Source: Gemmatimonadales bacterium
Lineage (GTDB): Bacteria > Gemmatimonadota > Gemmatimonadetes > Gemmatimonadales > GWC2-71-9
Direction of reading: 5' to 3'
Length of the DNA stretch: 50,601 bases
Assembly (NCBI GenBank): GCA_038253515.1
Contig: JBBSHB010000004.1
Coordinates: forward strand, 1 to 50,601
Below, one piece after another: positions 1-50,601 of the stretch. Each line of letters begins with the position of its first letter. Within the stretch, counting starts at the first letter, position 1. Both the position numbers and the translations under genes were made by a program. The notes under the pieces are model-generated. The model was not told the DNA's origin and searched no databases. It saw only the letters and a program-made list of their open reading frames with translations.

Positions 1-576
1 CCCGGCCGGCCCAACCTGGCTCTGGCGGATTTCGTCGCGCCGCGGGAGACCGGGGCGCCCGATTGGATGGGTGGCTTCGCGGTGACGACCGGTATCGGGC
101 TCGATCGGCTGGTGGCCGACTTCGAGGCAGCGAACGACGACTACTCCGCCATCCTGGCGAAGGCCCTGGCGGACCGGCTGGCGGAGGCGTTCGCGGAACG
201 GCTGCACGAGCGGGTGCGGAAGGAGTTCTGGGGATACGCGCGGGAGGAGTCGCTGGACAACAGCGCCCTGATCCATGAGAAGTACCAGGGTATCCGCCCG
301 GCGCCCGGGTACCCGGCCTGCCCGGACCACACCGAGAAGCGCACGCTGTTCGACCTGCTGCAGGCCGAAGCGAACGCGGGGATCTCGCTCACCGAGAGCT
401 TCGCCATGCTGCCGGCAGCCGCGGTCAGCGGGTACTACTTCTGGCACCCGCAGGCCCAGTACTTCGGCGTGGGAAAGATCGAGCGCGACCAGGTCGAGGA
501 CTACGCCCGCCGGAAGGGCATGGACGTGGCGACGGTGGAGCGCTGGCTGGCCCCGAACCTGAACTACGAGCGCTAG
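1..576 (+). CDS. metH: B12-dependent methionine synthase, C-terminal activation domain (5'-partial)
   Basis: Frame open from base 1 ([14 protein letters not shown]...). Contains [30 protein letters not shown] and [10 protein letters not shown], typical of the MetH AdoMet-binding domain. Confidence 0.96.
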
Positions 577-577
577 C

Positions 578-2452
<1,875 letters not shown>

Positions 2453-2487
2453 CCCACGCTTCCGGCCAATCTCGGAGCCATGTCTCT

Positions 2488-3651
2488 ATGCAGGACCTCC
2501 GCACGGCTGCTCCGGCCCTCACCTCCCTCGCTGAAGAAGAGACCATGTTCCAGGACTCGGTCCGGGAGTTCGCCGAGACCGAGGTGAAGCCCCACGTGCA
2601 GGCGATGGACGAGGCGGCCCAGTTCCGGCCCGAGCTCATCCCCAGGTTCTTCGAGCTGGGTCTCATGGGCATCGAGGTGCCGGAGCAGTTCGGTGGCGCC
2701 GCTGGCGGGATCTTCATGTCGGTCCTCGCCATCGAGGAGCTGGCCCGGGTGGATGCCTCGGCCGCCATCTACGTGGACGTGCACAACACCCTGGTCAACA
2801 ACGCGTTGCTGCGGTGGGGCACGCCGGAGCAGCAGGCCCGCTATTTCCCCCGGCTCACCAGCGAGCTGCTCGGCGCGTTCGCGCTGTCCGAGCCGGGCAG
2901 CGGGAGTGACGCCTTTGCGCTGGCCACGCGCGCCGAGCGGAAGGGCGACCGGTGGGAGCTCACCGGGCGCAAGTTCTGGATCACCAACGGCGCCGAGGCG
3001 GGGGCGTTCATCGTCTTCGCCAACACCGACCCGTCGAAGGGATACAAGGGCATCACCGCGTTCGTAGTCGAGCGAGGCTTCCCTGGATTCAGCGTCGGGA
3101 AAAAGGAGAACAAGCTCGGGATTCGGGCGTCGAGCACCACGGAGCTGATCCTGGAGCAGTGCGTCGTGCCGGAGGAGAACGTCCTGGGACCGGTCGGCCA
3201 AGGATACAAGATCGCGATCGAGACCCTGAACGAAGGGCGCATCGGCATCGGCGCCCAGATGATCGGGATCGCGCGTGGGGCGCTCGAAGCCGCGACCACC
3301 TATGTGAAGGAGCGCAGGCAGTTCGGCAAGGCGATCGCGGAGTTTCAAGGGGTCCAGTTCCAGCTGGCCCAGATGGCCACCGATCTCGAAGCCGCGCGGC
3401 TCATGGTCTACAATGCCGCGCGGCTCAAGGATGCCGGCCATCCGTTCGCTCAGCAATCGGCCATGGCGAAGCTGTTCAGCTCGCAGGTCGCCGACCGGAC
3501 GACCTCCAACTGTCTGGAGCTTTTCGGAGGGTACGGCTATTCGAAGGAATACCCGGCGGAGAAGTACTACCGGGACGCCAAGATCGGGACGATCTACGAA
3601 GGGACCAGCAACATGCAGTTGCAGACCATCGCGAAGACCCTCCTCAAGTAG
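2488..3651 (+). CDS. Acyl-CoA dehydrogenase (short/branched-chain type)
   Basis: FALSEPGSGSD, GRKFWITNG, KLGIRAS, FGGYGY and IYEGTSNMQ motifs. Confidence 0.95.
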   Translation: MQDLRTAAPALTSLAEEETMFQDSVREFAETEVKPHVQAMDEAAQFRPELIPRFFELGLMGIEVPEQFGGAAGGIFMSVLAIEELARVDASAAIYVDVHNTLVNNALLRWGTPEQQARYFPRLTSELLGAFALSEPGSGSDAFALATRAERKGDRWELTGRKFWITNGAEAGAFIVFANTDPSKGYKGITAFVVERGFPGFSVGKKENKLGIRASSTTELILEQCVVPEENVLGPVGQGYKIAIETLNEGRIGIGAQMIGIARGALEAATTYVKERRQFGKAIAEFQGVQFQLAQMATDLEAARLMVYNAARLKDAGHPFAQQSAMAKLFSSQVADRTTSNCLELFGGYGYSKEYPAEKYYRDAKIGTIYEGTSNMQLQTIAKTLLK

Positions 3652-3653
3652 GC

Positions 3654-4517
3654 TCAGCGCCGACGAGGCGGCCGGGGCTCGGGTGGACGCGCCCGGGTCA
3701 CGGTGTCGGGTGCCAGCGCCCGGTCGATTCCGTGCAACATCCCGTTTCGAGCCATGAGGTCGGGTTGTACGACCCGGGCATCATCCGCCCGCAGGCTCCC
3801 GCTGGCCGAGTCGCGGGTGAAGCGAACGATTCTCCCACTCTCCGCAGTGTGCTGCCCGCCGCTCAGAAGCTCGGTGGTGCGGAGACTCCCCGCGAACACA
3901 TGGTCCGCCACCCAGCGATTCAGCAGGACCGAGTCGCTCTCGAGACGAGCGAGGACCGGCGGCTGCATCCGCCGGAGCGCAAGATCGTTGGGGGCAAGCA
4001 GCGTGTAGGATTTGGCGCCGGAGAGGCGCGGAGCCCAGCCGGAGCGCTCCACCAGGCGCAGGAACCTGCCGTACTGCCTGGTGAGCTCCGCCGACTGAAG
4101 CAGATCGGGGAACTCCGAGCGGGAGAGCCCGCCGCCCCGGCGGACATCCATCCGGGCCGTGAGGCTGGTATCGTCAGGCGGCGGCGGGCTCGGCTTGGGC
4201 GTGTCGCTCCGACGCGCCGCGGTGTCCGCTCGGGGGGCAGCGCCGGCCCGAGCCGTGGTATCCTTGCGCGCGCTCGAGTCACGGGCAGTGGAGTCGCGGC
4301 GGGTGGAGTCCCGCCGAGTCGAATCGGTCCGGGTCGAGTCGCGCCCGGTGGTGCTGTCGCGCGAGCCGGCATTGCCTGACCGGAGGCTGTCCACCGCCCG
4401 CGTGGTGTCGGTCGCCTGTTGAGCCCGGAGCGGGGACGCCGCCATCACGGACAGGAGCAGGAGCCAACGCCAACCGGGGGCGCGACGGCGCCCCCGGGCC
4501 CGATGCTTTGGTTGCAT
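3654..4517 (-). CDS. Secreted fasciclin (FAS1) domain protein with N-terminal DST-repeat region
   Basis: Signal peptide ending LRA-QQ. FAS1 H1 motif YTLLAPNDLA and H2 motif NGMLHGIDRAL. Confidence 0.85.
   Translation of the reverse strand: MQPKHRARGRRRAPGWRWLLLLSVMAASPLRAQQATDTTRAVDSLRSGNAGSRDSTTGRDSTRTDSTRRDSTRRDSTARDSSARKDTTARAGAAPRADTAARRSDTPKPSPPPPDDTSLTARMDVRRGGGLSRSEFPDLLQSAELTRQYGRFLRLVERSGWAPRLSGAKSYTLLAPNDLALRRMQPPVLARLESDSVLLNRWVADHVFAGSLRTTELLSGGQHTAESGRIVRFTRDSASGSLRADDARVVQPDLMARNGMLHGIDRALAPDTVTRARPPEPRPPRRR
4255..4362 (-). repeat. Coding tandem repeat of about 15 bp encoding (R)DST(x)R pentapeptides
   Basis: Translation RDSTTGRDSTRTDSTRRDSTRRDSTARDSSARKDTT; recurrent gagtc units on the + strand. 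Confidence 0.85.
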
Positions 4518-4528
4518 ACCGTGCGCGC

Positions 4529-4939
4529 TCAGCGCGAGGTTGAATCGTGCTGCTGAGGCCGGTCGTACCCCGCCGTATCGCGCGCCATCGTGTCCACCGG
4601 CGCGGCCGCGCTCGAGTCCCCTACGCTCCGGCCCGTGGAATCCATCCTGCCACCCTGTCCCAGGGTCGTGTCCCGCTCGATGCGCGTGTAGTTGGTGGTG
4701 TCGTGAGTGGCCCCGGTTCCCTGACGCTGGAGGAGCGTGTCCACCGGAGTTTCCGGCTTGGGGGGTACGGTCGCCGTGTCCCGCTCCATGCCCCGATAGC
4801 CCGGAGGGTTCTGGATCGAGGCGGTATCCTGGGCCGTGGCGGTCCGGGTGTTGTCGACCCGCGCGGTGGTGCTGGAGCAGGCCAGGCCGACCGTCAGCAG
4901 GGTAAGAGCGGGGAACCGTACAGACGTGTGAGCTCGCAT
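4529..4939 (-). CDS. Hypothetical low-complexity lipoprotein (136 aa)
   Basis: ATG at 4939 preceded by AGGAGGT Shine-Dalgarno; lipobox-like GLA-C; D-S/T rich. The longer ORF-track call to 5461 is over-extended. Confidence 0.75.
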   Translation of the reverse strand: MRAHTSVRFPALTLLTVGLACSSTTARVDNTRTATAQDTASIQNPPGYRGMERDTATVPPKPETPVDTLLQRQGTGATHDTTNYTRIERDTTLGQGGRMDSTGRSVGDSSAAAPVDTMARDTAGYDRPQQHDSTSR

Positions 4940-5007
4940 TTCGACCTCCTCAGATCGCGTTCGGACGCGCCGATAACAGGTTGGCTGAGGGGAACTCGGC
5001 AATGTGG

Positions 5008-5049
5008 ACGGTATCCGGCCGGGGTGAGCGCTGCCGTGACCATTGTCAC
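5008..5049 (-). promoter_or_regulatory. Palindromic operator GTGAC-CATT-GTCAC (5036-5049) plus -10-like TACCGT (5013-5008)
   Basis: Same motif at 8894 and 38261; 22-nt spacer to the hexamer; upstream of the lipoprotein-fasciclin pair. Confidence 0.7.
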
Positions 5050-5209
5050 CCGTCGACCCCCCCGGGGGGCCCGAGAATTGCACGCTTGCTCCGTGGCCTG
5101 CAGCATTTGCCGCCGAGCCGCACGCGGCGGTTGATCCAGCGAGATAAACAAGTGGCGAGTATGACCTTAAGCCTTGACATCCCGGTGGGGCCAAAGGCAT
5201 ACATAGGGG

Positions 5210-5218
5210 ATTATAGCA
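5210..5218 (-). promoter_or_regulatory. Possible extended -10 promoter TGCTATAAT
   Basis: Perfect TGnTATAAT on the minus strand in an AT-richer intergenic patch; no clear -35. Confidence 0.35.
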
Positions 5219-5291
5219 GAATCTCCGCAGCGTGCTCGCCACTGCAGCACCCGGACGCACCTCGTCATCACTACCTACGGTCGGGACCTCA

Positions 5292-6845
5292 GTGCGCTCT
5301 TCGCAGCCCCTTGCCCGTTTCGCCGTGGCTCTGGCCCTCGTGGGTTGCCTGCAGAGCCACGTCGTCCCTCTGCACGCCCAGACCGATGCCCAGTGGCTGG
5401 CCGACCGGATGTCCTCCTGGTACCAGCGGGCGCTGCGCACTTCCCCGGGCGAGTGGGGCATCGCGGTGGCCGATCAGTCGGGCCAGATGCTCTGGAGCGT
5501 GAAGCCGGATCAGCCGCTCATGCCGGCCTCTACCGTGAAGCTCTTTACCACCGGATTCGCCCGCAGCGTACTCGGCGGGGGCGCGCGCCGCCCTACCCGG
5601 GTGGTCGGGGTCGGGTCGCTGGAGCCGAGGACCGGGGAATGGATCGGGAGCTGGGCGCTCGAGCTGAACGGCGACCCGTCGCTCGAGCGGGCCGAGGGCT
5701 CGGGCCCCACGCTCTATGACCTGGCCCTCCAGCTCGCCGGGGCCGGGATCCGGAAGCTCACCGGACCGCTGCAGGTCCAGAGCACCGACGGGCCCGCAAA
5801 CGCCGTCTATCCGGCGGCCTGGTCATCCCGGCATCAGGGTCGAATCTTCGCCCCTCTCATCGGCCCCCTCACCCTGCACGAAAACATCGTCTGGCTTACG
5901 GTGGCTCCCGGCACCAAACCGGGGCAGCGCGTCCGGCTCATCGAAACGGCGCCGAGCGGCATCGGATCGATGGTGACCGTCACCGCCAAGACACGGACGG
6001 GTCGGCGCTCCCGGCTGGCGCTGCGCACCCGGCTGGACGGCAGCTGGGTGGTCAGCGGAACCATCGGCATGCGGGCGGGGCCCCGACGGCTGACCGCGGT
6101 GGCCGCCGATCCGCGCGCCCTGCTGAACGCTGTCTGGGGCACGGCGCTCAACCGAGCGGGAATCAGCTGGAATCCTTCCCCCTTCATCGGCGCGCCACCG
6201 ACCGGCGGCATCCAGATCCTGGCGGAAGTGTCATCGCCGTCGCTCGACTCCCTGGCCAGCGAGATCAACCGCCGGAGCCTCAACTTCGGCGCCGAGCTCC
6301 TGTTGCAGTGGGCCGGTGGGCGCGACCGCGCCCCGGAGCTCCTGACCGACCACGTGCGCCAGGTGATCGGGTCCCCGGACGGGGTCTATCTGGTGGACGG
6401 CAGCGGTCTCTCCTACGCCGACCGGGTGACTCCCGCCGCGTTCGTCTCCTATCTCGCCAAGTTCCCTGCCACGCCGGCCGGGCGGAACTTCCCGCAACTG
6501 CTGCCGGCCAACGGCAGCGGCACGCTTCACCGCCTCAACAGCGGCTTTCCGGGTGTGGGTGTGGTGCGGGCCAAGACGGGCACGCTGGGCCGGGTCTCCA
6601 GCATCGTGGGCTACCTGGGCCGACCGGAAGGCACCTTGCTGGTGGCGCTGATGTACAACGGGGGCAGGCCCTGGGCGGCCCGGCAGGCTCAGTGGAAGCT
6701 CTTTCGGGAGCTGGGCGCCAATGGCGTCGTCATCCCCAGCGACACGCTCCCGGAGGCGCCGGTCCAACTGGGAGGTGAGGCGACGTCCCACCCGGCCTGG
6801 TGGCCGGTAAGTCCGGCCAATGCCGACTCCGCTTCCGAGCACTGA
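5292..6845 (+). CDS. dacB: D-alanyl-D-alanine carboxypeptidase/endopeptidase (PBP4, peptidase S13)
   Basis: SxxK (ASTVK), SxN (SLN), KTG and DGSGLS motifs; N-terminal signal. Start uncertain (GTG 5232 or 5292). Confidence 0.9.
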   Translation: MRSSQPLARFAVALALVGCLQSHVVPLHAQTDAQWLADRMSSWYQRALRTSPGEWGIAVADQSGQMLWSVKPDQPLMPASTVKLFTTGFARSVLGGGARRPTRVVGVGSLEPRTGEWIGSWALELNGDPSLERAEGSGPTLYDLALQLAGAGIRKLTGPLQVQSTDGPANAVYPAAWSSRHQGRIFAPLIGPLTLHENIVWLTVAPGTKPGQRVRLIETAPSGIGSMVTVTAKTRTGRRSRLALRTRLDGSWVVSGTIGMRAGPRRLTAVAADPRALLNAVWGTALNRAGISWNPSPFIGAPPTGGIQILAEVSSPSLDSLASEINRRSLNFGAELLLQWAGGRDRAPELLTDHVRQVIGSPDGVYLVDGSGLSYADRVTPAAFVSYLAKFPATPAGRNFPQLLPANGSGTLHRLNSGFPGVGVVRAKTGTLGRVSSIVGYLGRPEGTLLVALMYNGGRPWAARQAQWKLFRELGANGVVIPSDTLPEAPVQLGGEATSHPAWWPVSPANADSASEH

Positions 6846-6869
6846 GCTCCCACGCGGCCGGCACACCAT

Positions 6870-6896
6870 GAGGGCCCGACGATCGGTCGGGCCCTC
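6870..6896. terminator. Hairpin between convergent genes
   Basis: Perfect 11-bp stem GAGGGCCCGAC/GTCGGGCCCTC with a 5-nt loop; U-tract weak. Confidence 0.6.
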
Positions 6897-6919
6897 TGGC
6901 TATCCAGCCTGCCCCCCCT

Positions 6920-7645
6920 TTAAAACGTCACATGGGCCAACTGCTGTCCCTGCGGTTCGGACGAACGATTGAGCGCGGGCTCCACCGTAAGGGCCGCGCC
7001 CATGACCGGTGACCGAACCGGGGGCATCCCGAGCGTGAAGAAGGCCGGGTGAGGGGTGTCGGCGTTCACGATGACCGAACGCACCATGCCGCTCTCGGTG
7101 ATGAACCAGAACTGATAGACGTTGCCGGCGGGCGCCGGTGGGAGCCCGTGGACGACCACGCACCAGCGGTGCGACACCGGGTCCTGGAAGATCAGCAGCC
7201 CCCCGTGCCGACCCTCCATCGCAATCGGTAGCTGCACTACCTGCCGGGCACCACGCAGCACCGACAAGGTGTCCTCCAGCGCGAGGAGCCGATTCTCCCG
7301 GTCGGCCAGGACCGCACGCAACGCGTGCCGCTCCTCCCCGCCACGATACCCCGCACCAAGCGCGAGGAGCAGGGCGGCCGCCGCGACGCCGTACGGCACC
7401 CACTGTCGCCAGCGTCCGCGCCGCTCCAGGATCTCCGTCGCGGCACGCCGGGCGAAGCCGGGCGACGCCGCTTGGGGTGGGAGCGCCATGGGAAGCCAGG
7501 CGAGCTCGCGCTCCAGCCGGGCGACCGCCGCACCGCACTCCTCGCAGCGGGCCAGGTGATCGCGAAAGGTCCGCTCTTCGCCCGCTTCCAGGCTGCGCGC
7601 GACGAACCCCGCGCGGTTCTCGACGTACCAGTCGTGGGCGTTCAT
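6920..7645 (-). CDS. Membrane-anchored anti-sigma factor (zinc-binding anti-sigma motif + RskA-like C-terminal domain)
   Basis: HxxxCxxC (HLARCEEC), one TM helix, YQFWFI and ALTVEP...SSEP motifs; ATGA overlap with the sigma gene. Confidence 0.88.
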   Translation of the reverse strand: MNAHDWYVENRAGFVARSLEAGEERTFRDHLARCEECGAAVARLERELAWLPMALPPQAASPGFARRAATEILERRGRWRQWVPYGVAAAALLLALGAGYRGGEERHALRAVLADRENRLLALEDTLSVLRGARQVVQLPIAMEGRHGGLLIFQDPVSHRWCVVVHGLPPAPAGNVYQFWFITESGMVRSVIVNADTPHPAFFTLGMPPVRSPVMGAALTVEPALNRSSEPQGQQLAHVTF

Positions 7646-8289
7646 AGCACCCAATCCTTGATGGAAGCCAGCGAGACGCGAAGCTTGTCGAAGGCGAGCC
7701 GGAGCCGGGTCTTGACCGTGCCCACCGGGATGCCCAGCTCGCGCGCGATCTCCGAATGGGTGAGCCCCTGGAAGTAGGCGAGACGGACGGCCTCGCGCTG
7801 GTCAGCGGGCAGCGCGGCAAGCGCGCTGTGCACCGACTCGTGGACGTGCCATCCGGGCCGAGCGGCCTCGTCCAGCTCACCGCCCACCCGCCCGACCGGC
7901 AGGGCATCGAAGGTCTCCGCCCGTGCGTGCTTCACCTGCCAGCGCCGCCGGCGCCGCAGCCGGTCGATCGCCCGATTCCGGGCGATCCGCAGCAACCATG
8001 GCATGAGCCCTCCGGGTTCGTTCCCCAACCGGCCGATCCCGTCCCAGGCGGCGGCGAAGACCTCGAGGACCACGTCCTCCGCTTCGTCCGCATCGGCCAG
8101 CATGGACTGCGTCAGACCGAGGAGCCAGGGGCTCGCGACCTCGATCAGCTCGACCAGCGCCTGCTCCTCCCGGGCGACCAGCCGCTGGCGGAGCGAACGC
8201 TCGGTCTCCAGCGTGAACGCCTCCCGCCCGGCCCGCCCCTCCTTGGGCGGGCCGGACTTCTTTCCGGGCTGGGACTCTGATCGGGCCAC
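7642..8289 (-). CDS. ECF RNA polymerase sigma factor (SigK-like)
   Basis: Region 2 AEDVVLEVF...WLLRIARNRAID; region 4 LAYFQGLTHSEIA...GTVKTRLR. Confidence 0.93.
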   Translation of the reverse strand: MARSESQPGKKSGPPKEGRAGREAFTLETERSLRQRLVAREEQALVELIEVASPWLLGLTQSMLADADEAEDVVLEVFAAAWDGIGRLGNEPGGLMPWLLRIARNRAIDRLRRRRRWQVKHARAETFDALPVGRVGGELDEAARPGWHVHESVHSALAALPADQREAVRLAYFQGLTHSEIARELGIPVGTVKTRLRLAFDKLRVSLASIKDWVL

Positions 8290-8442
8290 GCCTATGACTG
8301 CATCGACGGGGCGCCGAGCGCAAGCCGCGGCGGGACCCGCTCGAACTAAGAACGCCGCGGCGGAAGTTCCGGTTTGCGGGAGGGGAAGGGGGGAGAGCGA
8401 ACGGCGGATGGCCGCAGGAGGCTTCCCCTGCGGCCGGATGGC

Positions 8443-8664
8443 TCAGGCGCGGCGCGCGCCTGAGGCCAGCAACACGACACCACCGACGATGGCGAGGGCA
8501 CCGAGCAGCGGCGGGACCGGAAGCGACTCCTTCTTGTCGGCGCTCGCCTGGATCGGCCCGAGATCGAGCACCTTCTCCTTGTGGGTGTAGGAGAACCCAC
8601 CGTAGGCGAGCCCGGCGATGCCCACGATGATCAGCAGGATGCCCACGATCGTGGCGGCCTTCAT
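8443..8664 (-). CDS. Small two-TM membrane protein (DUF3185-like)
   Basis: MKAATIVGILLIIVG...KVLDLGPIQ...PLLGALAIVGGVVLL; ATGA overlap with the upstream gene. Confidence 0.85.
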   Translation of the reverse strand: MKAATIVGILLIIVGIAGLAYGGFSYTHKEKVLDLGPIQASADKKESLPVPPLLGALAIVGGVVLLASGARRA

Positions 8665-8810
8665 ACGACTCGTCGTCCCTGGATCAGCTGAATGAGTGCG
8701 ATGACCACGGCGACGACCAGCAGGACGTGGATGAATCCTCCGAGCGTGTAGGAGGACACCATCCCCAGCAACCAGAGCACGAGCAGAATGACGAAGATGG
8801 TCCAGAGCAT
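8661..8810 (-). CDS. lmo0937-family small membrane protein (49 aa)
   Basis: MLWTIFVILLVLWLLG...GGFIHVLLVVAVV...GRR; GAGG Shine-Dalgarno upstream. Confidence 0.9.
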   Translation of the reverse strand: MLWTIFVILLVLWLLGMVSSYTLGGFIHVLLVVAVVIALIQLIQGRRVV

Positions 8811-8864
8811 TTTTCCCTCCTCGGTGAAACCAGCGGCCCCAGCACCCATGGCATACCCTGGGGT

Positions 8865-8907
8865 AAGGTAGGGGGGATCACGTCCGCCCCGCGGTGACAA
8901 TGGTCAC
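8865..8907 (-). promoter_or_regulatory. Palindromic operator GTGAC-AATG-GTCAC (8894-8907) plus -10-like TACCTT (8870-8865)
   Basis: The 15-mer GGTGACAATGGTCAC is identical to the reverse complement of the 5036 site; 23-nt spacer to the hexamer. Confidence 0.7.
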
Positions 8908-9071
8908 CGGTTGAGCGCGGCGTCGGTCCCCATGCTCCCCGGTGACGGCCGGACGTCTGTGCGGTCCGGAGTTGCCAGGGTGGAATCCGCGCCCTAACTT
9001 CGGGCTGCTCCTACCAAGGCGGCTCCGCACTACTCTGTGTCTCACTCAACTCATCCCCTGAGGACTTTCGT

Positions 9072-10040
9072 ATGAGAATGCTGCATTCCGGCTTCCTGCT
9101 TGCCGGAGCCGTCGCTATGACGGCGTGCGAGCAGAATACATCCCCCACTGATCGGGCAGGAGATCGCGCCCCCTCCTTGGCCGCGACCTCGACCGGCGGC
9201 AACATGCTGGTCGGACTGAACCGGCGGCTGGCGGCGCGCGGGCTCAAGGTTCGAATCGCCTCCGCCAGCTACGTGACGAGCGCCGCCAGCGGTCAGGCAG
9301 GCCAGACCATCTTCGCGTTCGATCGCGGGAACAAACACCTCGGAACCGATTACATCCCCAATGACCCACGCCGCCATCCGGGGACGAACATCACGTACCT
9401 GGTGGACCAGAGCGATGGCGCAACCCACACCGCACCAGTCCTGACCAGCGCGGAGACCGAGGGGGCGATCGATCGGGCGATGACCACCTGGGAGAGCACC
9501 ACCCGGTGCTCCAAGTTCGCCATCGACAAGGTGGCTGACCCGGGCGTGGACCCTGACCTCGTCGATGGACTGATCCTCGGCGATCCCGCACTGATCGGCA
9601 CACCCTTCTTCGCCGATATCGTGCACGCGGGGTGGGAATCGGCGGCGTTTTTCGATGCCTTGGCGCCAGGCGGAAGCCAGTTCATTCTGGCGGTTACCTT
9701 CCCGTTCATCTTCACCGACGCCGCTGGAAACCCCACTGATCTGGACCGCAATGGCGAGTTCGACACCGCGTTCAACGAGATTTACTTCAATGACGCGTTC
9801 GCCTGGGGCATCGACGTCAGCACTTTCCCGTTCGACGTGGAGACCGTCGCTCTGCACGAATCGGGTCACGGTCTGAGTCAGGCGCACTTCGGCAAGATCT
9901 TCCTGACCAACGCCAACGGACGGGTGCACTTCGCACCCTTCGCCGTGATGAACGCGGCGATCTCACGTCAGGAGCACGATCTCACAGGTACCGACCTCGC
10001 CGGGCATTGCAGCCTGTGGGGAAGCTGGCCGAACCAGTAG
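9072..10040 (+). CDS. Lipoprotein zinc metalloprotease (metzincin / matrixin-like)
   Basis: Lipobox MTA-C; HExGHxxxxxH (HESGHGLSQAH); Met-turn AVMNA. Confidence 0.8.
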   Translation: MRMLHSGFLLAGAVAMTACEQNTSPTDRAGDRAPSLAATSTGGNMLVGLNRRLAARGLKVRIASASYVTSAASGQAGQTIFAFDRGNKHLGTDYIPNDPRRHPGTNITYLVDQSDGATHTAPVLTSAETEGAIDRAMTTWESTTRCSKFAIDKVADPGVDPDLVDGLILGDPALIGTPFFADIVHAGWESAAFFDALAPGGSQFILAVTFPFIFTDAAGNPTDLDRNGEFDTAFNEIYFNDAFAWGIDVSTFPFDVETVALHESGHGLSQAHFGKIFLTNANGRVHFAPFAVMNAAISRQEHDLTGTDLAGHCSLWGSWPNQ

Positions 10041-10059
10041 GATCGCCTCTCGTTGCCAG

Positions 10060-10095
10060 ACAGGGGGCTTCGCCACCAGGGCGGGCCCCCTGTTT
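10060..10095 (+). terminator. Rho-independent terminator
   Basis: ACAGGGGGC...GCCCCCTGT stem followed by T residues, 20 nt after the stop codon. Confidence 0.65.
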
Positions 10096-10176
10096 GATGA
10101 CCGGCTAGATTAAGGCGCCTCTCCCATCAGGCTCGGTCGATGGGTACCGGCAACATCCACCCGGCACGGAGACCGA

Positions 10177-12369
10177 ATGGCCACCATCTCTGCACCCGCT
10201 CCCCGTCCGGAGGTCCAGCCCCACGAACCATTCGTTCCCGCCAGCCAATCGCCCGCGGAGCTCACACTCCGGGCGCTCGTGCTGGGTGGAATTCTCGGTG
10301 TCGTCTTCGCCGCCTCGAGCGTCTATCTCGCCCTCAAGATCGGGCTCACCGTGTCGGCCTCGATCCCCATCGCGGTGCTCTCGGTGGCCTTTTTCCGCAC
10401 GCTCGGCCGCTCGACCATCCTGGAGAACAACATCGTCCAGACTACCGGATCGGCCGGCGAGTCGATCGCGGCGGGCATCGTCTTCACGCTCCCGGCGATT
10501 CTGCTGATGGGCTACGACCTGACCGTCGGCAAGGTGGCGGTCATCGCGGTCGTCGGTGGGCTCCTCGGCATCCTCCTGATGATTCCGCTCCGGCGGGCGC
10601 TCATCGTGAAGGAGCATGGCCGGCTGACCTACCCCGAGGGCACGGCCTGCGCCGAGGTGCTCGAGGCCGGGGAGCGAGGCGGCCTCCAGGCGCGACGCCT
10701 GTTCCAGGCGTTCGGGCTCGCCTTTGCCTACAAGTTCCTGATGTCCGGGCTCAAGGTCTGGAAGGAATATCCCGGCTGGGTCTCCCGATTCTATACCGGG
10801 GCGTCGATCTCGGCCGAAGTCTCGCCCGAGCTGCTGGGCGTGGGCTATATCATCGGCCCCCGGATCGCGGGGAACCTCTTCGCCGGCGGCTGCATCGCGT
10901 ACCTGGTGCTCATTCCGGCGATCAAGCTGTTCGGCGCCGGGCTCACCAAGCCGATCTTCGCCGAGACCAAACTCATCAACGACATGAGCCCGGGTGAGGT
11001 TCGGGCAAACTTCGTGTTCTACATCGGCGCGGGCGCGGTGGCGACGGCCGGGATCGTCGCGCTGATCCGGGCACTTCCCACGATCCTCTCCGCGTTCCGC
11101 TCGGGCTTCCAGGATCTTCGCGGCAGCATGGGCGACGCGGTGGCGCGGGCTCGGACCGACCAGGACCTGCCGATCTGGGTGACCCTCGCGGGTGCGCTGG
11201 GGCTCGCGCTCCTGCTCACGGTCCTCCCGCAGCTCTCCGTCAACCTGCTGGGCGCCGTGCTGATCGTGATCTTCGGATTCTTCTTCGTGGTGGTGTCGGC
11301 GCGGATCACGGGTGAGATCGGCGTGAGTGCCAACCCGGTCTCCGGCATGACCATCGCGGCCCTCATCGGGACGACGGCGATCTTTCTCCTGATCGGCTGG
11401 ACCGGGGTGGACCATCGGGTGGGTGCCATCTCCATCGCCGGGGTCATCGCGGTTGCCGCGAGCAACGCGGGCGCCACCAGCCAGGACCTCAAGACCGGCT
11501 TCCTGGTCGGCGCCACGCCACGGCGGCAGCAGCTCGCCATCATGGTGGGGGCGGTGACCTCCGCGATGGCCATCGGCTGGACCCTCACCCTGCTCAACAA
11601 CACCTACACCAACATCGTGCCCGAGCGGCACGCGGGAGTGACCCTCCAGGCGTCCGCGCCGGGAGCGGCGGACCGCTCCATCACTACACTCGGCGAGCGG
11701 ATGACGCACGACGGGCGCCCCTGGGACGTGGTGCGGGTCAACCTGCCGATCCAGGGTGTGCTGCCGGGCAAGTACCTGGTCGAGCCGACCACGCGGGAGA
11801 TCGGCTATCTGGTCGACCCGGGAATCGGCGGGCGGATCCACGAGCTCAACGGCCGGCCGATCACCAAGCTGGACTCGCCCAAGGCGACGATCATGGCCCT
11901 GGTGACCGACGGGATCCTGACCCGGAAGCTTCCCTGGGGACTGGTGCTCATCGGCGTGTTTCTCACCTTCTCGATCGAGCTGATGGGCCTCCAGTCCCTG
12001 CCGATCGCGGTCGGCGTGTACCTCCCCATCTCCACCTCGTCCGCCATGTTCGCGGGAGGCGTGGTCCGCTGGCTGGTGGAGCGGCGGACCCGCGGCAGCG
12101 ACCGGTCGCTGGCCAAGGTCGAGTCCGGTCCCGGGGTCCTCTTCTCGAGTGGGCTCATCGCGGGCGGCGCGCTCGCCGGGGTGGCGATCGCGGGGATCGC
12201 CGCGGCGCTGGCCCGCCGGGCGGAGGTGGCGCAGGTGCCCGCGGCGGACTACCTGGCCAACATGGCGGGACTGCAGAATGCGCTCGGATCGGTCTCTCAG
12301 AACGATCTGGTGGCGTTGGTCCTCTTCGCCAGCCTGGCAGCGGTGCTCCACCGGGTCGCGAGTCGCTAA
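10177..12369 (+). CDS. OPT-family oligopeptide transporter
   Basis: YLALKIGLTVSASIP, ENNIVQT, YPEGTACAEVL, NPVSGMTI and QDLKTG motifs; many TM helices. Confidence 0.95.
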   Translation: MATISAPAPRPEVQPHEPFVPASQSPAELTLRALVLGGILGVVFAASSVYLALKIGLTVSASIPIAVLSVAFFRTLGRSTILENNIVQTTGSAGESIAAGIVFTLPAILLMGYDLTVGKVAVIAVVGGLLGILLMIPLRRALIVKEHGRLTYPEGTACAEVLEAGERGGLQARRLFQAFGLAFAYKFLMSGLKVWKEYPGWVSRFYTGASISAEVSPELLGVGYIIGPRIAGNLFAGGCIAYLVLIPAIKLFGAGLTKPIFAETKLINDMSPGEVRANFVFYIGAGAVATAGIVALIRALPTILSAFRSGFQDLRGSMGDAVARARTDQDLPIWVTLAGALGLALLLTVLPQLSVNLLGAVLIVIFGFFFVVVSARITGEIGVSANPVSGMTIAALIGTTAIFLLIGWTGVDHRVGAISIAGVIAVAASNAGATSQDLKTGFLVGATPRRQQLAIMVGAVTSAMAIGWTLTLLNNTYTNIVPERHAGVTLQASAPGAADRSITTLGERMTHDGRPWDVVRVNLPIQGVLPGKYLVEPTTREIGYLVDPGIGGRIHELNGRPITKLDSPKATIMALVTDGILTRKLPWGLVLIGVFLTFSIELMGLQSLPIAVGVYLPISTSSAMFAGGVVRWLVERRTRGSDRSLAKVESGPGVLFSSGLIAGGALAGVAIAGIAAALARRAEVAQVPAADYLANMAGLQNALGSVSQNDLVALVLFASLAAVLHRVASR

Positions 12370-12370
12370 G

Positions 12371-12790
12371 GTGGCGCGCACCGAGCCCGTGTCTCCCGCG
12401 ATCGGCGCCCGATTGATTCACGCGGCGCTGGTGTTCGGAGTGGCGTTGTTCTGGATGGTGGCCTGGTACGCGAAGGACGCCGTGCCAAGCGTGGAGCTCC
12501 CGGACCGGCGGGTGTTGTACATCTCGCTGGCAGTCGTCAGTGCGACCCTGTTCGGCGCCGCCGCCTTCACCGCCAACCGGCTGATACCACCCGGGCGGGG
12601 AACCTCGGCGGACGACTGGTGGCGCGTCAACCTGGGCCGTGCGGTACTCATCTGGGCGCTGGTCGAGGCGCCGGCCATGCTCGGCACGATCGCCTACCTG
12701 CTCACCCGGGACTTCCGCGCACTGCTCGCCCCGTTCATCGGCGTGCTGCTGTTCGCCAACTATCGACCCAGCCGACTGACCGTAAGCTGA
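12371..12790 (+). CDS. Hypothetical four-TM membrane protein
   Basis: GTG 1 nt after the OPT stop; hydrophobic segments; abuts the next gene. Confidence 0.75.
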   Translation: MARTEPVSPAIGARLIHAALVFGVALFWMVAWYAKDAVPSVELPDRRVLYISLAVVSATLFGAAAFTANRLIPPGRGTSADDWWRVNLGRAVLIWALVEAPAMLGTIAYLLTRDFRALLAPFIGVLLFANYRPSRLTVS

Positions 12791-13678
12791 ATGAGGATCA
12801 TGACCCTGTTGCCCGCCGCCACCGAGATCGTCGCGGCGCTGGGCGGCGCGGACCGGCTGGTAGGGATCTCGCACGAGTGCGACTTCCCGCCAACCCTTGG
12901 CGCGATCCCCCGCGTCACCACGACTCCGATCGATCCAGCCGCGCCCAGCGGCGCCATCGACGCCGAGGTCCGCGCCCTCCGTGAGACCGGCCGCCCGGTC
13001 ATCGCGGTCGACGCAGCCGTGCTCCGGCGGCTCGCGCCCGATCTCATCGTGACGCAGGACCTGTGTGAGGTCTGTGCCGTCGCGGGCGGGGAGGTCCACC
13101 GTCTGGCCTCCGCCATGCCGGCGGCGCCGACGGTGCTGTCGCTTTCCGGCCGGACGCTCGATGGGGTCTGGGAGGACATCCGGCGGGTGGCCCGCTCGCT
13201 GGGACTGGAGGGCGAAGGCGTGGCCCTCGTCGCCCGCCTCCAGGGCCGACTCGAGCGACTCCGGGCCAGTGCGCTGGCACATCGGCCCCGCGTGGTGTGC
13301 GTCGAATGGCTCGATCCGCCCTACCTCGCCGGCCACTGGATCCCCGATCTGGTGGAAGCCGCCGGGGGCGAGGATGTCGGCGCGCGGTCCGGCAGTCATT
13401 CGGTGCGCGCCTCCTGGTCGGAGATCGCGGGGCTGGTTCCCGACCTGGTGATCGTCATGCTCTGCGGCTTCGGCGTCGAGCGATCGCGCGTCGAGCTGGC
13501 GGCACTCCAAAGCACCGAGAGCGGGCGGCTTCTCGCCCGAGCACCGGTGTGGGTGGTGGACGCCAACGCGTACACCTCGCGCCCTGGACCGCGACTGGTG
13601 GACGGGGCGGAGCGGCTGCAATCCGCCATGCTGGGACGAGAGCTGCCCGGCCTGGTGAGATGGCAGCCCCTCGGGTGA
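12791..13678 (+). CDS. BtuF/TroA-like (cobalamin/Fe-siderophore) binding protein family
   Basis: [37 protein letters not shown] and SRPGPRL motifs. Confidence 0.85.
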
Positions 13679-14151
13679 CGCGGATCGTGCCGGCTCAGGA
13701 CCAGACCACCGAGGTGGCCCGCGAGCTCTTCCGGGAGTACGCCGCCTCACTGGGCTTCGACCTCGGGTTCCAGGGCTTCTCAGAGGAGGTCGCTACCCTG
13801 CCGGGCAGCTACGCCCCGCCCCTGGGCCGGCTGCTCCTGGCGTGGGACGGCGGGGAGGCGGCAGGATGCGTGGCTTTGCGCCCGCTCGAGCCGGGGATCT
13901 GTGAGATGAAACGACTCTACGTGAGGCCGGCCTACCGCAACGCTGGTCTCGGCCGTCGTCTGGCGGAGCGCATCGTTCAGGAGGCGAGAGATGCGGGCTA
14001 CGGCAAGATGCGGCTCGACACGCTCGCCACCATGGCCGGAGCGCGGGCGCTCTATCACGCATTGGGGTTCCGGCCCATCCCGCCCTACCGGCCCAACCCG
14101 ATCGACGGCGCGGTCTTTCTGGAGCTGACGCTGGGCGTCGACCAGGCCTAG
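13675..14151 (+). CDS. GNAT family N-acetyltransferase
   Basis: GTGA overlap with the upstream stop; [21 protein letters not shown] and LYHALGF motifs. Confidence 0.92.
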
Positions 14152-14202
14152 ACATCGGGGGCCGCCGCCGCGACCTTTGGCGGTTCCCATCCCAGACGCC
14201 TG

Positions 14203-15276
14203 ATGAGACCCCAATCCCTTTCGTTTCTCAAGACCCTCCTGGACACTCCGGGTCCCTCGGCGTTCGAGGCAGCGCCCGCCAGGCTCTGGCGCACCGAGGC
14301 AGCCGGGTTCGCCGGCGAGGTGCAGGCCGACGTGAGCGGCAACTCCCTGGCGACGGTCAACCCGGCGGGCCGTCCTCGGGTGATGCTTGCGGGCCACATC
14401 GACGAGATCGGAGTGATGGTCACCTACATCGACGACGATGGTTTCGTCAGCTTCGACCCCATCGGCGGGTGGGACCCGCAAGTCTTCGTCGGGCAGCGGG
14501 TGCAACTGCTCGGCCGGGGCGGGGCGGTGATCGGTGTGGTCGGGAAGAAGGCCATCCACATCATGGACAAGGAGGATCGGGAAAAGGTCTCGAAGGTGGA
14601 GGATCTCTGGATCGACATCGGCGCGACCAGCCGGACGGAGGCGGAGCGTCACCTGCGGATCGGCGATCCTGGGGTGCTGGCCGCCGGGGTCATGGAGTTC
14701 CCCAACGACCGCCTGGTGAGCCGGTCGATCGACAATCGCATCGGCGCGTTCATCGTGCTGGAGGCGCTCCGGCTGCTCGCCGGGGACGGCGCCGGGCTCG
14801 CGGCGTCGGTGACCGCCGTGGCGACCTCCCGGGAGGAGATCGCAGCTCACGGCGGCGGCGCCCGGTCCTCGGCGGTGGCCCTGGAGCCCGACGTCGCGAT
14901 CGTCATCGACGTCACCCATGCCACCGATTATCCGGGGATCGAGAAGCGACGCCATGGAGACTACCGGCTGGGAGGCGGTCCGGTGCTCTCTCGCGGGGCA
15001 TCGGTGAGCGAGGTGGTGTTCGAGCTCCTGGCCGCCGCGGCGGAGGCGGAGAAGATCCCCTATACTATCGAAGCCGCCTCACGAGACACCCATACCGACG
15101 CGGAAGCGATCTTCAACGCCCACCGGGGAGTGGCCACCGCGCTCGTCTCGGTGCCCAATCGATACATGCACAGTCCCAACGAGATGATCGCCCTGGAGGA
15201 CCTCGATCGGACCGCCCGTCTCCTCGCGGGCTTCGCTCGGCGGCTCCGGCCCGACACCGACTTCGTACCGCGTTAG
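14203..15276 (+). CDS. M42 family (TET-like) aminopeptidase
   Basis: GHIDEIG, IDNRIG, REEI, IDVTHA and RYMHSP metal-ligand motifs. Confidence 0.93.
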   Translation: MRPQSLSFLKTLLDTPGPSAFEAAPARLWRTEAAGFAGEVQADVSGNSLATVNPAGRPRVMLAGHIDEIGVMVTYIDDDGFVSFDPIGGWDPQVFVGQRVQLLGRGGAVIGVVGKKAIHIMDKEDREKVSKVEDLWIDIGATSRTEAERHLRIGDPGVLAAGVMEFPNDRLVSRSIDNRIGAFIVLEALRLLAGDGAGLAASVTAVATSREEIAAHGGGARSSAVALEPDVAIVIDVTHATDYPGIEKRRHGDYRLGGGPVLSRGASVSEVVFELLAAAAEAEKIPYTIEAASRDTHTDAEAIFNAHRGVATALVSVPNRYMHSPNEMIALEDLDRTARLLAGFARRLRPDTDFVPR

Positions 15277-15297
15277 GGAGTGGTATTCTTCGGTGGT

Positions 15298-16605
15298 ATG
15301 CTGAGACTTCCGCCCCTACTTCCGCGCGTTCTCCTGCTACTCGCCCTTCCCGCCGTCCGGCTCGAGGCCCAGTTCGGCGTGCCGACGTACCCGCAGCAGC
15401 GGGTCACCCCGCCACCGCTTCAGGCGATCGACGACATCAAGTACCTGAGCGATGACCGTCTGGCCGGGCGAATGACGGGCACGCCCGGGGCCGACTCGGC
15501 CGCGGCCTACCTGGCGCGCCGGTTTGCCCAGGTGGGACTGCAGCCGGCGGCCGGGGGCTGGTTCCAGACCTTCACGGTGGCCAAGGCGGCCCCGGTGGCG
15601 CAGCAGGCCCACGTCGGTGGACTCCGGGGGAACAACGTCATCGGAGTCCTGCCCGGCCGGGATCCGGTGCTCCGGAACGAGGCCATCATCGTGGGGGCCC
15701 ACTACGACCACCTCGGGCTCGGGGGGTTCGGCAGCCTGGATCCGGACAGCACCGGGCAGGTACACAATGGGGCGGACGACAACGCTTCGGGCGCAGCGAT
15801 GCTGATCCAGATCGCGGCTCGACTGGCCGTGGCGCCGCCGGCCCGGACGGTGGTATTCATCGGGTTCAGCGGTGAGGAGCTGGGTCTCCTGGGATCCTCC
15901 TACTACGTGAAGCAGCCGGTCTATCCCCTCTCCACCACCCGGGCGATGATCAACCTCGACATGGTCGGCCGGCTGCGGCAGAGTAAGCTCATCGTCTACG
16001 GCAGCCGGACCGCCAAGGAGTTTCCCGCGTTGCTCGACTCCCTCAACTGGTACGCCGGCTTCGATCTCAAGGCCCAGGGCGACGGCTATGGCCCGAGCGA
16101 CCAGTCGTCGTTTTACGCGGCCGGTCTGCCGGTGCTGCACCTGTTTACCGACCTGCACGAGGACTATCATCGCTCGACCGACGATTGGGAGAAGATCAAC
16201 CTGGACGGCTTCAAGCGGGTGAGCGACTTCGCCGCCGGCCTGGTGACCGCACTGGCCAACCGACCGCGTCCGCTCACCGTCGTGACCACCGTGCCGCCGG
16301 CCGAGGCGGACACCGCCAGGATGTCGGGATCGGGTCAGGGAGCATACCTCGGCACGGTGCCGGACATGATCGACAGCCCGGGAGGCGTGCGTCTGGTGGG
16401 GGTGCGCGTCGGCAGTCCGGCAGAACGCGCCGGACTCCGCGGCGATGACGTCATCACCAGGATCGGCACCATGGACGTGCCCAATCTCGCGGCCATGGCG
16501 GCGGCGCTCCGCAGTCACCAGCCGGGCGACGTGGTGGAGATCGTCGTGCGCCGCGGGAGCCGGGTCACGACCCTGCGGGCCACGCTTGGCATCCGGGGGG
16601 GTTGA
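15298..16605 (+). CDS. Secreted M28 peptidase with C-terminal PDZ domain
   Basis: Signal peptide; GAHYDHLG, GADDNASG, GEELG, NLDMVG, SDQ and YH motifs; PDZ-like YLGTVPD...GSPAERAGLRGDDVI. Confidence 0.92.
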   Translation: MLRLPPLLPRVLLLLALPAVRLEAQFGVPTYPQQRVTPPPLQAIDDIKYLSDDRLAGRMTGTPGADSAAAYLARRFAQVGLQPAAGGWFQTFTVAKAAPVAQQAHVGGLRGNNVIGVLPGRDPVLRNEAIIVGAHYDHLGLGGFGSLDPDSTGQVHNGADDNASGAAMLIQIAARLAVAPPARTVVFIGFSGEELGLLGSSYYVKQPVYPLSTTRAMINLDMVGRLRQSKLIVYGSRTAKEFPALLDSLNWYAGFDLKAQGDGYGPSDQSSFYAAGLPVLHLFTDLHEDYHRSTDDWEKINLDGFKRVSDFAAGLVTALANRPRPLTVVTTVPPAEADTARMSGSGQGAYLGTVPDMIDSPGGVRLVGVRVGSPAERAGLRGDDVITRIGTMDVPNLAAMAAALRSHQPGDVVEIVVRRGSRVTTLRATLGIRGG

Positions 16606-16608
16606 GCC

Positions 16609-17064
16609 ATGGCTGCACTGGACGCGGACAAGGTGATCGCCTCGTTGCGCGGCGGGTTCGCCCGCGAGATCGGACGAGCGGAGCTGCTGCGGATCGCGGC
16701 CGAGCGGATCCGCGCGGCGGGCGCGCCCTACACCTCGGTGTACCTCTACATGCTGCACGGCGAGGAGCTGGTGCTCGAAGCCCATGCCGGCCGGGAGACG
16801 GAGCACACCCGAATCGCGGTCGGCGAGGGCGTCTGCGGCACCGCCGTGGCCACCGGTCATGATCAGAACGTCGCCGACGTGCGCGCCGTCTCCAACTACA
16901 TCGCCTGCAACGCGTGGACCCGGTCCGAGCTGGTCGTCCTGATCCGGCGCGGCAACACCATTCTGGGGCAGATCGACATCGACAGCGACGTGCCCGATCC
17001 GTTCACGCCCGACGAGGAGGCGTCCGTCCGTCGGGTGGCCGACGCGCTGGCGGTCCTGCTGTAA
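16609..17064 (+). CDS. GAF-domain protein (free Met-R-sulfoxide reductase-like)
   Basis: GEGVCGTA, NYIAC, RSELVV and QIDIDSD motifs. Confidence 0.88.
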   Translation: MAALDADKVIASLRGGFAREIGRAELLRIAAERIRAAGAPYTSVYLYMLHGEELVLEAHAGRETEHTRIAVGEGVCGTAVATGHDQNVADVRAVSNYIACNAWTRSELVVLIRRGNTILGQIDIDSDVPDPFTPDEEASVRRVADALAVLL

Positions 17065-17874
17065 TTGTCCGCGCCGGTCGAGCTGTTCGTCCGCCGGATC
17101 GGGACCGGCCCACCGACCGTCGTGCTCCACGGCGGGCCCGGCGCCCACCACGATTATCTCCTTCCGGGGTTCGACGCGCTAGCCCGCGGGCGCGAGCTCA
17201 TCTACTACGATCAGCGAGGCGGGGGACGCTCGCCGGTGCCGCGCGACGTGCCGGTGGGCTGGACCGAGCACGTCGCGGATCTGGAAATGCTGCGGGAGCG
17301 GTGGGGCCTCCCCCAGCTCACCATCGCGGGCTACTCCTGGGGCGGACTGCTGGCGCTCCTCTACGCGCTCGAGCATGCCGCTCGGGTGGCCCGCCTCGCG
17401 CTGGTCTCTCCGGCGCCGACCTGGCGCGCCGCCCGGGAGCAGTTCGAGCAGAGTTTCGCCCACCGCAGCCGTGATCCGGAGTTCCAGGAGGCGCGCCGGC
17501 GGCTTCGCGAGAGCGGCCTCCGGGAGCAGGACCCGGCTGCCTACCAGCAACGCATCTTCGAGCTGTCGGTAGCGCCGTATTTCTTCGATCCCGACCGGGC
17601 GCGCGAGCTCACACCGTTCCGAGTCACCGGCCGCACCCAGCAGGAGGTCTGGGCCAGCCTGGGCGACTACGACCTCCGGCCCCGTCTGGAAACGCTGCGG
17701 GGGATTCCGTCGCTGGTCCTCCATGGCGAGAACGACCCGATTCCGATCGCCGCGGCACGGGTGACGGCCGACTTGATCGGGGCGGAGTTTCAGGCCCTGC
17801 CGCACTGTGGTCACGTACCGTATGTGGAGGCGTTCGATAGCTTTGTCGCGGCGCTCGACGGCTTTCTTCCCTGA
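17065..17874 (+). CDS. Alpha/beta hydrolase (proline iminopeptidase-like)
   Basis: HGGPG, YDQRGGGRS, nucleophile GYSWGG and C-terminal CGH. Confidence 0.9.
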   Translation: MSAPVELFVRRIGTGPPTVVLHGGPGAHHDYLLPGFDALARGRELIYYDQRGGGRSPVPRDVPVGWTEHVADLEMLRERWGLPQLTIAGYSWGGLLALLYALEHAARVARLALVSPAPTWRAAREQFEQSFAHRSRDPEFQEARRRLRESGLREQDPAAYQQRIFELSVAPYFFDPDRARELTPFRVTGRTQQEVWASLGDYDLRPRLETLRGIPSLVLHGENDPIPIAAARVTADLIGAEFQALPHCGHVPYVEAFDSFVAALDGFLP

Positions 17875-17913
17875 TCGCCGGGAGCGCCCGCGCCGGGGGG
17901 TTACCTTTCCAGC

Positions 17914-18582
17914 ATGCCGCGCCTCACTCCCTTCGACCTGGTCTTCAGTCAGATCGCCGAGCGCGTCCTTCCGGAGATCAGGGCCTCGATCGAGCGGGCC
18001 GGATACGACCCCACCGATCGCGACGCGGTTCTCATGATTCCCGAGGTCGTCACCCTGCTCCGCGAGCTCCGACCCGAGGAGGGGATCGGCGAGGGGATGG
18101 ACCAGCTGGTGGCGCTGGTGCACCATGCCTACCTCCTCTGGGAGGCCGGCGGATTGATCCTGCCGATCCCGGAGGACCGCCTCGAGGAGCTGCTCGGCGT
18201 CTCGTCCGTCACGCCCGACCCCGCCGAGCCGCCGCGGGCGTTCTATGCCCAGCTTCCCCAGCACCGGGTCTGGGCCGAGGTGTTGGAGGGCGAGTCGCAC
18301 GAGCCGCTCGACGGGTGTTTCGTCCACGCGACGCCTGGCGGTGGCCTCCGGGTCCTCGGCATCTTCGGAGTACGCCCGGAGCGGCTGGGCTTCAGCGTGG
18401 TCGAGGCCCAAGGACCTCGGGCCCGCGACCTTCACCGCCCGGACGGGACCCTCCTGTTCTCGCCGGTCCTGCCGGGCGGCGCCGCGGCGGGTCTCCATTC
18501 CATCGCTGGCGGCGAGGAGCTGCTCGACCTCGGCTGGCGTACTCGCACGGTGGCCACCGAACTCATCGCCCAGGCGCGCTAG
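17914..18582 (+). CDS. Hypothetical protein
   Basis: 222-aa ORF with GC3-biased codons, 3 nt before polX. Confidence 0.8.
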   Translation: MPRLTPFDLVFSQIAERVLPEIRASIERAGYDPTDRDAVLMIPEVVTLLRELRPEEGIGEGMDQLVALVHHAYLLWEAGGLILPIPEDRLEELLGVSSVTPDPAEPPRAFYAQLPQHRVWAEVLEGESHEPLDGCFVHATPGGGLRVLGIFGVRPERLGFSVVEAQGPRARDLHRPDGTLLFSPVLPGGAAAGLHSIAGGEELLDLGWRTRTVATELIAQAR

Positions 18583-18585
18583 CCG

Positions 18586-20331
18586 ATGGAGAGCGTCAAG
18601 AGCTTCATGGACAAGAAGGCAGTCGCCCACGTCCTGGAGCAGATTGCCGCCTTTCTCGAGCTCAAGGGCGAAAACCCATTCCGGATCCGCGCCTTCCGTA
18701 CCGCCGCCCGGGCGGTCGGGAGCTCCCCCGAAGATCTGCGCGAGGCCCTGGAAGACGGATCGCTCGCCGCCGCCAAGGGCGTCGGTCCGGCGACGCTCCA
18801 GATCGTCGCCGAACTGGTCAACACCGGTCGAGCGGGCATGCTGGAGGATCTGCGGGAGCAGATCCCTCCGGGCCTGGTCGAGATGCTCGCCATTTCCGGT
18901 CTTGGCGTCGCCAAGATCCGTCAGATCCACGAGGTGCTCGACGTGGACTCCTTGCCCGAGCTGGAGGCCGCGGCCCTGGACGGGCGATTGGCCAGACTGC
19001 CTCGCTTCGGGCCGAAAACCTCGGAAAACATCCTCAAGGGAATCGCCTACCTGCGCCAAGCGAGCGCCTTCCGACTCTCGCACCACGCGGCCGAAGAGGC
19101 GGAGGGACTGCGGGCGGCGCTGGAGCGGCTTCCGGGCGTGCTCTCGGCGGTGGTGGCCGGCGACGTCCGACGGCGGGCGGAAGTGGTCAAGGACCTGGTG
19201 GTGGTGCTGGTGGCCGCGGTGGCCCCCGGCGAGCTGTTCAAGCGGCTGAACCAGCTACCCGGGATCCATGAGTTCGCCGGGCAGGACGATCGCCGGCTGA
19301 CCCTCCGTTTCGCCGGCGGGGCGAGCGCCCAGATCGTGGTGACGACGCCGGTGAACGCGGGGGCCGTGCTGGTCCAGGCCACCGGCAGCGAGGCCCACCT
19401 GCGCCAACTCGCCGACTACGCCGCGGGGCGTGGCTTCGCCCTGACCGGCGCCGCTCTCTGGCGGGGCAGCGAGTTCGTGCCGACGCCGGATGAGCGGCAC
19501 TTCTACCAGTCTCTGGAACTGAGCCTCATCCCGCCCGAGCTCCGCGAAGGCCAGGGCGAGATCGATGCCGCGGCCGGCGGGCGTCTTCCGCGGTTGATCG
19601 AGCTGGCGGACATGCAGGGCTTCCTGCACTGCCACACCACTTATTCGGACGGGTCCAACTCGGTGGAGCAGGTGGCGCTCGCCTGCCGAGCCGCGGGATA
19701 TAGCTGGGTCGGCATCACCGACCACAGCCAGGCAGCGGCGTACGCGGGCGGGCTCAAACCGGACGACCTGGCACGGCAATCCGACGAGATCGATGAGGTC
19801 AACGGGAGGCTCGACGGGATCCGGGTGCTGAAAGGCGTGGAAGCCGACATCCTGCAGGACGGGCGGATCGACTTCGACGAGAGCATCCTCGCCCGGCTGG
19901 ACTTCGTGATCGCCTCGGTCCACAGCCGGTTCAACATGAACGAGCCGGAGATGACGGCGCGGATGCTCGCGGCCATGGACAACCCGTTCCTGACGATCAT
20001 CGGCCATCCCACCGGCCGGCTGCTGCTCTCCCGCGACCCCTACGGCCTGGACCTCGATGCCGTGATCGAGAAGGCAGCGGCCACCGGGGTCGCGCTCGAG
20101 ATCAACGCCGATCCCCACCGTCTCGATCTGGATTGGCGCGTCCTGCGTCGGATCCGCGACCACGGGGTGCCGGTCTCGATCGGGGCCGACGCCCACAGTC
20201 TCGCCGGGATCAAGAACGTGGAGTTCGGCGTGGCCGTGGCCCGGAAGGGCTGGCTGGGACCGGACGACGTCCTGAACGCCCGTCCAGTGGAGGCATTCCT
20301 GGCGCAGGTCGCACAGAGGAAGGGGCGGTGA
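18586..20331 (+). CDS. polX: PolX-family DNA polymerase/PHP 3'-5' exonuclease with non-canonical polymerase site
   Basis: [10 protein letters not shown], HhH motifs, PPELRE; PHP motifs [19 protein letters not shown] and DAH. Alternative ATG at 18607. Confidence 0.93.
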
Positions 20332-21020
20332 AGCGGGTCCCCGCCCGATCCGGGCCGGGGCTCAAGCGAAAGCCTGGGCGGCGCCCCCGCGGCGCTGCCG
20401 CCCGCGCGGCGGAGATCATCCAGCGCCTGCAGCGGGTCTATCCGGACGCGACCTGCGCTCTCCGCCATCGCAACGCCTTCGAGCTCCTCTCAGCGACGAT
20501 CCTCTCCGCTCAGTGCACCGACGTGCGAGTGAACCTGGTCTCGCCGGGCCTGTTCGCCCGGTATCCGACGCCGGAGGCACTGGCGCGGGCGTCTCAGGCG
20601 GACGTCGAGGAGATCATCAAGTCCACCGGCTTCTTCCGGAACAAGGCGAAGAGCCTCATCGGCATGGCCCAGGCGATCGTGGCCGACCATGACGGGCAGG
20701 TGCCGCGCACGATGGAGGAGCTCCGGACCCTGCCGGGCGTGGGCCGGAAGACCGCGAACGTGATCCTTGGGAACGCCTATGGCATCAACGAGGGAATCAC
20801 GGTCGATACCCACGTTACTCGCTTGAGTCAGCTCCTCGGACTCACCCAGCAGGCAGACCCGGTCAACATCGAGCAGGACCTGACGGGGCTGTTCCCGCGG
20901 GAGACGTGGGCCCTGATCTCCCACCTGCTGATATTTCACGGCCGGCAGGTCTGTATCGCGCGCCGTCCCCGTTGTGGCGAGTGCGTGCTGGCCGATCTCT
21001 GCCCGTCGAGTCTGGTCTGA
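20328..21020 (+). CDS. nth: Endonuclease III
   Basis: [24 protein letters not shown] and the C-x6-C-x2-C-x5-C Fe-S motif; GTGA overlap with polX. Confidence 0.95.
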
Positions 21021-21049
21021 GATCCGCCGGGGGGCTGCGCACCCGCTGC

Positions 21050-21307
21050 GGCCTCGAGGGCCTCCGCAACCGGCTGTTCCGCTCCGGCGTGGCCGTCATC
21101 ACGATCAAGCCGGGCTTCGTCGACACGCCGATGACCGCGGAGGTGCCGAAAAACGTTCTCTTCGCGAGCCCTCGGCGAGTCGGCCGCGCCATCTACCGTG
21201 CGATCGAGGCACGCCGGAGCGTCGTGTACATTCCCTGGTTCTGGCGGCCCATCATGTTTCTCGTCACCGCCTTGCCCGAATCCATTTTCCAGCGACTCCG
21301 CCTATGA
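21050..21307 (+). pseudogene. 3' remnant of a short-chain dehydrogenase/reductase
   Basis: LEGLRNRL...IKPGFVDTPMT...YIPWFWRPIM is the SDR segment after the YxxxK motif. The Rossmann fold, YxxxK and a plausible start are missing. Confidence 0.8.
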
Positions 21308-22968
21308 GGACACTCATGCCCCTCCTCCGCTTCGTCTGCCTGGTCGGCCTGTTGCTCCACGCGGGCGCCGCCGAAGCCCAGCAGATCAGCCGGGCGACTT
21401 CGCCGGAAGCCCGGGTGGCACGAGCGGTGGAGCCCCGGGTGTTTCGGGCACATCTCGAGTTCCTGGCGGACGACGCCCTCGAAGGGCGCGCACCCGGCAC
21501 GCGGGGCGGGGCAACGGCCGCGAAATACATCGCCACCCAGTTCGAGCGCCTGGGGCTGGTGCCGGGGGGCGACAGCGGCAGCTACTTCCAGCGGGTACCG
21601 ATCATCACGCTGACCCCACAGCCGTCGCTGACGGTCGGCGGGGCCCAGCCGGCACCGCTCGCGTGGAAGAAGGATTTCGTCATGTGGTCGATGCGGAACG
21701 ACTCCCTGGTGAACCTTCACGCCGACCCGGTCTTTGTGGGCTACGGCATCGTGGCACCGGAATACGGCTGGAACGATTACGCCGGGGTAGACGTGAAGGG
21801 CAAGCTAGTCATCACCCTGACCAACGATCCCGGTCTGCGGGACTCGACCCTCTTCCGAGGCAAGATCCTCACCTACTACGGCCGGTGGACGTACAAGATC
21901 GAGGAGGCTCGCCGGCAGGGCGCGGCCGGGATCCTCATGATTCACACCACCGAAAGTGCCACCTACCCGTGGACCACCGTCCTCTCCAGCTGGTCCGGCC
22001 CTCAGGTCCGCCTGGAGACCGAGCCCAGCTCGCTCCTGGTGGCCGGCTGGCTGCAGCAGGATGCGGCCGCCCGGCTCTTCAGCCAGGGTGGTCAGGATCT
22101 CGCCTCCCTGACCGAGCAGGCGTGGCACCAGGGCTTCAAGCCGGTGCCGCTCAAAAGCCAGTTGGGCGCCTCCGTGCGCAGCGCGATCCACCGCGCCGAG
22201 ACGCACAACGTCATCGGCCGCCTGCCCGGGCGCGGCCCGCTGGCGCACGAGACGGTTCTCATCGGCGGCCACTACGACCACTTCGGCATCGGCGTCCCGG
22301 TCCGCGGCGACTCGATCTACAACGGCGCCGAGGACAACGCCTCGGGCACCGCGGCCGTGCTGGCGGCAGCCGAGGCGTTCATCCGGAGCGGCGTGCGAGC
22401 CGGCCGCTCGATCCTCTTCATCGGGTTCGCAGCGGAAGAATCGGGGCTCCTCGGGTCCCAGGCATTGGCGACGGCCCCGCCGATCCCGCTCCGCGACATG
22501 GCGGCGATTCTCAACATGGACGTGATGAATCTCTACGGTCGTACCCGGGATTTCTCCGCTCTCGGCCTGGATCAATCGTCACTGGGGGAGACGATGACAC
22601 GAGCGGCGGCGGCGGAAGGGTTGCGCGTCAGCACCAATGAGGACGCGCTGATCCGAGGCTCGTACTTCCGTTCGGACCACTTCTCCCTTGCCCGGGTCGG
22701 AGTGCCGGGCACGTCCCTGGAGAGCGGCACCGACTACGTGGGCCGGCCCGCGGGCTGGGGCAAAGAACAGCAGGACGAATACGTCGCCAAGCGATACCAC
22801 CAGCCGAGCGATGAGCTCCTTCCCTGGTTCACCAACGACGGCGTTGTCCAACAGCTTCGTGTCATCGTCAGGACAGCAGTGGCGGTCGGGAATGACCCCC
22901 ATCAACCTACCTGGAATCCCCACTCCGAGTTCCGCCGCGCCGGTGAGGAGCGGACTGCCCATAAGTGA
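21304..22968 (+). CDS. Secreted M28 peptidase with PA-like insert
   Basis: Signal peptide AEA-QQ; FVGYGIVAPEY, TYYGRWTYK, GHYDH, GAEDNASG, AEESG, RSDHF and YHQPSD motifs. Confidence 0.93.
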   Translation: MRTLMPLLRFVCLVGLLLHAGAAEAQQISRATSPEARVARAVEPRVFRAHLEFLADDALEGRAPGTRGGATAAKYIATQFERLGLVPGGDSGSYFQRVPIITLTPQPSLTVGGAQPAPLAWKKDFVMWSMRNDSLVNLHADPVFVGYGIVAPEYGWNDYAGVDVKGKLVITLTNDPGLRDSTLFRGKILTYYGRWTYKIEEARRQGAAGILMIHTTESATYPWTTVLSSWSGPQVRLETEPSSLLVAGWLQQDAAARLFSQGGQDLASLTEQAWHQGFKPVPLKSQLGASVRSAIHRAETHNVIGRLPGRGPLAHETVLIGGHYDHFGIGVPVRGDSIYNGAEDNASGTAAVLAAAEAFIRSGVRAGRSILFIGFAAEESGLLGSQALATAPPIPLRDMAAILNMDVMNLYGRTRDFSALGLDQSSLGETMTRAAAAEGLRVSTNEDALIRGSYFRSDHFSLARVGVPGTSLESGTDYVGRPAGWGKEQQDEYVAKRYHQPSDELLPWFTNDGVVQQLRVIVRTAVAVGNDPHQPTWNPHSEFRRAGEERTAHK

Positions 22969-23017
22969 CAGGAACTTAGCTAGCCTTACTTCTCTCTTGC
23001 CACACACTTAGGTAGAT

Positions 23018-24166
23018 TTGCGGCCGCTTGACCCCTGGCCCCCCTCCCCAGGAGCGTTTCTGGAACTGCCTACCCAACACCGGATTCCGCTCGCCTGGCT
23101 GCTAGAGAACGCCGGAGCGTCAGTCCGGTACCGCACCTACCTCGAGCTGGCTCCGCCGGGATACGCACCTCCGGAGACGATCGAGATCGCTCACCAGGCG
23201 ATTACCGAATCCAAGACCGCGCTTGCGGTCGTGAAGAAGCAGAAGGACACTGGAGTGTGGGGAGGCAACCTCCTGGGTCTGGCGCCGTCGCCGGCCCAGG
23301 GGGTCAAGGACGTCGGCACGATTCCGCAGTATCGCCGCCTGCTCCAGCTCGCGTGGCCCAGGTCGAGTCGGCCGTTCAAGCTCGCCGACCGCGTGCTGTT
23401 CCGTCTGCTCTCGCGGGACGACGATCCTGCCCTCCTCTTCGAGTTTCAAAAGAGCGTGAAGTCCGATCCCGACGCCGAGGCCTGGGCCCGAGGGATCATG
23501 CGGGAAGCTGCCTCGGGTGCGTTGGCGGAGGCGGGCTATGCGGAAGATCCGCGGCTCCGCGGTGCCGGGCACAAGATCGCCAACGCCATCTCGCAGTTCC
23601 TTCGCAGTCCCCTGGCGGAAAAGCCGTTCATCAAGTCGGGCAAGCAGATCGTGCTTCATCCCGAGGCCCATCCGCCGAGCTGGTATTCGGTCACCATGCT
23701 GGGCTCGATGCCCAACCTGCAACGGGAGCGCGCCGGATTCACCGAGCGCCTGGGCCACTATCTGGCGCAGCCCGCGCCGAACAAGTCGTTCGTCATCCAG
23801 GTGGGCAAGCGCACCGTCCGGCCACAGCATCTGCTGCTGGGCGATCCGATTGAGGCCGATGCGAAGGGCCTGCCCAAGGATCTGCCGCTGGCACTGCACT
23901 ACATCGAGCTCTTGGCCCGGATGGGGGCGCTCACCTGGGCGCCGGTGGCCACGAGGGTCTTGGCTCGCCTGCTCAAGGACTGCGACGACACGGGTGTGTG
24001 GCGCCCCAAGAACCTGCGGTCCCAGCCCAAGGCCCTGAACAAGATCACCTACCACTACTACCCCCTGACGGTCGACGATAAGACCACGGAAGGGCGCGAG
24101 GTGGACGTGACCTTTCGGCTCGGCTTGATCGCCAAGCTCCTGGGCTGGACACTGGAGTACGCCTGA
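23018..24166 (+). CDS. Hypothetical alpha-helical protein (possible alpha/alpha-toroid fold)
   Basis: 382-aa ORF with QKDTGVW and CDDTGVW QW-like motifs; start uncertain. Confidence 0.75.
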   Translation: MRPLDPWPPSPGAFLELPTQHRIPLAWLLENAGASVRYRTYLELAPPGYAPPETIEIAHQAITESKTALAVVKKQKDTGVWGGNLLGLAPSPAQGVKDVGTIPQYRRLLQLAWPRSSRPFKLADRVLFRLLSRDDDPALLFEFQKSVKSDPDAEAWARGIMREAASGALAEAGYAEDPRLRGAGHKIANAISQFLRSPLAEKPFIKSGKQIVLHPEAHPPSWYSVTMLGSMPNLQRERAGFTERLGHYLAQPAPNKSFVIQVGKRTVRPQHLLLGDPIEADAKGLPKDLPLALHYIELLARMGALTWAPVATRVLARLLKDCDDTGVWRPKNLRSQPKALNKITYHYYPLTVDDKTTEGREVDVTFRLGLIAKLLGWTLEYA

Positions 24167-24215
24167 GGTTGGGCCCGCCCTTGCCGGCTAGGTCGTAGTC
24201 CGCAATACTACTTCG

Positions 24216-24899
24216 ATGGCCCGAATCGATCTCACCCATTTCGGGTTCACGCCGACGGAAAGTCTGGTCTACGAGGTCCTGCTTACGGGCGGGCCGGGGA
24301 CCGGATACGCCATTGCCCGGTCGGCCGGGCTCGCACGGGCCAATGCCTACAGCGCGCTCGAGGGATTGGTCTCCAAAGGCGCGGCGCGGGTCGACCCGGG
24401 CCGGCCCAAACGCTATCGGCCGGAATCACCGACTGCCCTCATCGCCCGGATCTCCACCGACCACGGCATGGCGATGGAGCGGCTGAGCAGCGACCTCGAC
24501 ACGATCAGCGTCCCCAGCACCCCCACGCTGGTCGAGATCGAATCCGGCCGAGCCGTTCTGCAGCTCATTACCCATGACGTTGCTCGAGCGACCGTCGCGG
24601 TCTCCCTCCTTGCCCCACCCGACGCATTTCCGATTCTCGCGCCCGCCCTCCGCCGGCCGTTCTCCGCTGGGCTGCCATTGAGCCTCTGTGCGCCCGCGCC
24701 GGTGGACCTCGGATTCGCCCCGGTCCACGTCGTGCCCAACGGCCACGGCTGGCCTGGGATGCCGATCATCGCCGTGGTGGACGAGCGCAGCGCCATCCTG
24801 GCTTCCCGGGCCGGCGGCGACGTGCGCGGCCACTGGAGCACCGCTCCGGCGTTCGTGGCGGGCGCTCGCCTCGCGTTCGAGCGCTTCCGGGGATCATGA
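24216..24899 (+). CDS. TrmB-family transcriptional regulator
   Basis: FGFTPTESLVY..LL..GPGTGYAIA..AGL.RANAYSAL winged-helix pattern. Confidence 0.85.
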   Translation: MARIDLTHFGFTPTESLVYEVLLTGGPGTGYAIARSAGLARANAYSALEGLVSKGAARVDPGRPKRYRPESPTALIARISTDHGMAMERLSSDLDTISVPSTPTLVEIESGRAVLQLITHDVARATVAVSLLAPPDAFPILAPALRRPFSAGLPLSLCAPAPVDLGFAPVHVVPNGHGWPGMPIIAVVDERSAILASRAGGDVRGHWSTAPAFVAGARLAFERFRGS

Positions 24900-26455
24900 C
24901 CCAGCCGATCGACGAGGCTTTCCTGGAGCTGCAGCGGGAGTATCTCTCGGAGCTCCCCGAGCGGCTGGCCGAGATCCGGGCCGACATCGCCGCGTTCCGA
25001 GCGGGCTTGGGCGAGGCCGCCGGCTCACTCAAGGTACACTTTCACCGGCTGGCCGGATCGGGCGGCTCCTACGGATTTCCCGAGATCAGCCAGATCGCCC
25101 GGGAGCAGGAGCAGTGGATCGCGACTGGTCCGCCAAGCGCCGACGCGGGCCGCCTGGACCAGGCGGTGGAGCAGCTGGCGGCGGCCCACCGCCGGTCGGT
25201 CGCGAGTCTGAGTGGTCTACCGCCCGAGCCGACCCCGCAGCGCCGGGCCCGCCTGATCCTCCCATCCAGCCCCCAGCGGGAGCAACTCTCGGAGGCGCTC
25301 CGTCAGGAGGGGTTCGAGGTCTGTCCGAACCAGGGCAACGAGTACCCCGCGACGACGGGGACCGAACTCCTCGATCTGCTGGTGATCGGCACCGCCGCTG
25401 GTGAGGGGGACTCGTCCGCGCTCGCCTCGATCTGGACCAGGTCGTCGAGCCCCCGGCCTCGCGCCGTGGTCCTGATCGAGACGCTCAGGGCGGTGAACCG
25501 GCTTCGAGCCATCGCGGCCGGGGTCGATGCGGTCTTTCCGGTCGAGCGCATGGTGGAGGACGTTCCCCGGTATGCCCGCACGCTCGCCCGGAGCGGGCCG
25601 CCGCCGCGGGTGGTCCTCCTGGTCGAGAGTAATCCTGACCGGGCTGCCACGGTGAGCGGGCAGTTGGAGGAGGCCAACATTCGCGTGGTCCGCTGTCATC
25701 TCGCTCAGTCGGTGCGGGAGATACTCGACCGCGAGGTACCGGACCTGCTGCTTCTGGCGGTTCATCTGGCCGATTCCAGCGGCGAGGCGGTGGCCCGCAC
25801 CCTTCGTCAGGATCCCCGGCTCCGCTTCCTCCCGATCCTGTTCCTCGGGCCGGGGACGGTCGAGGACCAGATCACCGCGCTCCGGGCGGGCGGGGACGAC
25901 TTCCTTCCCTTTCCCACGCCCCCGGCTCTGTTGCTGGAGACGGTCGTCGTCCGAGCGGAGCGGAGCCGGCGCTTGCGCGAGACCCTCCATCGCGATGACC
26001 TCACGGGGCTGCTCAATCAGGTGACCCTCCTGGCCGAGCTGGACTACGCGGCCGATCACGCGCGCCGGCACGGCGGCGGGATGGCGTTCGTGGTCTTCGA
26101 TCTGGACCGCTTTCACGAGGTGAACGAGCGCTTCGGCAGTCAGGTGGGAGACCAGGTCCTGCTCCACGTCGCCAACGTCTTCCGCTCCAACGTGCGCGCG
26201 AGCGACGTGATCGGGCGATACGGCGGTGAGGAGTTCGCGATGGTGCTGCCGGGGGTGAATGCGGCCGGCGCCGCCGTGCTGGCCGCCAAGCTGCGGAAAG
26301 TGCTGGGCGAGCAGTCCGCCTCCACCCAGGAAGGCGTCATCATTCCACTGCATGTGAGCGTCGGCTGGTCCTGTTTCCCCACAGACGGAACCGCCGCGGG
26401 GGAGCTGACCCACGCGGCGGTTCGGGCCCTGCAGAGAGACAAGAGCGAGAAGTAG
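24896..26455 (+). CDS. Hpt + two degenerate receiver domains + GGDEF (diguanylate cyclase)
   Basis: FHRLAGSGGSYG (Hpt His), DDLTGLLN, RASD I-site and RYGGEEF; ATGA overlap with the TrmB gene. Confidence 0.9.
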   Translation: MTQPIDEAFLELQREYLSELPERLAEIRADIAAFRAGLGEAAGSLKVHFHRLAGSGGSYGFPEISQIAREQEQWIATGPPSADAGRLDQAVEQLAAAHRRSVASLSGLPPEPTPQRRARLILPSSPQREQLSEALRQEGFEVCPNQGNEYPATTGTELLDLLVIGTAAGEGDSSALASIWTRSSSPRPRAVVLIETLRAVNRLRAIAAGVDAVFPVERMVEDVPRYARTLARSGPPPRVVLLVESNPDRAATVSGQLEEANIRVVRCHLAQSVREILDREVPDLLLLAVHLADSSGEAVARTLRQDPRLRFLPILFLGPGTVEDQITALRAGGDDFLPFPTPPALLLETVVVRAERSRRLRETLHRDDLTGLLNQVTLLAELDYAADHARRHGGGMAFVVFDLDRFHEVNERFGSQVGDQVLLHVANVFRSNVRASDVIGRYGGEEFAMVLPGVNAAGAAVLAAKLRKVLGEQSASTQEGVIIPLHVSVGWSCFPTDGTAAGELTHAAVRALQRDKSEK

Positions 26456-26513
26456 AGTGGAACCGGCTGGTGCTGCGGGTGAGGTTCAGCTGCTTCAGGT
26501 AACACCTGGCACA

Positions 26514-26617
26514 TTCACCACGGAGACACGGAGAAACACGGGGGGTGCCACGGAGAACCACATTATTGCTGTTTTCTCCCTGTAGTTCTTCCGTGTCCTC
26601 CGTGTCTCCGTGCTGAA
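26514..26617. repeat. REP-like imperfect inverted repeat built of CACGGAG units
   Basis: Left arm TTCACCACGGAGACACGGAG. Reverse complement of the right arm is TTCAGCACGGAGACACGGAG (19/20 match). AT-rich spacer; lies between convergent genes. Confidence 0.8.
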
Positions 26618-26678
26618 CCCCCGTATCGGAACCCGCCGCGGAATGCCTTCAGCTGTGAGCCGGGATATCTGAACCTCG

Positions 26679-29219
26679 TTAGTGCCGGAACCCACCCGAC
26701 AGGGGCATCACGTCCCGAGGGTTCTTCTCGTCGCCGAACAGCAGGCGACCCTCCCGGAAGGTGGCGCCCCGAAGCGTAAGCGCCAGGACTTCGCCCAGCT
26801 CCTGCACCACGAACACTTCGATCTTCTCGCGAACCTCATCGGGCAGGTCCTCGAGATCCGGCTCGTTCTCCTTGGGCAGGATGATCTTGGTAATCCCCGA
26901 CCGGACCGCGCCGAGCACCTTCTCCTTCACGCCCCCGATCGGGAGCACGCGGCCGCGCAGAGTGATCTCGCCCGTCATGGCGATGTCGTGGCGAACCGGC
27001 CGGCCGGACAGCGCCGAGACGACCGCCGAGGCCATGGTCACGCCCGCCGAGGGTCCATCCTTGGGGATGGCGCCGGCCGGCACGTGGATGTGGATGTCCC
27101 GATCGAACATCTCATCCTGGATCTGGAGTGCCGCCGCGTGCGAGCGGGCATAGGTCCAGGCCGCCCGAGCCGACTCCTTCATCACGTCACCCAGCTGGCC
27201 GGTGAGCACCAGCTCGCCCTTTCCGCGCATGGTCGAGGCCTCGACGAACATGATGTCGCCGCCGGTCGGGGTGTAGTACATCCCCGTGGCCACGCCGACC
27301 TCGTCCTCCCGGGCCATCTTTTCGGGGTGGACCTTGGGTCGGCCGAGCAGGTCGTCCACCATCTCGCGATCGATGGTGACCTGCTCCGCCTCGTGCGCCG
27401 CGATCCTCCGCGCCACCTTGCGGGCCAGCCGGCCGATCTCCCGCTCCAGCTGGCGCACGCCGGACTCACGAGTGTAGCTGGTGATGACCTCGGACAGTGC
27501 GTCGTCGGTGATCGTCAACTGCTCGGGACTCACGCCGTTCTCGGTGAACTGGCGGGGAATGAGGTACTTCCGCGCGATCTCCCGCTTCTCCCGCTCGGTG
27601 TATCCGGCGAATTCGACCACCTCCATCCGATCGAGCAGCGGGCTCGGAATGTTCTGGATGAAGTTCGCCGTGGCAATGAAGAGGACCTCGCTCAGGTCGA
27701 ACGGGACACCCAGATAATGGTCCACGAAGCTGTCGTTCTGGGCCGGGTCGAGCACCTCGAGCAGCGCGCTCGCCGGGTCCCCCTGGAACGAGATGCCCAG
27801 CTTGTCCACTTCGTCGAGCAGGAAGACCGGGTTCTTGGTGCCGGCCTGCTTCATCCCCTGGATGATCCGTCCCGCCATGGCGCCGACGTAGGTGCGGCGA
27901 TGCCCTCGGATATCGGCCTCGTCCCGCGCGCCACCGAGGGAGATCCGGACGTACTTCCGTCCCATCGCTCGGGCGATCGACTTGGCCACCGAGGTCTTCC
28001 CCACGCCTGGAGGACCCACGAAGAGGAGAATGGGACCCTTGGCCCGGTCGTCCGGGTTTCCGGCGACGTTGGGGGCGGGCACCGTGGCCGTGGCCGCGGG
28101 CACGTCGGTCGTCTCGCCGGCTGCCACCGCCTCGGCCTTCTGTTCCGCCCGGTCCTCCGGCCCGTCCTCGGCCTGTTCCGCGGCTTCCTGCTGCATCCGG
28201 AGCTGCCGCACGGCGAGGAACTCGAGTACCCGGTCCTTGACGTCGCCCAGCGCATAGTGATCCTCGTCGAGGATCTTCTGGGCCTCGTGCAGCTCGAGGT
28301 GCTCCTTGCTGCGGACGCTCCAGGGCAGCTCGGCGATGTTCTCCAGGAAGGTCCGGATGACCTGCGACTCCATCGACTCGCGCCCGATCCGGCTGAGCCG
28401 GGAGAGCTCGCGGTCGACCTCCTTGCGCGCCTCGGGCGGCAGCTCCAGGGCCTCGAGACTCTCCCGCAGCTCCTGCAGGTCGTCCCGTTCGTCGCCCTCA
28501 CCCAGCTCCCGCTGGATGGTCTTGAGCTGCTCGCGGAGGAACATCTCCCGCTGCCGCTCGCCCAGCTCTTCCTGGACCTGGGACTTGATGTCTTCCTGCG
28601 CGTCGAGTACCCCGATCTGGCGCTGGACGTGCACCAGCACCCGCCGCAGCCGCTCCTCGACGCCGAGCGTCTCCAGCAGCATCTGCCGCTGCGCCGGGGT
28701 GATGTCGATATATCCCGCCACCAGGTCGGCGAACTTTCCGGCCTCGTTGACGCCGGCCAGCACCTGCTGGACCACCTCGTCGGGGAGGCCGGACTTCTGC
28801 CCCAGCTCGGCGGCGCGGGCTCGCGCCTCCCGGTGCAGGGCCACGAACGCCGGATCCTCCGGACTCAGCGGCGGCATCTCCTCGGCCTCACGGACGATCG
28901 ACTGGAGAAACCCTTCCTTGTCGCTGTAGTGGATCGCGATACCTCGCCGCTCGCCGTGCAGCAGCAGCTGCATCCCGGACAGTCCCCGCTGGAGCTGGCC
29001 GATGCGCGCGATCGTCCCGATGGTGTAGAGCACTTCGGGGGTGACGCTTTCGACGTTCTGTCGTTGGGATACGGCGAAGACCAGGCGGTCGGGTGTGGCC
29101 AAGGCCGCCTCGATCGCGCGGAGGGTCGCGGGGCGGCCGGCCCCGATCGGTGCGGTGACGCCGGGGAAGAGCACCACCTCGCGGAGGGGCAGGACGGGCA
29201 ATGTCAGTCGTTCGGCCAT
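26679..29219 (-). CDS. lon: ATP-dependent Lon protease
   Basis: LPLREVVLFPG, Walker A GPPGVGKTS, LLDEVDK, PKDGPSAG (Ser) and GGVKEK (Lys). Confidence 0.97.
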   Translation of the reverse strand: MAERLTLPVLPLREVVLFPGVTAPIGAGRPATLRAIEAALATPDRLVFAVSQRQNVESVTPEVLYTIGTIARIGQLQRGLSGMQLLLHGERRGIAIHYSDKEGFLQSIVREAEEMPPLSPEDPAFVALHREARARAAELGQKSGLPDEVVQQVLAGVNEAGKFADLVAGYIDITPAQRQMLLETLGVEERLRRVLVHVQRQIGVLDAQEDIKSQVQEELGERQREMFLREQLKTIQRELGEGDERDDLQELRESLEALELPPEARKEVDRELSRLSRIGRESMESQVIRTFLENIAELPWSVRSKEHLELHEAQKILDEDHYALGDVKDRVLEFLAVRQLRMQQEAAEQAEDGPEDRAEQKAEAVAAGETTDVPAATATVPAPNVAGNPDDRAKGPILLFVGPPGVGKTSVAKSIARAMGRKYVRISLGGARDEADIRGHRRTYVGAMAGRIIQGMKQAGTKNPVFLLDEVDKLGISFQGDPASALLEVLDPAQNDSFVDHYLGVPFDLSEVLFIATANFIQNIPSPLLDRMEVVEFAGYTEREKREIARKYLIPRQFTENGVSPEQLTITDDALSEVITSYTRESGVRQLEREIGRLARKVARRIAAHEAEQVTIDREMVDDLLGRPKVHPEKMAREDEVGVATGMYYTPTGGDIMFVEASTMRGKGELVLTGQLGDVMKESARAAWTYARSHAAALQIQDEMFDRDIHIHVPAGAIPKDGPSAGVTMASAVVSALSGRPVRHDIAMTGEITLRGRVLPIGGVKEKVLGAVRSGITKIILPKENEPDLEDLPDEVREKIEVFVVQELGEVLALTLRGATFREGRLLFGDEKNPRDVMPLSGGFRH

Positions 29220-29289
29220 GTTCGAAACTACTCCTTAACGGTCCCCGTTCTGGGGGAGAATGATGCCGACATGAATTCGCGCTGTGTCT

Positions 29290-29305
29290 TGCACCGTCCG
29301 TGCCA
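29290..29305 (-). promoter_or_regulatory. Sigma54 -24/-12 promoter upstream of lon
   Basis: TGGCAC-GGACG-GTGCA on the minus strand, GG-N10-GC spacing, about 70 nt before the ATG. Confidence 0.65.
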
Positions 29306-29595
29306 CAGGGGACTCCTTGCCAGCCATACTCCACAACAACTTATGGACACGGGCGAGTTCCCGCTTGCGGATCTGGCAGGAGCGCAGCGACGCGATTGTC
29401 GAAATCCCGAGTAATTCGCTGCCAATTTGACTCCCGAGCCCGCACCGATCGGGCACTACCCCGGCTCTGCGTACCCCCGCCTTCGGTTGCCGAGGGGAGG
29501 GCGTGGGTACAGATTGTCTGCCATGCTTGGCAGCACCACCGATGCCTCGTTCAGCACTTTCCCCTCCATTCCCGCACTGCAGAGGTGCACCGCGC

Positions 29596-31479
29596 ATGAC
29601 CGACCCGGCCGCTAAGCCGCTTGCCGCCCGCCTTGGCGACGCGCTGGGAGACGCTTACACGATCGAAGGGGAGATCGGTCGAGGCGGCATGGGCGTGGTC
29701 TATCGGGCGCGGGACGAGCGGCTGCAACGCCGAGTGGCTATCAAGGTCCTGCCGCCGGAGCTCGCGTTTCAGCGAGACATCCGGGAGCGCTTCACTCGAG
29801 AGGCGCAGACGGCGGCCCGGCTGTCGCACCCGCATATCGTCCCGATCCATTCGGTCGGTGAGGGCGCCGGCCTGGTCTACTTCGTGATGGGGTACGTGGA
29901 CGGGGAATCGGTCGCTGCCCGGATCCGGCGGCGCGGCCGGCTACCGGTGGACGAGGCCCGGCGCATCATGAAGGAGTCGGCCGACGCCCTGAGCGCCGCC
30001 CATGCCCTCTCGATCATCCATCGCGACATCAAACCGGACAACATCCTGCTCGAGGGCACCCGCGGGCGGGTCATGGTCACCGATTTCGGCATCGCCAAGG
30101 CGTTGTCCGCCACGTCAAGCGCGACGCTCACTGGCGCGGGCGTGGCCATCGGAACGCCGGCCTTCATGAGCCCGGAGCAGGCAGCCGGCGAGCGCGAGAT
30201 CGACGGCCGCTCGGACGTCTACAGCCTCGGCATCGTGGCGTACCAGATGCTCACCGGCGAGCTCCCCTTCAACGCGCCGACGGTGGCGGGCATCCTGATG
30301 AAGCAGATCACCGAGCCCGCTCCCGACCTGCGCGCCAAGCGGGGTGACGCGCCGGAGGATCTGGCGCTGGCCGTCACCCGCTGCCTGGAGAAGGATCCGG
30401 AGAACCGCTGGCCCAGCGCCGATGCGCTTCGACGTGCATTGGAGAGCCGCACCGTGTCGGGCTACCGACCGACCGGCACCGGGTGGAAGTCGCGCCCGGC
30501 CGAGAATCAGCGGCCCTCCGCGCCGATTGGCGAGCGCCCGCGCGGCGGATTCGAACGCAGGCCGCTGGGAGGGGCCAGGCCGCTACCCGCGCCGCGGATG
30601 CCCGGCTCGCCCGACGCGAGGCGCCGCGACTATCGCGGCAGGAAGGATCGCTCCGACGAGCTGGTCCCCGATACTGGGGAGCCCCGGATCGTGCAGAAGG
30701 TCCGGGGACAGTTCGCCAGTTGGGCGGCCGTGTCGCTCGGCTGTATGGGCATCAACGTCGCCACCGGCATCGATCATCCGTGGTTCCTGTTCCCGACCTT
30801 CGGCATGGGGCTCGGGCTCCTGCGCAACTATGCCCAGCTCTGGCAGGCGGGTTACAGTTGGCGCGACGTCCTCAGCCGGCCTCCCGCGCCCGACGCCGTC
30901 GAGACCACGATGGTGAAGGGGGTCCGGGTCGCCCGCCAACTGCCGCCGCCCAGCGCCGAGGACTACGGGGCCCAGCTCGCCGCCATCCAGCAGGTGCAGA
31001 GCGATCGTCAGGCCATCCTCAAGCTCATGGAGCGGCTGCCGGCGTCGGAGCGGAAGATGCTGCCCGAGATTCAGCAGACGGTCGACGGCCTCTACGAGCG
31101 CGCCACCGACCTGGCGCGGACGCTCCACGCGATGGACAGCAACCTCGATGTACAGGGGCTGGCCCAGATCGAGGAGCGGATTGCCGGGCTGGCCAGGGAG
31201 CCCGATGATCCGGAGCGGGCCCGCCGGCTCAACCTGCTCGAGCGTCAGCGGCAAACCATCTCCGACCTCCAGGGACGGCGGAGCCAGGTGGCGAGTCACC
31301 TCGAGTCCTGCGTCCTGGCCATGCAGAACGTGCGGTTCGATCTTCTGCGCCTGCGCTCGGCCGGCGTGGCCGCGGTCCTGGGCGACCTGACGCAGGCGAC
31401 CCAGCAGGCCAAGGCGCTCTCCCGGGACGTCGACAACGCCATTGCCGCCGCCGGGGAGATCCGGGAAGCGATGAAGTAG
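29596..31479 (+). CDS. Hanks-type Ser/Thr kinase with a two-TM hairpin and C-terminal coiled-coil domain
   Basis: GRGGMGVV, VAIK, HRDIKPDN, DFG and GTPAFMSPE motifs. Confidence 0.92.
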   Translation: MTDPAAKPLAARLGDALGDAYTIEGEIGRGGMGVVYRARDERLQRRVAIKVLPPELAFQRDIRERFTREAQTAARLSHPHIVPIHSVGEGAGLVYFVMGYVDGESVAARIRRRGRLPVDEARRIMKESADALSAAHALSIIHRDIKPDNILLEGTRGRVMVTDFGIAKALSATSSATLTGAGVAIGTPAFMSPEQAAGEREIDGRSDVYSLGIVAYQMLTGELPFNAPTVAGILMKQITEPAPDLRAKRGDAPEDLALAVTRCLEKDPENRWPSADALRRALESRTVSGYRPTGTGWKSRPAENQRPSAPIGERPRGGFERRPLGGARPLPAPRMPGSPDARRRDYRGRKDRSDELVPDTGEPRIVQKVRGQFASWAAVSLGCMGINVATGIDHPWFLFPTFGMGLGLLRNYAQLWQAGYSWRDVLSRPPAPDAVETTMVKGVRVARQLPPPSAEDYGAQLAAIQQVQSDRQAILKLMERLPASERKMLPEIQQTVDGLYERATDLARTLHAMDSNLDVQGLAQIEERIAGLAREPDDPERARRLNLLERQRQTISDLQGRRSQVASHLESCVLAMQNVRFDLLRLRSAGVAAVLGDLTQATQQAKALSRDVDNAIAAAGEIREAMK

Positions 31480-31491
31480 CGGGCACCGAGG

Positions 31492-33618
31492 CTAGAACCT
31501 CGCCGTGTCCTCCATGGCCGTGCGGAGCGTCTGGACTTGGGGCAGGATCACGTCCTCCAGCTCCGGGGCGTAGGCCACGAAGGTATCGGTGGCGGCGACC
31601 CGCTTCACCGGAGCGTCGAGCCAGGGGAACGCCTCGTCGGCGATCCGGGCGGCGATCTCGGCGCCATACCCCCAGGAGAGCGAATCCTCGTAGGCCACGA
31701 TGGCGCGACCGGTCTTCTTGACCGAGGCATAGATCATGTCCCAGTCCACCGGGGAGAGGCAGCGGAGGTCGATCACCTCGACGCTGATCCCGCTGCTCTC
31801 CTCCACCTGCTTGGCCGCCCACAGCGTCCGCTGGACCAGAGCCCCGTAGGTCACCACCGTCAGATCGGTCCCCTCGCGTACCAGCTTCGCCTTGCCGAGC
31901 GGGATCATGAAGTTGGGGCCGGGATTGGGGGCCTTGTTGTAGGTCTGGCGGTAGAGGTGCTTGTGCTCCAGGAAGAGCACCGGATCGTCCGACCGGATGG
32001 CGGTGCGAAGCAGGCCGTTTGCGTCGAGCGCGTTGGATGGGCATACGACCCGGAATCCGGGCACTCCGGTGAAGATCGCGGCGCCGGTCTGGGAGTGGTA
32101 CACCGACCCACCCCTGAGATAGCCACCGTAGGTGACCCGGACGACCACCGGAGCCGAGAACGCGTTGTTGGAGCGCCAGCGGATCAGCGCCAGCTCGTTG
32201 CGGAGCTGCATGTACGCCGGCCAGATGTAGTCGAAGAACTGGATCTCGACCACCGGCTTGAGTCCGCGGGTGGCGAGGCCGACCGCACGACCGATAATGT
32301 TGGCTTCGGCCAGCGGCGAGTTGTAGACCCGCGCGCTGCCGAAGGCGCGCTGGAGACCCCAGGTCACCTTGAAGACTCCACCCTTCCCCTTCACGTCGGC
32401 AAGACTGCTCTCCCGACTGCAGTCCGCGACGTCCTGGCCGAACACGACGATCCGCGGGTCGCGCGCCATCTCGTCCCGGAGACAGATGTTGAGGAGGTCG
32501 ACCATGGTGGTGGGATCGCCGGCGAATCGGGGATCGTCCTCGGTATCGAACTGCTCCGAGGTCGGGTCCACGTCCGGCGAGTACACGTAGTGGAAGATCG
32601 TGTCCGTCCCCGGCTGGGGTGAGGCCAGCGCGACGTCGGTGGCCACCTGCACTTCTTCCGCCACCTGCTGCGCCACCAGATCGAGCTCCGGCTGCGACGC
32701 GATACCCTGCTCCATGAGATACCTGGGGAAGCGGGTCAGGGGATCGCGCTCGGCGTCGGCCTTGCGCTCCGCCGGTGTGCGATACTGCACCTCGTCGTCG
32801 GACAGCGAGTGGCTGTAAGGACGGATCACGTGCGCGTGGACCAGCGCCGGGCCCTTCCGGGCGCGGGCGTACTCCACGGCCTTGGTCACCACGTCATACG
32901 ACGCGAGCACGTCGCAGCCGTCCACCTCCTGAATCAGCAGCCCGGGGAATCCGGTGAGCAGCCGGGAGATCGAGCCGCCGGCCGTGTTCACCTCCACCGG
33001 CACCGAGATGGCGTAGCCGTTGTCCTCGACCAGGAAGACGACGGGCAGCTTGAGGTTGGTGGCGGTGTTGAGGGCCTCCCAGAACTCGCCCTCACTGGTG
33101 GTACCGTCGCCGGTGGTGCAGAGCACCACCTCGTCCCCCTGGATCAGCTCGTCGCGATCGGGGATCCCCTCGATGGTGGAATACCGCAGCCACGCCTCCG
33201 CACAGCCGACCGCCTGGAGGAACTGGGTCCCGGTGGGGCTCGACGCACTCACGATGTTGAGCGCCTTGTGACCCCAGTGGGACGGCATCTGCCGCCCACC
33301 GGAGTTGGGATCATCCGCCGCACCGACGGCGGAGAGGAGCTGCTCGGTGGCTGTCATGCCGAGGCCGAGGCAGAGCGCGCGGTCGCGGTAGTAGGTGTAG
33401 AACCAGTCGTAGGCCGGGCGAAAGATCTTGGAGGCGGCGGCGAGCACACCCTCGTGCCCCGCGCCGGAGATCTGGAAGAAGATGCGGTTCTGCCGCTTGA
33501 GCTGGATTTCCTTGTCGTCGATCCGCCGCGCGAGCAGCATGATGCGGTAGAGGTCGAGCAGGTCCGCCTTCTCCAGCTTGGCGGACGCCCGGGCGCGGGT
33601 GGAGGTACGTGTGGCCAT
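31492..33618 (-). CDS. 2-oxoacid (probably 2-oxoisovalerate) dehydrogenase E1, fused alpha+beta subunits
   Basis: TPP motif GDG...[21 protein letters not shown] and YHSQ. Confidence 0.93.
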
Positions 33619-33785
33619 CGTACTCGGGGAAAAGGGTCGCGGTCGCCGTGCTGCCGGGAACGACCGGAAGATACTTCCCCGAGAGGGGTCCTAGCGAGTT
33701 TCGGCGGGGGCGGCGAGGAGCTCGGGCAGCCGGGCGAACCGGACCCCCAGCACGACGATGGCCGCAAGTCCCGCGGCGCGCCCGC

Positions 33786-33996
33786 TCAATTGCGCCAGTC
33801 CACCGGCTTCACCTCGGCGAGCACACCCTCGAGGTCGTTGAACCGGACGGCCTTCGGCTCCGCGGGCATGGGGGGGCTCGAGAGCCCGACCGTACACGAT
33901 CAGGTCCGGTGGGCTCCTCGACGGCGCGCGGCCGAAGGCGAACAGGCCTATCAACCCGACGACCAAGGACCCGAGCAACGGGGCGCGGGGCGGCAT
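33786..33996 (-). pseudogene. Probable chimeric gene remnant or frameshifted small secreted protein
   Basis: Signal peptide + PDLIVYGR in one frame; MPAEPKAVRFNDLEGVLAEVKPVDWRN* in another, switching near a 7-nt homopolymer at 33870-33876. Confidence 0.5.
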
Positions 33997-34004
33997 GGAG
34001 CCCC

Positions 34005-34247
34005 TCAGCGGAGTTTGGTGAGACGTCGGATGGCTTCGAGCTGCTCCAGTGCGCTCCCGCCCGAGGCCGCAGGGGCCACCGAGAACAGATCGCGGATGTC
34101 GAGCAGGATCTCCAGCATCAGCTGGTCTCGCATGTAGGCGCTTTCGATGTCGATCATGCGTCCGGGGTCTTCGGTGGCCTTGGCCCGGTCGTAGGATTCG
34201 CGGTAGATCGACTCGAGATTGGCGAGGATGCGTTCACGCGGGCGCAT
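34005..34247 (-). CDS. Hypothetical protein (80 aa)
   Basis: MRPRERILANLESIYRE...LEILLDIRDL; helical, GC3-biased. Confidence 0.8.
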   Translation of the reverse strand: MRPRERILANLESIYRESYDRAKATEDPGRMIDIESAYMRDQLMLEILLDIRDLFSVAPAASGGSALEQLEAIRRLTKLR

Positions 34248-34582
34248 GCGGTCGAGTCCGGAATGCGGGAAGGTCTCTGGAGCGGTGCCCCATAGTAATG
34301 TGAAGCCTGCGGCGCGGGTACCGCGAGCTGCGGTTTGCATTCGCGACACTCAAAACCTCTTTGGTGCGGATCCGGAACGGATGGGTGGACGACTGGCCGA
34401 GCTACTGACTCGTCGGCGGCGATCCACTACGCTGCGACCGGCGGACCTGCCCAAGGCCAGAGCGGGAGCTGCGGTACCGGTACCGCAACCTGTGGTTCGC
34501 CCTCGGCGGCGCCCTCGAAGCCAACCCACCCCCCAGCCGTTGAAGGCGATGCAGGATAGCAGGTTGCCGGTTTCAGATCCGC

Positions 34583-34597
34583 TGGCACGGGGCCTGC
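34583..34597 (+). promoter_or_regulatory. Sigma54 -24/-12 promoter upstream of the pilin-like gene
   Basis: TGGCAC-GGGGC-CTGC, GG-N10-GC spacing. Confidence 0.6.
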
Positions 34598-34611
34598 CAA
34601 ATTGCCCATCC

Positions 34612-35073
34612 ATGCGAACCCACCCCTATTTCGCACCGCGATCTCGGTCGGGCGTCGGCCTCATCGAGGTCAGTCTCGCCCTGATCATGCTCGGCGTGCT
34701 CACGCTGATTGGCATCCCAAGGGTGCGGCAGACCGTCGCCCGCCACCGGGTCGACCTGGCGACGGCGCTGGTGGCGTCCGATCTGGAGAACGCGTTCGCG
34801 ACCGCCCAACGGGAGGGGAAGCCACTCCGGCTCGCCTGCACCTGCGAGAGCGCCCGCTATCGGCTGACGGACCGGTCGAGCCGCACGGTCCGCCTCGCCC
34901 GCGCGCTGACCGACAGCAGCTACGCGGTGAAGGGCCTGGCCTTCTCGACTACCCCCGTCGACATCTTCCCTTCGGGGATCGCGTCCTCACCGGATACCGT
35001 GACGATCTCCGCCGGCGACTACGCGCGCCGGATCACCATGACCACCGCGGGTGAGGTGAAGATTCTCCCCTGA
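34612..35073 (+). CDS. Type IV pilin-like protein (FimT/GspH-type)
   Basis: Basic leader, then G|VGLIE with Glu+5 and a hydrophobic helix ending in P; C-terminal FPSG...RRITMTTAGEV. Confidence 0.8.
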   Translation: MRTHPYFAPRSRSGVGLIEVSLALIMLGVLTLIGIPRVRQTVARHRVDLATALVASDLENAFATAQREGKPLRLACTCESARYRLTDRSSRTVRLARALTDSSYAVKGLAFSTTPVDIFPSGIASSPDTVTISAGDYARRITMTTAGEVKILP

Positions 35074-35135
35074 GCCCCGGTCCCGCGATATACTTCTCGC
35101 TGTTCTCAGCCCCGATCATCGTCCCGAGCAATCCC

Positions 35136-35657
35136 ATGGCACTGACAGACAAGACCGTTCTCTTCTTTGCCGGCCCGCTCTACGAGGACCTCGAGCTGTG
35201 GTATCCCAAGATCCGGCTCGAGGAGGAGGGGGCCCGCACGGTCATCGCTGGAACCGGCGAGAAGACCTACCAGGGCAAGCGGGGGTATCCCCTGACCGTG
35301 GACACCAGCGTTGACGCGATTTCCGCCGCCGAGTTCGACGGTCTCGTAATCCCCGGCGGATACGCCCCGGATATCATGCGCCGCTCGAAGAAGCTGCTCC
35401 AGCTCACCCGGGAGATCTACGAGGCCGGGAAGCCGGTCGCATTCATCTGTCACGCGGGCTGGGTACCGATCTCCGCCGGCATCGTGCGCGGCAAGCGGGG
35501 CACCAGCGTCGGCGCCATCAAGGACGATCTGGTGAACGCGGGGATGCTCTGGGAGGACAGCCCGGTGGTGGTGGACGGGAACCTGATCTCCTCGCGCACC
35601 CCCGCCGATCTGCCCCAGTTCATGCGCGCCCTGATCCAGGCCCTCGGCCGCCGCTGA
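35136..35657 (+). CDS. PfpI/DJ-1 family protein
   Basis: YEDLE, IPGGYAPD, ICHAG and SRTPADL motifs. Confidence 0.93.
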   Translation: MALTDKTVLFFAGPLYEDLELWYPKIRLEEEGARTVIAGTGEKTYQGKRGYPLTVDTSVDAISAAEFDGLVIPGGYAPDIMRRSKKLLQLTREIYEAGKPVAFICHAGWVPISAGIVRGKRGTSVGAIKDDLVNAGMLWEDSPVVVDGNLISSRTPADLPQFMRALIQALGRR

Positions 35658-35658
35658 G

Positions 35659-35976
35659 ATGTCCCTCAGCGATGCGCAACGCCGGGTCGACGGCTGGATC
35701 GGCCAGTTCGAGGAGGGCTACTTCCACCCCCTCACCAACCTGGCCCGCCTCACCGAGGAGGTGGGGGAGCTGGCTCGCGAGGTGAACCACCGCTTCGGTC
35801 AGAAGACGAAGAAGCAGGAGGAAGCCGAGGGAGACCTGGCCATGGAGATGGCGGACATCCTCTTCGTGCTCATCTGCATGGCCAACCGCGAGGGGATCGA
35901 TCTCCAGACCGCGTTCGACCGGATGATGGAGAAGGTGGAGCGGCGGGACGCGGACCGGTGGACCCGGAAGCCGTAG
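35659..35976 (+). CDS. MazG-like nucleotide pyrophosphohydrolase (YpjD-like)
   Basis: LTEEVGELARE...EMADILF. Confidence 0.92.
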   Translation: MSLSDAQRRVDGWIGQFEEGYFHPLTNLARLTEEVGELAREVNHRFGQKTKKQEEAEGDLAMEMADILFVLICMANREGIDLQTAFDRMMEKVERRDADRWTRKP

Positions 35977-35979
35977 CCC

Positions 35980-36885
35980 TTACTCCCAGTCCTCCGGGGC
36001 GGTCTCCAGCTCCTCCAGCAGCACCAGATAGCTCACCAGTCGGTCGGCCTCGACGGCTCCTTCCGAGACAGCAGCGCGAATCCGGCAGCCCGGCTCGGAG
36101 CGGTGGCGGCAGTCGGCGTACCTGCACTCGCCGATATAGGGTCGAAAATCCGGGAAACAGCTATCCAGCTGCGTGGGATCGATTCCCCAGAGCCCCACCT
36201 CGCTGAAACCAGGAGTGTCCACCAGATAGCCGCCCGCCTCGAGCGGGACCATCACCGCCGACACGGTGGTGTTCTTGCCGCGGCGTCCCTTGGCGCTGAT
36301 TTCCCCGATGCGCAGTTTGAGGCCCGGCTGCACCTGGTTGAGCAGGGTCGATTTCCCCGCTCCGGACGGTCCGGTCACCACCGAAATCCGGCCCGTCAGG
36401 GCGGCGCGCAGGGCGTCGATTCCCTCACCGGTACGGGTACTGGTGCAATGGACAGTGTACCCGGCCCGTCGGCACCGCTCCGCGAGGGCCTCGGCCGGCC
36501 CGAGGTCGACCTTGTTCACCACGACGGCCGCGGGGATCTCGTTGGCTTCGGCCACCACGAGGAGCCGGTCGATCAGCTGAGGTATGGGTGGGGGATCCGC
36601 CGCGGCGGTCACCACGAAGACCTGGTCGATGTTCGCGGCGACCGGCCGGGTTCCCCGTCCCGCGGGAGTCCGCCGCTCGAGCAGCGTGGTGCGGGCCTCG
36701 ACCCCGACGATGCCGTTGAGCGCGCCCCCGGGATCCGGCTCGAGGTGTACCCGGTCGCCCACCACGACGTGCGGCAGGCCCCGCTTGGCGCGACCGGTGA
36801 GCACCGCACGGACCTCGCCGGCCCCCGTGGCGATGCGATAGACCGCGCCGTCTCGCTCCAGCACGGTGCCGAGGATGCCGCTCAC
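35980..36885 (-). CDS. rsgA: Ribosome small subunit-dependent GTPase A
   Basis: Circularly permuted order NKVD, GPSGAGKS, DTPG; Zn finger CRYADCRHRSEPGC. Confidence 0.95.
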   Translation of the reverse strand: MSGILGTVLERDGAVYRIATGAGEVRAVLTGRAKRGLPHVVVGDRVHLEPDPGGALNGIVGVEARTTLLERRTPAGRGTRPVAANIDQVFVVTAAADPPPIPQLIDRLLVVAEANEIPAAVVVNKVDLGPAEALAERCRRAGYTVHCTSTRTGEGIDALRAALTGRISVVTGPSGAGKSTLLNQVQPGLKLRIGEISAKGRRGKNTTVSAVMVPLEAGGYLVDTPGFSEVGLWGIDPTQLDSCFPDFRPYIGECRYADCRHRSEPGCRIRAAVSEGAVEADRLVSYLVLLEELETAPEDWE

Positions 36886-37196
36886 CACTCCGCGGGTGCC
36901 CGGGCGATCGCCTCTTCCAGCGCCGCCTTCACGTCGAAGAGCGACAGCGCCTTCAGTCGATCGCCCGCCTGCTCCGAGGTCTGGCCCCAGGCGAGCGTCT
37001 CGGTCTCCAGGTGGCCGGTGGGGCGGTCGCCCGCGGGGGACCAGCGGACGAAGAGCAGGGCGGCGCCGTAGAGTCCCCGGAGGTCAGGCTCGTCCTCCAC
37101 ATAGATCGCCACCGAATAGGCCTGGCCGTCGCTCCCGCCGAAGGCGGCGGCGCGCTCGTGCTTCTCCATGTACCCGCCCAGCGTCAGCTCGCTCAC
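36882..37196 (-). CDS. Hypothetical protein (104 aa)
   Basis: GTGA overlaps with both neighbours; SELTLGGYMEKHER...LLFVRW. Confidence 0.8.
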   Translation of the reverse strand: MSELTLGGYMEKHERAAAFGGSDGQAYSVAIYVEDEPDLRGLYGAALLFVRWSPAGDRPTGHLETETLAWGQTSEQAGDRLKALSLFDVKAALEEAIARAPAEW

Positions 37197-38122
37197 CGTC
37201 CTGGCACCGACTCCCGTACGACATTGCCCAGCAGGAACGCGATGTTGGCGGGCCGCTCGGCCAGCCGTCGCATGAGGTAAGGATACCACTGGGTCCCGAA
37301 GGGGATGTAGACCCGCATGTTATGTCCGGCCCGGCGAAGCCGCTCCTGCAGGTCGCGCCGGACGCCGTACAGCATCTGGAATTCGTACCGCTCGTTGACG
37401 ATGCCCTGCCGCCGGACGAACTCGCGAGCGTGCCCGATGATCGCCTCATCATGGGTGGCGAGTCCCGGATAGTTGCCCCGCTGAAGCAGCCGTTCCATCA
37501 AGCTCACATAGCTCCGGTCCACCTCCGACTTCTCGGGGAAGGCGACGGCCGGCGACTCCAGGTAGGCGCCCTTGCAGAGACGCACCCGCGCGCCCATCGC
37601 GATCAGCTCCTCGATGTCGCGCTCGGAGCGGCGCAACATGGCCTGGATCACCACCCCGCAGTGTGCTGCGTAGGCCCCGAACAGGCGGTTGGCGAAGAAG
37701 TCGAGCGTCCGCTGAGTGTACGCCGAGCCTTCCATGTCGAGCCGTACGAACCCGCGGAGCGCCTTGGCCTTTTCCAGGATCATCGTCATGTTGGCGGCGC
37801 AGCGCTCTTCACTGATGTCGAGGCCCATCTGGGTCAACTTGACCGAGACGTTCACCTCGACCCCGCCCGCCGCCATGCAGTCGAGCATCCGCAGGTACTG
37901 ATCTCGCGCCGCCGTCGCCTCGGCCTCCGCCGTCACGCTCTCGCCGAGCAGGTCGAGCGATGCCGTGATGCCCCGGCGACTCAGCACCTTGGCGGCCTCG
38001 ACCGCCTGCTCGATCGTCTCCCCGGCGACGAAACGGGAGGCGAACCTGCGCGCGAGTCCGTTCCGACGCACGAAGTTGAAGACCCCCCGCCGCTCGGAGA
38101 GCCAGAGCAGTCCCTGACGCAT
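37193..38122 (-). CDS. Monofunctional proline dehydrogenase
   Basis: RFVAGE, LDLLGE, SVKLTQMG, RLCKGAY, ATHD and YLMRRLAERPAN motifs. Confidence 0.95.
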   Translation of the reverse strand: MRQGLLWLSERRGVFNFVRRNGLARRFASRFVAGETIEQAVEAAKVLSRRGITASLDLLGESVTAEAEATAARDQYLRMLDCMAAGGVEVNVSVKLTQMGLDISEERCAANMTMILEKAKALRGFVRLDMEGSAYTQRTLDFFANRLFGAYAAHCGVVIQAMLRRSERDIEELIAMGARVRLCKGAYLESPAVAFPEKSEVDRSYVSLMERLLQRGNYPGLATHDEAIIGHAREFVRRQGIVNERYEFQMLYGVRRDLQERLRRAGHNMRVYIPFGTQWYPYLMRRLAERPANIAFLLGNVVRESVPGR

Positions 38123-38260
38123 GATCACGGTCGGCACCCCGTCGAAGCCGGTGAGGGGCGGCGGGGCCGCCCGAAATGGCTCCCGAAGGTAGCCGCTCGG
38201 CGAAGTGGAGTGTAGAGGCGGAGACGGGTCGCCTCGGATCGTGAATCTTTATGCACCGGT

Positions 38261-38302
38261 GTGACTTACGTCACCTTGTGCCGACCGGGTTGCCGGTATC
38301 CT
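38261..38302 (+). promoter_or_regulatory. Palindromic operator GTGAC-TTAC-GTCAC (38261-38274) plus -10-like TATCCT (38297-38302)
   Basis: Extended site TGTGA-N6-TCACC is one mismatch from the CRP consensus; 22-nt spacer; upstream of topoisomerase IB. Confidence 0.7.
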
Positions 38303-38334
38303 CTGCTGCAGCTCCTGACAACGGACGTGGGTCG

Positions 38335-39402
38335 ATGACGACACGTGGGCAGCGAAAGCACGCGGTGGTGGTCGATCCGTCCCAATCGGCCGAGGAGGCG
38401 GGGCTCCGCTACGTCAGTGACGCGGTGCCCGGCATCCGCCGCCGGCGCGCGGGGACGGGGTTCACCTATCTGGACTCCAGCGGACGCCGGATCACGGATC
38501 GCCCGACGCTGGCCCGGATCCGCTCGCTCGCGATCCCTCCGGCCTACACCCACGTGTGGATTTCCCCGCACCCCAACGGCCACATCCAGGCCACCGGCCG
38601 GGATGCACGCGGCCGGAAGCAGTACCGCTATCATCCGCGATGGCGCGAGGTCCGGGACGAAAACAAGTTCGGCCGCATGCTGGCGTTCAGTCGGGCGCTT
38701 CCGCTCATCCGAACCCGGGTCGAGCAGGACCTGAGCCGTCCGGGGCTGCCGCGGGAGAAGGTGCTGGCGGCGGTGGTCCGACTGCTCGAGCTCACGGGCA
38801 TCCGCGTCGGCAACGACGAATACGCGCGCACCAACCAGTCGTTCGGGCTCACCACGCTACGAGATGATCACGTGGAGGTCTCGGGCTCGACGATGCGGTT
38901 CGAGTTCCGGGGCAAGAGCGGGAAGCTCCACCAGGTGTCCCTCAGCGACCGCCGCCTGGCGCGGATCGTGGCGCGGTGCCAGGCGCTCCCGGGGGAGGAG
39001 CTGTTTCAGTACGTGGATGACGAAGGGGTTCACCAGACCATCGGATCGAGCGACGTGAACGCCTACCTCCGTGAGGTCACGGACGACGACTTCACGGCCA
39101 AGGACTTCCGGACCTGGTCGGGAACGCTGCTGGCGGCGGCGGCGCTGGAAGAGCTCGGGCCTGCACCCTCGGAGCGGGAGGCCAAATCGACCATCGTGGC
39201 TGCGATCGACCGGGTGGCCGAGCGGCTCAACAACACCCGAACGGTCTGCCGGAAGTATTACGTTCACCCCGCGGTCTTCGACGCCTATCTGGCGGGCACG
39301 TTGCCCCAGATGATGCCCAATGGCACCCGAGCCGCCGCTGAGGCCAATGGGCTCCGACCGGGGGAGCATGGCCTGGTTCGCCTGCTCCGCCAGACGGCCT
39401 GA
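38335..39402 (+). CDS. Bacterial DNA topoisomerase IB
   Basis: GRDARGRKQYRYH, IRVGN, FRGKSGK, AKDFRTW and NTRTVCRKYYVHP (catalytic Tyr). Confidence 0.95.
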   Translation: MTTRGQRKHAVVVDPSQSAEEAGLRYVSDAVPGIRRRRAGTGFTYLDSSGRRITDRPTLARIRSLAIPPAYTHVWISPHPNGHIQATGRDARGRKQYRYHPRWREVRDENKFGRMLAFSRALPLIRTRVEQDLSRPGLPREKVLAAVVRLLELTGIRVGNDEYARTNQSFGLTTLRDDHVEVSGSTMRFEFRGKSGKLHQVSLSDRRLARIVARCQALPGEELFQYVDDEGVHQTIGSSDVNAYLREVTDDDFTAKDFRTWSGTLLAAAALEELGPAPSEREAKSTIVAAIDRVAERLNNTRTVCRKYYVHPAVFDAYLAGTLPQMMPNGTRAAAEANGLRPGEHGLVRLLRQTA

Positions 39403-39414
39403 GACAGGCGTCTG

Positions 39415-39834
39415 TTATCCGCCGTACTCGCCGCCGCCCGAGCCTCCTCCGCCGCCGGTTCCCCCATCACCCGCTCCTCCTCCGGCCGGACCGCTGCCCA
39501 CCGTGATCGTTCCCGACATAAGGGCGGCGCCGTGGATGGTGCAGTGAAAGGCGTAGGTCCCAGCGGCCGTAAAGGTCCTCGGCCAGGTACCCGAGGCCTG
39601 GGTCGGGGAGTGCGCGCCATCGGCGAAGGTCACGTTGTGGTCCGTGCCTCCCGGATTCCACACCCAGGTCACGGTCGTTCCGACCGGCACCGTCAGGGTC
39701 GTCGGCGAGAAGAAGTTGTTCCCCACCGTCACCTGGTCGTTGCCCGAGGCAGTGGGAGCCGTGACGTCCGACCCGCCGGAGCACGCACCGCCGGCCAGGA
39801 TGGCGAGACTGGCAAACAATCCACGTCTACTCAT
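39415..39834 (-). CDS. Cupredoxin (plastocyanin/azurin-like) lipoprotein with Gly-rich tail
   Basis: Lipobox GGA-C; Cu ligands HNV and CTIH...M. Confidence 0.88.
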   Translation of the reverse strand: MSRRGLFASLAILAGGACSGGSDVTAPTASGNDQVTVGNNFFSPTTLTVPVGTTVTWVWNPGGTDHNVTFADGAHSPTQASGTWPRTFTAAGTYAFHCTIHGAALMSGTITVGSGPAGGGAGDGGTGGGGGSGGGEYGG

Positions 39835-40024
39835 GGCGTTCCGGTTTCTCCGGGTGGGCGCTCCCGGCCGATTCGGTATCGAGGATAGATAGCCGGAGGA
39901 GGCGGGCTCCGTCTTGAAGCCAGCGAGCCGGCTTGTACGCATCTAGCCCAAGCCTCCTCCGGTGGCCTGGCAACCACGCGCAACGTCACCATCTTTCAGC
40001 AGCGGGCCCTCCCTCGAGGTTACC

Positions 40025-40843
40025 ATGGTCCGAAGACGCCCCGGCCCGCCGACGCCGCGGAAGCTCCGAGCGGCCCGCCTCGCCGGGTTCACGTTGACCG
40101 AGGGCATCCACGCCCATGGCAGCCGCCTCCCATGGCATGCCCACGACGGGTCGACCATCTGCTTCGTGCTGGAGGGGACGTTCACGGAGGTGACGGCCGG
40201 CTCGGCGCTCCTCTGCGTCCCGGGGACCTTGAAGTTCACCCCCGCGGGGGAGCGGCATTACGACCGGTTCGATCGGGGGGACGCCCGGGGACTGTTGATC
40301 GAGGCGGAGCCTCTCCGCATGGAAGCGATCCGTCCCTACTCCGGAGTTCTGGAGGAGCGACTGACGTTCCAGGGCGGCAGGCTCGCGGCGATCACCCGAC
40401 GCATTCATCATGAGCTCCGCCAGATGGACTCGGCGGCCCCGCTCGCCATGGAGGGAATGCTCCTCGAGCTGCTGGCGGCGGCCGCCCGGGAGCAGGAGAT
40501 GCGGCTCACCGGCACCGAGCCGGTCTGGCTCCGCCAGACGCGAGAGATCCTCCACGCCGATCCAGCGACTCACCGGAGCCTGGGCGAGATGGCGGAGGCG
40601 GCGGGAGTTCATCCGGTGACGCTGGCCCGAGCCTTCCGCAAGGCGTACGGCTGCAGCATGGGGGAGTACCTGCGCCGCCTCAGGATCGGCCGGGCCGCTC
40701 CCCAGCTGGCGGAGTCCGCCACACCGCTCGCCGAGATCGCGCTCGCGGCGGGCTTCGCCGACCAGAGCCACTTCTCCAACGTCTTCCGGCGTCAGACCGG
40801 CATGTCTCCATCCGCCTTCCGCCGCGCGGTCCGGACCTCCTGA
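40025..40843 (+). CDS. AraC-family transcriptional regulator with cupin sensor domain
   Basis: PWHAH...H; GVHPVTLARAF and AGFADQSHF..F...GMSP motifs. Confidence 0.92.
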   Translation: MVRRRPGPPTPRKLRAARLAGFTLTEGIHAHGSRLPWHAHDGSTICFVLEGTFTEVTAGSALLCVPGTLKFTPAGERHYDRFDRGDARGLLIEAEPLRMEAIRPYSGVLEERLTFQGGRLAAITRRIHHELRQMDSAAPLAMEGMLLELLAAAAREQEMRLTGTEPVWLRQTREILHADPATHRSLGEMAEAAGVHPVTLARAFRKAYGCSMGEYLRRLRIGRAAPQLAESATPLAEIALAAGFADQSHFSNVFRRQTGMSPSAFRRAVRTS

Positions 40844-40850
40844 GCCGGTC

Positions 40851-41135
40851 CGCTCGCAGACCGACCGTCACGCGGCCTCGGTGGCGCTCTGGTGGATGGC
40901 GCAGAACCTGTGGAACATCTCGGTCTACGTGAGCGATTCTCGGGCCCAGGAGCTGCCCCTGGTGGGTGGCGGCGAGCACGACTGGGCGTACCTGCTCGAG
41001 CGCCTCGACCTGCTTCCCAAGGACCAGGCGATCGGCCGCACGATCCACCTGCTCGGCGTCGGTCTCTTCGCGGCGTCCGTCGTGTGGGGCGTCGCCGCCG
41101 CCGCGCCTAGTCCGGAACCGGCTCCCCGGTCATGA
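40851..41135 (+). pseudogene. 3' remnant of a conserved membrane protein
   Basis: ASVALWW...YVSDSRAQELPLVGGGEHDWAYLL recalls the C-half of a membrane family that usually carries an N-terminal HExGH; no room for the N-half after araC. Confidence 0.55.
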
Positions 41136-41451
41136 GCCGGTCGAGGATGCGCACCATGGTCTCCGCCTCCACCTCGAAGTGGGACGCGGACCAGGCGGCG
41201 ATGCCCGCCAGGAGGATGATCACCTGGGGGGAGGCGTGGATCACCCCGACGCGATCCGCGATCCGGCGCGAGAGCGGCCTGCTCCCGACGACGTCGACCA
41301 GGAAAACCGGCACGTCCCGCTGCCGCCGCAGTGCTCGGACCTCCTCGTACGCCATGCTGCTGCTGGGGCAGATCGGGCTGTGCTTGTACAGCACGGCGAC
41401 GGGAGCCGCCAGGACCGCGGCAAACTCCGCCTCGCTGGCGATCGACGGCAT
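41107..41451 (-). CDS. ytxJ: YtxJ/BrxC-like monothiol thioredoxin-fold protein
   Basis: KHSPICPSS, GVIHASPQVI and WSASH motifs. Confidence 0.85.
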   Translation of the reverse strand: MPSIASEAEFAAVLAAPVAVLYKHSPICPSSSMAYEEVRALRRQRDVPVFLVDVVGSRPLSRRIADRVGVIHASPQVIILLAGIAAWSASHFEVEAETMVRILDRLMTGEPVPD

Positions 41452-41480
41452 GCTCGACACGACGCGGGGCTCGCCGAGGG

Positions 41481-43742
41481 CTACGCGAGCCGCAGGCGCT
41501 CGAGCAGCCGGAGAAACCGAGGATCTCCCCGAAGCGGATCGAGCAGCGGCTCCACCTTGAGATAGGCGAGCCAGCCCCGGCGATCGGTGTAGGCCCGCTC
41601 GAGCCACTCGAAGGCCGCATCCGTGTCGCCCAGCGCGGTGTGCACCGTGGCGAACGCCACCGGTGAGACGTAGTGCTCGCGAGCGGTGGCCGCGAGCCCA
41701 TCGAGCACGGCCCGGGCCTCATCGACCCGGCCCCGGGCAGCCGCAACCGCTCCCAGTCCCGCGGTGGCAAGTGCCGGACTCTCGGAGGAGGCGACCGCCT
41801 CGCGGAAGGCGGCGGCGGCCTCATCGAACATGCGGAGTTGCAGGTAGGCGAGGCCCAGGAGGCGATGGTTCTCTTCGGCGGTCGGATTCATCGCCAGGGC
41901 GCGGCGCAGCTGCTCGAGCGCGTCTTCCGGCCGGCCGGCATAGTAGAGCAGCCACCCTACGCTGCGCCGGATGGAAACCGAGCCCGGGTCCAGCTCTATG
42001 GCCAGCCGTCCCTCCGCCAGGGCCGCTTCGGTCCTGCCCATGGCCATGAGGAACCAGGAGTACCACTGGCGGGCCACGGAGTAGCGCGGGTTGAGCTCCA
42101 GGGCCCGCTGGAACTCCCGCCCGGCGGCCACCCAATCCCAGTCGTAGATGAAGGTCACCCAGGCGAGCGAGGTGTGGGCCTCGGCGAGCGTGTCGTCCAG
42201 CGCCAGCGCGTGACGGGCTTCGACCCTGGCCCGTTCGAGCCCTTCCTGTACCGGCGCTCCGCGATAGTCCACCTGCAGGGCGTACGAATCCGATAACCCG
42301 GTATACGCCAGGGCGTAGTCGGGATCCTCCTGGATGGCCTGCTCGAAGTACTTGATCCCCTCCGCGATGGCTGCCTGGCTCCGGCGGTTCCACCAGAACC
42401 GTCCCTTGAGGTAGAGGTTATAGGCCCGGACGTTGGTGGTGTAGCGGATCGGCACCGGATCGGCCACGTCCCCGAGCAGGGTCGAGCGCAGCGTGGTGAC
42501 GATGGTTCGCGCGATCTCATCCTGGATGGCGAAGACGTCGGCCATCTCCCGGTCGTAGCGCTCCGACCAGAGGGCGCGGCCGTCGCTCGCGCGGGTGAGC
42601 TGCACCGAGATGCGGAGCCGATTCCCCGATGTCCGCACCGATCCCTCCAGCACGGAGGTGACGTTGAGCCGCCCGGCGAGGGTGCGCACGTCCTCCCTGA
42701 GGCCCTTGAGGGCGAAGACCGAGGTGCGGGACGCGACCTGCAGTCCTTCGACCTTGGCCAGGGCGGTGATGATCTCCTCCGTCATGCCGTCGCTGAAATA
42801 CTCGTTCTCCGGATCCGCGCTGGCGTTGACGAAGGGGAGCACGGCGATCGTGGGTGCCGCCACCGCCGCGCCGGCCGTCACCGCCGCCAGGGCTTCCGGC
42901 GCCGGGTCCACCAGGGCGGCCATGAACTCCGCCATGGTGGGGAACCGATCGTCCGGCGATTTGGCCAGCGCCCGAGACAGCGCATGCTCGATCGCCGCGG
43001 GAGCGTTGGGTCTCCGGGTCCCGATCGGTGCGGGAGTCTCGATGGCATGGCGCGCCATGGTGGCTCGGGGCCCGGTCCCCGCGAAGGGGGGCTCACCGGC
43101 CAGCATCTCGTACAACACACACGCCAGGCTGTACTGGTCGCTCCGGCCGTCGATCGCCGGTTCCGCGCTCGCCTGCTCCGGACTCATGTACGCCGGCGTG
43201 CCCACCGCGAAGCCCCGATCGGTGACGTACACGCTGTCCCCCGCCGCAGCCGTGAGGGCGGTCGCCACGCCGAAGTCCGCCACGACCGGCTCACCCTCCT
43301 GCAGCAGGATGTTCTCCGGCTTGATGTCCCGGTGGATCACGTTCAGGCGGTGGGCGTAGGTGAGGGCGGCCCCGACGGCGCGGGTGATCCGAAGCGCCAC
43401 GTCGACCGGGAGCGGCCCCTCCCGGGCAAGCCGGTTGCGGAGGGTCTCGCAGCCCGCATAAGGCATGACGAAGTAAAGCAGCCCGTCGCACTCGCCCGAG
43501 TCGTGGAGCGGAAGGATCTGCGGGTGAGAGAGCCGCGCGGCGATCCGGATCTCCCGCAGGAACCGCTGGGGCTCGTACGCGCCGGGCCGGGTGTCGGGGC
43601 GGAGCACCTTGATCGCCACCTTGCGGGCGTGCTTCACATCCTCGGCCAGGTAGACCGTGGCGGTCCCGCCCCGACCGATCTCCTCCTCGATCAGATAGCG
43701 GTCGGACAGGGCGGTGCGAAGACGGTCGGTGATGTCGGACAC
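41481..43742 (-). CDS. Ser/Thr kinase with TolB-N-like domain and TPR repeats
   Basis: VAIK, HRDIKPEN, DFG; IAVLPFVN...EYFSDG, VLEGSVR; TPRs; C-terminal DPLRGDPRF. Confidence 0.93.
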   Translation of the reverse strand: MSDITDRLRTALSDRYLIEEEIGRGGTATVYLAEDVKHARKVAIKVLRPDTRPGAYEPQRFLREIRIAARLSHPQILPLHDSGECDGLLYFVMPYAGCETLRNRLAREGPLPVDVALRITRAVGAALTYAHRLNVIHRDIKPENILLQEGEPVVADFGVATALTAAAGDSVYVTDRGFAVGTPAYMSPEQASAEPAIDGRSDQYSLACVLYEMLAGEPPFAGTGPRATMARHAIETPAPIGTRRPNAPAAIEHALSRALAKSPDDRFPTMAEFMAALVDPAPEALAAVTAGAAVAAPTIAVLPFVNASADPENEYFSDGMTEEIITALAKVEGLQVASRTSVFALKGLREDVRTLAGRLNVTSVLEGSVRTSGNRLRISVQLTRASDGRALWSERYDREMADVFAIQDEIARTIVTTLRSTLLGDVADPVPIRYTTNVRAYNLYLKGRFWWNRRSQAAIAEGIKYFEQAIQEDPDYALAYTGLSDSYALQVDYRGAPVQEGLERARVEARHALALDDTLAEAHTSLAWVTFIYDWDWVAAGREFQRALELNPRYSVARQWYSWFLMAMGRTEAALAEGRLAIELDPGSVSIRRSVGWLLYYAGRPEDALEQLRRALAMNPTAEENHRLLGLAYLQLRMFDEAAAAFREAVASSESPALATAGLGAVAAARGRVDEARAVLDGLAATAREHYVSPVAFATVHTALGDTDAAFEWLERAYTDRRGWLAYLKVEPLLDPLRGDPRFLRLLERLRLA

Positions 43743-43908
43743 GTGGCGATCGGGCTCCAACCTTTAGATCCGCACGGGGCGCAGTCGGGCGTACGTCCTC
43801 TAAGGGAATCCTTCGGCGCTTTCCGCACAAGGCGGGAGCGCACGACAAGGTTCCGATACGTCCCCGACCCGCGCGCGCGACACCAGCCGCTGGGTCGAAC
43901 GGCTCAGC

Positions 43909-46038
43909 TCATGCCGGGAAGTACCGCTCGCTGTGACGCGCCATCTCGATCAGGCTCTCGGAGGGAGCGAACCGGCTGCCGTGCTGATCGCGGAGGTCGT
44001 GCAGCACCTCCACCACCCGGGCGGCGCCCAGATCGTCGATCATGCGGAGCGGGCCGCCGCGGAAGGCGGGAAAGCCGATGCCGAACAGGGCGCCGATGTC
44101 ACCGTCGCGAGCGCTGCGCACGACGCCGTCGGCGAAGGCCATCGCCGCCTCGTTGAGCATGGCGTAGACCAGCCGGCGCTCGACCCGGGTGGTATCGGCA
44201 CCGTCGACCGGGCGGACGCCGAGCAGCCGGTACACGGCATCATCCGGGCCCGCCTTGTGTCCTTCGCGATAGCGATAGAAGCCCCGCCCGCTCTTTCGGC
44301 CGAGCCGGCCGGTCTCGATCATCCGGCCGATGGTCTCCGCCGGCCGCAGGCGGTCTCCCAGCGCCTGATGCATCACCCCGCCGGCCTTCTGCGCCACGTC
44401 GAGCCCCACCTCGTCGAGCAGCGCCACCGGTCCCACGGGAAAGCCCCACTCGGTCATGACGCGATCGATCAGCTCGATCGGCAGGCCTTCCCGCACCAGG
44501 AGTCCGGCCTCGTTCAGGTAGGGCGAGAGGATCCGGTTGACCCAGAACCCGGGATGATCCGCCACCACGATGACCGTCTTGCCCATCCGCCGCCCGAAGC
44601 GGACCGCGGTGACGATCGCCTCGGGACCGGTGAGCCCGGTGGGGATCACCTCCAGCAGCGGCATCTTCTCGACCGGCGAGAAGAAGTGCATCCCCAGCAC
44701 CCGCTCCGGGCGTTCGGCGTGGGCGGCGATGTCGCGAATGGGAATGGTCGAGGTATTGCTCGCGAAGATGGTGTCGGGCCGTCCCACCGCCTCGACCTCC
44801 GCCAGCACCCGCCGCTTGAGCTCCAGGTCCTCGAAGACCGCCTCGATGACCAGATCGGCCCGGGCGAATCCGCTGAAATCGGTCCCACCCGAGATCAACC
44901 CGCTCAGCCGCTCGAACTCCGGCCGGGTGAGTCGCCGACGCTTGAGCCGCTGCTCCAGCACGCTGGTCGCGGCCTTGATGCCCTGGCCGACGCGGGCCAG
45001 GTCGGCGTCCTTGAGCCGGGTATCGACCTCGACGTTGAGTACCGCGGTGCCGGCGATGCCGGCGCCCATGAATCCGGCGCCCACGATTCCCAAGCGGCGC
45101 ACCTGGCGGGACACGGCGGTGCCGGACGGGATCCCGTCGTCCTTCTTGAGGGCGGAAGTGGCGAAGAAGATCTGCACCAGCTTCCGGGACACGTCGCCCA
45201 CCGCCAGCTCGCCGAAGCTCCGGTGCTCTTCCGCGAGGCCCGCCGTGATGCCTTGCTCCAGGCCCACCCGCACCACCTCGAGCGCGGCGAGCGGCGCGGG
45301 ATAATGCCCGCCGGTCTTCTCCTGCACCTGCCGGGCGGCGGTCCGGTAGACCATTCGCCGACCCGCCGTCGTGCCCTCCAGCAGCAAGGCGGGGAGGCTC
45401 CGCTTGAGCGTCCGGCGCGGCAGACCCTCGCGCGCCAGCCGGTCCGCCGCCGCCACGGCCGCGGCGCGGAGGATGCTGGGCGGGACCAGCTCGTCGACCA
45501 GTCCGAGACGATGCGCCTTCTGGCCCCGCTCGCTCTTGCCCGCCAGGATGATGTCGAGTCCCGCGCGGAGCCCGATGAGCCGGGGCAGGCGCTGGGTGCC
45601 CCCGGCCCCCGGGATGACGCCGAGCTGCACCTCGGGCAGGCCGAGCTGAGTCTTGGGATGATCGGTGGCGATGCGGTAGTGGCAGGCGAGTGCCAGCTCG
45701 AGACCAGCGCCGAGGCAGGCGCCGTGGATCGCGGCCACCACCGGCTTGGCCAGCGTCTCGACCCGGCTCAACATCTCCTGGCCCTCGAAGCTCAGCCGCT
45801 CCGCGGCCGACTGGGTGGTGAGCGCGGTGAACTCATCGATGTCGGCCCCGGCGATGAAGCTGTCGGGCTTACCCGAAATCAGCACCGCCGCGCGGACCGC
45901 GGAATCGTCGCGCAGGCCGATGAGCAAGGCCTCGAACTCCACCCGTACCGCGCCGTTGAGCTTGTTGACGGGCTCGCCCGGCAGATCGAAGGTGATGACC
46001 GCGATTCCGTCCTCGATGACAGTCGAGAAAGCGGACAC
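43909..46038 (-). CDS. fadJ: Fatty acid oxidation complex alpha subunit (enoyl-CoA hydratase / 3-hydroxyacyl-CoA dehydrogenase)
   Basis: FIAGADI, LPEVQLG, GAGFMGAGIA, ASNTST and MHFFSPVEKMPL; GTG overlaps the thiolase stop. Confidence 0.93.
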   Translation of the reverse strand: MSAFSTVIEDGIAVITFDLPGEPVNKLNGAVRVEFEALLIGLRDDSAVRAAVLISGKPDSFIAGADIDEFTALTTQSAAERLSFEGQEMLSRVETLAKPVVAAIHGACLGAGLELALACHYRIATDHPKTQLGLPEVQLGVIPGAGGTQRLPRLIGLRAGLDIILAGKSERGQKAHRLGLVDELVPPSILRAAAVAAADRLAREGLPRRTLKRSLPALLLEGTTAGRRMVYRTAARQVQEKTGGHYPAPLAALEVVRVGLEQGITAGLAEEHRSFGELAVGDVSRKLVQIFFATSALKKDDGIPSGTAVSRQVRRLGIVGAGFMGAGIAGTAVLNVEVDTRLKDADLARVGQGIKAATSVLEQRLKRRRLTRPEFERLSGLISGGTDFSGFARADLVIEAVFEDLELKRRVLAEVEAVGRPDTIFASNTSTIPIRDIAAHAERPERVLGMHFFSPVEKMPLLEVIPTGLTGPEAIVTAVRFGRRMGKTVIVVADHPGFWVNRILSPYLNEAGLLVREGLPIELIDRVMTEWGFPVGPVALLDEVGLDVAQKAGGVMHQALGDRLRPAETIGRMIETGRLGRKSGRGFYRYREGHKAGPDDAVYRLLGVRPVDGADTTRVERRLVYAMLNEAAMAFADGVVRSARDGDIGALFGIGFPAFRGGPLRMIDDLGAARVVEVLHDLRDQHGSRFAPSESLIEMARHSERYFPA

Positions 46039-47333
46039 TACTCGCGCTCCAGGACCATCGCGTAGCCCATTCCGCCCTGGGCGCAGATCGAGATCAGCCC
46101 GAACTGCACGTCCCGCCGCCGCATCTCGTTGGCCAGGGTGGTAACCAGTCGCCCGCCGGTGGCCGCGAAGGGGTGCCCGATGGCGATCGACCCGCCCATC
46201 ACGTTGGTCCGCTCCCAATCCACCTCGCCCACCGGTTCCGCCAGGCCGAGTCGTTCCGCCCACGCCGTGGAGCCCCACGCCTGTACGTTGGAGAGCACCT
46301 GCGCCGCGAAGGCCTCGTGGATCTCGACCAGTCCCAGCTCGGACCACGGAAGCCCGGCACGCCCGAGCGCTTCGGGCACGGCGTACGCCGGCCCCATCAG
46401 CAGTTGCCAGCGAGGATCCACCGCGCTCACCGCATAGCTCCTGAGGTACGCCAGCGGCTGGTAGCCCAGTGCCCGCGCCTTCTCCTCCGCCATGAGCAAC
46501 ACCGCGGAGGCGCCGTCGGTGAGAGGAGAGGAGTTCCCCGCGGTGACCGAGCCGTAGCGACGGTCGAACACCGGCGGGAGCTTCGCCAGCGCCTCCAGCG
46601 ACGTGTGCTCCCGGATTCCGTTGTCGGTCGCCACGATCTCATCCATCCCCGGGCCCCCGAACCAGGGCGTGATCTCGGCCGTGAGCCGGCCGTCCTGGGT
46701 GGCCGCGGCCGCGCGCTGATGGCTGGTCAGCGCCAGCTGGTCCTGCGCCTCCCGACTGATGCCGTTCTCCTTGGCCATCTTCTCGGCCGACTGGCCCATG
46801 CTCTCCCCGGTCGAGGGCTCGGCGATGGCGGGGGTCAAGGGAATGAGGTCGCGCGGGCGCACCCGGCCAAGCGCGGCGACGCGGGCGCCGAACGATCGCG
46901 CCTTCCCGGCTTCGACCAGGATGCGGCTCATCCGGCGGGAATGCAGGATCGGGATATCGGAGAGCGACTCGACGCCCCCCGCGAGCACCACATCGGCATG
47001 GCCCAGCGTGATCTGATCGGCGGCGTTGCTGATCGCCTGGGCGGCCGAGGCGCAGGCGCGGTTCAGGGTGTAGGCGGGGACGCTGGGGAGTAGTTGAGGG
47101 AGCAGGCTCACCTCCCGCGCGACGTTCGGGGTGAGCACCGAGGCGACGACCTGGCTGAAGATGACCTGGTCGATCTCCCGGCCGTCGATGTCGCTCCGGT
47201 AGAGCAGCTCCCGGGCGACGTGCCGCGCCAGGGCAACCGCGGGCACGTCGCGGAAGACCGTCCCGCTCTTGGCGAAGGGGGTACGCAGACCGGCGACGAT
47301 CGCGACCCGCCGATCCGATCGAAGGTCCGGCAT
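46038..47333 (-). CDS. fadI: 3-ketoacyl-CoA thiolase
   Basis: NRACAS, HEAFAAQ, GHPFAATG and CAQGG motifs. Confidence 0.93.
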   Translation of the reverse strand: MPDLRSDRRVAIVAGLRTPFAKSGTVFRDVPAVALARHVARELLYRSDIDGREIDQVIFSQVVASVLTPNVAREVSLLPQLLPSVPAYTLNRACASAAQAISNAADQITLGHADVVLAGGVESLSDIPILHSRRMSRILVEAGKARSFGARVAALGRVRPRDLIPLTPAIAEPSTGESMGQSAEKMAKENGISREAQDQLALTSHQRAAAATQDGRLTAEITPWFGGPGMDEIVATDNGIREHTSLEALAKLPPVFDRRYGSVTAGNSSPLTDGASAVLLMAEEKARALGYQPLAYLRSYAVSAVDPRWQLLMGPAYAVPEALGRAGLPWSELGLVEIHEAFAAQVLSNVQAWGSTAWAERLGLAEPVGEVDWERTNVMGGSIAIGHPFAATGGRLVTTLANEMRRRDVQFGLISICAQGGMGYAMVLERE

Positions 47334-47363
47334 GTTGCCTCGGGATGAGGATCGGTCGATACT

Positions 47364-47912
47364 TTACGACGATTTCCGGGCCACGATGCTCGCCAGTGCC
47401 CGCCACCGCTCGGCGTCGATCGGCTCCAGCACCTCGCGCCCGTGCAGGATCCGCAGCGGGCTCACCAGCTCCGCCAGCTCTCCCGGGCGGAGGAGATGAT
47501 CGTCCGAGGTCGGACCCCAGCCGAGCTCGCGCTGGCGGGTGAGGAACGTCTCCATCATCAGTAGACCGCCGGGGGCCACCAGCTCGCGAATGTCGGGCAT
47601 CCGTGTCCGGTCAAGATAATTGAACAGCAGAATCGCATCAAAACGGCCGAAGTCGGGCCACGGTCCCTCGAGGTCCACGATGCGCCACTCGATCGAGAGG
47701 CCCTGCGCCTCCGCCAGCTCGCGCGCCGTGGCGATCCGGGTCTCGTCCCGGTCCACCCCGGTGACGCGCGCGCCCAGCGCCGCCGCGGCCAGGCTGTGCC
47801 GGCCCTCGCCACAGGCGAGATCGAGCACCTCCGCGCCGGGACGCACCCGATGAGCGTGCCACAGAAACCAGGTGCTGGGCCGGGGGATCCGCGAGACGGG
47901 CGGCAGGGTCAC
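47364..47912 (-). CDS. Class I SAM-dependent methyltransferase (TehB-like)
   Basis: VLDLACGEGRH, FNYLDR and LLRPGEL motifs. Confidence 0.88.
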   Translation of the reverse strand: MTLPPVSRIPRPSTWFLWHAHRVRPGAEVLDLACGEGRHSLAAAALGARVTGVDRDETRIATARELAEAQGLSIEWRIVDLEGPWPDFGRFDAILLFNYLDRTRMPDIRELVAPGGLLMMETFLTRQRELGWGPTSDDHLLRPGELAELVSPLRILHGREVLEPIDAERWRALASIVARKSS

Positions 47913-47939
47913 GGGGCGGGTTCCTCAGAGCGGGCGACG

Positions 47940-49535
47940 ATGGACCAGCTCACCGCGCAACCGGCCGACGTGCTGGTGATTGGCGGTGGGATCACCGGAG
48001 CCGGCGTGGCACGGGACGCGGCCATGCGGGGACTCCGCACCGTGCTCGTCGAGCAGAATGACCTCGGATCGGGCACCAGCTCGCGCTCGAGCCGGCTCAT
48101 TCACGGTGGGCTGCGCTACCTCGAGACCGGCGATCTGCGCCTGGTGCTCGAGGCCAACCGGGAGCGACGGATCCTCCTTCGCATCGCTCCCCATCTGGTC
48201 TGGCCGCTCCCCTTCATCTTCCCTCTCCACCGAGGCGACCGGCTCTCACCCTGGCGCCTGGCCGCCGGGATGTTGCTGTACGACGCCCTGGCGCTGTTCC
48301 GCAATGTGCGGGGCCACCGCATGTTGGGCAAGCGGGCGCTGCTCGAGGCGGAGCCGATGCTGCGGGAGCGCGGTCTCCTGGGCGGCGCCCGGTTCTACGA
48401 CGCGCAGTGCGACGATGCCCGCCTGGTGCTCGCGACCGCCCGCTCGGCCATGCACCACGGCGCGCTGGTGGCGAACTACACCGCGGTCCGTACGCTGGAG
48501 CGCACGGCCGGGCGGGTGGTCGGCGCCCAGCTCGAGGACCTGCTCACGGGCGGGCGGGGCGCGATCCGCGCAAGTGTGGTCGTGAATGCTACCGGCCCCT
48601 GGGCGGACCGGGTGCGGACCCTGGAAGACGGCGGCGCCACCCCCCTGCTGCAGGCCACCAAGGGAATCCACATCGTGGTGGAGCGTGCCCGGCTGGACCA
48701 CCGCGACGCGATCATCTTCCTCAGCCCGATCGACGGCCGGGTCCTCTTCATCCTGCCGTGGCGCGATCTTTCCTATATCGGCACCACCGACACCGACACC
48801 AGCGAGCCGCCCGAGCGGTTGACCATCTCCCCCGACGACGTGGTCTACCTGCTTCGCTCGGCCAACGCCCGCTTTCCCAACGCGCGTCTGGGGGTGGAAG
48901 ACGTGCGCGCCTCGTGGGCCGGGCTCCGGCCGCTGCTTGCCGACCGCGAGCGAAGGGCCGCGTCGCGCCGCTCCCGTGAGCATCTGATCGTCCAGGGCTC
49001 AGGGGGGATGCTGACCGTGGTGGGGGGGAAGCTCACCACCTATCGCTCCATGGCCCGGGAAGTCGTGGACCGTGCGGTGCGCGAGCTCCGCTTCCGCGAT
49101 GGGCGGACTCGGCCGACCGAGTCGCGCACCGACCTGGAGTCGCTCCCCGGCGGTGAGGCGGCGGACCTGAGCTCGTTCCGTGAGGGTGGGCTCGAGCTGG
49201 GCGTGACCCCCGAGAGCGTGGACCATCTGCTCCGGCACTACGGCACCGAGTCCGCCGGCATCTACAACCTCGGCGCCGGGGAACGACCGCTGCTCCGGCG
49301 GCTGGCTCCGCCCCATCCGGCGATCGAGGCCGAGGTGATTCACGCGGTGCGCCGCGAGCTGGCGCAGACGGTGGAGGACGTGATGGTCCGGCGCACCCAC
49401 CTGTACTACGAGGCCCCGGAGCACGGCGTGTCGGCGACGCGCCGGGTGGCCGAGCTGATGGGCCGGGAGCGCTCCTGGGATGACGGGCGGATCGCGGCCG
49501 AAGCGACGCGCTACACGGAGTTCGCCGCGCGGTGA
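47940..49535 (+). CDS. glpD: FAD-dependent glycerol-3-phosphate dehydrogenase
   Basis: VIGGGITG, GTSSRSSRLIHGGLRYLE, NATGPW and GGKLTTYR motifs. Confidence 0.94.
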   Translation: MDQLTAQPADVLVIGGGITGAGVARDAAMRGLRTVLVEQNDLGSGTSSRSSRLIHGGLRYLETGDLRLVLEANRERRILLRIAPHLVWPLPFIFPLHRGDRLSPWRLAAGMLLYDALALFRNVRGHRMLGKRALLEAEPMLRERGLLGGARFYDAQCDDARLVLATARSAMHHGALVANYTAVRTLERTAGRVVGAQLEDLLTGGRGAIRASVVVNATGPWADRVRTLEDGGATPLLQATKGIHIVVERARLDHRDAIIFLSPIDGRVLFILPWRDLSYIGTTDTDTSEPPERLTISPDDVVYLLRSANARFPNARLGVEDVRASWAGLRPLLADRERRAASRRSREHLIVQGSGGMLTVVGGKLTTYRSMAREVVDRAVRELRFRDGRTRPTESRTDLESLPGGEAADLSSFREGGLELGVTPESVDHLLRHYGTESAGIYNLGAGERPLLRRLAPPHPAIEAEVIHAVRRELAQTVEDVMVRRTHLYYEAPEHGVSATRRVAELMGRERSWDDGRIAAEATRYTEFAAR

Positions 49536-50601
49536 GCGTTCGCCGGCTGGCCGGGATCCCCGGCTTCGCCATCGATGAAGTTGCCGCGCGGGCCGGCGCG
49601 GATCCCCGGGTGCTCCGGCTGGAGAACCTCGACACCGACCTTCCCCCGCCGGCGGCGGCCGTCGCGGCGACTCGAGCCGCGGTCGGCACCGACGACGCCA
49701 ACAGCTATCTCCCCTTCACCGGTAGCGTCGAGCTAAGAACCGCGGTCGCGGAGCGTCTCCGGCGCCAGTCCGGCCGGGCCTACGATCCGCAGGGCGAGGT
49801 CGTGATCACGGCGGGCGGCACCGAAGGAATGCTGGACGCCCTGCTCGCCATCACCGACTCCGGTGACGAGGTCATACTCAGCGACCCGACCTACGCCGGG
49901 ATGATCAACCGGGTGCGCCTGGCGGGCGCCGTCCCCCGGCTGGTCCCCCTGGTCCACGGCAACGGCGACTGGCGTCTCGACCTCGACGCGCTCCGTGCCG
50001 CGGCCTCTTCCCGGACCCGGGCGGTGTTCCTGATGAACCCTTCGATGCCCTCGGGCGCGGTGCTCGACCGCACGGAATGGGACGCGGTCGCCCAGGTGTG
50101 CCGGGAGCGCGACTGCTGGCTGCTCTCCAACGCGGCGATGGAGCGGATCCTGTTCGACGGGCGGGCGGCGATTCACCCGGCGGCGCTCGCCGGCATGGCC
50201 GAGCGGACGATCGTGGTCGGCTCGGTGTCGAAGGAGTACCGGATGATCGGCTGGCGGATCGGCTGGGTGGCGGGACCCCGAGCCATCCTGGGTGACATCG
50301 CCCGGGTCCATCTGTACAACGTGGTGAGTCCGACGGGTATCGCCCAGTCGGGCGCGGTCGCGGCACTCAACGCACCGCCCGCCGATCTCGCGGCCGCCCT
50401 GGCCGAATGGGAGCGGCGGCGCGACGCCGTGCTGCTCGCCCTCGGCGGGTTCCCCATCATGGGTGCGGCCGGAGGCTGGTCGATGCTCCTCGACGTCCGG
50501 ACGATGGGCCACGATTCCTTCACCGCCTCCCGGCTGCTGCTGGAGCGGGGCCGCGTGGCCGCGACCCCGATGCGGGACTGGGGTGAGGTGAATGGCGACC
50601 G
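49532..50601 (+). CDS. PLP-dependent aminotransferase class I/II (3'-partial; missing from the ORF track)
   Basis: GTGA overlap with glpD; own translation gives VSVRRLAGIPGF...DPTYAG...MNPSMPSG...GSVSKEYRMIGWRIGW. Confidence 0.9.
   Translation, partial: MSVRRLAGIPGFAIDEVAARAGADPRVLRLENLDTDLPPPAAAVAATRAAVGTDDANSYLPFTGSVELRTAVAERLRRQSGRAYDPQGEVVITAGGTEGMLDALLAITDSGDEVILSDPTYAGMINRVRLAGAVPRLVPLVHGNGDWRLDLDALRAAASSRTRAVFLMNPSMPSGAVLDRTEWDAVAQVCRERDCWLLSNAAMERILFDGRAAIHPAALAGMAERTIVVGSVSKEYRMIGWRIGWVAGPRAILGDIARVHLYNVVSPTGIAQSGAVAALNAPPADLAAALAEWERRRDAVLLALGGFPIMGAAGGWSMLLDVRTMGHDSFTASRLLLERGRVAATPMRDWGEVNGD

Follow-up and report, generated by a model that had tools for sequence, protein, structure and literature searches.

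Palindromic boxes at class II distance from −10 hexamers are probable sites for a CRP-family activator in a Gemmatimonadales genome

Three copies of a 14-bp palindrome in the window, by which we mean the whole 50,601-nt stretch of Gemmatimonadales DNA analysed here, are probably sites at which an activator of the CRP family, most likely the CRP encoded on contig C2 of the same assembly, replaces the −35 element of class II promoters. Class II activation is an ordinary mechanism, met here in a phylum whose transcription control is, to our knowledge, almost unstudied; because the mechanism is textbook, the finding is of value for annotation and as a source of hypotheses, not as a new concept, and the gain is a candidate regulator with a defined box. 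The boxes and the genes behind them are as follows.

5036..5049, no strand assigned: putative CRP box 1, GTGACCATTGTCAC, exact palindrome, intergenic
5008..5013 (read 5013-5008), minus strand: −10-like hexamer (TACCGT) that follows box 1 after 22 nt; predicted start near 5001
4529..4939, minus strand: lipoprotein-like ORF of 136 aa that opens the box-1 operon; not assigned to any Pfam or NCBIfam family
3654..4517, minus strand: fasciclin-domain protein, second gene of the box-1 operon (PF02469, E 8.7e-20)
8894..8907, no strand assigned: putative CRP box 2, GTGACAATGGTCAC, reverse complement of box 1
8865..8870 (read 8870-8865), minus strand: −10-like hexamer (TACCTT) that follows box 2 after 23 nt; predicted start near 8858
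8661..8813, minus strand: 50-aa membrane protein of the DUF5670/lmo0937 family, behind box 2 (PF18919, E 4e-15)
8443..8664, minus strand: small membrane protein of 73 aa whose gene overlaps the DUF5670 stop codon
38261..38274, no strand assigned: putative CRP box 3, GTGACTTACGTCAC, exact palindrome
38297..38302, plus strand: −10-like hexamer (TATCCT) that follows box 3 after 22 nt; predicted start near 38309
38335..39402, plus strand: bacterial topoisomerase IB (TopIB), behind box 3 (PF01028, E 5.5e-39; PF21338, E 5.3e-26)

The exact palindrome GTGACNNNNGTCAC (GTGAC-N4-GTCAC) occurs at these three positions, all of them intergenic, while 100 dinucleotide shuffles of the window gave a mean of 0.04 matches and none reached three. 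The first-pass annotation, which had reported the palindrome in three intergenic regions, was thus correct, as it was in stating that two copies share 15 identical bp, i.e. the site at 8894 is the reverse complement of the 14-mer at 5036 and one further flanking base matches. The TAnnnT hexamers that it had placed 22, 23 and 22 nt from the boxes in the direction of the downstream gene were likewise recovered, and the lack of a good −35 held at all three sites, the best match to TTGACA at the −35 position being 3/6, 1/6 and 1/6 for boxes 1, 2 and 3, respectively. The ATG at 4939 is preceded by GGAGG, and the DUF5670 protein scored 61.4 bits against NF033488 (cut-off 30). By contrast, the label "DUF3185-like" previously given to the 73-aa protein was not reproduced; Pfam returned only sub-threshold matches to DUF202, DUF308 and DUF4383, and there was no NCBIfam family. 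Box 3 sits between the divergent genes for proline dehydrogenase and TopIB, and the box-2 operon is followed after 154 nt by a gene for an ECF sigma factor (7642-8289).

We predict that the three palindromes are bound by a homodimeric CRP-family activator. Each box would take the place of the −35 element, and 29.5 bp separate its centre from the first base of a putative sigma-70-type −10 (TAnnnT) downstream; because the −10 is assumed to be this hexamer, the centre would lie at −41.5 if transcription starts 7 nt after it. By analogy with class II promoters of E. coli, the bound dimer would bring in RNA polymerase and activate it, and the target genes would be switched on by a cyclic nucleotide; we infer both this effector and the physiological trigger.

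We also scanned the source assembly (G000; 3.26 Mb, 92.7% complete, ~87% coding), in which intergenic and coding DNA were separated by our own crude codon-usage gene caller, which missed, e.g., the 136-aa ORF at 4529-4939. Twelve of the 14 exact GTGAC-N4-GTCAC sites are intergenic although ~87% of the genome is coding, and the intergenic enrichment by which the earlier proposal was to be checked therefore extends genome-wide. Among the 1024 palindromes composed of a pentamer, N4 and its reverse complement, this bias is unique to GTGAC-N4-GTCAC, and GTGAC half-sites display it with an N4 spacer only. For the shorter repeat, 47 of the 107 copies of GTGA-N6-TCAC are intergenic, as opposed to 9/40 with N5, 7/26 with N7, 3/21 with N4 and 8/41 with N8; thus, the bias is found only if the GTGA/TCAC inverted repeat is exactly 6 bp apart, as in CRP-type operators. 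GTGAC-N4-GTCAC is the strong subclass of the GTGA-N6-TCAC box.

The distance between box and hexamer is similarly specific. A TAnnnT follows ten of the 47 intergenic boxes after 22 nt and two after 23 nt, while every other offset from 0 to 44 has zero to two. Composites of box, N22 and TAnnnT were found ten times in intergenic and never in coding DNA without mismatches (12 and three times with one mismatch); the corresponding intergenic and coding numbers are two and zero for N23 (six and one), zero and one for N21 (five each), and one and zero for N24 (two and four). In the same genome, TTGACN-N17-TAnnnT has 64 matches, of which 60 are intergenic, with a sharp peak at N17, and therefore TAnnnT is the housekeeping −10. 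The 12 class II candidates, with a −10 of this type, match TTGACA at only one to three of six positions. Across 48 candidate class II promoters, the 22-nt spacer has no conserved positions, both half-sites are equally conserved with dyad symmetry, and position 5 of the half-site is C in 27, G in 16, T in five and A in none.

These features also bear on whether palindrome and hexamer together form the bipartite promoter of an alternative sigma factor, e.g. the ECF sigma factor encoded near box 2. The proximity of that gene speaks for this explanation, and the targets resemble alternative-sigma stress regulons of other phyla. However, the two half-sites are equally conserved and dyad-symmetric, the proximal half-site is 22 nt from the hexamer versus 16-18 nt for the genome's own −35/−10 pairs, the −10 is of the housekeeping TAnnnT type, and the motif is lost along with the CRP gene (see below). 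Altogether, we regard a sigma-factor promoter as highly improbable, and binding by a CRP-family activator continues to be the preferred reading.

The boxes are conserved in the genus. The GTGA-N6-TCAC box was found upstream of TopIB at 16 of 17 genus-level loci, that of G000 included, where the TopIB proteins are merely 65-73% identical and the inner N6 of the box varies; at five TopIB loci (L036-L039 and L043), the box is kept and TAnnnT is absent at 21-24 nt. Moreover, a composite with at most one mismatch precedes 22 of 27 DUF5670 genes in 12 genus genomes. An orthologue of the fasciclin operon was detected in one of 25 other genus genomes searched (G176), and a composite of the same geometry lies upstream of it. 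Finally, the conserved core regulon was recovered again from 48 composite hits of three other species. Conservation of box and spacing upstream of orthologues, on which the first-pass annotation had staked its proposal, is thus seen for TopIB and lmo0937-family genes.

The genome has HTH_Crp_2 matches on contigs C2, C112, C61, C18 and C56 and none in the window, in agreement with the earlier statement that the regulator lies outside it. In the 92.7%-complete assembly, a single protein (C2:54691-55368, 226 aa) combines cNMP_binding and HTH_Crp_2 domains with a recognition helix of the R-E-x-x-x-R/K type, so that the "distinct paralog" invoked earlier is not needed; nor do the inner C and G mark one, the distribution at position 5 being that of a preference and not of a requirement. 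The helix reads RETVSR (R-E-x-x-x-R), and the phosphate-binding cassette FGE...RSA is kept. According to a review (PMC10187061), helix positions 1, 2 and 6 read TGTGA, and RETVSR keeps all three. The best matches of the protein among solved structures include M. tuberculosis CRP (E 2e-38), E. coli CAP (1e-27), a T. thermophilus Crp-family regulator (4ev0) and C. glutamicum-type regulators. The genome encodes one class III nucleotide cyclase. In the C-helix, Ala-Asp aligns with Thr-Asn of M. tuberculosis CRP, a pair that contacts the base of cAMP in other CRPs, and this substitution makes the effector of the C2 CRP uncertain. A box overlaps the crp stop codon at 61 of 68 orthologous loci with full flanks, and tandem boxes are conserved between crp and an MBL-fold gene, with a conserved GAGG-ATG ~55 nt downstream. 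The genome's only cNMP-binding CRP is most likely the regulator of the boxes. The earlier claim of a CRP-type operator at class II distance from a −10 is supported by the spacing peak, by conservation at orthologues and by a cognate CRP with an R-E-x-x-x-R helix.

We counted composites in 150 genomes drawn from the phylum, with the same pattern read backwards as control. Where the CRP is at least 89% identical (11 genomes), there were 198 composites versus six backwards, i.e. an average of 18 versus ~0.5 per genome. The numbers were 39 versus two at 77-80% identity (nine genomes), 85 versus ten at 66-73% (31 genomes) and 106 versus 17 at 48-65% (39 genomes). In genomes with no CRP at E<=1e-40, they were four versus one in the same family (eight genomes), 16 versus 14 in sister families (six genomes) and 39 versus 23 in other families (46 genomes). 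In the congener G042, which is 99% complete, there was no match to CRP, no match to TopIB and no composite, and its one DUF5670 gene is box-less. Thus, the motif is more abundant where the CRP gene is present, with a Spearman correlation of 0.64 whose significance is overstated because related genomes are not independent. CRP presence alone does not predict many such promoters, since G143, whose orthologue is 71% identical and has an unchanged recognition helix, is without any strict composite.

Not all boxes have a hexamer at the expected distance. Six of the 12 intergenic exact palindromes are without TAnnnT at 22 or 23 nt (C5 40302, C21 4999, C29 1458, C48 7514, C79 2559 and C113 1510) and may have another role, e.g. 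repression or class I activation, or a deviant −10. It could be argued from this half that CRP binds the boxes mainly as a repressor or roadblock, or at class I or class III sites, and that the hexamer at 22 nt is not the promoter used; the tandem boxes behind crp, which are too close to the GAGG-ATG for a class II promoter to fit in between, and the divergent arrangement around box 3 point the same way. Nevertheless, the sharp 22-nt peak together with the conservation at DUF5670 genes would be unexpected unless the hexamer were functional, the boxes lack a −35 whereas housekeeping promoters have a strict TTGACN-N17, and the backwards control falls far below the 18 composites per genome. We therefore consider such a predominant role unlikely and favour class II activation.

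Less probable still is that a factor other than the C2 CRP reads the palindrome, whether the genome's one further Crp-family protein (contig C112), Rex or a regulator of the LuxR/DosR type. The contig of the C112 paralog carries two exact sites; its helix, RRATVTE, is without the Glu and the last Arg, and among five genomes searched it was found in G141 (30 composites) and not in G167 (20), G104 (13), G090 (19) or G042 (0). DosR boxes have the 5-N4-5 layout of the palindrome here. For Rex, a rex gene is present and the operator TTGTGAA-N4-TTCACAA has the same GTGA-N6-TCAC skeleton; however, Rex boxes have A at position 5 and TT/AA flanks, while A was seen at position 5 in 0/48 candidate class II promoters. 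Moreover, the phyletic pattern tracks the cNMP-binding CRP, which remains our preferred candidate. A DosR/NarL-type box (GGGAC-N4-GTCCC) was rejected, with nine genome matches of which one is intergenic and with GTGAC as the half-site here. A Rex operator was rejected for the window boxes, which have C at position 5; separate Rex-type boxes occur in the genome, one of them 13 nt upstream of rex itself. The order C>G>T and never A at position 5 probably reflects avoidance of Rex boxes.

The boxes and the CRP share with E. coli CAP class II promoters the palindromic GTGA-N6-TCAC core, Arg, Glu and Arg at helix positions 1, 2 and 6, and a site that overlaps the −35 region with no usable −35. CAP prefers T at position 5; here, position 5 is never A, and the outer T/A of TGTGA/TCACA is not conserved. 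Furthermore, the helix is RETVSR instead of RETVGR, the targets are not catabolic operons, and activation is a prediction. In the review, the 16-bp site and the second base of the E. coli −10 are separated by 22 bp (PMC10187061), and the spacing here is the same if the site is taken in its 16-bp form. The review also describes the Sinorhizobium meliloti Clr operator as HGTYHC-N4-GRWACA, with C and G conserved around the 4-nt spacer (PMC10187061); on that description, Clr sites and the boxes here have in common the inner C/G stressed by the first-pass annotation, while the Clr helix is RPKVNR and position 4 of its half-site is not conserved, whereas the boxes here have an invariant GTGA and no more than a preference for the inner C/G.

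M. tuberculosis CRP (Rv3676) and C. glutamicum GlxR rank among the nearest sequence relatives with solved structures (E 2e-38 and ~3e-34) and likewise belong to high-GC hosts with one global cNMP-binding CRP carrying an FGE...R(S/T) cassette; the M. tuberculosis helix is RETVNK, and the regulon content of both differs from that found here. Thermus thermophilus SdrP (TTHA1359) and Deinococcus radiodurans DdrI, CRP-family proteins tied to stationary-phase or stress genes, would offer the nearest functional parallel to a stress regulon run by a CRP. The SdrP consensus is AWTGTRA(N)6TYACAWT (PMC8465061), and both proteins are described as binding DNA without cAMP (PMC11253593). The C2 CRP differs in having retained the phosphate-binding cassette, and the best 60 solved matches listed for it do not include SdrP (2ZCW).

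In this genus of uncultured soil bacteria, there are ~12-30 composite promoters per genome. Conserved targets are TopIB, lmo0937-family small membrane proteins (one followed by a LigD primase-polymerase), an initiating sugar transferase, an EEP-nuclease/PLD operon, DUF4142, YflT/DUF2382 and single-domain response regulators, and the stress-type content also includes DUF892 and SurE. We take YflT/DUF2382, DUF892, SurE, LigD primase-polymerase, TopIB, DUF4142 and the lmo0937 family to be stress-associated in other phyla, and by gene content the targets resemble a programme for stationary phase, stress or the remodelling of the envelope. A bolder, tentative idea, which we hold possible but rather doubtful, is that a single CRP was recruited as master activator of a general-stress or dormancy programme, with a regulon that expanded ~5- to 30-fold relative to sister genera and was lost with the regulator in at least one species, and with position 5 evolved to insulate it from Rex. 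If true, this programme would span DNA-end repair and topology (LigD primase-polymerase, TopIB), small membrane proteins, YflT/DUF2382, DUF892, SurE and the remodelling of envelope polysaccharide and lipid. In other phyla, such a programme is run by RpoS, SigB or EcfG.

Gemmatimonadota are an abundant, largely uncultured soil phylum. Our literature search returned no paper joining Gemmatimonadetes with "cAMP receptor protein" and none that names DUF5670, and, judged by title and abstract, no Gemmatimonadota CRP regulon was among the matches listed for Gemmatimonas, Crp and promoter. Through the target list, cyclic-nucleotide signalling would be connected with bacterial topoisomerase IB and with the uncharacterised families lmo0937/DUF5670 and DUF4142, and the clade gains a testable promoter grammar, i.e. 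TTGACN-N17-TAnnnT for housekeeping and CRP box-N22-TAnnnT for activated promoters. The genome also encodes six region-3-containing sigma factors, so that its stress response may be sigma-based.

The exact palindrome GTGAC-N4-GTCAC occurs in the window as three copies of the pattern GTGACNNNNGTCAC (at 5036, 8894 and 38261), while dinucleotide shuffles of the window gave a mean of 0.04 matches. The copy at 8894 is the reverse complement of that at 5036, and each is followed, toward the nearest gene, by a -10-like TAnnnT hexamer.

Sites and neighbouring features in the window
5036: N22, then TACCGT; 136-aa lipoprotein-like ORF and fasciclin protein
8894: N23, then TACCTT; 50-aa DUF5670/lmo0937-family membrane protein and 73-aa membrane protein
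38261: N22, then TATCCT; bacterial topoisomerase IB (TopIB)
7642-8289, minus: ECF sigma factor gene, 154 nt downstream of the DUF5670 operon
6900-7907, minus: ORF without family, after the ECF sigma gene and overlapping it; possible anti-sigma factor
37193-38137, minus: proline dehydrogenase gene, divergent from TopIB
38249-38255: TTATGCA, 5 nt upstream of the TopIB box, kept in this genome and five others of the genus

The three palindromes and the 22-, 23- and 22-nt distances to the hexamers reported in the first-pass annotation were reproduced; its "DUF3185-like" label for one of the products was not. The proline dehydrogenase gene, divergent from TopIB, may be a second target of the site upstream of TopIB. 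An Rfam search of the whole window returned no family reaching its gathering score. Among sequencing runs matched to window positions 3600-9100 no RNA run was listed; the one run listed, of unknown kind, contained 0.27 of the words of this segment.

The genome that holds the window (G000; 3.26 Mb in 248 contigs, 69% GC, 92.7% complete) was divided by our own crude codon-usage model, which classed 87% of it as coding. Even so, 12 of the 14 copies of the exact palindrome are intergenic, and the genome-wide intergenic enrichment that the first-pass annotation had named as a check is present. Among 1024 palindromes of a pentamer, N4 and its reverse complement, none but GTGAC has so many intergenic matches and so few coding ones, and in a spacer scan of GTGAC the bias was present at N4 only. 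One-mismatch variants were intergenic in 43 of 152 cases, with substitutions tolerated mainly at position 5. The general CRP-type box, GTGA-N6-TCAC, was intergenic in 47 of 107 cases compared with 9/40, 7/26, 3/21 and 8/41 for other spacers. Because of this N6 bias and the tolerance at position 5, we regard the exact palindrome as the strongest subclass of the CRP-type box.

Within 45 nt downstream of the 47 intergenic boxes, TAnnnT was found ten times at a spacer of 22, twice at 23 and 0-2 times at any other offset. The composite of box, spacer and hexamer showed the same preference.

Composites in G000 by spacer (intergenic and coding matches)
N21: no mismatch, 0 and 1; one mismatch, 5 and 5
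N22: no mismatch, 10 and 0; one mismatch, 12 and 3
N23: no mismatch, 2 and 0; one mismatch, 6 and 1
N24: no mismatch, 1 and 0; one mismatch, 2 and 4

The housekeeping promoter in G000 is TTGACN-N17-TAnnnT, for which 60 of 64 matches are intergenic (N16, 18/18; N18, 13/18; few matches with the remaining spacers); from this dominance it follows that TAnnnT is a sigma-70-type -10 element in this genome. At the expected -35 position, the twelve perfect composites match just 1-3 of the six bases of TTGACA, and the spacers of 48 composite promoters from four species have no conserved position. With the -10 element placed at -12 to -7, the box would be centred at -41.5. In a review of CRP proteins (PMC10187061), a distance of 22 bp from the CAP site to the second -10 base is described as exclusive to class II promoters, and this is the spacing in G000 when the site is counted in its 16-bp form. 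The genome-wide peak at 22/23 nt and the poor -35 matches therefore agree with the class II geometry that the first-pass annotation had suggested.

The first-pass annotation had placed the regulator outside the window, which is contig C4, and the sole protein in G000 with both cNMP_binding and HTH_Crp_2 domains is indeed encoded on contig C2 (C2:54691-55368, 226 aa). The closest solved relatives of this candidate CRP are M. tuberculosis CRP, a T. thermophilus Crp-family regulator (4ev0), GlxR-type proteins and E. coli CAP, and it retains FGE...RSA. Its recognition helix reads RETVSR in place of RETVGR in CAP; the same review assigns the reading of the DNA to helix positions 1, 2 and 6 and gives N, T or S for position 5 outside the gamma-proteobacteria. 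G000 encodes one class III nucleotide cyclase. Because Ala-Asp replaces the aligned Thr-Asn pair of M. tuberculosis CRP, the effector could be either cAMP or a different cyclic nucleotide.

The crp gene of G000 has a canonical housekeeping promoter (TTGACA-N17-TATCGT; L001:985-1013, the C2 locus), and 63 of 68 orthologous loci have TTGACN-N16-18-TAnnnT ahead of crp. Moreover, a box overlies the crp stop codon in 61 of the 68 orthologous loci with full flanks (G000, C2:55368-55381, equal to L001:1725-1738; others, L145-L223). A second degenerate box (CGTGAYT...) lies 8 nt beyond it, and the conserved GAGG-ATG of an MBL-fold hydrolase gene ~55 nt downstream. A class II promoter would not fit there, so the box at the stop codon may act in feedback or as a roadblock. 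The MBL-fold gene could not be assigned as a cNMP phosphodiesterase (NF041851, 42.9 bits against a cut-off of 400); RNase Z models likewise scored below their own cut-offs. Of the best 80 crp loci, 79 come from Gemmatimonadales, Gemmatimonadaceae or Gemmatimonadota MAGs. Locus L191, among these 80 with 92% identity, is titled a Bacillota MAG, and its contig is probably mis-binned or mislabelled.

The only other Crp-family protein, encoded on contig C112 (helix RRATVTE), was considered as reader of the box; it was found in one of five genomes searched, and it was rejected because the search did not find it in three genomes with 13-20 composite promoters. Weak HTH_Crp_2 matches on C61, C18 and C56 were judged by eye to be MarR- or ArsR-like rather than Crp family. 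Neither a DosR-like regulator nor an alternative sigma factor was retained as reader; because G000 has six Sigma70_r3 matches, we do not claim that it has no other general-stress sigma factor. Rex would read a similar palindrome, and G000 has boxes of this type, TTGTGAA-N4-TTCACAA, which are flanked by TT/AA and have A as position 5. One perfect copy, TTGTGAAACATTTCACAA (C23:1286-1299), precedes by 13 nt a gene whose product has a Rex DNA-binding domain (C23:652-1272, locus L224; PF06971, 67.6 bits), and further Rex-like boxes are at C12:35571, C55:4825 and C109:4271. These boxes stand apart, however: position 5 in 48 composite promoters is C in 27, G in 16, T in 5 and A in none, and Rex was rejected on these grounds. 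The conserved inner C/G had been taken to suggest a distinct CRP paralog. Given this distribution and the single cNMP_binding plus HTH_Crp_2 protein, that proposal was not upheld, and we infer that position 5 instead sets CRP boxes apart from Rex boxes. S. meliloti Clr provides a precedent for a conserved C/G around a 4-nt spacer (PMC10187061).

In 150 genomes drawn from the phylum, we counted the composite pattern and, as control, the same pattern backwards, and searched for CRP in the same genomes.

Summed composite and control matches by CRP status (sums take in related genomes, which are not independent of one another)
CRP at least 89% identical, 11 genomes: composite 198, control 6
CRP 77-80% identical, 9 genomes: composite 39, control 2
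CRP 66-73% identical, 31 genomes: composite 85, control 10
CRP 48-65% identical, 39 genomes: composite 106, control 17
No CRP at E<=1e-40, same family, 8 genomes: composite 4, control 1
No CRP at E<=1e-40, sister families, 6 genomes: composite 16, control 14
No CRP at E<=1e-40, other families, 46 genomes: composite 39, control 23

The sums include two unpublished genomes, G081 (22 composite matches) and G120 (1), and locus L068 comes from a third, G003; the conclusions stand without them. No CRP was found at E<=1e-40 in eight same-family genomes (G042, G063, G064, G068, G089, G101, G118 and G130), and no TopIB in the five of these that were searched (G042, G101, G063, G130 and G068), which suggests that regulator and target were lost together. 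In G042, of the same genus and 99% complete, the searches returned neither CRP nor TopIB nor any composite; its single DUF5670 gene lacks a box, as is the case in two other CRP-less genomes. G143 has a 71% identical CRP with an identical helix, yet no strict composite.

Conservation upstream of orthologues, which the first-pass annotation had put forward as a check, was found for TopIB and DUF5670. Including G000, 16 of 17 genus-level TopIB loci (proteins 65-73% identical to that of the window) have GTGA-N6-TCAC no more than 400 nt before the gene, the inner hexamer being variable, and in 11 of these 16 TAnnnT follows at 21-24 nt. The other five (L036-L039 and L043), which are also the five that share TTATGCA with G000, lack the hexamer at that distance and have a second degenerate box (TTTGTGT...CCACGG) ~30 nt further downstream. 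Distant or paralogous TopIB loci had a box in 0 of 8 cases, and conservation of the TopIB site is thus limited to the genus. Among DUF5670 genes of 12 genus genomes, 22 of 27 have a composite with at most one core mismatch. The fasciclin protein was found in only one of 25 other genus genomes; the operon is therefore accessory and offers a single comparison, in which the other copy has GTGACTGTGGTCAC-N22-TACCGT. Altogether, the sequence evidence indicates that a conserved CRP-box regulon with a predicted class II architecture is real in this unstudied phylum, and its mechanism of regulation is what we infer from it. The regulon would belong to a well-known kind of system.

Perfect composites in G000 precede the three window operons and genes for YflT plus DUF2382, a MEDS-domain protein, an initiating sugar transferase, DUF4126, an EEP-nuclease/PLD operon, a second DUF5670 gene followed by LigD primase-polymerase and rhomboid, and two ORFs without known family; one site has no called ORF. 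One-mismatch targets include a third DUF5670 gene, DUF4142, M48 and M20 peptidases, an Rrf2 regulator and a response regulator. Of all 48 composites in three other species, 43 had a called gene within 350 nt. TopIB, DUF5670 and the sugar transferase recurred in all three species; EEP plus PLD, DUF4142, response regulator, GNAT and outer-membrane beta-barrel in two; YflT, DUF892, SurE plus Ser/Thr kinase and a glycogen-debranching-type enzyme were single cases. Elsewhere, several of these families are members of general-stress or stationary-phase regulons, and by gene content a stress regulon is a reasonable reading.

Functional analogues described in the literature are SdrP (PMC8465061) and DdrI (PMC11253593). 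We found no literature joining Gemmatimonadetes with "cAMP receptor protein", none by title or abstract on a Gemmatimonadota CRP regulon among the matches listed for Gemmatimonas, Crp and promoter, and no mention of DUF5670 in the literature searched.

Two further pairs of sites were observed in G000. At C7:33545 (plus) and C72:13428 (minus), near-identical one-mismatch composites (box-N22/23-TAGAAT) precede similar sequence without a called ORF, and could represent a small RNA gene present twice. At C130:7482 and C130:4259, on the minus strand and 3.2 kb from each other, two promoters have in common ~50 nt of almost identical sequence, with a box-like GCGAC...TCAC and then TAGGTT or TAGCTT; one lies before an epimerase fragment and the other before an M48 peptidase.
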